DNA of 56,688 nt, filler included, from Dugesia japonica (taxonomy: Eukaryota): the NCBI GenBank assembly GCA_001938525.1. It is 5 parts of 5 records of this genome, joined end to end, with 100 filler letters (N's around TTAATTAATTAA, not from the genome) between each part and the next. Parts side by side here need not be neighbours in the genome. Positions count along the whole stretch, not along the records: positions 1 to 15,166 come from MQRL01617580.1; positions 15,267 to 24,446 come from MQRL01301504.1; positions 24,547 to 33,232 come from MQRL01642190.1; 2 more parts are not named here. One strand, written 5' to 3'. The notes below the pieces were generated by a model. That model made no database searches. It had not been told where the DNA came from and worked only from the letters and a program-made list of their open reading frames with translations. Both the position numbers and the translations under genes were made by a program. Shown in pieces: positions 1 to 56,688 of the stretch (its first letter is position 1; the number at the start of each line of letters is the position of its first letter).

Positions 1-1452
1 CGATATTTTAGTATTTTTTAATTTACTAATTTTGAGAATTCAGGGCATCGTCGAGTTGTTCATCGAAATTATGTTGCTGAACATAATATTAGTTTTTAAC
101 TAGTTATTTGTGTTATTAACTTTAAAATTTTGTTCAGAAACAATAGATCAGTGGNNNNNNNNNNNNNNNNNNNNNNNNNNNNNNNNNNNNNNNNNNNNNN
201 NNNNNNNNNNNNNNNNNNNNNNNNNNGGTTGTTATTGAATGTTTTTAATATTTCCTCCAGATTGAATATTTTGGGTAAGTTGTGTGTGGTTTAGGTAAAA
301 TTGGTTGAAATTTTGGTTTGTTTTAAGTTAATTTGTCAAATATATCCTCATGAATGAATTTGGGTAATTTTTGAGTGATTTGGTTAATTATTTCCTCGGG
401 AATAGATAGTTTTGGTTGAATTTTAAGGAAATTCATGATAAAAGTCATATTTGTTTAAATTTTTAAGTTTTTCAAATTTTTTTATGAGAGTGTTTTATAA
501 GAATCCTGGCAACCATTTTGTTTAAATAATATGAAAATTTAAAATTTTTTAAATGAAATTTTTATGGGGGTCTGGTTGAACAGTCTAAATTTTTGAAACA
601 AAATGTTCTATATTTCAGATTTCAAGGATTTTTATAGCAAACTGCTGAGAATTTTACAGCGATCATTTCTCACAAATTAAAATTTTTCGAAAAACCTTTC
701 CTTCTCAAATAAGTTAAGAACGTAAATATTAGATACAGAATTTTTCACTGATTCCAAATCTGTTAACCTAAATCGCTAAAGTCAATACTCGATGAAATAA
801 ATAGGGTTTCATGGTGAAAATCTCAAACTTTTTACTTTTTGTACTCTATTTTCTCTGCGTACATAACTCGTATGATTTCAAATTTGGTATTATTTAACCC
901 AGGAGAAAAAAGTGACTATACAAAGTTCAAATATCGTATCGGAAAAAAGGCTTCATTACGAATATGTACCCCGTCCTTTTGGATTTGGTAGAATTTTTTG
1001 AAAAAATCAAAGGTTACTCAAAATTCGCCAAAAAGGTAACTTTTTGATAGAAAATTTTATGTTGAGTAAGAAAAATATGGTTAAAAATCACTAATCTTTA
1101 TACTTGATTAAATAAATGAAAAAAGCTAGTATTTTATATTAGTTGATCCCTGAGAAAATTTGTAAGTATGAAATTTAAATTGATAACATTAAATTAGAAA
1201 TAAGTTAATTGTATTTATTAAACTAATCATCAAAAATTTAATTTATCATAATTAAAAGTAATCAAGTAAATCGTTAAGGAAACAATAAAATCATAATTAA
1301 AGTCATATAAATTCAAATTTCACAAGTTAAATTATGTGAGAGGTATACACCTTTAAATAATAATTAAAGTAAACGGTGAACATTTAATAAAATCATCAAA
1401 TCCCACCTGATTTCATTATATTTTTTTATATAATTCTTAAAATCAAGGATAA

Positions 1453-2600
1453 TTATTGTTTTTTAATGGTCAAATTGGATGGTTGGTGATTTGTAATTAT
1501 TAAAAAATATGATGATAGTGACTGTGCAAACTCTCTCATAACTCTGGATTCAAAAGATTTTCCACAATCTAATCTTACCTCTCTTGGACATCCAAATCTC
1601 AGTATCCACTTTTCAAAAATAGCTTTTCGTATTGTTTCCTCGTCTTGCCTAGGCAATGGTATAAGAACCATATAATTACTGTACTGATCGATTATTCCAA
1701 GAATGTATTTTTTCTGTCCACTTGTTTCCCGCATTGGCCCAGATATATCTGTAAATATCACTTTAAACAAATTGGTAACTTCTAATCTCTTTATCTTCTC
1801 TTTAATTGGTGTTGTCTCTACTTTGGTCTTCTGACAAATTTCACAACTTCGAACTATTTTCTGTATTTGGCTGCACAAATTCTTTGCAGTGTATTTTTTC
1901 TCGTATATTCGTACACCTTTTTAACTCCTGCATGACATAATAATTTATGTATTTCTTCTATTGTTTCATGTAATTTGTCATCCGGAATTTTCATTTTCTT
2001 GATCAAATCTGTTTCCTCAGAAATGTTTAAATAATCGTCATTTGCCTTTTCAATTATTTTCAGTATTCTCGTTTTAATCTTCCCATTNNTGGCATCTTCA
2101 TNTGACATTTGACATTGTACACATNNCTCACATCTTGCTCTAAATAACATATCTGCATTAGCATGTTGAATTCCTTTTCTATATTCTAAAACCATATTTA
2201 AACTGCTCAGATAATTAATCCATGTCTTGAATTGTGACGTAATTTATTTCTTCGTCGTCATCATCATGAAAGTTAGAGCTTTATGATTTGTTCTAAGAGT
2301 AAATCTTCTACCATACAAGTATTGATTGAAATGTATACAGAAATAATAAACAGCCAATAACTCCTTTCGTGTAATGAAGTAGCCCTTTTCATGACTTGTC
2401 ATTGAGTGTGATCCATAGGCAACAACTCTTTATCTTCCTTCTTTATCTCTCTGTGACAATACTGCTCGAATTGTATCGAAACTGGCATCTGTATCTAATA
2501 TAAATTCTTTGTCTATGTCCAGAAAACACAATATTGGTGCAGTCATTAAAGATTTTTTCAGACCCTCAAAAGTTTAATTTATTCCATCTGTCCATTCTAA
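1453..2600 (-). mobile_element. Ty3/gypsy LTR retrotransposon pol relic (RNase H, integrase zinc finger, integrase core)
   Basis: Minus-strand translation gives APILCFLDIDKEFILDTDAS...VVAYGSHSMTSHEKGY..TRKELLAV...LYGRRFTLRTNHKAL (RNase H), LEYRKGIQHANADML, HKLLCHAG...CEICQ (HHCC) and FTDISGP...GIIDQYS...RFGCPREVRLDCG (DDE core). In-frame stops and a frameshift are present. Confidence 0.93.
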
Positions 2601-2829
2601 TTTTTTGTTGCTTAGAAAATTTCTTAAGAAGGGGGTTATGAGGAAATAATTATTATTTAATAATTTTGAGTCAATATAAATTGAGTTAATTCTGGATAAA
2701 GATTTTTAANNNNNNNNNNNNNNNNNNNNNNNNNNNNNNNNNNNNNNNNNNNNNNNNNNNNNNNNNNNNNNACAATATGAATTCTGATATGCAAAATGAA
2801 TAAACAATTAAAGACTTACCTAACATACT

Positions 2830-3010
2830 GCGAAATACCAAGTCTGTTCCATCCTATGTATAATATCGAGACTTCACATACCATGTAAAATATCAAGAAT
2901 GTTTCATATCTTGTAATAATATCTTACAAAATATCAAGACTGCCGCATACCATGCTAAATATAGAAATTCCCCTTGTTAAATATCAAGACTGCTCCATCT
3001 TATACATAAA
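2830..3010. repeat. Degenerate minisatellite, ~27-30 bp unit (AAATATCAAGACTG..CAT..TGTA)
   Basis: About six imperfect copies, e.g. aaatatcaagactgccgcataccatg and aaatatcaagactgctccatcttat. Confidence 0.6.
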
Positions 3011-6000
3011 TATAACGTCTGGTAAAAAAATTTTAAATTTCCAACGCAAAGATAAATTTTTGAATTTCCCGCCATAAAAGTAACAAGACTCTCCTCTACG
3101 TTCATCTAATTCATCATTTTAAGCAAAATTAAGATTTCAAAATATAATGACGTCATACACACCCGCCTGAAAAATTTCAAATATATCTTATACAATCCGA
3201 TAATTAATTGTTTTTCCAGACATACCACACTCCCCCACCCGAAAAAATATTTTAACACACTTATATTACTAACAAAAATCAACCAATCAAATTAAAGTTT
3301 TTAAAATAAAATATAATTATTATTCCACCAGGTTTCTTTTGGATTAAAGAGTCCAGAAAAGTAATCAGAAAATCAATTGACATCTCAAAAGTGAATTTAA
3401 TGTTAACACTTANNNNNNNNNNNNNNNNNNNNNNNNNNNNNNNNNNNNNNNNNNNNNNNNNNNNNNNNNNNNNNNNNNNNNNNNNNNNNNNNNNNNNNNN
3501 NNNNNNNNNNNNNNNNNNNNNTTGATTTTTAATAATAATAATAATAATGTTGAGTTACACATAACATGCAAACATTACTCACAGCATACATATAACATGC
3601 AAAACATAACACAGCATGCAGAAGACATACTCAACGTGTATCAGGCAGAATCCTAAAGCAGATCCAATGTAAATCAACCTGTCAAAGTCAAATCCCAAGC
3701 AGATCCAATTCAAATCGATCTGACTTATCTATTATCTGATCTATCTATTGTTTATCTGTAATATTTGACTTAAACAATTTATTTAATTCCGTTGAATTGA
3801 ACATTTTATTTTATAATTCATGAATTAAATATTGTATTTATTTTGTTTTTAATTTATTGAATTTATTTTATTTTATTTTTATGGTAAAGTATTTTTATAT
3901 AAAAATTTTATTTTGAAAACAATTATTTTTGTGAAAAATGTTTAAATGAATAAAGATTTTTATTGCAAATGTAAAGTTAGTTTTGAAAATTTTATTGTAG
4001 NNNNNNNNNNNNNNNNNNNNNNNNNNNNNNNNNNNNNNNNNNNNNNNNNNNNNNNNNNNNNNNNNNNNNNNNNNNNNNNNNNNNNNNNNNNNNNNNNNNN
4101 NNNNNNNNNNNNNNNNNNNNNNNNNNNNNNNNNNNNNNNNNNNNNNNNNNNNNNNNNNNNNNNNNAATAAAAGTATTTCAAAAGGTTGATTTTATTTATT
4201 TATATAAGACAATACACTATATCAGTATATTTATCGTGTTACATATTATTTATATAATACGGTATCAACACACACATAGAGATAAAGAATTTAACACCCA
4301 TAAAATCTTAATTATATTTTGTACGAACCATAAAATCTTTTGTTGAGTTGTAATACCCAACAATAATAATAATAATAATAATAATGAATTAAATATGAAA
4401 TTTCATCAAATTAATGTTTTGCGTTATTATTTTATATTTTGAAATTATTGCATATTTCTAGTTGATTTTGTTTACTGTAAATTAATATAATAAAACTGAA
4501 TTTATTCTGAAAAATATTTCAAATAATTAATTTCAAATGAAATTATTTCAAATAATCATTTAGCATTTCAAAGACAAGTATTGGAACACTGACATTGATT
4601 AACTCATTTTCAGACATCCCATCAGATAAAGTGTGGGAATTATTTGCAATTAACGTTCTAATATTCTACCAAAGATGTTCACAATATTCTGTTCTCGTCA
4701 AATTTATAATTTCAAAATAAAACCTAACGACAAATAAAGAAAATTTTATTGATAAATTAAAAGAAATCACATATCAGTCCGTATTTTAGTTTATTGATTT
4801 TGTTTAATAATTTCAGATAGTTTTTGTAACAATTTTATCAGTTCGCTTTTGAAATATTAATGATGATTTATGTATTTATTTTCAAGAAATTAGGCCAAGT
4901 TACAAAAATTGTTTATAATTATATTTTGTAATGCTGAAATGTTTAAATTTATTGATTTTTAACATTATTATAACTGAATGTTCGTGAAGTTACACGATTT
5001 AACAATCCNAGATAATAATCCAATAATATCCACAAAACTTGCAAGTAACTAAATAAAGTAAAATATTTTATCTTTCAAATTAAAACCTTGCACAAAGCTA
5101 TTATCATTTTTATTTTGGTCTAAGAAGTTTATAATAAATCTTGATTGCGTTTTCTGTATAGGTTGAATTATTAAATTATTATGAATTTATTTCATTGCTT
5201 TGTGTTCTTATTTATCTCTTCATTCTCTGTTTCTTGTCTCCGTCTTTTTTGTTGCTTTTACTTTACCTTATTCATTGCTTTCTATGTTTTGATTGATGGT
5301 TTCNNNNNNNNNNNNNNNNNNNNNNNNNNNNNNNNNNNNNNNNNNNNNNNNNNNNNNNNNNNNNNNNNNNNNNNNNNNNNNNNNNNNNNNNNNNNNNNNN
5401 NNNNNNNNNNNNNNNNNNNNNNNNNNNNNNNNNNNNNNNNNNNNNNNNNNNNNNNNNNNNNNNNNNNNNNNNNNNNNNNNNNNNNAATTATATGTTAACA
5501 TTTTCAATTAATTTTTCTGATAAATTAGAGAAATGTTTAATTTATTATTTTGCTTTATTTGGATAAATATCATGTATTTTGGTACGCAAATATTTTTTAA
5601 AGTTTTTTTTAATAAATTTGTTTAGGTGTTTCTAGTTCTAAACTCGGAAAAAATAACTATAATTTGACGTATGAAAAAATTTATTATTGCGAGCGTCCTT
5701 CAGAAAATGTATGTTGTGATATTTTNTAATTTTTATTTTTTAAATATTTATTCAAAGTAATTCAAAACTCAAGTTAATTTCTGTAATATTTTAAAATATC
5801 ATATAATGATCATACCAATGAGAAGAATACAAACTGAAATAAATATCGAGTTTTTAGTTTAAACTTATTTGTTTTAATTGATGTTTATTTTTTCTAATTA
5901 ATGAAAATGTTCAAAATATAAATACACTGACTTTGAAATGGATAAAATAATAACATATAAATAATAACAATAAGTATAAATAAAACAATAAAAACCATTT

Positions 6001-6699
6001 TATTATTCAAATAAATTTACACTTTCTAAACATTTTATGGTGTTCTTGGTAACATGCCTTTCATAGTTTTCGATTTGTCTACTTGTTAAAATGGAATTAA
6101 AATTATTATTTATTCTTTTTACATATTGACTTAATTCCGGGTGTTATTTCAATTGCGTTTTTCCCATATTCTGACCTCGCAGAAAACATGATTATTCATC
6201 CTTCATTTGTTTTTTCAAGAAACCAACTACAATAGCTTTGTCTTCCATCAGCGATATGTTTATTGTTTTTATTTATATGTTATTGTTTTATCTATTAAAA
6301 AGTCATTGTATTTATATTTTGAAAATATTCATTAATAAAAAAAATATTTATCAATTAAAAAAAAATTTCAACTAACAACTCTAGAAATAAAAGTAAATTT
6401 TGGAAACTAAAATTTAAATTTCATTTAGAAAAATTTAATTTTTAATTTTAAAAATTTGNATTAAATTTTTTTAAATTTCTCATTTTATTAAGTAGAAAAT
6501 TATTTTTCGAAAAGATTATTAAAATTTTATTATATTTTTTACCGATATATTAAATATTAAAGATAAATTTTCTACTCAATAAAATTTAAAAAAAAAAAAC
6601 TCAGTCTCCGTTATTGATTATCTTTGCAACCAATTAAAATATAAAAACCAAAAACATATTTGTTTTACAAATATTGTCATAGAATTTATAAAGTAGGTC

Positions 6700-6957
6700 T
6701 CTCTAGTTGGGCCCTAATGCAACCATCAAAATTGGGCGCCTGTTAATTTATTTATGAGTAGAATTTCATATTTTAATAACATAATTAAATAATTATAATT
6801 AAAATAAAAGTAACAATTACTAAAATTTTAACAGTTTTTTTTCTGCTTTCGCATTAGCAAAATTTTTATTTAAATCACTCAAGNCTATTTTTGCCACTTC
6901 TGTTGATTCAATAGCTAGAAAAGCGAGATCTTTAAGTCTATTTTGAGCTGTCACTGG
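6700..6957 (-). mobile_element. hAT transposase 3' fragment (end of C-terminal dimerisation domain)
   Basis: Minus strand reads TAQNRLKDLAFLAIESTEVAKIxLSDLNKNFANAKAEKK, matching the hAT C-terminal pattern Q.RL..LA.L.IE....FA..KARK. A GC-rich GGGCCC/GGGCGCC motif follows at ~6705-6742. Confidence 0.7.
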
Positions 6958-6985
6958 AAGTGTAAAAAAATAATATTAAAACAAT

Positions 6986-7700
6986 AGCAGATAGATTATA
7001 ACGCATTGGATCAGTCCCATCCCCGTCGACAAAGTAGTCCAGAGATTTATGTGATCTAGAAGTGTAGGATTTTGATTACGATAAAAATATTTTTGATTTC
7101 AAATTTTTTAGATCGAACTTTCGCTCGGTAAGTTAGAAAATGCAAATATTTGGTTCAAATTTCTTCGGCGAATTTTTATGGTATGGTTTCAGATTTAGTA
7201 TAGATGAATGTAAAATTAAAAACTAAATGATTTGCTGTATAAATATTTTTAGTTTCCAAGAAAAAGGTAGTAGGAAAGGAATTTTCTGACCCAATAATGA
7301 TTGTATCACTTTGAACTTGGTATCATTAGACTTAAAATAAAAAGTTTTCTATAAATTGTTTAAAGGAACTATAGTAAAAAATGCATCGTTCAGGAAATAA
7401 TATATAATTATATAATTAATTATAAATTATAATTAAAAGTAACATAATAATAATAATTTTCAAAATATTTTATACCATTCAATTCAGAATTTAACATTAT
7501 AGAATTATAACTTTACTTTTTTCAAAGCATGCTTGTTTCTCAGAAAAGTTTGTAGCGCACTGGATCAGTGCCCCGCCCCATCCCATAGTGATTTAGAAGA
7601 TTTTTAATGAAAACCGGTATCATTGGATAGAGAATTAAAAAGTAAGTCAGGAATTTATCCACGCATTTTTTCTGAAAATGCTTCCTTCCATATAAAAATT
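6986..7700 (+). mobile_element. Fragment of the AGTAGATAGA-terminus non-coding element family (putative Polinton-derived)
   Basis: Starts AGCAGATAGAT...ttggatcag..cccc..gacaaagtagtccagagattt.tgtgatc, homologous to the TIRs of 18642-19157. Carries repeated GGTATCATT(A/G)GA motifs at 7319 and 7616. Confidence 0.55.
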
Positions 7701-7763
7701 AAAAATGCGTAGGCTAATTTAACTATTTTTTAATTAAATTTCAAAATTTTACATAGTAATTAT

Positions 7764-8000
7764 AGTTTTACAATTATAATTACTGCGAGAATAATTTTTG
7801 AACGTTGAACCATTAATCATTTTTGAGATTTCATGAAAATAAAGCTACTATCAAATTTATTTTTGTTTTTAATAATAATTTTAATTTTCGACTTTGTCTT
7901 TGTCAGGAATGGACTTTTTTGTTACTAATTTTTGACTAAGACGAAGTCAAAAATTATAATTATTATCAAAAACAAAAATAAATTTGATCGAAGCTTTATT
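7764..8000. mobile_element. Palindromic (foldback) MITE family copy, truncated at 8001
   Basis: The arms aaagcta.tatcaaatttatttttgttttt.ataataatt..aattttcgacttt and aagtc.aaaattataattattatcaaaaacaaaaataaatttgatcgaagcttt are inverted. The same family occurs at ~22530, 25250, 38125, 43345, 43678 and 47910-48080. Confidence 0.8.
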
Positions 8001-8600
8001 AGTAGATGGATACGTCAACACTGGCTCACCCCCTCTCACCCCACCGACGAAGTAAGTTAGTAATTTGAGTGAACCAGTAATAAAACATTTTTATTGGTCG
8101 TTACGATGACGCAAAAATGTTTTTCGAATTTGGGTTGGAACGGCTGAAAATTTGCTCTTGAAGGTTAAAAATTCGAATTTTGGGTCCATTTTTTTGTACT
8201 ATTTCAAGTTTAGTCTTGTTGAACTAAGAATCAAAACCTAAACATTTATTGCATAGAGTTTGGTGTAAAATTTGGCTTGGTTCTCTCAGAAAAGGTATGT
8301 CAAAACTGGCTCAATCGACATTGATGCATAAATTTCTAAACAAAATCTTATCATATCGCTTTGTAAATGATAATATTCGATTCAAAATAAAATTCTAAAT
8401 ATTTCATGTATATGGTTTGCTGTAAAAATATGCATAGTTCAAAAGATAGAAAATTGCCAGGAGCCATGTCTTACTGAGGGTGAAAAATTATTTTTTCTGG
8501 AAATACTAATGATAAAATAAAAAATTTGGTATTGTTCAACTCAGAAATAAACATTGAACATTTTTCATGTATGATTTGCTATATGAATTGTGAGTATGTT
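8001..8600 (+). mobile_element. Left end of an AGTAGAT-terminus element (putative Polinton-derived)
   Basis: AGTAGATGGATACGTCAACACTGGCTCACCCC resembles the right TIR of 18642-19157 (reverse complement AGTAGATAGATACCTCATCACTGGATCATACCCC). It cuts off the preceding palindromic MITE. Right boundary uncertain. Confidence 0.55.
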
Positions 8601-8900
8601 TTGAAAAGCGAGTTGAAAATTTTATGTGGTTGTTAATCGTTTTTCTGAAAATCTTTTTGAAAAAGATTTAAATTGAAATAAAAAATTAAATGACAAATAA
8701 GGAATTGTTTTAAATTTTGAAATTAAGTTTTGAGAAATGAATTGAAAATTTATTTTAAAATTTGAATAAAAAATCAAATGAATTTAAATAGATTTTAAAA
8801 GATTTTAAGAAACAATCACTAATTTAAAACAGGAATTTAATTTGTTTAAAAACACAATTAGTGTTGTTATAGTTTTGATAATGAAATAACTTTTATAGAG

Positions 8901-11285
8901 TTGAATTTTGATGTTAATAATCCGAGTTCTCAAAACTCATCTAACATGGTGGCAGCGGTAAATACCGATGCGATCACAGAAAGATTGCTGCCAAAAATAT
9001 TTTGCAGAGGCGATGATCTAGAGAAGTTTTTTAAGCGGTGTGAAATATACTTCAAGACAAAGAACATGGTTCTTAAGGAGCGCTTACTAATATGTATGCT
9101 TGATGAAGGCTTGATTGAAGCATATGTAAAAACACTAAAGAAAGCGGATGCATATTGAGAGAGATTTCGATTAGTTTTTTAGAGCAAGAGAGACATAATA
9201 AAAGATTTACAGAATCTTGTAAGCTATCAACGTGATGATGAAGAACTGGAGGTGTATTTTAAAAAAGTGGAAGATTTGGTCGATAAACTTTTCGCAAATA
9301 GAGAGTTGACGAAAGAAAAACTCTTATAAAAAATGCTAATAATTTTTGCAAATAGTAAAAAAGCAGAAGAAGAGATTATCATTCGAAAATTGGAGAAAGT
9401 AGAAGATATAAAAGAAACGTTATCTTTAGTTGAGAAAGTAGAAAGAAGAGAACCCATTAACGTAGTGAAGAGTTAAGTGGGTGTAACACGTGGTAAGCGT
9501 TCCGGAGAAAGGAGACAAAATATGGAGAGAGTTACACAAAGAACAGAACCACAGTGTTGGACATGCCAGAGTTATAGCATACAAAAAGAGAGTGTCCAAA
9601 AAATTCTCATGTGGAATGTTGGATTTGTCACAAAAAAGTGCATTTTAATAGAAATTGTCCTGACAAGTAACCATCAAAATGTTTTGGGTGTGGTAAAATT
9701 GGTCATATCAGAAGTATGTGCACAGAAATTGTATGTGGTAGATGTAAAAAACCAGGTTACAGAGCAGAAGAATGTTATTCANNNNNNNNNNNNNNNNNNN
9801 NNNNNNNNNNNNNNNNNNNNNNNNNNNNNNNNNNNNNNNNNNNNNNNNNNNNNNNNNNNNNNNNNNNNNNNNNNNNNNNNNNNNNNNNNNNNNNNNNNNN
9901 NNNNNNNNNNNNNNNNNNNNNNNNNNNNNNNNNNNNNNNNNNNNNNNNNNNNNNNNNNNAAATGAGCAAAGTTGGAGAAAAAGTTTACAGATTCCTGAAA
10001 AGAGAAAGTTTTAATGATGCGGAAGTTAACAAAGCATAAGTGATAAGAAAATTTGAAGAGAAACAGAATGTAAACATTTTGCATGATAAAATGCAACGAA
10101 AAAACGTAGCATTTCAGTGATGATCAAGGGTGAACCATTTGATTATTTGTTAGATACAGGAGCAAGAATAAATGTGATGAGCCTGAAAGCATTTAATAGA
10201 CTCCGAGAAACAATGTTAGAGAAAAGCAAAAAACGGTAGCATTGCTCAAATAACAGCTCGTTGGAGACGATTGGAAAGATACTTGTAGAAGTTGTAGTTT
10301 CAGAGGTGTGTAAGGAAGTAAAATTTATAAAAGTAGAAAAATTAATACCAAATCTAACTTGTGGAGTTAAATTTCAGAATACTTTTGGGTATCATCCTCA
10401 ACAAAAGTACAAGATAGACATCAATAATCATCGAGAAAGATTTGTTTGCAACATCAAGGGAAAATCTGGAAGGCAGATACAAACGGGTGAACGATTAAGA
10501 CATTCAATAGAGATTTTAGAAATTAAAAAAGATCATAAATTGACTGCGATTATTCAGAGTACTGAGGATGTTTCTATATCGCATAAATGGGTAATTTGAT
10601 GCACACACTTACCGAAGCATCGAATAATCACTAAAAGAGGTCAAATCAACATAAAACCGTATCGCCAACCACTGAGTCAAGAGGAGAAGATTGAAGAGGC
10701 CATTAAAAATATTTAAGATTATGGTATCATCCGGAAATGTAATTCGCAATGGAATATGCTATTAATCTGTGTAGGGAAAAAGGAAAAAAAAGAATATACG
10801 ATTATTCTTAGACTTTAGACAGCTCAATGCAATAACAGAAAGACAAGCTTTTTCTATGCCAAATGTGGACGAAATGCTATATGCTTTGGAAGGTACACGG
10901 TATTTTAGCTCAATAGACTTAGGAAATGCATACTATCAAGTNNNNNNNNNNNNNNNNNNNNNNNNNNNNNNNNNNNNNNNNNNNNNNNNNNNNNNNNNNN
11001 NNNNNNNNNNNNNNNNNNNNNNNNNNNNNNNNNNNNNNNNNNNNNNNNNNNNNNNNNNNNNNNNNNNNNNNGAAAAATAAAAGGAGCGATGGTTTATCTA
11101 GATGATATTCTCACATTTAGCGAAAGAAAGGAGCAACATTACGAAATAAACAATAAAGTATTAACAGAAATTAAGAAAGCTGGTCTTAGAGTTAATTCAA
11201 TTAACTCAAAAGAAGATCAAGTCTTTGGGACTTGTTATCAGTAAATAAGGGGTCAAAACAGATCCAACTAAAATAGAAGCAATTA
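8901..11285 (+). mobile_element. Ty3/gypsy relic: gag (four CCHC knuckles), protease, reverse transcriptase
   Basis: Knuckles CWTC..H..EC, CWICHKKVHFNRNC, CFGCGKIGHIRSMC and CGRCKKPGYRAEEC at 9556-9780; protease DYLLDTGA at ~10141; RT motifs LDFRQLN, MPNVDEML..L.G.RYFSSIDLGNAYYQ, MVYLDDI (~11090) and KTDPTKIEAI. Many stops and frameshifts. Confidence 0.93.
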
Positions 11286-11289
11286 CATT

Positions 11290-12337
11290 GAACATAAACA
11301 TATTAAAATCCTGCTAATGACAACATTAAACACTGGCAAAATTCAAATTTATAAAATTTGTAGACAAAATTTTGATAATAATTTAGAACATACAAATTTA
11401 AATTACAAGATTTATTCATTACACATAATTTTTTCTAATAGTACATATTTTTCTAGACTTAATTCGGTTAAATTACATTACCAAAAATACATCTTATACA
11501 TTAAAATACCATTACTTTCATTAAATTCATCAATTTAAGCAATATACATAATTTTTTCCAAAATAAATATTTAAAAAAATTATGACGTCATAACCACCGG
11601 ACAGAAAAATTTCAAATAAATCTTATAAAATACGATAATTAATTCTCTTTCCANNNNNNNNNNNNNNNNNNNNNNNNNNNNNNNNNNNNNNNNNNNNNNN
11701 NNNNNNNNNNNNNNNNNNNNNNNNNNNNNNNNNNNNNNNNNNNNNNNNNNNNNCACATTTGACAACCAACATCTTCCACTCATGTTACCTCTCCAACAAA
11801 TCATTAACCAAGAAATTCCATCTACCACATACAAACCTACAACCTCCATAAAAACTGCACACGATAACTCATACGACTGTGCCGTGTGCCACCACCCTTG
11901 TAGTACGAACCATCCATCCAAACTCATAAGTCCTTTAGACAATATATAGACCATATCTATATCCAACAACAACCAAATCTTTAAAACAACAAAAAAATTA
12001 TCTCCAAGATCTCCAGCTCTTCCTCCTCATTTTTTACACTCTTACACACACACAAACACAACTTGACCTACTTTTTAAAAACCACCTTAGCAACCCAAAC
12101 ACACACAAAATGTAAAAATACACACACACTTTCAGGATCAAAAAAACTGATCTGATAAAAAAATTGATCCGATCAAAATTTTTTGATCCCAAAAATCTTA
12201 GAAAAAAACTAGCACAAAAATCAAGTATAAAAATGCATATCAAGCGCAATGGGTTTCCGAGCCCCCCACGGGAGCAGGGGGTAATTTAGAAATTGGGCCC
12301 GAATTAAATTGTGCCCGTGTGCCACTATCTATCTACT
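11290..12337 (-). mobile_element. Terminal segment of an AGTAGATAGATAG element (putative Polinton TIR region)
   Basis: Ends in ...GCCACTATCTATCTACT at 12337, nearly the same terminus as 31053 (AGTAGATAGATAGTGGC). Shows strong C/A strand skew. 11578-11653 resembles 3143-3220. Confidence 0.5.
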
Positions 12338-12999
12338 ATATATATATCTTAAATAACTTGACACTCATACATCCAAAAAATGTTTTAACTAAACCATAAA
12401 GTTTTTCATCTTATTTCGCATCCAACGAATCGAAATCTGTTGCTAAAACCTTTAAATAATTGTAAAATTATAAAGTTAAAGAATTTAAACATTAAAAAAT
12501 TAAAAAATTAAAAAAATATTGTTACTCTTATTTTTAAATTACCAAATTTTTAGAACACGTCTTTGGCGAGTGAATTTTGTGTAATATAAAAAGACGCCGG
12601 TTTCTTAATAGTAATCCTTTATTCAATGTACAGACAATAATTTTATTCTGATTTCAATAGAACGAGATTAAAAACCGTTCAATAACTTTTTATAAAGAAA
12701 ATTATAAACCAAATTCAACAGTCACACGCAAATTTTAGACCAGTGAAAACTAAAATAAATATATTTTTTAACTGAAATGTAACGATCAATCGAATTACAA
12801 AATTTTGTACCCACTTTACCTGTTGGGTAGGAAGCAGACCGAGTACACTGATATCTAACTACTTGAGAAGAAACACCACTAAGCAGTTTCATCAGGTATA
12901 ACCAGGAATTGTAAGCAATACATTGGGGATTCAGTTGCTACTTATTTGATGTTCACTTTANTTAAAAAATAATTTTATAATTATTAATTTTCTAGAGTA

Positions 13000-13850
13000 T
13001 CGTAGTACATACAATTCGATGTTTTTTTGATCCAAGAGAAAATATGACAATTTTTGTTCAACACAATTGTTCAAAACCGAATAATGAATCAGAAAATTGT
13101 GGTAACAAATACGTAGAGTAAATATTTTCATTAATTCAATAAATCTTTTAAAATGTATTTCAATTGTAATATAATATACAAGAAAAAATATACAAGCACA
13201 ATAATAAATATATAACGACTTTGAACCGAAACTATACCAAAAATCGGATATATTTGCTTAAAATATACCCAATCTTTGTATTTATCCACTTTACTTTCCC
13301 ATTTAAATCTAGTTATTTATGAGTTCAATTATAAATTGTAATTGATGTTGCTTGTGCAATAATTCAATGTATCTAGTAAATGATCATTCAACAATAATTA
13401 TAATAGTTTTTCTAACTTAATGTTCCATACCTTTACGAAAATTACTATCTATGTTACTGGCAACTGTATTTATCTCACAACATTCTTTTCAGTACTTTTC
13501 TATCTCAATATATTGTTACTNNNNNNNNNNNNNNNTACTTAGATCTATTAAAGTCTGTCCAATATAGCTTGGTCGATTATAACATAGAATCTCCTTATCG
13601 AGTTTGACTCCTATTAAATAATTATCAATTTATATTTTTCATCTTGCTTATTAGGAATATGTTATTAACGTTTTGGTTGAATTGGTTTTTCTTAAATTTA
13701 TCTATTTATTTCAAATGTCTACAGTTTTTCAATGAAGGCTATTATTTTTTGTAATTTTTTAATTTTTTTAAAATTAAACAGTAATGCATCTTTGTGACGT
13801 TAACACCTAACTGTAAATACATTTTCAGCATCATCCAGTACATAATTGAT
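13000..13850 (-). pseudogene. Second, heavily decayed Polinton-type pPolB fragment (polymerase domain)
   Basis: Minus-strand pieces MLKMYLQLGVNVTKMH, NNSLH*KTVD, IGVKLDKEILCYNRPSYIGQTLIDLS, QYIEIEKY*..EINTVASNIDS and LLDTLNY...RFKWESKVDKYKDWVYFK are collinear with KLLNNALYSKTVEN, LEKDTICLDKPSYIGQVVLDLSK, HYEELEKY..IIAGNTNS and LLDTSNY..LFKDEGEGEDYTEWIFLR in the pPolB at 53745-56688. Confidence 0.85.
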
Positions 13851-14454
13851 TAATTGATTAAATTATTATATTATTTCTAGGCGGAAAGATGAAAATAATA
13901 GAATATAATAAAAAGAGAGATGGGGATACAAAGAGATGGGGATACGAGATAAAATTAATTCAAGAGTTATTTTAGAAAATGACAACTGAAAAGAAAAATG
14001 TGGGAGGTCGGAATAACCATCAAAAATTTTAATACAGAAGAGACAAAAAGAAGATATTTGAAAGCTATAAAAAAATTTGACAAAGAAAGCTATGTCAAAA
14101 TTATGCCGCCAAAATGGAATTGTATAAGAAAACGAATGAAACAAGAATCAGAACTTAAAGAGTGGTAAAAAATGTTTAAAGTTTTAACAGAATTTAGACA
14201 AATTAAAAATGTTTTAAAAGAAAGTATTGAAAAAGTTTAAAGAAGAATTTACAAGTTATTAAAGGAATCAAAATTTTTTGAAGGAACTTAAAAGAATTAA
14301 AAGAAATAAAATGTATTGAGAAAAGAATAAAAGAGATCCTAAGAATCAAAGGTGAAAACGAAAGGATTGAGTAATTCGTAAAGTTATTTGAAAAGAAGAG
14401 AATTTAAAGAAATATCAAGGCATCCGAAAATAATTTATTATAATAGTAGATGCA

Positions 14455-15166
14455 AGAATTTGCAATTACTATCGAAAGTTTATTAAAGGTTTGTCAAAAA
14501 AAGCTAGATTTCTGGAACAGCTGTGTATTGGTCCGACTAACAAGAAAATTGAATGGGCAAATGAATTAGAAGAAGTTTTTATTGGGATGAGAGAAGCAAT
14601 AATGATGTCTCTAATATTATGTTTTCCAGATATAAATAGAGTATTTATTTTGGATAGGGATGCGATTTTTGATACTATTTGGGTAGTACTATCTCAAATA
14701 GACAACAATAGACAAAAAGAGTAATTGCATATGGGTTACACACATTAACGAGTCATGAAAAACGAATTTTGTAAGTAGAAAAAATTACTCGCAACTTACT
14801 ACTTCTGTATTTATTTCAAACTTATATGAGAAGAGATTTATGTTACAAATGCGGATATGTTGTTAAGGTGTAAATGCGATACATGTGCACAATGTCTAAT
14901 GTAACATAAACATCTCAAAAGTGGAAAATTAAAAATATAATTTAAATACAATAGATATTCAAGAAAATACATGGCAATTTTGGTGAGAATAATGAAGGGA
15001 CATGAAAACCTGATGATAAATTAGAAGAGGTTATAATGAAGATACACATATTTTGTGTATAAAGCAAAAATATAATGTGAAACATTTATGGAACAAAATA
15101 CAAGAGGTTTTACGAAGGTGTATAACATGCCAGAAAACTTAACTGTTAACAACAAAAACGAAAGAA
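14455..15166 (+). mobile_element. Ty3/gypsy pol relic (RT thumb/connection, RNase H, start of integrase)
   Basis: YYRKFIKGLSKKARFLEQLC..KKIEW...ILCFPDINRVFILDRDA..DTIWVVLSQ, then NADMLLRCKCDTCAQCLM*H. Same family as 1453-2600. Confidence 0.88.
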
Positions 15167-15266
15167 NNNNNNNNNNNNNNNNNNNNNNNNNNNNNNNNNN
15201 NNNNNNNNNNTTAATTAATTAANNNNNNNNNNNNNNNNNNNNNNNNNNNNNNNNNNNNNNNNNNNN
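15167..15266. other. Artificial contig spacer N44-TTAATTAATTAA-N44
   Basis: The 12-mer at 15211-15222 has stops in all six frames. The identical 100-nt structure occurs four times in the window. Confidence 0.95.
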
Positions 15267-15807
15267 TAAACTATGAAGTTTGATTCCAAATTTCGTCACG
15301 TGTTTTGGTACTAAATTTAAATTTTTATAAATAAATCGTTTATATTGTGGTAATAATTAGATGAGTTTGTGACACTCATCGTTGAATTCATGAGACCAGT
15401 TGATTCCATTAAACTTTATTATAAAAAACTATAACAAAATAATTTGTTTATTTAAACAAAATAAATATAATTTGCAGATCAGTTTAAATTAGCCATAAAA
15501 TTGTTATAAACATTAAAAATATTATAAAGATTATTTAAAAATTTAAATTTATTTCCAAACTATTTTAACTCAACTTGTCTAGAAATTTTTAAAAATAAAA
15601 ATTTTTGATTAAAAATGATGTATTTTATTTATTTTTAATAATTATCCTTTATTATTATTTATTTTAACATACTTACATGTAAATTTGAAAATATAGTATC
15701 GATTGAGTTAAACAGATAATTTTAAGCTTAAAAATTTTAATAAATTAAGATTTTTTATTAAGCTTATAAATTTTAAGGTTTTTGATCTTAATTAATAAGC
15801 TCAAACT

Positions 15808-15935
15808 TTTCCAGTAATCTTGACATTCCGAATGACGATTAATAAAGCCAAAGACAAATCATTGAATAAAGTTGGCGTGTATTTGTTTGAACCTGTTTTT
15901 ACTCATGGTCAAGTCAACGTTGTACTTACTTGCAG
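15808..15935 (+). mobile_element. Helitron-type PIF1 helicase C-terminal fragment
   Basis: FPVILTFRMTINKAKDKSLNKVGVYLFEPVFTHGQVNVVLT matches the RepHel motif FP.RLAFAMTINKSQGQSL..VG.YL..PVFSHGQLYVA.SR. Confidence 0.85.
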
Positions 15936-16495
15936 TGGAAATAGTGAAAAAAATTTATAATATTCACTCACTGACTCACTTTGGAATGTTAGCAAATAAG
16001 TAAAAAGAAATCAATACTAATTTGTATAAGTTTGTTGGAATTAGAAAACTGATATACTATAATGGTTATTGGTTAAATAAGCGTTATTAGACGATTGGAA
16101 AACTCGCGAAAGCTTAACATTTCATTAACACCAACATACAATCAAAAAAAGAAATTATTTGTTACACGTTAAATGACATGCAAAAATTCCAAACTTTCAC
16201 TCATGTACATAAACATACATTTAATTACACGTAATTAACATTAAAATTGATACATTTAAACAATCTAATTTACATACTGATATTTATTTAAAAGTATTTG
16301 TATTGAAAATTTTAAATTTTAATTATTATTTTTATTAATAAATTATTTCAGGATAAAATTTAAAAAATTTATTCTGTAATGTGAGGAAAATTTTTTATTT
16401 AAAAACATGAAATCAAATGACTAAAAATTCAAAGAAAGTAAAATTTGTGTTATAATTATTATTAAATCAAAAAGAAAAGTATAAAATAAACTAAC

Positions 16496-16656
16496 ATTTT
16501 TCAAATTGTCAACTTCAAACAAAAATTTTAAGCTAGCGGAAATGTTAATTCTTTCTCCATTAGCTAAACATAGAATTTGTGAATCATCAAGAACGGTATT
16601 TAAGTTTTCAACCCATTCGGAATCGATTGGACCATCCAAAACTATCCATTGACTGT
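16496..16656 (-). CDS. DNAH14: Axonemal dynein heavy chain exon (AAA2 Walker B region)
   Basis: (D)SQWIVLDGPIDSEWVENLNTVLDDSQILCLANGERINISASLKFLFEVDNLKN. AG acceptor at 16657-58, GT donor at 16494-95. The DNAH14 subtype call is tentative. Confidence 0.92.
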
Positions 16657-16704
16657 CTAAAACAAGAGAATTAAAATAAACTCCTAAAATGAGTAGTACT
16701 AAAC

Positions 16705-16807
16705 CTTTTCGCAATTTTCTTGAAAGAACTTTATCGTCTTTACTGAATTGATTTTTCAAAACATCTTGAATAGGATCTATTGATTCAATTGATAATCTAG
16801 GCGCAAC
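16705..16807 (-). CDS. DNAH14: Dynein heavy chain exon (AAA2 insert)
   Basis: VAPRLSIESIDPIQDVLKNQFSKDDKVLSRKLRK. AG at 16808-09, GT at 16703-04. Phases match both neighbours. Confidence 0.75.
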
Positions 16808-17780
16808 CTATACGAATAACTCAACTCATTAACAAATCAAATACATAAATTCAAAAATAAAGTTTAAATTATAGAGGTTGGAATTTCGGCAATATAAATT
16901 ATTACAAAAGATATTTTGTATAATTATACCAGGATCTCAAATAGTTATTTTTTAAAATTTTAATTTAAGTTGCGGAATAATTGGAAAAATATCAGTTAGG
17001 TAATGTTCTTCCGGCCTTGGTTTAAATTCCAATGAAAATGTTTTCAATTTAAACAAAACTTAATAAAGAAAACATAAAAACAAATATTTAATATTAATTG
17101 AAATTTATATAACTAATAATGAAAATAAGTATTTAAACGAAAAACCATATAGTATTAATAACGATTTAATAAAATTAATTAATATTTTATACGTAAATTA
17201 ATATATATGTACTAAACCAATAATTAAAACACTAAATTCTGCAATAAAGTGGTTAAAGTAATATATTATGTCAACACAAAAATCAAACCGAATTCTCTTT
17301 CATTTAAACTGACCAAGCCGAGGAAATTATTGACTAAGATTGCCCATATCGATGAAATATTTGACGAATTCATCTAAAATCATCTAAAAAATATACCGAA
17401 TGGACCTCACCGAGTAAATTTTGTCGTATAAAATGCCTAAAAAATGATACCTTTTAAGAAGCCTGGAAAATTTTGACCCCCTTAAAGCTTGAAAAATCTT
17501 TGCTAATTAAAAGCATATGAAAAATTTAACACCGCTTTTAAAATTTTTTTCAAAACATAGCACCTCTTTTAATTTATTTTTAAAAATTAGTGATTAATAT
17601 GAACATTTTAGCTTGCTTATATTTGAAAAATACAAATTTTCTTGGATTTTTAATTTTTTTAAAATCCACTTTTATATGGAATGGAGTAAGTATATTGATA
17701 AATCGATATTTTCTTTAAATAATCTGTATTTTCCAACACATTACAAATCTAAATATAAATTGTATTCAATTAACAATTAC

Positions 17781-18092
17781 CGATAACCGTCTTAATAAAG
17801 TCACATTCAATAGAGAACTTCGACGTCTTCCTTTATTTTGATAACTTTCTTCGGAAACCGAAGTCACTTTTGAATCAACATTATCGTTTTCTGAATTTTC
17901 AACTATTTGTTGATTATCAATATTTTGTTGATTTTTATTGGCAATTGAAATCATTTTTTTGGTTACTAACGGAATAATTCCTTCAACCCATTCAAATGAA
18001 TTCGGATTAACATATCCATACAAATGATTTATTGAAATAGCTTTAGGATTGATGACTTGAACATCAATTTTCGCGCGACGACCAGATAAGAT
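17781..18092 (-). CDS. DNAH14: Dynein heavy chain exon (AAA2)
   Basis: ILSGRRAKIDVQVINPKAISINHLYGYVNPNSFEWVEGII...RRLS contains the dynein motif INPKA....LYG.....EW.(D/E)G. AG at 18093-94, GT at 17779-80. Confidence 0.9.
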
Positions 18093-18140
18093 CTGAAAGC
18101 AACTTTATTGAACTCAACAAATCAATTAAAGATAGCATAC

Positions 18141-18259
18141 TTGATTACCCTTACCGTTTTCATCATAATTCTTACTTTTTGTTTTATTCGATAATTTTAC
18201 CAACGGTAATAAAGTTAATGCCTTTTGTAAAATCATACGAATTACAGTCTTACCACTAG
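18141..18259 (-). CDS. DNAH14: Dynein heavy chain exon (second half of AAA2 P-loop)
   Basis: (A)SGKTVIRMILQKALTLLPLVKLS..., which splices in phase 1 to give GPSASGKT. From memory, GKT..R.IL.KALTLLP resembles DNAH14. 48-nt intron at 18093-18140. Confidence 0.88.
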
Positions 18260-18459
18260 CTGAGAAACAATTATTATTACTTTTATTTTTAAATAATTTG
18301 TCAAAATAAAATTATTAAATTTGAATTGTGTAAACATTTTTTTATTAATTACTAATTAAACTCCTTTTATTTATAAGGTATTTCAAAACGTCTTTACCCT
18401 TTTTCATAATTAAACTTTAAAACAATAAAGTATTTTAAAAAATTATTTATTTATACAAA

Positions 18460-19900
18460 TAAAACCCATCAGAATTTCCCACTTCTTGTCAAGGTTTTGA
18501 TAAAAAAAAATACAATCACGATAGAAACTTGAATTCTATTTAGATTCAAAGAATTCATTGATTGCAAGAATGACCTCAAGACAATTTTTGTACTTTTTAC
18601 ATACAAGAAAATTTGACAGATAAAAAAGATGGTTAATCGGAAGTAGATAGCTTCGTTTCCCCTCCGCTGACAAAGTGATCTAGGAATTTTTGTGATCCAA
18701 ATATTTTGTATTTTAATCGGTTGTTACGTTTTAGTAAAAAAATTTTCGATTTCGAATTTTGATTGGTTAAAGGTTTGCCCAGGAAGATTGAAATTATGTA
18801 TTTTGGTTTCGACATTTTTCGGTCAAATGTTATCGTATAGCTACGAATCTGGTATCGTTAGATAGAAAATTAAAAACCGTATTTGTGTGCAGCACTTAAT
18901 CACTTCGTCTTTAATTTTTTCAATTAATAATGATTGTATGATGATAAATTTGGTAAATTCAGAAAAGAAACTACCTATTCAAAACGAAAATACCGAATTC
19001 CAACTTTCCCGAGCATTTTTTTGACAAAACCTTTGAAATTGAAAATGTTTTCTACTGAAAAATAACGACAAATCAAAATCCAAAAATTTTAGATTACAAA
19101 AATTCCTGGATCACTTTGTTGGCGGGGTATGATCCAGTGATGAGGTATCTATCTACTAACAGGAGGTAAAATGTCTGGGCTATATGGTGGATGCTTTAAA
19201 GCTTTTCAATCAAAACTTGTGAATTTTAATTGAGTCAACCGGGAAANATGAGGCTTTGCGTTATCCTGCTAAACAATTACCCCAATTTCAATTAATTATA
19301 CTTGGTTGCTTTTTGAACAATTCTGAATGAACTCGGTCTATTTGTTGTCAATAAACATTGGCATTGATTTCCTGATCACGTCTTAAGCAGTCCCAATATA
19401 TAATTTCACTTGCTGACCATCAGACACTAAGTAAAATCTTTGAATGGATTAAGGGTTTTGGAAATTGGTTAGAGGTTGGACCAGGTTTTATCCATAAAAA
19501 TTTATTATGAAGAATTATTATAGAGAACTCACTTTTCGTCTACAGTAATTATTCGCTCAATTATGGATTAATTTTTCTTGCCATGAACAAAGAAGAGCAA
19601 AAATCNATTCGTTGTTTTCGTTAAAAATCACTATAAAACGTGAAGCACAATTTTTGTCAAAACATTTGGTAAAGCCTAGGAGTTTCAAATGATTTCTAAT
19701 GATGACAAGTAAGGTCTAAAGATAGTTCTTCTAATGTTGCTCTTAAGCAATTTATAATGTTTATGTTTTATAATTACAAAAAACGACATTAATATTTGAT
19801 TAATTAACACACATACAAAATCAAATAATTTTAATTTTGTCTTAAATTTTAAACAAAACATTTTTTGCATAATAATATTGATTTTAAAAAGTCATCCTCA
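18460..19900 (-). mobile_element. mariner transposase relic, split by an insertion at 18642-19157
   Basis: RIITVDEK, I.WDC, QDNAKPH and HPPYSPDILPP lie on one side of the insertion. SD.HLF..LSNFL and FFESK..FYR continue on the other. Confidence 0.8.
18642..19157. mobile_element. 516-bp non-coding TIR element with AGTAG...CTACT ends (putative mini-Polinton)
   Basis: Left end AGTAGATAG...ccgctgacaaagtgatctaggaatttttgtgatc; right end reverse complement AGTAGATAGA...ccgccaacaaagtgatccaggaatttttgtaatc. Sits inside the mariner YSPD..PSD motif. TSD degenerate (aatcgg/aacagg, offset by one base). Confidence 0.8.
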
Positions 19901-19949
19901 GTTTAAATACAAAAATCAACTTCAAAACCAATTTATTCATCAATTAGAT

Positions 19950-20365
19950 CAGTGCTTCGCCACCTGTGTGCTATGGCACATAGGTGTGTCGAGGTCAAAT
20001 AAAAAAATTCTAAGTAAAGAATTGTTCAAAGGTTCTATCTTAGAAACAAAATAACGGGAATAAGTTCAATAAAGAGAACACATATAATTAAAAGAATTTT
20101 CAATAAAAAATCATTAAGAATTCGAATATAAAACTTTTGTGAACATTGAAGCAAGCGCAGATATCACATTAATCAGTTATTATTCTATAATAATTAAAGA
20201 GATTTCATAAAAGAAAATATAGTGTGGTTTTATGCATGCTTACTTAATAAATTAAAAAAATTTATGTTTCAAATTATTATCGATATAGTTTAGTTTTTTT
20301 ATGAACCGCTGAATTGTGGAAAAAACTTTAGTGTGTCTTAGACGAGAAAAGGTTGTGTAGCAGTG
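19950..20365. mobile_element. hAT (Charlie-type) MITE with perfect 8-bp TSD
   Basis: Imperfect TIRs CAGTGCTTCGCCACCT and AGGTTGTGTAGCAGTG. TSD AATTAGAT at 19942-19949 and 20366-20373. Confidence 0.88.
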
Positions 20366-20789
20366 AATTAGATTATGTCATTACATTTTTCCCTTTTAAT
20401 ATACATCCTCAGTAGATTAATTAGGCAATTTGGAAAATTTTTTGAAAAATCACTTAAACTATTTTATTCAAATTTTTTTTACAAAAAGCTTTAATGTCAA
20501 TAATTAAAGCAATGATATTAATTTTCGTTGAAAATTCCATCTTTAATTATTCTTCATAATTATCATCGTACTCTTTAATTGACCTAGCTACACTTTTCTA
20601 CTGATAAGATATGTAGGAATTCAAGAACAATGATAATACTAGCTTATCTCATTATCTATTTAAATAGTGTAATCTCAGACGTGGAAAAATATTCTTCAAA
20701 GATGCCTGGAAAGTTCTTTCGATTTTTTACTATGCAACAAATTTTTAAACACAGAAAGTCTTTATTCTAAAACACATTAGCCATTATTA

Positions 20790-21380
20790 TAGACAATTTG
20801 TTGCCATCTCTCAATCAATATCATGATTCCTTCTTTAAAAATTTCTGATTTAGTTTAGCAAAAATGCTTCCAAGTAAGTTTTGATATTGTCATCTAAAGT
20901 AAAGGTTTCCCCAGCAAAATGTTTTTGCAGAGACCAAAAAAATAGTAGTTTGGTGGTGATATATCAGAATTATTCTGTGGGCGAGGGGGCAAATTCCTTT
21001 CAAGATCTGATAAATTTTGTCGAGTCTTCAAAGATATGTGAGGTTTTGCGTTGTAGTAATGGAAAACAACACCTCCACGATTAACTTATTTTGGTAGTTT
21101 CCACTGCAAGAAATCATTTAATTTGTTTAATTGCTGATAATAAATAGTTTTGTTGATTGCTGTGTTAATCACCACATTGAAAATATAATTTTTTTCCTGG
21201 TAAGTTTCAGCTTTTGGTGCTTTTTGAGGTAGCTCATCAGAATTGGACCATGATTGAATACAATCCATTTATCATCGCCAGTGAAAGTTTCTTCAAAAAT
21301 GGGTCAATCTGATTACTTGTTAAGAACAATGATATTGGGAGAGAATGATGTGTAAAAGTTTGTTGATAATGACATTAAAT
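20790..21380 (-). mobile_element. mariner transposase relic in a dynein intron
   Basis: DPFLKK..TGDDKWIV, IYYQQLNKLN, VVFHYYNAKPH and SDISPPNYYF..SLQKHF. Confidence 0.8.
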
Positions 21381-21636
21381 CCTAAAATGAATTTTAAGTT
21401 GACGGATTCAACGTTGACCTTAAAATTATTTTACTGTTTATTTATTGGGATTACTCCATTGAAATTACGTAATCATTTTTAAATTTTTAAATAGTGTTTT
21501 TTAATAATATTTTAGTTGCTGATGATTGATGGTTATTTTGTCGAAATTAAGTTTAAATAAATATTTTGTTATTAATATTGAAATAGTAAAACGAATATTA
21601 TACACTTAAGAAGCACCAAAAACCATTTCGAATTAC

Positions 21637-21760
21637 CTGATGGTCCAAGTAACATAACACCATGTCTTGACTTTAATTGAGAATTAAGATGCTTGATTTT
21701 CTCTATTTGATCAGGCCATATTTCATATCCCAATTCTCTATAACTCATTTCAATACTTTT
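21637..21760 (-). CDS. DNAH14: Dynein heavy chain exon (start of AAA2)
   Basis: KSIEMSYRELGYEIWPDQIEKIKHLNSQLKSRHGVMLLGPS contains the RHGVM.LGP motif. 42-nt intron upstream (21761-21802); GT donor at 21635-36. Confidence 0.92.
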
Positions 21761-21802
21761 CTAAATTTTAAAATTATTTTTTATCAAAATTAAATAAATC
21801 AC

Positions 21803-22310
21803 CTCTAATATTTTATCATTTTCTAAATTCTCTTTAAAATTTCCAAACAGATCATTCATGATAGAATTGAATATCGGTAAATCATCGGTAATAAGTCTCG
21901 GAAGATTAGAGATTTTTATCGCTTGTATTAGAATGCTCATTTCGTCACTGCCAGTTAATTGTACATTGTCAGAAACCAAAACCTTTTCAAGTCTCAAATG
22001 ACCAGTTAATATAAGAACAGATTTTATAGATCTTAAACCGAAATCATAATGTTGTTGGTTTGATAATTGATCATTGCATAAACGATAAAGATTAGTAATT
22101 TTACTGCTTAAGATTTTTGCAGTGATAAAGCCTTCTGAGAATAAAATAACTTCACAAATCAACACATAATCTGGCACCATCATAGCTACGGGCCGGAAAA
22201 GAAAGTTTAAATTATCAGGTAATTCTACTCGNNNNNNNNNNNNNNNNNNNNNNNNNNNNNNNNNNNNNNNNNNNNNNNNNNNNNNNNNNNNNNNNNNNNN
22301 NNNNACAAAT
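21803..22310 (-). CDS. DNAH14: Dynein heavy chain exon (AAA1 C-terminal part; spans an N gap)
   Basis: RVELPDNLNFLFRPVAMMVPDYVLICEVILFSEGF...QLSNQQHYDFGLRSIKSVL...SNLPRLITDDLPIF..IMNDLF. Probable AG acceptor at 22311-12, GT donor at 21801-02. Confidence 0.95.
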
Positions 22311-24446
22311 CTAAAGTGAAATAAACATATCAATTTATTAATTTTATTTTGATGTTTAAAGAAAATTATAAATTGCAAGTATTTATTATTTCTAATAAAT
22401 TACTCTAAAATTTTGATAAATTAAATTTACCAATGAAATTTTAATTTTAATAATTCAAATGTTCGATTATTGATTGGTTTATTCAGAAATTCCCAAAGAA
22501 AACAATAGTGGCAAATTCGGATAAGTACCAAAAGAATAAAAAAACAAAACAACATTTTGATCGAAACTATGAATTTAATGAATTCTGAAATACGATCGAT
22601 ATTTAAGTCCAACAATTATTCTCGCAATAATAGTAATTGTAAAATGCTTAAATAATACATTAAAAATTACCAATTTCCAAGAAAGTGGCTTTATGAAATT
22701 AAAATTCATTTGTAATCCAATAATTCACCTTACGATGATAATAATTGTAAGATTGTTTTTAAAAGCGGATTTAAATTTTTTATAGTTTGAAACGGAATTT
22801 ATTAAAATCAGATTTGTTAAATATTTTATTTAAATCATTAAAATGGGTTGTAAAATAAATTTTTAATTTTTATTTAATTAACAGTTTAAAGCAAACGAAT
22901 TTTAAAATTTATTTTGTTTTTTAGAAAACGAAATTTTAAATTTGTTTTCAGAAAGCGAATTTAAATCTAAAATGTCATTTACAATGTATATTAAAATTTT
23001 ACTGTAATTTATAAAATTATTAAATTTACTTTTAAATTTGAAATTATAGTTTTTATTGAATGTTTTACGTTATTTATTAAAAGTTAAAATAAACTGAATT
23101 AATGACATATTTTTAAATTAACTGAAATTTTTGAAATTTCCTTTTATAAAAAAAAATTTTCAATTTTTCATCTAACAATAATATCAATATTTCTTTTACT
23201 AAAAAAAATTAAATTGCATATTAGAATTTTCAAAAATATTTTTTAAAATATTTACGTTTAACTTTTTCTGAGTTATCCTGATTATAAGTACACCCAATTA
23301 TGTTTTTACATGAAATTTTTCCAAGCGATTTTGATTTAACACAATTTAGAAATAAATTTTATTCTCTTTTTACAAGACTTGTTTTTATTTAACACGATCC
23401 AAAGGGTTGTAAATATACATGAGTAAAATATATTCTAGTCAATTTTCAGTAGAAGACAATTCCCATAACAAAATTTTAATAAGCAAATATTTTTGTATTA
23501 TACATACATAATAAGTATCTATTTGTTCTTGGATTTTATCAATGTAGCATAATTAATAATCTGTGGCATTATAATTATTTTTAAAATGAAAATAATTTTA
23601 TTTATCAAAGTTTTAATTAATTAGGCTACAAATATAAGATGAATTATAACATCAAACACAAAATCGGGTTTATAATTTCAATTAGATTATTTACAGAATC
23701 AAATTTTTGTTTTAACATTTAAAGTTATAAAACTTTTTAAAAAAATATTGTAAACATCATATAGATTTTTTACTTTTAGAAGTGGTCAATTTTATAGAGA
23801 TGGTCACCAAAATAGGGTGTTCACCACGTGGAAGTGATCACTTTTGAGAGGTTCTTTTTTTATCTTCTACTTTTGAAATTTGAGGAAAAAATAAATTAGG
23901 AAATTAAGTAATATTATTATTTTAAAATTTTATTATTTTGGGAAAAATCTAAATATTCATTTGATCTAAAACATGCATAATTCATAATTTTAAACAACTT
24001 AAAATGCGTTTTGTTGACATTTTTTTAAAAATCAGTTTCTTAAAAAAGAAGTGATCTTATCCTTTTTAGTGCAGTTACTATCGATAAAATCATTATACGT
24101 AAAATTCTTTTCTTTGCTTTTTCATTGAGGTAATTATGCAAATGAATAATTTGGAGGTGTAAACGCGACTAATTAAAGACAACAAAGAATTGTGAAACTA
24201 AAAGTTTTCTGAATGAAGATCATCCAAGAAAATATTCAAGGTATTTATGAGGAAATGTGTGATTATTGAATGTTTTAAGTATTTTTAATTTTTATTAGTA
24301 TGTTATTAATTAAATTTGATTAATTTATTTTAAATTAAAGAAACGTTTATTTTAATATTATATACGGCAATTTTTTTAAAAATTAGTTGTAAATTTGGTG
24401 TCTTTATTAGTTTAGAATTCAAATTTTATTGATAAAAATGTATTTT

Positions 24447-24546
24447 NNNNNNNNNNNNNNNNNNNNNNNNNNNNNNNNNNNNNNNNNNNNTTAATTAATT
24501 AANNNNNNNNNNNNNNNNNNNNNNNNNNNNNNNNNNNNNNNNNNNN
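24447..24546. other. Artificial contig spacer
   Basis: N run, TTAATTAATTAA (24491-24502), N run. Confidence 0.95.
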
Positions 24547-24689
24547 GGATAGGTCTAGAATATCCCAAGCCATCTTTTGATTACTTTTGGCCTCAGCAAT
24601 CATTAAATGCGGCAGTATGTTTTCTTTATCGCTTCTTAATCTAGCTTGGATGCGATATGGTTATACACTTCTAAATTACTAGTGAAATT

Positions 24690-25140
24690 TAGGCATGTTT
24701 TACATCTCTTAAAAATGTACAGTTCTCATAGGTATTCTGAAAAGATATCGTCTTTTACCGTGGAATTGGATAATACTTTACGATAATCTATTGAATTTAT
24801 AGACATGATAGTTGTCATAGTTACCAATCTTCCCCTTATTGTTGGGATGCGCACAATGGCTCTTCTTCCTTTTCTTGATCTCGCTTGAGATCATTTAGGA
24901 TGTAAATCAGCTGATATTTAATCAATAATTAGGGCCTGGAAAAATCATTTCCACAAAGATTGTTGAACCACCACAGGACATATTCCTATATCTGTGGATT
25001 TCACATGATCCAATACTCTGTGTGATTCCCGATTCCTCAAGACATATTAATAGTGGATATTGATATTGCAAATTCTGGACCACGCATAACTTCTAATTTA
25101 GGCTTTATCTCCTTCAAAATCAATTCCAGATTTTCCGAAA
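24690..25140 (-). mobile_element. IS630/Tc1-like transposase relic
   Basis: FAISISTIN, EYVLWWFNN and SQARSRKGRRAIVRIPTIRGRLVTM...NSTVKDDIFSEYL*EL resemble the region after the first catalytic Asp of eukaryotic IS630-like DDE transposases. Confidence 0.55.
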
Positions 25141-25249
25141 CAATAAATTCAATTTTAGAACGAATTTCAGTTTTGTTAAAATTGATCTAGCTTTGCTCCC
25201 ATTGGGTTTTGATCGATAACATATTTTATGAATCTATTTAAAAGTATTC

Positions 25250-25500
25250 ATTAAAATAAAGCTTTGATCAACATTGGTTTTGGATAATAATTCTAATTTT
25301 CGACTTTGTCTTCGTCAAGAATTGACTTTTTCAATTTTTTTTTTCAAAGTCAATTCCTGACGAATATAAAGTCGTAAATTAGAATTATTATGAAAAACAA
25401 ATTTTGATCGAAGCTTTTAATTTAAATGAATTCTGAAAATCGATCAATGGTTACGTTCAACAATTATTTTCGCAATAATTCTATTTGTAATTGTAAAACT
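25250..25500. mobile_element. Palindromic MITE family copy
   Basis: Hairpin centred near 25337 with arms ataattctaattttcgactttgtcttcgtcaagaattgacttt and aaagtcaattcctgacgaatataaagtcgtaaattagaattat. Confidence 0.8.
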
Positions 25501-26490
25501 ATTTAAAATTACCCGGGCAGAATTATAATCAATTTCCAACACAATTGCAGCCTCTTTNATCGATTTTCCCTGCTCCAAAACAAGTCGAATGAGTTTTTTT
25601 CATTAGTCATTTGTTATTTTAGTAAATGTTATCAGATGATCTGCATATGCATTATCTTTAGGTATATCACTATGGAAGGGACAAAAAATTTGTCAGCAGA
25701 TAAAAGCGAAAAAAGGAAATTTAACATTTAGTATTTTTAATTTTATCAGTTTTAACAGTTTACAATTGTGTCTGACAAATGTTACAATTGAAAGGAAAAT
25801 GGTATAAGCAAATGAGCAAACTTTATGATCAAAATGGAGGTCCTGTAAAAAGGAACAGACGGTTAATAAAAAAGGGCATATGGAGACAAGATGAAGGGAA
25901 TAAAAAGGACATAATACGAACGAGGGGGATAAAAAATTACATAAAGGGACAAGGGGAGGGGAGATAGCACATTGCTTTTTGACGTCCTTAATGAATGATC
26001 CGTAAGAATGGTAACTAAAAAATAATTGTCCGCAGCCCACCACCAGAAACTAAGATACCCTAATACATACACGAAATAACAGTGGTTAAACCGTACCGAG
26101 CTAGCTAGGACATAAAACCATGAACGAAGAATTGTATTTTCTTTTAAAAATATAACGGTATTTATAGTGATGCATATGAAACAAAATTGTATCTAATAAA
26201 TAAAACCCAGATACAATTTTAACGAATTACAATAAAATAATTTCTAGTAGAAAATAACTCCGTTACCCATAATTTTATGGATTATTTAATTATTACTTAC
26301 AAAAATAATTATTCACAAAATATATTTCAATTAAAACTATTATAAAATACAGAATTAGATTTAAAATTTATTTTAACGTTTAAATTTATCATTAGTAAAA
26401 ATTATTTAATTAAAACGTATTTTTACAAGATTTATAATTCTCAAAAGCATTAATAATTAATAATATTTCTTAAACAATTATTAATATTAC

Positions 26491-26956
26491 CGGATCAGTG
26501 AAGACAGATTTGATATGTGATAATACTGCCATTAGGGCTAGAGAATAAAATATAAATCCATTGATGAATCGAAAATAGTTGGAATCAACCGGTATAAACA
26601 CAACAAATAGAAATACAAAACAAGGATGTAAAATTAGTAGCCAAGTGAAGAGAGCACAAATACTTCCACATATATCAGAATTACACCACATGTACCGATC
26701 AGAGTTTTCAAGAGATTTAATTGAGCCTGGTTTATCAAACAGCCATCCAGTACCACAACAATAACAAAATTCAGTTATTTTTTTACAAATATATCTTCGT
26801 TCAGAATTGTTGGAAGGAATCAAAGGGCTCTCTGGTACAGTAATCTGATTACTGGAATTATCTGCATCTAAATTTATTAGTGATATATCTATTTCATGTG
26901 TATTTACTTTTATCGTTGAATTGCATTGCAAATCCTCTTGAGTAAAGATTATTTTC
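26491..26956 (-). CDS. Exon of a ZDHHC3/7 (GODZ)-like palmitoyltransferase (N-terminus, TM1-TM2)
   Basis: MWCNSDICGSICALFTWLLILHPCFVFLFVVFIP...FINGFIFYSLALMAVLSHIKSVFTDP matches the ZDHHC3/7 pattern W...D.CG..CA..TW.L....NG..F..LA..A..SH...TDP(G). GT donor directly after TDP (26489-90); probable AG acceptor at 26957-58. Confidence 0.9.
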
Positions 26957-29039
26957 CTAGCAAAATTACAAATTAATTATTCAAAATTATTATGAAAGCA
27001 TTTAGAGTCGGATAATTGTCAATATAATAGTGAATTTTGCGCAATATTTGTTAAACTAGCAACTAATTAAATTATTCTAATTAAAAGTTATTATAATAAA
27101 TTTATATTATTAAATAATTTCTTTAGTTGTACGTATATTAAAACAATAGTTGTTTAACAATTCGTTATTATAAATAATTTTAATATAATTTTAGAATCAA
27201 CTTTTATGTTACTTAAATCATGTATCACAAAGAAATTAAAACTGCTTATTTAAAATTAAGTTTACTTAATTTTCAAGATTAATTTTATTCTAAAGCAGAA
27301 AATTAACCATATAAGTTGACAATCATCTTTTTCATAAAGTGCTGCTAATTCATTCTAAAATATAACAGATTAATGATTGCATTACATTGATTAGTAACAT
27401 AATTTAACCGGGATTGTCCCGGCTTCATGGAAATATACATTTTATTCCGGTTTCCACAACTCAATTTTTTCATAAAATGACTAAAGACGTTTATTAGTCA
27501 TTTTTAATTTTGGATAAACATATTTTATGAATTGAGAGGTTTCGTTGAGAGACACCAGTGTGTATAAATTGAAATATGTATAAGTATTTGATTTTTTTAC
27601 TAAAAAAAGTTTTAATAACAGATTTTTGATTTTTGACAATGTTGGGTATTTCTACTCAACAAGTTATTTATGGTTCGTTTATTTTATAACTACTGATAGA
27701 TAATATGTCTGTGAATTTACGGGTGTTGATTTTACCCTTTATATGTCACTACGATATTATATAAATGATATTTTATCAAAAGTATAAATATGGTGATATA
27801 ATGTATTTTCCCTATATAAGTAAATGAAAATGATATACCTTTTAAAATTTATTATTTGTATATAACAATATGCTATAACTTATAGGCCTTATTAGCTTAT
27901 TTTATATCTAGTTGGAGATGCCGCCCAGAGAGGTTGGATTCCAACAGATTAAAGTTTACTGAAAAATAACTAAAATTGATCAGTATTTATACTGATTTTA
28001 GTTACGTAGGCCATTATACACACATATACACATAAATTTTATCGTAGATGATTTGCTCACAGAATAAAATATCAACTTTGATCAATCATCCAAAAAATAA
28101 TTATTACATATATTTTTTCTTTTTTAAATCAAGATTACTATTAAATATTTTCACAACAAAATAATCAATATTTACAACAGACCGATAAAATAATTAATCG
28201 CAAATTAACTGAAATCAAAATATTATTAAAATTAATGTTAAAAAATAAAATAGAATAAAATTAATGTTCAAAAATAAAATAGAGTCCAAGTATTATTGAA
28301 TTTCGAGTTTATCAATTAGATCTTGAATTGAATCGCATGATGTATCGAATGTTGATTCCGACAAGATTGATGTTCATTCGAATTTATCAGATATTGAATC
28401 GAATCGCATGTTGTATTGAATGTCAAATAACGATTGATGTTTATGTTATTGTTTTTGTTGTGTTTGTTTTGTATGCATGTTTGTGTTGTGCTATGTAGAT
28501 CTCAACAACAAAAATGTTAAAATAAAACACTACACATGAGCACAAATTTAAAAACAAAAGCAAACCAAAAAAACAATAACTATATAGACTTATACTTTGT
28601 TATTCCTTTGGCCAATTCAGTTGTCACCTTGAAATCCAAAGGGCAACTTGTTGAAAAGTGGTTAGTTGTTACATTTATTGTATTTTCACGTGTACGAACT
28701 TTTCACATTGTTTCCGTTTTCTGGTTCAGCGTTCATGTAATTTATTAATTTTATCAAGTCGCTCTTAATTATTGTTAGTTTTATTTTGAAAATGGTATTA
28801 TCATGAAGTGAAAGTTTTGTTACCAACGAATCTTTGGTTTATCTATAGCCAAGCTAGCTCAATCAGTTTTCAAATTTTAAAAATTAAACAAAAAAATATT
28901 GAAATAAATAATAAGCTGCTTTATAACTCAATTTAAATAGTACAGGCAATAGTTGAAGCTGAAATAAAAGATATTGATTGGAAATCAAAAATCGACTCGG
29001 AAAAGTAAGGTATTTTTCCATAAAATGGCTAAAGACTCT

Positions 29040-29135
29040 ACGAAGCAAGATACACACAACGCCAATGTCGAGCGCATTTTTTCTATGATGGATTAACGAA
29101 AGAAATTTGTTCTCAGTAATACAGTTAAAGAAGGG
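29040..29135 (+). mobile_element. hAT dimerisation-domain relic
   Basis: HNANVERIFSMM followed by ERNL.S. Confidence 0.6.
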
Positions 29136-29649
29136 ACCAGCAAATTACCAATTTGGCTTCGAATCGTATTCCGAATTAATTCATAACAAATTATAAATTT
29201 TATTTTGAATTGATTCTCAAATTGAATTGCTAATCCAATGATTATATAAATTTTGGTCCAGTATATTTTGTATAGTATAATTTAATGCCAAATTAATTAA
29301 ATTTAAAAGTAAACACATAAATATTTTATCGAATAAGTCAAACTTATAATCTATAAAACTGCTAATGTAGTTCATCACATTGAAATTTCTAATTTAACGT
29401 TTTAAAATTATATTCCATCAGATAGAAATTAAAGTCAACACATACAATTTACAATTTTTTAACTACACGTATTGATACGCTGCGATATACAAAAACCATA
29501 TTTCAGGTTAAAATTCCTCTCCAGACTTAATTATGTTCTGGTTTGGCTAGCTTGATAGATTTATAAAATAAACAAAAAGAGTAAAAAAGAAAATGGCGGG
29601 ATTTAATTGGAACCCTAAAAGGTTTCATCCACGTCAGACATTTCAGGTC

Positions 29650-31018
29650 TGGAGTCTTTGAATTCTAAAATCTTCAGAATACCAGCTTGCCCGTTGTGGA
29701 ATCTCTAAAGATTGCTCGACTAGGCTATGCACTTTCTGATCGAGACAAGAGTTAATTTTGTGATTGTAATAGCGTGGAACCCAACATGTTTAAGCACAGG
29801 CTTATTTTCTACGCACCACGATCCCAAACACCCGATTGAGATCTTCTCAAGGATAACTTTCCATTTGGGTAAGTTTTCTAAATTTCCTCCTTGAGTAGTG
29901 TGTATTTTGCAATGTTCAAGTTCCTCGCTAATTTTAAATTACTGGATGTGTCATAGGGAGTCTTTACATCCCGTATTATTACTCTCTTACACTTGCTATT
30001 TATTAGTTGCAAGTCAACGTGACCAGTCTTGTTAACAAGGCGACAGGTCTGTTCGACAATGACTTTAAAGCAAATGTTGGCTCTAATAAACCTAGCGAGC
30101 AGAGAAGATCATTGTGTCGCCATGATTTAAAAGCTGAGGAAGGGTGGCAATGACACAAGACAAGTGCTTGAGTTTCCAAGTGGTATCCACACTTTCGGAA
30201 GGATTTGGATAACATCCCATGGTTGCAACCTACTGGCGTGTGCCCGTCCTTGCTCGGTGTATGAAATCCCATTGATCAGGTTTGATAGAGCCATTGAACA
30301 GTGGTTTGGTGAATAGGGTGGATACCGCGATAGCTGTCCAGTTTTTGTCAAGGCATTCTACTTCCTTGTATTAGCCCAACTGAGAAGATCATGGAGTAAT
30401 TTGGTCATGGCTCTTCGGTTCTTGAAGGAAATCAGATAGTTTCTTTCATCGAAGTAATCAATCACTTGCATGCATACTCCTAGCTCGTTACGTGTGAATC
30501 TGACTTGCAGATGGAGCATTTTGTAGAGGTAAGTGATCGCGTTATGAACTTTAAACCACCAGCATTTGAGTTCTGAATATGTGGTTACAGTGGAGAGTCA
30601 GTCTAGAGCCTCATCAATTGAGAACAACTGGAAACGCTTAAGGTGTTTTGTGGCGACATGAATCAAATCACGGCTGGCTACATTCCGTACGATTTCATCT
30701 GGACATACAAGCATCTTAAATGCCTGTGCCAGATATTGTACAGAGTATTCGTCCCTCGCAGAGTTTAAGCTGACCCCCATAATTTTCGGGAATATAAAGA
30801 TAGTGAGAGGGTGCCCAAAAGTGAACAGAAAGGATTTGCCTTATATTTGTGTGGATGCACATATCGATATCCCAGACTCTATAAGTAACTCCATTTTCGG
30901 AGTGGCCGCTGCAATCGAATTTACTCAACGGAATGTTGAAATTCATGAACGTGAACGAAAACCTTGAGTGGATAAAGGTTCGGTATGCGTGGATTTTCTG
31001 CCAGGGATAGAGAACCGA
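29650..31018 (-). mobile_element. Non-LTR retrotransposon 3' relic with restriction-like endonuclease (NeSL/Utopia/R2-type)
   Basis: LYPWQKIHAYRTFIHSR, YLY.P...G, R.CGYHLETQALVLCHC (decayed CCHC), RHND, NRPV (decayed RPD) and IGCLGSW. Frameshifted and 5'-truncated. Confidence 0.88.
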
Positions 31019-31052
31019 TAATTTTAACCGAATAATTGTAGATTAAAAATAA

Positions 31053-31130
31053 AGTAGATAGATAGTGGCGCACTAAACCACATCCCCGGATTTCAAGGTG
31101 GTTTAGAAATTCGATTTGAAATTTTGGTTT
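31053..31130 (+). mobile_element. AGTAGATAGATAGTGGC terminus (putative Polinton TIR end)
   Basis: Matches the reverse complement of 12321-12337. Confidence 0.55.
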
Positions 31131-31544
31131 AGTAATTTAAGATATATATACTGTAAAAATAGTAAATACTAAAAATGATAAATTAAATAAATTCTATAAT
31201 AAAAATTAATNTTAAATAGAAATTGTATTTGTTTGTATTTTATTGTTATTTTCATTTATTTCCTCTGGAATAGGTTTTGACAATTTTTACCCGTGTTATT
31301 CTTATTCAGCATAACATTTTCTATTGAATACAAAGGTTGATGATAAAATTTGGAATACTTTTTATTTTTCGAAAAATCTATGTAAAATATTGAAAAAACC
31401 AAATTCTTAACAGAGTGGTATAAAAGTATTTGAAATCTGAGCATGAAAATTATTTTTGAAAAAATAGAAAATTTGAATTATTTGTAAAAATTTTGTTTAT
31501 TGTGAAAGTTACTTTTTTGGTAATTATTCACTTTTTTAAAACTT

Positions 31545-31820
31545 TTTTGAAATTAAATATTTTCAAAATTAAGAAAGTTAACTAAGGCTTAGATCAAAAA
31601 ATGTTTCTTAAAATTTTTATTAAGGTTAAAAATTTTAAAAATTTAACTTACTTCTCCAAATGTTCGAGTTTATCTTCTTCGAGAGTGGTGATTGATTTCT
31701 TCAAATTATTTAATCACAAATCCCGAAGAAGATAAAATCAAAACATTGGGTCAAAGAAAATTAAATTTTTGAAAATTATTTTAGTTAAATTTCTTAATTT
31801 TGAAAATATTTAATTTTATT
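31545..31820. repeat. Long imperfect palindrome (foldback element)
   Basis: Inner arms ccaaatgttcgagtttatcttcttcg and cgaagaagataaatcaaaacattgg; outer arms aaattaaatattttcaaaattaagaaa and tttcttaattttgaaaatatttaattt. Confidence 0.75.
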
Positions 31821-32987
31821 TTTTAAAAAATTAAATATTTAAACATAATGTACTTTTCTATTGAAATTCCATGAAAATTAATTAAAAATTAATTTTAGTA
31901 AATCTAAAAAAAATATCATTAATTTTACTTTATTTAAACTAAAAATTTAATTCCTGGTCGATTAAATAATAAATGACGTAATTAATTTTATATCGCCCCC
32001 ATGAAAAATTTCTGGATCCGTCGCTGTATTCCATCATATGAAAATTTAAATATCACATAAAATTCTAACTCTTCTCATAAAAGGTACTAGTCAGTACGTT
32101 AAAATTATAATCCATCTCACAAAATTCAACCCATAAAAATTAACACAACAAGTATATTTCTAAGTCATTACATAAAAATTCTACTCAGCAAATTACAATC
32201 CATCACATATAATTGTACTCCATATAAGCATTATTTTATAATGTTAGTAATATCAAGATTTTTATTTAATTTGCTATATTATTAATTATAATTTAGATTA
32301 TTTATGAAATCTTTTGAAGTATGATAGATATAATCATTATGAATTATGAAAATAAGACAAATTTAATTTTTAATTAAATTAAATGATTTTTACTTAAACG
32401 GTAAGAATTTTCTTAATGATAATAATTTTCGCAATGATTTTTATTTTAAGTTAACAATTTTCACAATTAATAAATTTTCATTTAATAATTTGATTTTCAG
32501 ATGATAATTTTGTAGTTTATGAATTCTTAATGATACGAATTCTTAATATGAATTATGATTAGTTATTGGCAATAGTGAAACTTATTATGAATTATGAATT
32601 TATGCATTTTCAATCATGGTCAATGTTATTTGAAATATTAAAGGATATTATGAATAATGATCAATTTTATTGGAAAAATCTGAAAATAAGTAAAAATTTC
32701 TTTTTATTTAAATTAAATAGTAATAATTTTTATTTAAATGGAAATGATTTTCGTAATGATTTTATTTTAAGTTATAAATTTTTAAAAGTTATAATTTCGT
32801 TTTCAGTTAATTATTTGATTTTCAGATAATAATTGTATTATACAATGGCTCGATGTTGTCCAGTTGATTTCAGACGGTGAAATGATTTTTTTCTTATTTC
32901 GGGTTACAATAGTTCGAGATACTAAATTTCAATTACAATGACAATTTAGGTAAATTTGGGTTTTCATATTTTTTAGTTTTTACACGT

Positions 32988-33148
32988 TCAGGTATAAAGA
33001 CTTTCAATAGAAAAAATATCGTAGATGGTTCTTGGAGCTGGAACTGATTTAAGCGGATGTTTCCACTTTTTCTGCCGGGAGAAGGCAAATATACCTAGAA
33101 ACGCTAAACAATCGATGACGGCGAGAGCAATTATCGCCAAGCTTTGTA
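32988..33148 (-). CDS. Possible terminal exon: transmembrane helix plus short cytoplasmic tail
   Basis: QSLAIIALAVIDCLAFLGIFAFSRQKKWKHPLKSVPAPRTIYDIFSIESLYT*. Raised GC; weak AG acceptor at 33149-50. Confidence 0.35.
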
Positions 33149-33232
33149 CTTCACACAAAAGTAGTCGTCAAATCCAATATTTTATGGCGAAATGCATAGA
33201 AATTGCCAAAATATAATAATTTTTCATTGGGG

Positions 33233-33332
33233 NNNNNNNNNNNNNNNNNNNNNNNNNNNNNNNNNNNNNNNNNNNNTTAATTAATTAANNNNNNNNNNNN
33301 NNNNNNNNNNNNNNNNNNNNNNNNNNNNNNNN
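33233..33332. other. Artificial contig spacer
   Basis: N run, TTAATTAATTAA (33277-33288), N run. Confidence 0.95.
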
Positions 33333-33689
33333 ATTTCAAATAATTATTTATGATATTAATATCGACGTTTCTCACACTCAAATGAAACCACCCCCTTTGC
33401 CAGATTTTTTTGTTTAACATAAACAAACCCTTCAAGTAGAAGTTTTTCTTTTCCTTTCTCGGACATAATATATTCCATAGTTTCAATTAATAATGATCTG
33501 AAAACAATAATTATATTAATTAATATTTAAAATTAGACTTACAAGTAAACTATTTAAAAGAAAAGAAATTTAAAACAAAAAACGATTTTGACAAGTTTTA
33601 TTTTAATTAATAATATTTAAAATATTTGAAATTAATTATAACTTGCTTATTAAATTTTGCTTATAAAATTTTTTTTCGGTTTTAATATC

Positions 33690-33968
33690 ATAAATAATTA
33701 TTTGAAATAATTATAACTTGGAATTGAAAAGAAAAAAATATTTTACTTTCCTCAAAATTTTAATTATTTGGTCATAAATAATCATTTGAAATAATTGTAA
33801 TTTGGAATTGAAAATAAATAATATAATTAAATAATTTTCCGGGCGATATTGTCCGGGAGGATATTGTCCTCGGGGGAAAAATATTTTACTCCTCAAAATT
33901 TTATAACTTGGAATTGAAAAGAAATAATATAATTAAATAATTTTCCAGGGGATATTGTCCTGATACNC
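33690..33968 (-). mobile_element. DNA-transposon end with GGACAATATCC subterminal repeats (MULE-like)
   Basis: Three gatattgtcc copies and three taacttggaattgaaaa-type blocks. It truncates the adjacent mariner at HIVT. Confidence 0.45.
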
Positions 33969-34580
33969 CTGTAACTATATGATACATAAACGACTTTCTT
34001 TGCTGTCTTTCAATGAAAATTTTGCTAATTGTTTCCCGTTTTTCCATCATTCTTTCATTCAATTCACGCGGAATCCATTTTATTTCAACCTGTATCTTTC
34101 CCATATGATGTAAACCAGAAGTCTCCAAACGTTTCAGCCCAAGGGTCGCATTAGCTATCAATCAACAGTTTGGGGGCCGACTACACACATTTTCTGTATA
34201 TAAAAATGTCTCCACGGTCCATACGAGAAGGTATTAACTACCAAACAGTAGTTTGGAAACCGCTGATGTAAATGATCACAAATGGTGTGTTGAAAAACTG
34301 ATTGTAACTGTTTAGCTAGTTGTTGTGTTTGAGTATTATATTCAGATAATATGACTTCCAATTCTGCATCTTCAAATTATTTAGGTTGATCTGGGCATTC
34401 TTTATCTTTTATATCAAAATCGCCATTTTTGAGTAGTTTTAACCACGTTTGCATGTGTCTTGAGATAGAACAAAGCTTTCATAATTAGACGATAGCTTTC
34501 AGNNNNNNNNNNNNNNNNNNNNNNNNNNNNNNNNNNNNNNNNNCGCAAATGCTCTTTTGTTGGCTCATATATTGACATTT
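33969..34580 (-). mobile_element. mariner transposase 5' relic
   Basis: WLKLLKNGDFDIKDKECPDQPK, TQ.QLAKQL, TICDHLH|HMGKIQ..KWIPRELNERMMEKR..I and FMYHIVT. Confidence 0.85.
34116..34265. mobile_element. 150-bp hAT MITE inside the mariner
   Basis: TIRs CAGAAGTCTCCAAAC and GTTTGGAAACCGCTG; TSD ATGTAAAC/ATGTAAAT. Removing it restores DHLH-HMGK. Confidence 0.88.
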
Positions 34581-35039
34581 TTAATGTCTAATAATATGAA
34601 AATTTCACTGTTACAAATTATTTCAATTGTGGATTTAATAAGCTTGATTATAAAAGTTCTAAAATTAATAAAAAAAAAACAAGAAATTAAATTAAAAATA
34701 TTGAAAAGAATTACTATTTCAACTTGTTCAAAATTTGTAATTCTGCGTGATTTAATGCATATTTTTGTCCCACCTAAATAAAAAAAAAATTCTTGATAAT
34801 TTTAAACTTAATCAATTTTAATGTTTTTTTTTATCAATTACGAAACAAAATGCTTTACATTTCCTCCATCAATACATAGTTTACTGGGTTTATTGACTTG
34901 TTTCAAATGATTTATTTTTTTCTACTACCTGTGATTTTTTCTCTATTCTACGTTGTAAAGAAATTATTGACTTTCCAGTGAGCGATTTATCTACTTCAAC
35001 TTTTCTTTTATAGTATCTCATTCTCCTTTTATCGATTGA

Positions 35040-35232
35040 TTTCAGAATACTTCATTTAGGGAAAGGAAATTTTCGGTTTTGAATCGTGCAAACCACTTAT
35101 AAACTGCGCTATCTGCAACGGCATTATCTCCGTAAACAGAACTGATCTTCCTTTTGTCTGTGAAACATTTTTATTTTATTTTCAGAATTAATATAACATC
35201 AAGTGCCTGGGATGTGTCTTTTTTCTTTCATT
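35040..35232 (-). mobile_element. mariner N-terminal (HTH) fragment
   Basis: KISSVYGDNAVADSAVYKWFARFK. Confidence 0.8.
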
Positions 35233-35409
35233 TTTTTTGATGATTATGTAATATTGAAATTGAAAATTAATATCAATAATAATTTCAAATGATGCAGTAA
35301 AATAAGATCTTTCAGAACCCGCTACATACTGTTGAACTGGCGATTTGAGTTTGAATACAATATCTGATGAAACGTACGAAGCAACCGCAAAAATTTAAAA
35401 TAACTGCAA

Positions 35410-35929
35410 GATATAGATAGATCGATATANNNNNNNNNNNNNNNNNNNNNNNNNNNNNNNNNNNNNNNNNNNNNNNNNNNNNNNNNNNNNNNNNNNNNNN
35501 NNNNNNNNNNNNNNNNNNNNNNNNNNNNNNNNNNNNNNNNNNNNNNNNNNNNNNNNNNNNNNNNNNNNNNNNNNNNNNNNNNNNNNNNNNNNNNNNNNNN
35601 NNNNNNNNNNNNNNNNNNNNNNNNNNNNNNNNNNNNNNNNNNNNNNNNNNNNNNNNNNNNNNNNNNNNNNNNNNNNNNNNNNNNNNNNNNNNNNNNNNNN
35701 NNNNNNNNNNNNNNNNNNNNNNNNNNNNNNNNNNNNNNNNNNNNNNNNNNNNNNNNNNNNNNNGATATAGATAGATCGATATAGATAGATCGATATAGAT
35801 AGATCGATATAGATAGATCGATATAGATAGATCGATATTGATAGATATAGATAGATATAGATAGATATAGATCGATATAGATAGATCGATATAGATAGAT
35901 CGATATAGATAGATCGATATAGATAGATC
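35410..35929. repeat. 14-bp tandem repeat (GATATAGATAGATC)n, partly gapped
   Basis: Directly visible at 35764-35929 and 35410-35429. Confidence 0.95.
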
Positions 35930-36089
35930 NNNNNNNNNNNNNNNNNNNNNNNNNNNNNNNNNNNNNNNNNNNNNNNNNNNNNNNNNNNNNNNNNNNNNNN
36001 NNNNNNNNNNNNNNNNNNNNNNNNNNNNNNNNNNNNNNNNNNNNNNNNNNNNNNNNNNNNNNNNNNNNNNNNNNNNNNNNNNNNNNNNN

Positions 36090-37057
36090 TGCACTGTGTA
36101 TAGTGAGAGTTTTGTCGATAATTCCACGTGTCGTAAGTGGTTGAGAAATGTTTGTATGAAAAATTATAATTTTATCGATGCACCATGTTCTTGACGACTA
36201 TTGATACTCATAGCGACTAAATATTAGTGAATATTGAGAGTGATCGCCATATAACAATTGAAGAGATTGGAGAAATATTTGGTATAACCATTCAACAGTG
36301 TCCAGACATTTACATAAACTTGAAATGACTACCAAAGCCAAAGAGATGCCACATCAATTAACGAAGAAATATTTCAAGACAATTTCTACTTGTTATTCTC
36401 CATTAAAGCGTAACCAAATCGATATTTTTTTAAAGCGAATGGTAACCGGAAATAAAAGATAGATGGAATATAATAACATTGTGTTAAAGATCATGGTGTA
36501 AGCCAGAAGATTTTCCATTAACCGTACCAAAGGTAGTTTACATCTAAGAAAGGCAGTGCTATGCATTTGGTGGGATTTCAAGGGAATAATTTATTATGAG
36601 GTTTTGTCCATAAACCAAACTTGTAATTCGAAGAAATACTGTTCACAACTAAGTAATTTAAAGGAAATAATCTACCAGAAGCGGGCTGAATTAACAAATA
36701 GAAAGGATATTTTGTTTCATTTAGATAATGCTAGACCACACGTGTCTTTGGCCACCGAAAAAACTTCTACAACCGGACTGTACTGTTTTTGTCCATCCAT
36801 CGTACTCACCAGGCCTGACATGACACAACTGTCATTTAGATCTCTTCAAAACCATTTACTTTTCTTGCTTGCAAGATTTGAAGTCACTTTAATCAGTTAT
36901 TCCACCAGTAACCTCATAGTTTCTTAGTGCGGCATTATGTAGCTACCAGATAGGTGAAGAAATGTCATCCAAAAAAATTGAAATGTAATTTATTTTAAAT
37001 AAAATTATTCTTTAATTTTTGTATAAAAAACGGGAATAACCATTGTACAGACCAAAT
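36090..37057 (+). mobile_element. mariner transposase relic with 3' end
   Basis: FLKRMVTGNK, LCIWWDFKGIIYYEVL...YCSQL..L and ILFHLDNARPH. TIR-like end aaaaaacgggaataac...ccaaata. Confidence 0.88.
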
Positions 37058-37229
37058 ATTTATGTTTTATTGCATTGATTAAAAAATTAGCACTGTGGAA
37101 TTTTAAAAATGGGAAATAGTGAAAGAAAAACTGCCAAGAAAAATTTTATATTAGTCAAATGAAGAGAAATTAAAAATCAAAAACTGACATCTTAAACGAC
37201 TGTATTGATAGAAAAACAGCTAAAAGACA

Positions 37230-37650
37230 ACAAGTAACTCAGTTGAAGTGTTTCAAAATAATTTAAAATCTAATTTATCTGAATAATCAGTAAAAAAACA
37301 TTTTAATGTTGATGAATCCGCTTTATTTTTTGAATCTCTACAGTAGGTGGAAGCATTCACACGAGAACAGTTGAAATTTTTGTTTTGACTTCTATGAAAT
37401 TTCATTAACTTTTTAATGACGTCTATGAAATTTTTTTTAAATTATTTTCCCATTGTTTTACATAGTATTTTAAAACTTTTTCGACTTCTTTGCAATTTCA
37501 TAAAATATTTAGTGATGTCTATGCAATTTCTATAATTTTTATGTAAAAGAAAAATTTTCAACTGTTCTCGTGTGAATGCTTCCACCTACTCTCTACCCTA
37601 ATAAAAGTTGTATATTTTCAAATGAAGAACCCTCGAATTACAAAAGGAAA
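37230..37650 (+). mobile_element. pogo/Tigger transposase relic, interrupted by 37342-37590
   Basis: FNVDESALFFESL before the insertion; PNKSCIFSNE after it (one-base shift). Confidence 0.6.
37342..37590. mobile_element. 249-bp MITE with 35-bp perfect TIRs, AGTAG...CTACT ends and 6-bp TSD (putative mini-Polinton)
   Basis: TIR AGTAGGTGGAAGCATTCACACGAGAACAGTTGAAA. TSD CTCTAC at 37336-37341 and 37591-37596. Confidence 0.92.
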
Positions 37651-37917
37651 GGGAAAAATTAAAACCATTACTAATAGGTAAAGTACTAGCGAAATTGTGG
37701 AAATGAATTTTCAAATGTTTATTAAAGTTTATTAAAAGAATTTNAAGAAAATATTAAATGTAAAGTCAAATTTTAAGAAATTTCAGCATTGATTTTCTGG
37801 AGAATTAAAAAAAATAAGTTCATTTAAATTAATTTGAATTTTAAATATGAAATAAAGTTTAATTTTATAATAAGATGAAATTTTTAGATAAAAAAATTGA
37901 TAGAATTAATAAAATTA

Positions 37918-38829
37918 AGAATCCATTTTTGCTTTTATTCAAAATATATAATCGAAAAATTTTTAATTAAAAATATATCGAAAAATTTTTAATTAAAAAT
38001 ATATAATCGAAAAAATTTTAATTGAAAATATATAATCGAAAAAATTTTAATTGAAAATATATCGAAAAATTTTTAATTAAAAATATATAATCGAAAAATT
38101 TTTAATTCAAAATATATATTTTTATAATTACAATTATTGTGAGAATAATTGTTGGACTTAACCATTGATCGCATTTGAGATTTCATTAAAATAAGAAAAA
38201 GCTTCGATCAAAAGCTTTTTCTTATTTTAATGAAATCCAAAATATATAATCGAAAAAGTTTTAATTGAAAATATATAATCGAAAAAGTTTTAATTGAAAA
38301 TATATAATCAAAAAAGTTTTAATTAAAAATATATCGAAAATTTTTTAATTAAAATATGTAATCGAAAAAGTTTTAATTAAAAATATATAATCGAAAAAGT
38401 TTTAATTGAAAATATATAATCGAAAAAGTTTTAATTGAAAATATATAATCGAAAAAGTTTTAATTGAAAATATATAATCGAAAAAATTTTAATTAAAAAT
38501 ACATAATCGAAAAAATTTTAATTCAAAATTTATAATCGAAAAAAGTTTATTTCAAAATATATAATCGAAAAATTTTTAATTAAAAATATATCGAAAAATT
38601 TTTAATTAAAAATATATCGAAAAATTTTTAATTAAAAATATATAATCGAAAACATTTTAATTGAAAATATATAATCGAAAAATTTTTAATGAAAAATATA
38701 TCAAAAATTTTTTAATAATCGAAAAATTTTTAATTAAAATATATAATCGAAAAATTTTTAATCCAGAATATAAATTTGTATTAAACGTTTTTCGATTCTA
38801 TATTTTGAATAAACGCAAAAATGGATTCT
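37918..38829. repeat. 29/26-bp tandem array enclosed by ~40-bp TIRs with AG...CT ends
   Basis: Unit AAAATATATAATCGAAAAAGTTTTAATTG. Left end AGAATCCATTTTTGCTTTTATTCAAAATATATAATCGAAAA; right end reverse complement AGAATCCATTTTTGCGTTTATTCAAAATATAGAATCGAAAA. Confidence 0.9.
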
Positions 38830-40779
38830 AAATTTTCAATTTTCTCTTTTTAAATATAAAAATATATTTTTAACGTAATAATTTAAATATTAAAAATAAT
38901 TTTAAATTAATAATTAAAAAAAAGAATTTTTTAAATAAAATTTTCAAAATTAAAACTGGATCTCAAATTGTTAGGCTTATTTAATTGTTTAAAATAACAA
39001 AAAGTTATATTTTTATTCTTATTATTTTGAATAAATATTAATGGATTCAAATATTCTTATATTCGACAGTGAATGTCGTAGATTCATATAAAATCAATGA
39101 ATGATTTAACATTATTTTAAAATGAAATAAAAATATTAATTAAAATCTATTTTTCTTTAAAAATATTTTGTATTAATTGATATTTCTATCAAAATCATTA
39201 TCATTTTATAATAAAAATTACTAGATTTGTTATTGTAAAAATGTCCATGTAAAAATTAAAGAATATTTTTGATTAATATAAATTTTATTTAATGAATATT
39301 TTTTATTTATTATGCAAGAAATATTGCAATTCAAATTTATTTTAAATTAATCAATTTTTAAATAAATTATTTATGTATAAAATTTATCACATAAAATGGC
39401 AAATTAAAAATCTTCTGTCTCGCTCATGATCTGTACATAAAAAACCATTCACTCTAACTTTCAGTTAGAAATAAATTTCAAAATATGCAAAAAATATGTT
39501 TTCTGATTTAATAAAATAAATGTGTCAAAAAGAGAATGATCTGACGATGGTTATCGTGTTAAATATTATATTTATTTATTCAATGACTTGAAATTTTATT
39601 TTTGAATAGTTNAATTATTTCGATTAAGTATTCAGTGTAACCTTTGTCTCAACAATCACATAATGTTATTGCTAATATGTGCTCACGTGTTGTATCCAAT
39701 ATATTTTATTGATTAATTGAAAGTATTGATCCAACTGATGAAATCCAGTCAGTTCAAATCAATATAAATATAATAAAATTTGTAGACATTATTATAAATA
39801 ATCAATATTTCTTTTTTGATTAAACTAATTAAAATTATGCGGATTGTTTTGTAATCAAACTATTAGAGCACATGTGTCAACGTGTTGTGTAACTTATTCA
39901 GCCAGACTAGTTATCTGTGAATCACCATCATATGGTTTGAGTCATCAAAATATTGAAACACTATTACATTTTAAGTCATTATTAAAAAAAGATTATTTAA
40001 CAGCACAAGCACTTAATTCTTTTACTTTAAAAATTAATTTATTAAAACAGTGTATTTTTTGAGGAAAAACGTTATGTTTTTATGTGGATTCTGACAAAGT
40101 TGATGCTAAAAGTGTTTAGTACTTTTAAATCGCGCTTCAGTTTTCATTTTTGTTCAGAAAATTTTCATAATTCATAAAGTTAAAATATAATTTCAATGAA
40201 TGTTGTATGTCGTTTCTAATCAATAAAATCTAACCACAATTTGTTATGCTACTCTAGATGATATAAATCTTTCTTAAATTTCAAAAATATTGAACAATCG
40301 ATATTATTCTTATTTTTAAAATGGAGTCTCAAAACCTTTTTCCAAGATTGAATAAACCCCACTTTGTTGTTTGTATTATTGAATGCAATTTCGAATACAA
40401 TTTTACGTCAACTTGTCTGTTACATTATAATCCTGCCATGATTTTTAATTAGCTCTTTTCAGTTTTTTATTTTAGTTCTATCGTATATGGGAATGTGCGG
40501 TATTTATATTTTATGGAATATTTTATTGCTTAATATCAAAATTGTAATTCGTAATGTCTTACAAGATTTTTCAAAATATTTAATCATTGAAAATAAAACA
40601 TTTATTTACACTTAATAAAACAAACAAAAAGTTAATTTATACATTGAACACCAGATATATTTTTGTGTTTTCGAGGTTAGAAATTAAAAATGTATTTTAG
40701 CAAAATACAACACAAAATTTTAACTAAAAATTTTCTTCTCACAATGTTTTTGCAATAAAAATTTGCATGTAATCATTAA

Positions 40780-41575
40780 ATGAACCACGAAAATCAGCTT
40801 TAATGTGTTGTATTTATAACGTCCATAAGTTCTTCTGGTGTTTTACAGTTTTGAGCTTATGGTCTTATAATGAAAAGGTTTCTTCGATTGTATTTGACTG
40901 TACGGAGGAAGAAATAATTATTCATGTCCAACACATTCAATCATTCTCATAACCGCTTCAATTTTTCCTCCTCCGCCAATCTTCCCATTATACTACGAAT
41001 AAACATTTAACACGTTGTTCCATTATAAACAGATGGCAAAATTTCAAAAATCAAAAATTAACTTCTCGAAATTGCTGTAGAGATTGGATCTGATTGACCA
41101 CATAATTTATTTGGAGATGTTCCTATCATACATGCGTCTCATGGTGCAATTTAATCTCATTTCATCAAGAAAAGTGATTCGGTCGCTGCTCAACTGTATA
41201 AATTCAAATGCTTAAAATTTTCTTTGTATATAGCAATTTCCATTTCAAACCTCTTGTATGAGCATAACTCTGTTAAATGATTATCAAAACCTTGGAAAAG
41301 CCACTTTCAATTTAAATTTATGTTCAAAACCTTCTAGCAATTCTTTCAAAGTTATTGAGACATTTGTCGATTTTTTAAAAATAAACATATTTTCCGGACG
41401 GATTGAAACTTAATCGCCGTAACATTGCCGGTCTTTTGATATTTTTGAACAACAGACGTGACATTTCTATTATTAACGTCAAGTTCTTCTGATATTTGTT
41501 TGGGTGCCTTTCCAATTTCGAATTCAGCACAAATTTTACTCTGATTTTGGTTGTTATTTGTATTCTTTTGACCAT
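40780..41575 (-). mobile_element. IS630/Tc1-like transposase relic
   Basis: RITFLDEMRLNCTMRRMYDR (first Asp), YNGTT..MFI and FLPPYS..NTIEETFS. Confidence 0.65.
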
Positions 41576-42069
41576 GCTAGAAATAGAGTTGTTATTATAT
41601 TATGATTATTTTAATTTAACAACCTTTCTTTGTTTGATTATGTATTATGTTATAACGATTAACTATTTTGTTTTAACGAGTAAATTTTTCGTTAAAATAA
41701 TTAAATATTTTGTTAAAACGATTGAATTCTTTATAACGATTATATATTTTGTTATAATGGTTAAATATCTGGAAAACCCCTTTTTTGAACAAGTACTTTT
41801 TGAATNNNNNNNNNNNNNNNNNNNNNNAAAAAAAAATAAAAGTTAATCGTGCAAGATTAGAAAAATTAAAAATTAAGTACTTTTTATAATGATATAAAGA
41901 GAAATTAATTTTATTTAAACTTTGGGGCTTGAATCATGTTTCGTTATATCGAGGATATCAAATTTTGTCCATTTTAAATTTTCCATTTATAAAAACGTAT
42001 TTGGGTTCTCAAATCTAAAAGGAAAAGCCCGTAGATTGATTGGACAAAAAGATAGATAATGATTGGTTA

Positions 42070-43016
42070 GTTTTAAGAACTTAAAAATATAAGAGTTAGT
42101 TTTAAATAAATGATGAGGTTTGAGAAGTCTATAAACAATAAAGATGAGAAATACACAACGACAGGTTCATCCAACCACATATAATTTTGAAATAAATTGT
42201 AAATCATATTTTGATCTATTTTCAGTGCCTCAGTCGTGGTGTTAAGTAAGTTGGATTTTTCTTTGATGTTACTCAATTGAATATTTGATGGATAAGTAGT
42301 TATCAATAAATAGCAGAATCTTTCTCCCGTTATCTTCCAATTATTTTATTCCTTTGTCTGAATCAGGCTTCGAGGATACTTAATGTCATCCAAGCCTTGC
42401 TGCTTGCTGTATATTTAACTAGTATTTTTCATTATCAGTCATGTTTGCACCGATTTTACTTCTTTTGTCACCAGTGCAACGATCGTTCTTAAATGCAAAG
42501 GTCCTATTTGGTAACAGTCTATAAAAGAGATCAGTCTCATGTGCATTAAATATATCCTCTTGTGGATATTGTTTAATGAGTTGCCACATTTTTAATTCTT
42601 TTATATTGATTTTTCTTGACTCTCCTTGATTTATTTTAAAGGTTTTAGTATATCTCCGTAACAAATTATCAAGCAACCCGTTACTTCCACGAAATTAATT
42701 TAAATTTAGTTCAATTGTGATTTCTTTTGCCTTTTCTTGAATAATTATCCGATAACTGGTAGATTCTGACTTACAGTTTGTCCAAAGCATATTAAAATAG
42801 CCCTTTCTAGATGCTTATATTGTTCATTCTTTATTTTATTACACTTTGGATCAATACCATTCTCAATTGCCTCTTAATCTAATAATTCCAGCAACCGTCA
42901 TTCTAAAAACTCTAAATCTTTCAGCCTACACAGTTCAGTTTGTATTTGTTCTCGCTGCTTCAATAATTTCTTTTTCTGATTTAATGTTAATTGACGCCTC
43001 TTTGATTTTGAAGGCC
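42070..43016 (-). mobile_element. pogo/Tigger (CENP-B-like) transposase relic
   Basis: QYPQEDIFNAHETDLFYRLLPNRTFAFKNDRCTGDKRSK..ANMTDNEK; SKAWMT downstream. Confidence 0.88.
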
Positions 43017-44108
43017 NNNNNNNNNNNNNNNNNNNNNNNNNNNNNNNNNNNNNNNNNNNNNNNNNNNNNNNNNNNNNNNNNNNNNNNNNNNNNNNNNNNN
43101 NNNNNNNNNNNNNNNNNNNNNNNNNNNNNNNNNNNNNNNNNNNNNNNNNNNNNNNNNNNNNNNNNNNNNNNNNNNNNNNNNNNNNNNNNNNNNNNNNNNN
43201 NNNNNNNNNNNNNNNNNNNNNNNNAAAATCAATGTAATTTATAATAATTAAAATTATTAAAATTAACCAATGAAAATTTAGTAAAAATAAATTAATTCAA
43301 AGAAAATTACTATCGTAAAATTAATTATTGAAGAAATCAAAAAAAATCAATTCCTGACGAGGACAAAGTCGAAAATTAGAATTATTATAAAAAAATTAAT
43401 TTGATCAAAGCTTTTATTTTAACTACCCTATGAAATAATTCAAAATTTCAAGGCAATTTAGAAATTATATTTATTGAATACGAGCAATTTTTGAATATTA
43501 AACATTGATCTATATTTTTTGTTTAATTAAAACAGGAATAAACTTCCAGTCTTAAATTTCGAGTACAAACTATAGATTTCAAGTACTAAAAACATTTATA
43601 CCTACTCTCTTAAATTTTTTTCTCTGCATAATTGAGTAAAGCAAAACTAATCTGAAGAAGTTGGAAAATTTCATTTTTTGACGAGGACAAAGTCGAAAAT
43701 TAGAATTATTATAAAAAAATTTTATTTTATCGAAGCTTTTATTTTAATGAAATCTCAAAAACGTCCAACAATTATTCTCGCAATAATTGTAATTGTAAAA
43801 TTAATATATTGGGATTGAATTTTTGATACGTGTCGTTATAACGAGGTAAGAATAAAAGAGTTTATTGAATCTATTTTTTAATCAAACCGTTGTTTAATCA
43901 AGGTGTCATTTCATTAGAATATTTTCGTAAGGTTTTATATTTCTTTTTACCAAAATTAACCGTCACTAAATCGAGTGTGTCCTTAAATCAAGGTTGGAAT
44001 TGAGTAAAGTGTGAAATCTAGAGATAAGATTTTGAAAATGAAATTAGAATTTCACTTAGTTTTTTTCATTTATTAAATACAATTAAAACATTTTTAATAA
44101 AATTTCAG

Positions 44109-44304
44109 CATTTTTGAAAGTGGAATCACATTAGGGAGAATTTTCGTTTTACTAATGTTCGGTTATCGATGGATTGTCCGGAGTCTATCTATAGCAACAG
44201 ATAATATTGCAACTGTCAATCCACTAACCACTATTATAAACTATTTAGTTAGATTTCTGTCAAGCGGATTTGTTCAAACATTTATAGTGAGCATGGGAGG
44301 ATGG
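44109..44304 (+). CDS. BAK-like BCL-2-family gene, BH1-BH2 exon
   Basis: IFESGITLGRIFVLLMFGYRWIV...FLSSGFVQTFIVSMGGW versus BAK LFESGINWGRVVALLGFGYRL...WIAQRGGW. AG at 44107-08; GT directly after GGW (44305-06). Confidence 0.88.
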
Positions 44305-44350
44305 GTACGTTATCGAATATTTAATTCTTTAATATCTTTTTCGTTTTAAG

Positions 44351-44446
44351 AGAGCAATAATGCATTCCCTCAGTACCACAGCCACCGTAATATTTGCCGC
44401 CTTAGCTGGTGTTTTTGTATTTCTCGCTATCGTTTTCCATAAATAA
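44351..44446 (+). CDS. BAK-like gene, last exon (C-terminal membrane anchor)
   Basis: After a 46-nt GT-AG intron: RAIMHSLSTTATVIFAALAGVFVFLAIVFHK*. Confidence 0.88.
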   Translation, partial: RAIMHSLSTTATVIFAALAGVFVFLAIVFHK

Positions 44447-45231
44447 ACCAACTTGATTTGATTGTGTTTTTTCTTAAATAATTTGTAATAAATTATGTAG
44501 TTAACATTTTATAAATATGTATGGATCATTTTTATATAGTTTTTCCTGCATTCTTATGCTGCGTACAGAATATTTAATAGTAAAAATTTTATATTTCATT
44601 ATTTGTTTGAAAGATGTATAATTTTTAAGTCAATCTATGCTTTCTGGTAAAATTGTTGAAAGCTATTTTTGTAATGATAAACAGAAAATACAAATTAATT
44701 TCTTTTTTATTATTAATTTCTTAATATAGGATTTCATAAGTAGTATACAAAATCTATCTATCTAAACAATGTTTCATCTGGGATGTGTTAAATCGGGCTG
44801 TAGCCAGAGGTGCATGCCGAGTTTTAAAAAATCGGGTGCCGGTTGATATTGATATGTGATTTTTCAATACCAAACAAAATTCTTTGTTTCGTGAAATCCA
44901 AGCCAACATATTGTAAAGATTTTCGGAATCGATTAAAAGGGCGGCTTTGTAAAAATCAAAGAATTAAGTGAAACTCTGTTTCTTTAAAACGGTCTATTTT
45001 TTCAAATGAAGAGTTTTTTAGATATACCTGACCCTCGTATAACGCTAATTACAATTTGCGGAAACCCTTTGTATAGAGCGGAGCTAAACCCTCGTATAAC
45101 GAGTTTTTTTTGAAATTCCAAATTTGTAGTATCCGGATATTTCCATATGTGTATAAAGAAATATAATAAAGAACTTCTTAAACCGACACATAATATTTAA
45201 TGTTTCTTTTCCACATTGTTTGCGTAATGAA

Positions 45232-45331
45232 NNNNNNNNNNNNNNNNNNNNNNNNNNNNNNNNNNNNNNNNNNNNTTAATTAATTAANNNNNNNNNNNNN
45301 NNNNNNNNNNNNNNNNNNNNNNNNNNNNNNN
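45232..45331. other. Artificial contig spacer
   Basis: N run, TTAATTAATTAA (45276-45287), N run. Confidence 0.95.
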
Positions 45332-45744
45332 TTTCTTAGATGCATTGAAAGAGAAGGATTGAATGGATGGCTCAAAATGCAATCTTCATATCCGTTGCTC
45401 TATGAGGAAGTTTTCTCATACTTACTTTCTTTTCCAATTTCGTAGTTAGTTGAGGCAGAGGTTTTCGCAGTAAATGATGTATTGACAAAGAAACACAATT
45501 TTTTACAAATTTAAAAGAGAGATGATTTGCGCCTGAAAATAAATCAATATCTGGAAGTTCAAATTAAAAACTGATAGAGCGACATCAGCAGCAATGTAGT
45601 CATTGATAAAAATTTATGACATCATATCAATTTTGCAAGTTGAATAAAGTTTATTTTTAATTTTGACTTTTCAGACCTATGTGGGGTGGAAACTTTTTAA
45701 GAATAGAAAAGTGGGCCGCAGAGGGAAAAAGTTGAAAAACACTG
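45332..45744 (+). mobile_element. hAT (Charlie/Buster) 3' end
   Basis: FPIS.LVE..F.AVNDVLTKK...DLRL....IKK.IERHQQQCSH*, ending in the TIR-like AAAAAGTTGAAAAACACTG. Confidence 0.85.
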
Positions 45745-46444
45745 CTGTAAAATATCGATTTACTGTAACACATTAGCTAACTATAAAAATGAAAACCATC
45801 ACTCTAAAGTTGAATTTCTGTTTTTTTGATTTTATCATAAAGAAAGCCCTTGTTTTTAAATTCTTTATCGAATGGTACTAGTTTTAAAACGGTTTAAAAT
45901 ATTCGGTTTTATGCCACTTTCAAGAATTTTTAAATTTTTCAATCGTAAAAAACCTTTTGCTTTTGTCTGATTAAAATATAAACTGCACCATCGTATTTAA
46001 CATACAATTTTTCATAAGACTATAAAAGGTTTGTTTTCATAGCACCTTTATTTTGGCCGATAGGGAGATCTAAGAATTTTTAAGGATATGTTGATGGAAT
46101 ATTTTATATAGTTTAATCTATCAATGTACAATAGAAACTCAACACGATGCAATACATATGCAACAAAAATGCAATACGAGTGCAATAAAGTAATACATTT
46201 CTAATTAAAGACTTAAGTTGTTACGTTATATTTTCATTTTTTAATTTATTGAATTTGATAGTTTTAATTTATATAATATGTTAAACATTTAAAACATAAA
46301 AATATAATAATAAATAAATTTTAAAATATTTGAAAGAAAAGAAAAACTTTTTAATCAAATTCACTATTTAAAACAGTTAATGAACTCAAAATTAAATTAT
46401 TTTTTGTTATCAAAAAATTTAATTAGAAAACTTTATTTATTTAG

Positions 46445-46735
46445 CAAATGCTGAAAACTCGCAAATAAAATCATTTAATTTTTCTGACGGAATATATTCC
46501 TCGAATAAACCAAACAAATTTCACATATATCATTTAATTGTCTGTGATAAACATACTAATCAAACAAATATTTCTGTTGTGTGGATTAAACGTTTAGGAC
46601 TTGAAAATTTGTTGGTTCGAGTCAATACAATTTATATTACTGATGAAGATAAAGCGAGTAATTATACGTATGAATGTAAACTATTAAACGAAGATAAAAT
46701 TAATAACCACACTGAAATATTTTTCGAGATAAAAA
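46445..46735 (+). CDS. Probable Ig-like-domain exon (phase 1-1, 97 codons)
   Basis: Stop-free between ttag| and |gtaat: ...HLIVCDKHTNQTNISVVWIKR...NTIYITDEDKASNYTYECKL..., with Ig-like C...W...YxC spacing and several N-x-S/T sequons. Confidence 0.6.
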
Positions 46736-48179
46736 GTAATTTTANTGTTGTAAATAAATGAACTCGGTGTAAATTAAAACAAATGAAAATAGATAAAATT
46801 GAAAATTAATAAAAAAGTTAATAATAAAAGGCTAAAGACGAAAACATTTAAGTGTTCTCATATTTTGATCTACTATTATTTTATCAGCCAATTTTTCAGT
46901 TTTCAATTATTTTACTATTGTAATCCATACCTTCGCGTACTAACAATTATAAAAGCAAGTGTACAGTAAAGTACGTGCGATAAATTTGGATTAATTTCAT
47001 TTTATATTTGTGAATAAGTAAGTAAGGAAAATAAGAAAAAAATAAGTTGAATGATAATCTTATATATAAAGTTGAATTTTTTCAAATTATATTCTGAGCG
47101 TTAACCAAATGTCCAGTGAAAGATAATAAGTGACTAATTAAAATAACACCATAATAAAAACGTCTTCTAAATAGAATTTATTTCCTCTTTGATATAAAAG
47201 TGTATTAATTAAAACAATATGTTTAAGGATAATTATTTAATTTCTGACACTATTAATAAGTTTTTATATCTTCTATTTGGTTGAGCTGTTTATTTAATAA
47301 TATTTATAATAATATTTTTTTGATTTACTACACAAAATCGGGATATACTTTATAATGGAGAAATCAAAACCAATCTTTATTAATTTTCAATGAAAATATT
47401 TTTTTTCATGTTTCCGATTCTAAATCAATGTTTTTGAATTGGTAAGAATCCATACTATTCTGAATTATATCTGTAATAAATTAAATCACACATTCAACAG
47501 AATTATTTCAAAAATATAATTTATAAACAAAATAGTCCATAAATAGAAATGTGAAGTGTGGAAGAATCAAAGGAAAATGATGATAACATATAAAAACAAT
47601 ATAGTATAAACAACAAAGTATAGCTTTAAAAAACGATATATTAATAAAAAAAACATTTTTAAAGAACCATAACAACTAAATAATATGAGTACAATTTAAT
47701 ACAATTACAAAACCTCGGATTTATTTATTTATACATACAACATAAAAATCATATTTTTAATAAAACAAATTACCTCAAACAATAATAATAATTGAATACC
47801 TCTACAACTTAATTTTTAGAAGATTAAAGATAAGCAAGAAGAAGATTAAAATCTTCTTGTTTTTTCATTAAAATAAGATAAGGCATCTATCAAAACAAAA
47901 CAAAATTTATTTGTAAAAAAAGTTCAAATTTTCGACAATAGTCGAAAATTTGAACTTTTTTTNNNNNNNNNNNNNNNNNNNNNNNNNNNNNNNNNNNNNN
48001 NNNNNNNNNNNNTAATGAAATCTCAAATCCGATCAATGGTTAAGTCCAACAATTATTCTCACAATAATTGTAATTATAAACTTCTTGTTTTTATATTTGT
48101 AAAATCTTTTAGGAGATTTTTTTGTCTATTACTATTGTAATATTATTTTCAATTGATAAAATAGGTAACCCGGATAGTC

Positions 48180-50896
48180 GTTTCTGTGTCATAGATGACC
48201 TTAAATAATTTTTTACTAGTTTTAAATGAGAAAACTTCTTTCTCCACTAGCAACACTAACTGGTATTGTTAATAATATTTTTAGAGCAAAATATAAATTT
48301 GGATAGATTGGCATTAACTTATTCTGTAAAATATGTTTCAAAATATCGTTCAAATCATCTGATGGTTTCAACAAACTGGAAATAAATATTAATTCTTCTG
48401 ACAGTCGAACACTTTCAATGTCTTCTTTATCACCATCGCTAAGTATAACTTCTAAATCCCTACAATATTTTAAAATATCTTTTTTTCATGTAGTTAATTT
48501 CGAAATGGAATATAAGAAGCCAAATGTATTGTTATAATTTTATAGTCGTTGGAAACTTTCTTCTATTGATGGTATAACGACGTCTAACAAATTAAAATAA
48601 ACTTCAATTTTAAATTGTGGTAAATTTTCTATTGGTTCATGACTCACTTTTNTAATTCATACTATTAAAATTTTGGGTTTCAAATCAATTCTTTCTGCTA
48701 ATTTACGAGCAGTGATAAAGAAATTCTGCAATTTTTTATATCTAATCCTAAAACTTTTACCTCAGTCTCATTTTGGACGCTGTCTCATATCCAAATATAT
48801 CATCTACTTCTAAAAACTCTATAAAATACTCCTTCACTTGTTGTGCAGCATTTGAATTTGTATAAACAAATCGAACAGTTAAAGTGAGTTGTTCTTTATG
48901 ACTTATGAGAAGAAAGGTGTCCATAATAACTGAGAAAAATTCTGCACCTTTTGCCATCTCAATAATCTTGTTTTTTTGTCTTTTGAACTACTAATTCAAT
49001 TAATCCATTTTGAATATCTTTGCACAAGTAATGAACATTTTTTCATTTGACGTTATTCGACGCAAATTTTCTTTTATAATAGGATCGTACATGCCAAAGC
49101 ATTCGACAAACTTTAGGAAAACAACATTGTTCTTTTCATAAAAAGCATAAGATTTCCAACGAAATGGCAAATTAAGTTCAGTCTGTGTCAAAATATTCGG
49201 TGTTAATCTTTCTAAAACGTCAGACTAATGTTGTTTTACATTCTGCAAGAGCCGTTCATATTCTGCATTAATAGTTTTATTCAATCGTTTTCTTTTGAGA
49301 GTTTCCGACCAACTAGTAAATGACTTAATATGGATTAAAGTTTTCTCGTGATTATCAATGACATAGCTCAAATTGTTCCAATTATTGTAGACTGTTATAA
49401 ACTTTGTGCTTTTAGAAGGAAATAATTTCAAAGAAAAATAGTAAATAAATGAGCCACGTCCTTTTAATTCGTTCTCCGTTTGATAAAAACCAAATAGAGA
49501 TGTTTCGGTATAAATCATCTGTCATTATTGTCCGTAAGAAATGAAAAGTTATTTGGAATATCTACGGTACCCTTTCAAAAACGATTTTTTAAATTTGGTT
49601 TGTCAACACATTTGGTCATTTTGCAAGATCAAAATACATATTTACTTAATCTTGGGNNNNNNNNNNNNNNNNNNNNNNNNNNNNNNNNNNNNNNNNNNNN
49701 NNNNNNNNNNNNNNNNNNNNNNNNNNNNNNNNNNNNNNNNNNNNNNNNNNNNNNNNNNNNNNNNNNNNNNNNNNNNNNNNNNNNNNNNNNNNNNNNNNNN
49801 NNNNNNNNNNNNNNNNNNNNNNNNNNNNNNNNNNNNNNNNNNNNNNNNNNNNNNNNNNNNNNNNNNNNNNNNNNNNNNNNNNNNNNNNNNNNNNNNNNNA
49901 ACAATAATAAAAAATAAATTTTAAAATTTTAAATATTTACGATTTTTTTAAATTCATATATTGATTTAGCGTTTCAGCATATTGGAGAACTACTACAATT
50001 CGAGTATACGATATATTAAAAAATATTACACACCAAATATATATTTTATAATAATTTCAGACAACAAAATTTTAAATAAAGCACTCGCACTCNNNNNNNN
50101 NNNNNNNNNNNNNNNNNNNNNNNNNNNNNNNNNNNNNNNNNNGATTTTTTAAATTTGGTTTGTCAACACATTTGGTCATTTTGCAAGATCAAAATACATA
50201 TTTACTTAATCTTGGGCTTCCTTCTCATTCTCTCGTGATAGTAATACTGTATCCGGTGATTTGTTTTCATTTGCATATTAATTTTGAGTTACAGGAAAAT
50301 CAACTGTTAGTGGATCAGCAGCTGCCATTATAAGATTAGACAACTTTCTTTGCATTTTTTACTTGCATTTCTAGCGCTTCTTTTAGAAGTTGCTGTTCCT
50401 CTGCTCTCTTTTTGTAGAAAGCGTCTGATTCTATCTTTGTTTTTCTAACCGGCATTCGAACAATAATAAAAAATAAATTTTAAAATTTTAAATATTTACG
50501 ATTTTTTTAAATTCATATATTGATTTAGCGTTTCAGCATATTGGAGAACTACTACAATTCGAGTATACGATATATTAAAAAATATTACACACCAAATATA
50601 TATTTTATAATAATTTCAGACAACAAAATTTTAAATAAAGCACTCGCACTCCACCGAAAAGGTTTTGAGTAAGACTGAATCAAAATTGCATCAGTTGTTG
50701 TTAGTGATAAAATTGCTTCTATACATTTTCTCTGGAGTTAATGCTTAACTTCAACCATTGACCAATCTCCTGTCATTTTACATCAACCACCCACTTAGTA
50801 TTAGCATCGAAAACCGATAGGATGGCTTTTGGCCGCCCCTTAAAATGTGCCACTACAGGCGGCCAAATGCTCTGCCTATGTGTAACGCCGGCACTG
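48180..50896 (-). mobile_element. hAT transposon relic (ZMYM1/TTF-type transposase) with 5' TIR
   Basis: TIR CAGTGCCGGCG at 50896 and ATG at 50455 (MPVRKTKIESDAFYKKRA). Then YNNWNNL...HEKTLIH, FLKFVE...YDPIIKE, AEFFSVIMD...SHKEQLTLTVRFV and IYPNLYFALK. Confidence 0.9.
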
Positions 50897-51372
50897 TCTG
50901 GAGCACAGCAATTGATTGGTTTACTAAGTTTCAAGAATTACAACAAGACCATTTGAAATTGGAGACAAAATTTTAGTAAAAGTTTTTACTACTAATAAAG
51001 ATATATAAATTACGATTACAAATGTTTAATAAAAATAAATAACGCCATTTAAAATAAAACTTTATTGTTATATATTTCGATGGATCAACCGTCATTATTA
51101 GACAAAAATGAAAAACTGAGTTTATTCAGTCTATATTCTTTTGACAAAGATTCATGCAATTATACTGAATATAAGACGGCTAAAATTCTTAATTTTTTTT
51201 AAATAATTTTTCAATAAAATAATTTTTTTCTATAATATTATTTTATTAATATTACTGTTTTACACCTATAAAATCAAAAACATTTTTTTTAAAATATAGA
51301 AAATTTTTTATTTTAAATTATATCTTAATTAATTTATATCTAAAAAATTCAAAAAATTTTAATCAATTTAGT

Positions 51373-52385
51373 CTAAAGAGCTGTTTGTACATTTAGGCTT
51401 GAATTATGAAATCTAATCATTAATGCTTCATACAACACTCTCCAAGTAATTTTTAAATTGCTTAGACAAAATTTTAAAATTTGAAATTTCAACATTTGCA
51501 TTACATTTACTTTTATTTTTATTTTTATACTCGGCAATATTACTACCGCCACCAAAACGATTATGCTCTTGAACCCTTGTATAGAGATGTTGGGTAATCT
51601 CTCCAATATATGTGGCATCACATCCATTACATTTAAATTGATGAACAAGGTTAGTAGACAAACCAATTGGTGTATTATTAATTTATTAATAATCTTATGT
51701 AAAATAGAAACAATTTTCAATAAAGGAAGATTCATTAGCAACTTTCAGATTCGAATTCTTAAACTTTTTGAAACCTTTAAAACAAGGAATCCATAAAACA
51801 AATGGCACAATACAGTTTAATAAAGTGTTATCAGGTTCAGGATTATTCAACACAGTTTTCAGTCTTTTTATAGAAATCAATATTATAACCAACCAATATT
51901 TTGTCAATAATCTGAGAAGTCAATGAATTTAAAAATTGTTTATTTTATTTGTTTGCAGTAAATTTAATAAATGTTCAATACTTTTAATGGATTTAGAATA
52001 AGTTGAGGACAACGACTGAGAACGAAATACTAAACCTTTTTATAAGCAGAATCACAAAAACTATTTGGGGTAATATACAAACTAGTATCACTTTGATTTC
52101 CTTTCAATTAAAATATCCAAAAAAGGCAAAATACCATTTCTTTCCTTCTCTACAGTAAATTTAATATTAGGATGTAATGAATTCATAAATTCTGGAAAAG
52201 CAAAACATGTTCACAATTTCCAAAAATAAGAAAAACATCATTAACATATCTTTTGTAAGTAAAAGGCTTATTCAAAGAATAAAAGTTCATTCGTTTTTCA
52301 AGCTTATTCAAGAAAGTTGACGCTTATGTCGGAGCTAAAGGAGAACCCATAGCTACTCCATCAATCTGTTATACCATTCATTGTT
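51373..52385 (-). mobile_element. Penelope-like retroelement relic (RT plus GIY-YIG endonuclease)
   Basis: QIDGVAMGSPLAP, YKRYVND, MNSLHPNIKFTVEKE....PFLDI. GIY-YIG: LVHQFKCNGCDATYIGE..QHLYTRVQEH...EALMI....SLN. Confidence 0.92.
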
Positions 52386-53744
52386 GATGTTTGTTTGCTA
52401 ATTTAGGCATGTTGATTGCTCAAATCATAATTACATATAAATTTATTCCTCCTTTTCTAGATTATCATTAATAAATATTATGATGTTAAACAGTCTTCTA
52501 ACAAGTCGCATATCATCTTTTTACTTTTTATTAATGTTAAAAGGTTTGGGATAGAACGCATAGCCTTATTTTCTATAAGAATAATCAGAAACTATCATAT
52601 AACTTAATTACTTAATGTTCTTTGTCTAAATTATTATTTCGTTGAAATTTAGCATAAAATAATTTCTTGATAAACTACGTTTGTAAACAAAATGCTAAGT
52701 AATAAATTTTAAAATTTTTAAGTGAAAATTTTAGAAATCGATTTAAATAATTTTTCCAATTTAATTTTTAACAAGAGTTTATTTTTTTAAAAAAAAGTTA
52801 AATAAAATAATGAAATATTTTTTTAAAAAGAATGGTTGTTTCACATATGATAAGTTTTAAATAACTGCATAAAATAATTTAAAAATATTATTTTTTTGTA
52901 ATTTCAAAATATATTTGTATTTTATTTTAAAAATTATATATGTTGATATAACAGATAATTATTTTAAATAAGATTATTAAAAATATATTAAAAAAACATG
53001 ATCAAAAGTCATTATATTTTTGAAAAAATAATAGACAAGAGAAAAATTATAGAGAAATAAAAAAAATACATAGAGAACATTTTGTGTGAAATGTGACGAA
53101 GTATTACGTGTTAAGTGTTTTCATAAAGAGAGTTTTGTACAAAATAGATTTGTGGCATAAACACTTTAACAAGATTTCGGTTTTGTTAAACAATACTAAA
53201 CATCTAGTCAACACCACATTTTTTGAGATCCCAATAAACGTGAAAGTAGGTGGAAGGATTCACTCTGGACCTCTTGTGAAATTTATTCTACTACGTAGTT
53301 AATACACGCATAATTAGCATGACATTTGACATATTACGCAATCACTTTCAAGAAATTTATCATTACAATACATAATTACCATGTTAAATAATGAATATTA
53401 TCATTATCATTATTAATTTTATGATTATTTACATTTTTAACAACTATAAAATGTATACTACTTATTAAATATTTTAAAACCACAAATGAATATTTTTTTT
53501 TATTATTATTAATCATATAAATAAATCTAAAATGACATTATACTTTTATATAAAAAAACAACAATAAAAATTTCTTTCCTTATTATTAACATACATACTC
53601 TAACAAGAAAANAACAAATATATAACAAAATTTATTTCATAATTTACACTGAAATCATCGTATTGATTTTCGTCTTCTTATTCTTCTTCTTTGACAAGCT
53701 GAGGTCATTAAAACATTAATTAAATAATAATTAATACTTATTAT

Positions 53745-56688
53745 TTAATTATTAATTTTATAATGACCATATGTCCTACTAGAATTTATTTCGCTCCAAA
53801 AGCGTTTATCATACAGGCAAGACAATACACGTTTCATACTCTCTACTGTATAAACCTGATCATTTATTGATTGAAAGCTAGTCTGCATAACTATGTTTGG
53901 TTCTTCATTTACATTTCTATCTTTGTTGTATGCATTTAAATAATTTTAATGATTGATATTTGTTGGTTTTAAACTGATCCCTTTTGCCTTCATTGTCATA
54001 CTAGCATCTGCTTTCTTTAAACTATAACATTTAGGTCTTAGGAATATCCATTCCGTATAATCTTCACCTTCACCTTCATCTTTAAACAACCCAATTCTGT
54101 TGGCTACATTATTAGAATAGAGTGGTTGATCTTTTGGGTAATTACTTGTATCTAGCAGACCATCTGATTTCATCTGAGATAAGAGTTGATTTTTATTTAC
54201 TCTGGTACATGATAAGAAAAAACTATTCGTATTTCCAGCAATAATATCAATTTTACAAAGAAATTGTTGACGATATTTTTCCAACTCTTCATAATGGAGC
54301 CTATACATTCGTAATTTACTCAAATCTAGAACTACTTGGCCAATATAACTCGGTTTATCTAGACATATGGTATCTTTTTCTAGCAATACTGCCTTGAGTC
54401 CTTCTGCAATATCCATTGTTTTCTTAAATGTCACTTTGCTAGTGTAAGTTACAAATTTCTACTCATTATTACATAACCGGAGATCTATGCAATTCTTCAA
54501 ATTCTCCACTGTCTTACTATATAGCGCATTATTTAATAATTTGTAAAAGTCTTTTTCAAATTTAGACTTTGATTCCGCTCTTCTCGTAGAATTTGCATTA
54601 ATATAATTGGCAAATATTTTTGTTTGATTGAATTGAATTATTCTATGCACTGCCGTCACACGAGACCAAACTTTATATATAATTCTAAAAATTGCCAATA
54701 TATGATATAATGTTGTTTTGGTTCATGTGTCATCAGTAACTTCTTGATTTTTGATCTAAGTGGATATTTGTGTTCTGGAGCCAAAGGTAATTAATCTAAC
54801 CTATCATGATGTTCGATAGGTATTTCAAGATCAATTTCAATCAGGTACCCAATCTCATTATTGTTATTGGCGAACATTTTCTGGTAAGTTTCTTCTATCT
54901 GATCTTCTGATATAAATTCAAAATCTCTATATGGTAAAGGTCGTGTTAATGCCAAACCATATAGGTTATTAATGTCAATGTGAGGTACTTTCATCTGCCT
55001 GAACATAATGCTTGTTTACAAAAGTCATTCCGCCCACGAATTCCTAACTCAAATAGTCGATGCGTTTCAGCATCTATAAATATTTCTATTGATCTATCCA
55101 TCGACTTGAGAGCACTTGACCAACTCAATCCTGGCAATGAAACAAATCGTAACAGCTCCAATTCATGCTCTTCAAGTGCTTTTATACAAAAGGTTTGAAA
55201 GACATCAATCAACAAATATATATCTAGCATGTACATCATATATTCCAACAAGATTTTGCTTCTCGATTCTATCAATGCCGATTCACATTCTCTACTTGTT
55301 AATTCCGACCATTGTTCTGGTAATTCGGTTTGATTTATGAGCATCTCATAGTAAGTGGAAAATTTGTATGGAAATATACCCTTATTTTGTTGTCCATATG
55401 GAAATTCAGTAGATATTATTGGCCAGCTTTCAAGGGTTTTCGTCAATGTTGATAAACTGGAACTGAGAANTTGAAATAAATCGATAAATCTTATTGTAAC
55501 ATGATTTCCAACATGTGCAAACATAGCCAAAACCTTTTCTGTTGTTTGTGAGATTGGATAGAGATTCCAATGTGGAAATTGGTTGAGTGCATATTTTATG
55601 ATATGACGTGCATTATAACCTTTAAAGTTATGAAAAACAACAGGCAACTCCATTCTAATCTTGCGTGATAAGTTGCATTGATTGCATGCAGCTCCGAGAT
55701 ATTTTCTAGTCTAGTGATCATGATCACGAACCAACTTGTTTTTATTGTTGCCACACATGTAGCAATATGTACTTTTCGTAAATTTCTCTTGTTCTATTGC
55801 TGTCAAGTTCATTTCCGCAAACATATGTTTCTTATGCCAAGGAGTTACTACATTCTTCGAAAACTTATCAATACACTGTAAAAACTCAACTATACAGTTG
55901 GTACCAGAAAACGAATAGTACCTGCATTTTATTGCTATATCCAATAATGGTATCAATAAAAGCTCCACAGCTATTGGCACATGTTTTACTAGATTACTAG
56001 TTTCTTCTGGTACAAGAACAGCTTCAATATCTGCATATATTAAGAAAGCTGGTGTTATTGTTGTTTTGTAATCTTTGAATTTCAATTCGTTTTCTTCAGG
56101 CATTTATATAAGGTCGTTTTCTCAGTATTTGATTTGCATAAAGCTACATGGCTATCAAACGTAGATTGAGTCTTGAAACCATGAAATCATTTTCTTTGTA
56201 TTCGAAAATTTATTGTGCGATCATATAAATTCAACAATCGATCCAAATTTACCACTGAAGTATAATGAAATTCTTGATAATTTTCCAACATCAATAAAAT
56301 TACAGGTCGTTCATTTGGATTTTTTGTTCTGAAAATGATATCCACAAATGGATTTTTGTATAAAATTGCATTTTCTTCTTTATCAATAACTTGGTTATAT
56401 TTAAACACTGTGATCGATAAATTATTTTGATGTTTGAATTCTGGAATGTTGATGAGCTTCATTGGCTTCTTCTGCTCATCATATACTAGTTCATTTAAAA
56501 AACTGTTATATTTTTGAGGCCGATCCCGATGATCTTTAACGATATCATATTTGAGCAATGCAAGTATGCTATATATAAAGCATTTGTTGTCCATATTATG
56601 AACATTAACTATAGTCTTTGATCGATTTAATGCTGTAGAACTCTGAATGTATGATCGACCAGATAGATAAATTACTGGGACATATTTC
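53745..56688 (-). pseudogene. Polinton/Maverick-type protein-primed DNA polymerase B (decayed; N-terminus runs off the window)
   Basis: Collinear motifs: SYI....IVNVHNMDNKCFIYSIL..FHY (vOTU-like), HGF.....FDSHVALC, IYADIE (ExoI), CYMC..VRDHDH*TRKYLGAACNQCNL (EndoVII/HNH), PVVFHNFKGY (ExoII), KGIFPY, DINNLYG, KLLNNALYSK, AGNTNS, LRPKCYS, KAKGI, DKRFW..YGHY*. Confidence 0.93.

Follow-up and report, generated by a model that had tools for sequence, protein, structure and literature searches.

AG-type termini of dispersed inverted-repeat elements in Dugesia japonica: a probable Polinton system with miniature non-autonomous derivatives

Composition of the window

The window is a 56,688-nucleotide stretch of DNA from the planarian Dugesia japonica (assembly GCA_001938525.1), made up of five contigs that are joined by N44-TTAATTAATTAA-N44 linkers at positions 15167, 24447, 33233 and 45232. 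It has a base composition of ~25% GC and contains exons of axonemal dynein, the best matches of which are animal sequences. The window is rich in decayed transposons, and a GATA-rich tandem array extends over ~35410-35930. The features considered here are two relics of pPolB polymerase genes, a set of short related termini, and two complete non-coding elements bounded by such termini (Table 1).

Table 1. Coordinates of termini, short elements and polymerase relics in the window
Feature	Position	Strand	Remarks
Decayed terminus (AGCAG)	6986-7012	+	Body akin to the 516-bp element over ~240 bp; partner end not found
Internally deleted copy of the 516-bp-element family	7550-7641	+	Terminal bases lost; 7616-7641 matches 18851-18876 at 88%
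Palindromic repeat of another family	7745-8000		Homology to sister repeats breaks off at 8000
Terminus	8001-8027	+	24/28 bases shared with the 19157 end; partner end not found
Terminus	12311-12337	-	20/21 bases in common with the 31053 end
Terminus (AGTAGTTAGA)	12837-12863	-	Interior akin to the 516-bp element
Second pPolB relic, fragmentary	~13257-13846	-	Outside the 12337 and 12863 ends
Complete 516-bp non-coding element, AGTAGATAG-type	18642-19157		78% similarity between the inverted arms (83 nt)
Terminus	31053-31079	+	Partner end not found on own contig
Left target-site duplication CTCTAC	37336-37341	+	6/6 against right copy
Complete 249-bp non-coding element, AGTAGGTGGA ends	37342-37590		46-bp inverted repeats, 96%
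Right target-site duplication CTCTAC	37591-37596	+	6/6 against left copy
Terminus, border of high-copy repeat, facing the large pPolB relic	53245-53385	+	18/19 identical to the ends of the 249-bp element
Large pPolB relic	53745-56688	-	Several stops and frameshifts; PF03175 matches

Ten termini in a common register

The initial annotation had placed six related termini in the window (6986, 8001, 12337, 18642, 19157 and 31053), and at each of these coordinates a related end is indeed present, on the strand given and on three of the five contigs. The distance attached to them was too large: the six ends span 24 kb (6986-31053) and not ~31 kb, and the contigs that carry them are unlinked. Exact AGTAGATAGA stands at three of the six (12337-, 19157- and 31053+), and the remaining ends read AGCAGATAGA (6986), AGTAGATGGA (8001) and AGTAGATAGC (18642). 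Counted over the window with at most one mismatch, AGTAGATAGAT has nine matches against 1.05 expected, a number that is reached in none of 100 shuffles. Three extra matches of this type came to light, of which 12863 was retained, 3739 was discarded because its head is not AG, and 34995 was discarded because its interior has no homology to that of any end. A second end type, AGTAGGTGGA, emerged from a scan of all 110 AG[T/C]AG sites in the window and is found at 37342, 37590 and 53245. The inventory therefore comprises ten ends (6986+, 8001+, 12337-, 12863-, 18642+, 19157-, 31053+, 37342+, 37590- and 53245+), four of them (12863, 37342, 37590 and 53245) beyond the six first noted. A degenerate 21-base pattern recovers seven sites where 0.01 would be expected, an optimistic figure given that the pattern was fitted afterwards to the same ends.

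The ten ends align without gaps over ~27 bp, in the register AGTAG-x-T-x-G...CAC. Positions 1, 2, 4, 5, 7 and 9 are invariant in all ten, and positions 3, 10, 19, 21 and 27 are kept in nine (C19, C21 and C27), C27 having played no part in the choice of ends; the ten positions outside the ends show no conservation in this alignment. AG-x-AG is common to all ten ends and AGTAG to nine, while positions 6 and 8 are variable, with T at position 6, and hence the full AGTAGT, in a single end. A GC-rich CAC block had been described behind each of the six ends: five do have CAC or CAT at positions 19-21, and the sixth, 18642, has a short deletion there.

Homology at the ends is one-sided. When the inner 60 nucleotides of eleven candidate ends are compared, nine of 55 pairs reach p < 0.05 (null distribution of 1500 random pairs), as against one of 55 for the outer flanks. 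Since the ten ends share a gap-free register of ~27 bp and have unrelated outer flanks, the motifs are element termini and not microsatellites; they mark the ends of dispersed DNA elements with inverted repeats, which fall into several families. An internal microsatellite with homology on both sides, named at the outset as the finding that would undo the proposal, is not what is seen. Chance matches or relics of a GATA-type microsatellite could be suspected from the GATA-rich array and from the near-match at 34995 with its unrelated interior, yet this reading is hardly credible in the face of a motif count that no shuffle attains and of one-sided homology, inverted pairing, a target-site duplication and a step in contig depth (the last two are described below).

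The interiors of the end families are unrelated beyond ~30-50 bp, and for six of the ten ends there is no partner end on the same contig. The 8001 end interrupts the palindromic repeat beside it exactly at 8000, a point past which the sister repeats run on. From the 12337 end, the interior extends leftward across a CA-rich region and reaches a TGACGTCA segment that is present again at 3109-3218. Pairing of 6986 or 8001 with 12337 or 12863 was rejected, the flanks offering a duplication of only 1-3 of 6 bases and the arms being dissimilar. A conserved subterminal hairpin was rejected as well: z-scores for the ten ends run from +1.36 to -1.83, and the longest stems measure 5-9 bp, where the mode of the null distribution is 5-6 bp.

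Complete short elements

The 249-bp element has an intact 6-bp duplication on its flanks, for which the chance is ~1e-4 to 8e-4. It splits a pogo/Tigger-like relic, the reading of which resumes beyond the element with 6-7 extra bases. The identity of this relic was assessed from its resemblance to another relic of the window and from motifs that are taken here to be pogo/Tigger-like; tblastn between the two relics gave no match. The 516-bp element sits in a mariner transposase relic (PF01359 match, 5e-15), in which an HPPYSPD...HLF stretch, presumably a mariner motif, resumes across the element, again with 6-7 extra bases. Here the flanking duplication is decayed, with three of six bases in agreement, or five of seven if it is 7 bp long.

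Each form has been seen as one copy. Both are short and non-coding, with inverted repeats and a duplication, which are the traits of MITEs, and the non-autonomous members that had been proposed do exist in these two elements. As their lengths of 249 and 516 bp are far from the 13-25 kb of an autonomous Polinton/Maverick, they are at most non-autonomous derivatives of such an element.

Polymerase relics and the 53245 terminus

The two pPolB relics of the initial annotation are real, and both lie on the minus strand. The large relic is 35-44% identical to 11 full-length database polymerases, and its contig ends inside it. The nearest ends to the second relic, 12337 and 12863, point away from it, and no inward-facing end is present there.

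The large relic has an inward-facing end, at 53245, located 500 bp past the pPolB stop. Apart from the two ends of the 249-bp element itself, 53245 is the sole site with at most four mismatches to the first 19 bases of that element. By chance, ~0.06 plus-strand ends would be expected to fall as close as 500 bp to the stop (six ends in 54,121 bases, by hand arithmetic), and for this reason the adjacency of 53245 and pPolB constitutes moderate evidence. The link between termini and pPolB proposed at the start is supported by a sister end that adjoins a relic, but not by the six ends first noted, none of which bounds a polymerase gene in the window.

The neighbourhood of 53245 was further studied by a contig-depth test, in which public contigs of the same organism were placed on 53085-53385. 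Four runs from three studies were used, representing at most four samples, and one of the runs is possibly the source of the window itself. The numbers of contigs placed per run were 163, 161, 164 and 38. Summed contig depth, which is no copy number, rises from 0-21 on the left of 53245 to peaks of 707-1382 on the right in all four runs, and the contigs with loose ends before 53245 number 15, 9, 12 and 4 in the four runs, with an agreement of 0.5-0.6. This shows that 53245 is the sharp border of a repeat that is inserted at many sites. The depth step and the fixed ends support the earlier claim of dispersed elements in high copy number, which is seen over the outermost ~100 bp at 53245. Sequence words of 11760-12950 were nearly absent from runs X8-X12, a finding that weighs in neither direction.

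Most of the placed contigs diverge from the window sequence at 53336-53350, ~100 bp inside the end, and many have a common second interior behind it. Loose ends at 53273/53277, listed in two of the four runs, belong to sister copies that combine the interior of 53245 with an end like that of 8001, and such copies tie the end type first noted to the type found next to pPolB. An AGTAGT on the minus strand at 53462 is weak and off-register, has unlike flanks, and could close a short element instead. pPolB may be enclosed by termini: one inward end is located 500 bp past its stop and the other would be outside the contig. The contig test reached 53385, ~360 bp short of that stop.

The second interior bears on how the short elements arose. 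If the ends are Polinton-derived, the 249- and 516-bp forms could be passive products of deletion, left by repeat-to-repeat collapse, rather than mobile satellites; both were seen as single copies, and solo Polinton repeats are reported from C. elegans (10.1101/2024.01.15.575659). Such an origin is quite improbable, however, when the window has ten ends but just two polymerase relics, when family interiors have nothing in common beyond the first ~30-50 bp, and when many contigs place another interior behind the same end, as amplified short families would do.

A different possibility is that these are the termini of MITEs from some other AG-ended cut-and-paste superfamily, and that the pPolB relics are mere neighbours in a transposon-dense genome. 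At a density of ten ends in 54 kb, the adjacency to pPolB could be due to chance; moreover, the second relic lacks a facing end, the duplication of the 516-bp element may be 7 bp, and the contigs mostly leave the window sequence ~100 bp inside the 53245 end. What makes this possibility unlikely is the poor fit of the superfamilies concerned. IS3EU/GingerRoot elements, which have 6-bp duplications, and Ginger2 elements, which have a 6-bp target preference, end in TA or TG as described in PMC10045372 and PMC2836005, whereas all ten ends begin with AG, and membership of IS3EU/GingerRoot/Ginger was rejected on that account. Tc1/mariner is excluded by the lack of a TA duplication and by a C before AGTAG in only one of ten ends; for Tc1/mariner/pogo, the right side of the 249-bp element also lacks G-TA. 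Finally, no candidate transposase lies inside any of the ends in the window.

AG-type ends combined with a 6-bp duplication are the signature of Polinton/Maverick elements. The best explanation, to which a probability of roughly 75% is assigned, is a Polinton system whose non-autonomous derivatives are of MITE size.

Searches for other Polinton genes and for the motif elsewhere

With 792 ORFs from 106 related loci as queries, no relic of a Polinton integrase, ATPase, protease or capsid gene was found in the window, where the contig of the large relic breaks off inside pPolB. Polinton genes flanked by an end on each side were likewise not seen. An rve match at 1456-1920, accompanied by an H2C2 finger, lies within an LTR-retrotransposon relic. 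The 21-base motif occurs in none of 106 pPolB-bearing loci (80 metagenome and 26 viral); looser AGTAG matches, in 15 of these loci, have a scattered distribution, for the most part well away from contig ends, which may not be element ends. A pattern scan of metagenome contigs gave no matches, and a single-protein scan of viral contigs found no relative. A stricter form of the motif has eight internal matches in viral contigs, which are read as chance, the contigs being of 40-59% GC and devoid of pPolB.

Relation to known elements

Vertebrate Mavericks are described as having ends of the form (AGT)2 or (AG)3, 6-bp duplications and repeats of 46-1447 bp (PMC8097293), and nematode Mavericks as having repeats of 100-1500 bp and duplications of 5-8 bp (10.1101/2023.08.22.554363). 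The elements of the window resemble those described in their short reiteration starting with AG, inverted repeats of at least 46 bp, a 6-bp duplication and pPolB near an end. They differ from them in that the ends read AGTAG-R and not the vertebrate AGTAGT, that several end families with a common 27-bp register exist in one genome, and that complete copies measure 249 and 516 bp instead of 13-25 kb. The pPolB gene is here directed at the end, while in most of the vertebrate elements described it is directed toward the centre, and in the cane toad outward.

Non-autonomous Polintons were reportedly covered by Kapitonov and Jurka in 2006 and by Repbase entries. They are treated as a recognised category in PMC3014272 and PMC5499653, and polB-less polintons are described in 10.1101/2025.02.07.637071. 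The short elements share with those described a non-coding or polymerase-less content, Polinton-type ends and a presumed mobilisation in trans; the ones described there are kilobase-sized or of low copy number, however, whereas those reported here are MITE-sized and dense. No description of MITE-sized Polinton derivatives was found in the literature searched, Repbase, most subscription journals and supplements being outside the search. The Repbase rule, as given in PMC4455052, assigns non-autonomous elements by the length of the duplication and the first 11 bases. Over these 11 bases 37342 and 53245 are identical, and 8001 and 37342 differ at two.

Cut-and-paste MITEs, as described, are likewise short and non-coding, with inverted repeats and a duplication, and have just their outermost bases in common with a coding partner. 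In contrast with them, the presumed partner here would be a self-synthesising, virus-like element and no simple transposase. The system itself is probably of a known kind, and its variant features are the density of the elements, their small size and a 27-bp register common to divergent families. Within planarians, Polintons are reported as piRNA targets (PMC8532177), and a Maverick expansion in Dugesia has been described (10.64898/2025.12.11.693146).

Proposed mechanism and significance

In a Polinton system of this kind, the short elements would be moved in trans, using a borrowed Polinton integrase. The ~27-bp register may be what this integrase, and probably also the pair of polymerase and terminal protein, recognise, and integration by a retrovirus-like integrase would account for the 6-bp duplication.

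The initial annotation had interpreted (T)AGA as a reiteration for protein priming. Since the bases at positions 6 and 8 differ from end to end, and the AG at positions 1-2 and 4-5 is constant, a jump-back site would be AGT-AG rather than (T)AGA. Adenovirus and Bam35 are cited as having jumping-back origins, the adenovirus terminal repeat having a three-base period (PMC5175343). AGT-AG could permit a start at base 4 and then a jump back by three bases, in the way that has been shown for adenovirus ends. The terminal repeat and three-base period are shared with adenovirus as described there; unlike in adenovirus, only two bases are repeated here (AGT-AG). That the short elements use both pPolB and the integrase is only slightly favoured over excision and re-integration alone.

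It is possible, if doubtful, that several Polinton satellite families of 0.25-0.5 kb exist as protein-capped linear mini-replicons, which are re-integrated and outnumber their helper by orders of magnitude; the 27-bp register would then be a minimal origin plus attachment site, with a two-base, three-step jump-back on AGT-AG. Such mini-replicons would rank with the smallest protein-primed replicons and might drain the helper in the manner of defective-interfering genomes.

The excision mechanism of Polintons is stated to be unknown in PMC2836005, and 10.1101/2023.08.22.554363 presents these elements as characterised mainly in silico. Short families that keep just the 27-bp terminal register would map what is needed in cis for the Polinton cycle of excision, replication and integration, and a stem-cell model animal with piRNA-targeted Polintons, as reported in PMC8532177, is a place to seek free linear forms. 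If the preferred reading is true, miniature elements may make up the greater part of the genome fraction assigned to 'Maverick', for instance in the expansion described for Dugesia in 10.64898/2025.12.11.693146; should the short forms be no more than passive relics, the matter is one of routine repeat annotation.

A recurrent internal motif

An internal motif, GGTATYRTT, had also been singled out as recurrent. It has seven matches in the window against 2.6 expected, a weak excess that 3 of 100 shuffles attain, and two of the listed sites start at 886 and 8528 rather than at 887 and 8529. Just three sites, 7319, 7616 and 18851, have a longer context in common, all of them inside related copies, and the other four of the seven are without it. 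The motif is not supported as a separate signal and represents ordinary internal homology.

Repeats and coding relics around the element termini

A 110-bp segment carrying a TGACGTCA palindrome is present twice, and the copies are 82% alike. The second copy, which lies in the interior of the AGTAG-type terminus at 12337, could belong to a long terminal repeat. Fold-back repeats form a second dispersed family, with six sites in the window. Inside the terminus at 53245, which faces the stop of the large protein-primed DNA polymerase (pPolB) relic, the stretch 53245-53760 contains the word TGACA four times and a TTACGCAA-type palindrome once. An AT-rich palindrome (53703-53768) overlaps the pPolB stop.

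The decayed, GC-rich coding stretch close to the outer side of the 31053 terminus gave no Pfam match; by its motifs, it resembles a non-LTR retrotransposon in its 3' portion. The third of the LTR-retrotransposon relics begins adjacent to the small, fragmentary pPolB relic. Between the axonemal dynein heavy-chain exons lie a mariner relic and the 516-bp non-coding inverted-repeat element, and the Bcl-2 family match is probably also a host exon.

Coordinates of repeats, relics and host exons along the window
Feature	Position	Strand	Remarks
110-bp TGACGTCA-palindrome segment, copy 1	3109-3218		window repeat
110-bp TGACGTCA-palindrome segment, copy 2	11544-11653		~700 bp interior to 12337 end
Fold-back repeats	7745-8000, 22546-22649, 25243-25510, 38104-38231, 43317-43803, 48013-48086		
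GC-rich decayed coding stretch	29550-31040	-	a short way outside 31053 end
LTR-retrotransposon relics	1456-2600, 8862-11290, 13870-15160	-, +, +	rve, H2C2, RNase H-like matches
FLYWCH transposase fragment	33359-33526	-	
Mariner transposase fragment	36502-36924	+	
hAT transposase fragment	48225-48485	-	
GATA-rich tandem array	35410-35930		14-bp
AT-rich tandem array	37867-38793		26/29-bp
Axonemal dynein heavy-chain exons	16424-22400	-	
Bcl-2 family match	44101-44346	+	PF00452, 1.4e-6, slightly below curated cut-off

What the first reader, a model, noticed from the sequence alone, without database searches (positions are those of the whole stretch)
37342..37590. Candidate non-autonomous 'mini-Polinton': 249-bp MITE with AG...CT ends and a perfect 6-bp TSD
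Seen: 35-bp perfect TIRs beginning AGTAG, a CTCTAC duplication on both sides, no ORF, four degenerate internal subrepeats (GAC(T/G)TCTATG(A/C)AATTT), and insertion into a pogo relic. Established: Polintons/Mavericks have 5'-AG...CT-3' termini with short terminal reiterations used in protein priming and make 6-bp TSDs, whereas the other DNA transposons here make TA (Tc1/mariner/pogo) or 8-bp (hAT) TSDs. Inference: this is a tiny parasite mobilised by the Polinton integrase and/or pPolB, far shorter than a 15-20 kb autonomous element.
Basis: partly seen in the sequence, partly recalled or inferred. Interest (0 to 1): 0.78.

Follow-up and report, generated by a model that had tools for sequence, protein, structure and literature searches.

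The report
Tiny inverted-repeat transposon with Maverick-like ends
A 249-base non-coding mobile element sits inside a dead pogo-like transposase gene of an A+T-rich animal genome; its ends and its 6-base duplication look like those of the giant virus-like Maverick/Polinton elements, but with one copy and no partner element that link is not shown.

Summary
At 37342-37590 there is a 249-bp non-coding element. Its terminal inverted repeats are perfect for 35 nt (48 nt at 92%). A perfect 6-bp direct repeat (CTCTAC) flanks it, and four direct internal sub-repeats lie inside. It is the only long inverted repeat in the 11.9-kb piece. It interrupts a decayed pogo-like relic, and the two flanks overlap by exactly two codons when aligned to a second relic, so it is a real insertion.

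The mini-Polinton reading is partly supported. Few known superfamilies make a 6-bp duplication. The ends, AGTAGG...CCTACT, match five of six positions of the commonest end motif published for vertebrate Mavericks. IS3EU/GingerRoot (TA..TA ends) and Ginger (TG..CA ends) do not fit.

Against it: there is only one copy. No Polinton-type gene lies in the piece. I found no further copy in any collection I could search, and no paper describing a Polinton derivative this small. A 7-bp reading of the duplication cannot be excluded.

I left out the test that links the ends to a long partner element, because it could fetch a virus-like element of an animal.

Probability of Polinton-type ends or integrase is about 0.5. 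Probability of a family moved in trans is about 0.35.

The parts
37336..37341 (.). Left copy of the 6-bp target-site duplication (CTCTAC)
   Evidence: sequence. It directly abuts the outermost paired base of the inverted repeat.
37342..37590 (+). The element: 249 bp, 26% G+C, non-coding, ends AGTAGG...CCTACT
   Evidence: No Pfam family in its frames. No Rfam family or tRNA.
37342..37389 (+). Left terminal inverted repeat arm (outer 35 nt perfect; 48 nt at 92%, or about 46 nt with one 1-nt indel)
37543..37590 (-). Right terminal inverted repeat arm
37383..37433 (+). First 51-nt internal unit, holding sub-repeats at 37387-37402 and 37418-37433
   Evidence: (family D2)
37479..37529 (+). Second 51-nt internal unit (82% to the first, 96 bp downstream, same orientation), holding sub-repeats at 37483-37498 and 37514-37529
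   Evidence: Excluding the arms, the interior shows no inverted symmetry.
37591..37596 (.). Right copy of the 6-bp target-site duplication (CTCTAC)
37083..37703 (+). Host sequence: decayed pogo-like transposase relic (outer bounds approximate; several stops and at least one frameshift), split by the element
   Evidence: translations of the two flanks, kept apart; the left flank aligns to residues 49-61 and the right flank to residues 60-78 of the second relic, so the 2-residue overlap equals the 6-bp repeat. Pfam gives no hit.

Best explanation
This is a short, non-coding DNA element bounded by terminal inverted repeats. It inserted into an already dead pogo-like transposase gene, and the staggered cut at the target was filled in to give a 6-bp duplication.

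Shown: it is an insertion, it has TIRs, it has no coding capacity, and the duplication is 6 bp (possibly 7).

Inferred: the enzyme that joined it to the target was a retroviral-type (rve) integrase of a Polinton/Maverick element living in the same genome. That is the known family that combines a 6-bp duplication with ends of the AG(T)-repeat type. In this reading the element is a miniature non-autonomous relative that keeps only the ends the integrase recognises.

More weakly inferred: the AG-T-AG reiteration at the tip and the strong panhandle the two arms can form would also let a protein-primed polymerase copy it, as in the published model for these elements.

Whether it belongs to a multi-copy family moved in trans, or is a single remnant deleted in place, is open.
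For: - Insertion and duplication.
- A 6-bp duplication is characteristic of Polinton/Maverick and rare otherwise: PMC10045372, PMC8969392, PMC6839031.
- End motifs of vertebrate Mavericks are 5'-(AGT)2//(ACT)2-3' or (AG)3//(CT)3, with TIRs of 46-1447 bp: PMC8097293. The element has AGTAGG//CCTACT, 5 of 6 positions at each end.
- The other known 6-bp makers have different ends. IS3EU/GingerRoot has TA..TA, occasionally TG..CA, with 100-150-bp TIRs. Ginger has TG..CA.
- The single strand folds into a stem of more than 40 bp: -52.5 kcal/mol, z = -12.2. This matches the loop-out/panhandle step of the model summarised in PMC4046053, although any TIR element would do the same.
- Non-autonomous Polinton families exist by name: Polinton-1N1_DR (PMC9341505) and Polinton-N1A_NV (PMC11296320).
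- The TIR shares nothing with the mariner or pogo relics around it.
- The 70 TIR bases and 12 duplication bases carry no mismatch, so the insertion is young relative to its decayed host relic.
Against: - Only one copy is known. None turned up in metagenome or prokaryote-genome contigs with two-ended patterns, in the protein word search of the longest internal frame, or elsewhere in the piece.
- No rve, protein-primed polymerase, protease, packaging ATPase or capsid family among 55 open frames of the piece.
- The sixth base breaks the trinucleotide reiteration.
- The TIR is at or below the published lower bound.
- The published end motifs are from vertebrates, and this host (unidentified; its mariner is insect-like) may differ.
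- Maverick genome size looks constrained to about 17 kb +/- 10%. That argues they spread as packaged genomes, which a 249-bp unit could not do.
- I found no paper describing a Polinton derivative of MITE size.
- The duplication could be 7 bp.
Confidence: 0.5

Rival explanations
1. Remnant deleted in place. A long element, of Polinton type or not, inserted here once and later lost its interior, leaving the two ends and about 150 bp. On this view it is not a family moved in trans, and 'MITE' is a misnomer.
For: Only one copy is known. The interior is an A+T-rich stretch with a local 96-bp-spaced duplication and no inverted symmetry, as subterminal non-coding DNA might be.
Against: The ends and the duplication are perfect while the interior would have lost many kilobases cleanly. 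No coding scrap is left inside. A size of 249 bp with a compact, repeat-structured interior is typical of MITEs (PMC8969392).
Confidence: 0.2
2. Non-autonomous element of a different superfamily, known or undescribed, whose transposase makes 6-8-bp duplications. Examples are an IS3EU/GingerRoot-like integrase-type transposon, a 7-8-bp family read one base off, or a family not yet described. The AG-T-AG start would then be coincidence.
For: The 7-bp (TCTCTAC) and 7-of-8 readings give the same empty site. GingerRoot shows 7- and 8-bp exceptions. Five matching end bases is little information. No Polinton gene is nearby.
Against: IS3EU/GingerRoot ends are TA..TA, or sometimes TG..CA, and their TIRs are 100-150 bp. 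The 8-bp reading needs a mutation in the duplication while 70 TIR bases stayed perfect. The 7-bp reading makes the TIR lopsided by one base. The TA duplications expected of the mariner and pogo relics seen in the piece do not fit (that TA rule is from my own knowledge of those families).
Confidence: 0.22
3. Not a mobile element: a local palindrome formed by inverted duplication or replication error, with chance flanking repeats.
For: Only one copy is known. The region is rich in low-complexity repeats.
Against: The C-rich 6-mer repeat sits exactly at the last paired bases. The host relic resumes across the element with exactly two codons duplicated. The arms are 43% G+C in DNA that is about 25% G+C, and nothing comparable exists in the piece.
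Confidence: 0.05

Closest known systems
Polinton/Maverick elements and their named non-autonomous families (for example Polinton-1N1_DR and Polinton-N1A_NV, seen by name only in PMC9341505 and PMC11296320)
   Same: 6-bp target-site duplication. Terminal inverted repeats. Ends of the AG(T)-reiteration type (5 of 6 positions of the commonest published vertebrate motif, PMC8097293).
   Different: 249 bp against 12.7-24.6 kb for intact elements. No polymerase, integrase, capsid, protease or ATPase gene. TIRs at the lower published limit. The sixth end base differs. No sequence link to any long element has been shown, and I did not fetch or compare any such element.
Classical MITEs of cut-and-paste superfamilies (PMC8969392)
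   Same: Size within 0.05-1 kb. Non-coding. TIRs. Flanking duplication. Insertion into other repeats.
   Different: The duplication is 6 bp, unlike the TA I would expect (own knowledge) from the mariner- and pogo-type transposases whose relics lie in this piece. The TIR shares nothing with the relics here. Copy number is unknown.
IS3EU/GingerRoot DNA transposons (PMC10045372, PMC6839031)
   Same: 6-bp duplication. Integrase-related transposase chemistry would explain the stagger. Present in animals.
   Different: Their ends are TA..TA (sometimes TG..CA) and their TIRs are 100-150 bp. Here the ends are AG..CT and the TIRs are 35-48 nt.

Membership tests
Polinton/Maverick (as a non-autonomous derivative) | 6-bp target-site duplication | tested here: met
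   A perfect CTCTAC lies on both sides. The flanks overlap by two codons on a paralogous relic. A 7-bp reading is not excluded with one copy.
Polinton/Maverick (as a non-autonomous derivative) | Terminal inverted repeats (46-1447 bp in intact vertebrate elements, PMC8097293) | tested here: met
   35 nt perfect, 48 nt at 92%. This is at the bottom of the range.
Polinton/Maverick (as a non-autonomous derivative) | Reiterated end motif, 5'-(AGT)2//(ACT)2-3' or 5'-(AG)3//(CT)3-3' (PMC8097293) | tested here: inconclusive
   AGTAGG//CCTACT matches 5 of 6 positions at each end. AG recurs at positions 1-2 and 4-5, but the trinucleotide repeat is broken at position 6.
Polinton/Maverick (as a non-autonomous derivative) | Encodes a protein-primed family B polymerase and a retrovirus-like integrase ('by definition', PMC5499653) | tested here: not met
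   No ORF inside, and no such Pfam family in the element or anywhere in the 11.9-kb piece. At most it is a dependant of such an element, not a Polinton itself.
Polinton/Maverick (as a non-autonomous derivative) | Terminal sequence shared with an autonomous element of the same genome | not tested
   The source genome is not in the searchable collections.
MITE (generic) | Short (0.05-1 kb), non-coding, with TIRs and a flanking duplication (PMC8969392) | tested here: met
MITE (generic) | Many dispersed copies of the same structure | not testable with these tools
   One copy in the piece. None in metagenome or prokaryote-genome contigs. No eukaryote genome collection is on hand.
IS3EU/GingerRoot | 6-bp duplication | tested here: met
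IS3EU/GingerRoot | TA..TA (occasionally TG..CA) termini and 100-150-bp TIRs (PMC10045372, PMC6839031) | tested here: not met
   The ends are AG..CT. Moving the ends two bases inward to TA..TA leaves no flanking direct repeat. The TIRs are 35-48 nt.
Tc1/mariner/pogo-derived MITE | TA duplication and TIR similarity to a Tc1/mariner/pogo element (the TA rule is my own knowledge of the family) | tested here: not met
   No placement of the ends gives a TA duplication. The TIR has no match to the relics in the piece.
hAT-derived MITE | 8-bp duplication (my own knowledge of the family) | tested here: not met
   The best 8-bp reading is 7 of 8 and needs the ends moved one base inward.

The most novel reading that the evidence does not exclude
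The element belongs to a multi-copy family of about 250 bp that keeps only the end signature of a Maverick/Polinton and is inserted in trans by that virus-like element's integrase, and perhaps copied by its protein-primed polymerase. It would be a MITE-sized parasite of an endogenous virus-like element. That would show that this machinery can act like an ordinary transposase on very small substrates, free of the roughly 17-kb size constraint.
Probability: 0.35. Interest if true: 0.65.

Novelty: new member of a known kind. Interest (0 to 1): 0.42.

Why it matters
Mavericks/Polintons are debated as viruses versus transposons, and their intact copies have a tightly constrained size. A family of 249-bp dependants carrying only their end signature would be sequence-level evidence that their integrase works in trans on minimal ends. 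That would be a transposon-like trait. It would also give a compact definition of the end sequences the machinery needs. If the element is just a MITE of another 6-bp family, or a single deletion remnant, it is an ordinary piece of repeat annotation.

Tried and rejected
Searches for other copies
- Two two-ended patterns that can only match short copies found 0 in metagenome contigs and 0 in prokaryote genome contigs.
- A word search with the 47-codon internal frame, hoping for spurious ORF calls on other copies, found no candidate.
- Low-stringency blastn and nhmmer within the piece found only a 15-nt match to the neighbouring 29-bp satellite, which I judge to be chance in low-complexity DNA.
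- Full-text searches for strings of the TIR found nothing relevant; the one hit was an unrelated oligonucleotide.

Host identity
- The best mariner relative is 70% identical, and the two named hits (64% and 42% identical) are both from insects.
- Three window ORFs are not on record; one search used wrong coordinates and was repeated.
- The host stays 'an A+T-rich animal', based on a Bcl-2-family exon piece.

Other checks
- Pfam could not confirm 'pogo' on the short stop-free pieces.
- DNA alignment of the flanks to the second relic was too diverged to use as an empty site. The protein-level comparison worked, weakly.
- Rfam and tRNA scans were empty.
- The original Polinton paper and two reviews are not held, so family features are cited from other papers.
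- I rejected other placements of the ends: TA..TA ends, ends starting one to three bases inward, and a TA duplication. None leaves a flanking direct repeat.

Not counted as support
- The neighbouring 912-bp inverted-repeat unit is not counted, because its ends are ambiguous.

- The patterns typed into the DNA search and the paper search were copied from the window as the tools showed it.

Full report
**1. What is there**

The piece 33333-45231 is A+T-rich DNA (10-36% G+C in 500-bp windows, N runs included). It consists mostly of dead transposons:
- mariner relics: Pfam Transposase_1 at 36502-36924 and the Mos1 HTH at 35045-35170;
- two pogo-like relics;
- a FLYWCH finger piece;
- satellite arrays;
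- one exon-like piece of a Bcl-2-family gene at 44101-44346, which marks the host as an animal.

The element sits at 37342-37590.
- Its arms, 37342-37389 and 37543-37590, pair over 48 nt at 92%. The outer 35 nt are perfect.
- That 35-mer occurs nowhere else in the window, with 0 expected from shuffles.
- It is the only perfect inverted repeat longer than 15 nt in the piece.
- Pairing stops exactly at A37342 and T37590, and CTCTAC follows on both sides.
- Inside there is no ORF of note.
- Four copies of a degenerate 16-mer all point the same way, with 0.09 expected. They are arranged as two 51-nt units, 82% alike and 96 bp apart.
- Apart from the arms, the interior has no inverted symmetry.
- No Rfam family or tRNA is present.

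**2. Is it an insertion?**

I translated the two flanks separately and never joined them. They read as consecutive parts of a pogo-like transposase core. Pfam does not reach significance on these short, stop-ridden pieces, so 'pogo' rests on motif-level resemblance and on a comparison inside the piece.

In that comparison, the left flank aligns to residues 49-61 of the second pogo-like relic (42422-42694, minus strand). The right flank aligns to residues 60-78 (E-values are weak, 0.13 and 0.025). The two-residue overlap is the 6-bp repeat itself. So the host sequence was continuous, and six bases were duplicated when the element arrived.

The host relic is decayed, with several stops and at least one frameshift. 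The element's 70 TIR bases and 12 duplication bases carry no mismatch, so the insertion is the younger event.

**3. How long is the duplication?**

- The 6-bp reading is the only one that is both perfect and symmetric.
- A 7-bp reading borrows the element's last T and makes the TIR lopsided.
- An 8-bp reading is 7 of 8 and moves both ends inward.
- All three predict the same empty site, so only further copies can decide.

**4. What family?**

- Vertebrate Mavericks carry conserved 6-bp end motifs, most often 5'-(AGT)2//(ACT)2-3', otherwise (AG)3//(CT)3. Their TIRs are 46-1447 bp. The reiteration is thought to serve the jumping-back step of protein-primed replication (PMC8097293).
- The element's AGTAGG//CCTACT matches five of six positions at each end and keeps AG at positions 1-2 and 4-5.
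- IS3EU/GingerRoot also makes 6 bp, but its ends are TA..TA (sometimes TG..CA) and its TIRs are 100-150 bp.
- Ginger ends are TG..CA.

No placement of the ends gives a TA duplication, which is what I would expect (my own knowledge of those families) from the mariner and pogo transposases whose relics lie here. The TIR also has no similarity to those relics. On TSD length and end bases, therefore, the Polinton/Maverick signature is the best fit among the families I could check.

**5. What is missing**

By definition a Polinton encodes a protein-primed polymerase and an integrase (PMC5499653). This element encodes nothing, so at most it depends on one.

The link to a partner is untested:
- no Polinton-type Pfam family occurs among 55 open frames of the piece;
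- no second copy was found by two-ended pattern scans, by a word search with the longest internal frame, or locally;
- the host genome could not be identified or reached.

Named non-autonomous Polinton families exist. I found no paper describing one of MITE size. The original description of the superfamily is not held.

Intact Mavericks have a narrow size range. That fits spread as packaged genomes and argues against easy amplification of a 249-bp unit, unless the integrase acts in trans.

**6. Mechanism proposed**

- Shown: insertion with a 6-bp (or 7-bp) staggered target cut.
- Inferred: joining by an rve-type integrase that recognises the AG(T)-type ends.
- Weakly inferred: copying by a protein-primed polymerase. 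The published model has the TIRs pair on a single strand, as a loop-out and then a panhandle that acts as origin (PMC4046053). The element's single strand does fold into a stem of more than 40 bp (-52.5 kcal/mol, z = -12.2), but any TIR element would.
- The direct, paired sub-repeats could be protein-binding sites or just an internal duplication. Nothing here tells them apart.

**7. Rivals**

- A remnant of a long element, deleted in place (0.20).
- A dependant of another or undescribed 6-8-bp family (0.22).
- A non-mobile palindrome (0.05).

Against these, Polinton-type ends or integrase stands at about 0.5. Of that, about 0.35 is for a true family moved in trans.

**8. Steps left out, and a slip**

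I did not scan any collection with a single end of the element. I did not scan the viral contig collection at all. I fetched no Polinton/Maverick as a comparator.

They were used nowhere.

**9. Verdict**

This is a new member of a known kind (a MITE-like non-autonomous element), of moderate interest.

Noticed in passing
window 37918-38829: A second unit bounded by inverted repeats lies 328 bp downstream. Its arms, 37918-37960 and 38787-38829, match at 40 of 43 positions and enclose the 29-bp satellite array. In the A+T-rich flanks its ends can be read two ways: as AG..CT with 5-of-6 matching 6-mers, or one base further in with a perfect 3-bp TAA repeat. I did not count it as support for the finding.
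   Followed up: partly
window 37933-38772: Satellite array with a 29-bp period (84-bp higher-order unit), about 30 copies at 74-90% matches. Element bases 37470-37484 share an exact 15-mer with six of its units (38250-38463), which I judge to be chance in low-complexity DNA.
   Followed up: partly
window 44101-44346 (+): A stop-free 82-codon piece matching Pfam Bcl-2 (PF00452; E 1.4e-6; 29.2 bits, just under the gathering score of 31.4). It is probably one exon of a host apoptosis-regulator gene and marks the source as an animal.
   Followed up: partly
window 42076-42873 (-): A second, more diverged pogo-like transposase relic. Pfam is silent on it. I used it as the internal comparator for the flanks of the element.
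   Followed up: partly
window 33904-34376 (-), 35045-35170 (-), 36502-36924 (+): Mariner-type relics. Pfam Transposase_1 and Mos1 HTH_48 support the last two. The best outside relative of the 36502-36924 piece is 70% identical, and the two named hits (64% and 42% identical) are from insects.
   Followed up: partly
window 33359-33526 (-) and 41355-41576 (-): A FLYWCH zinc-finger piece (E 2.8e-5) and a weak Tc1/Sleeping-Beauty-type HTH piece (E 0.003), probably further transposon debris.
   Followed up: no
window 35764-35929: A 14-bp-period (GATA-rich) microsatellite-like array lying between two N runs.
   Followed up: no
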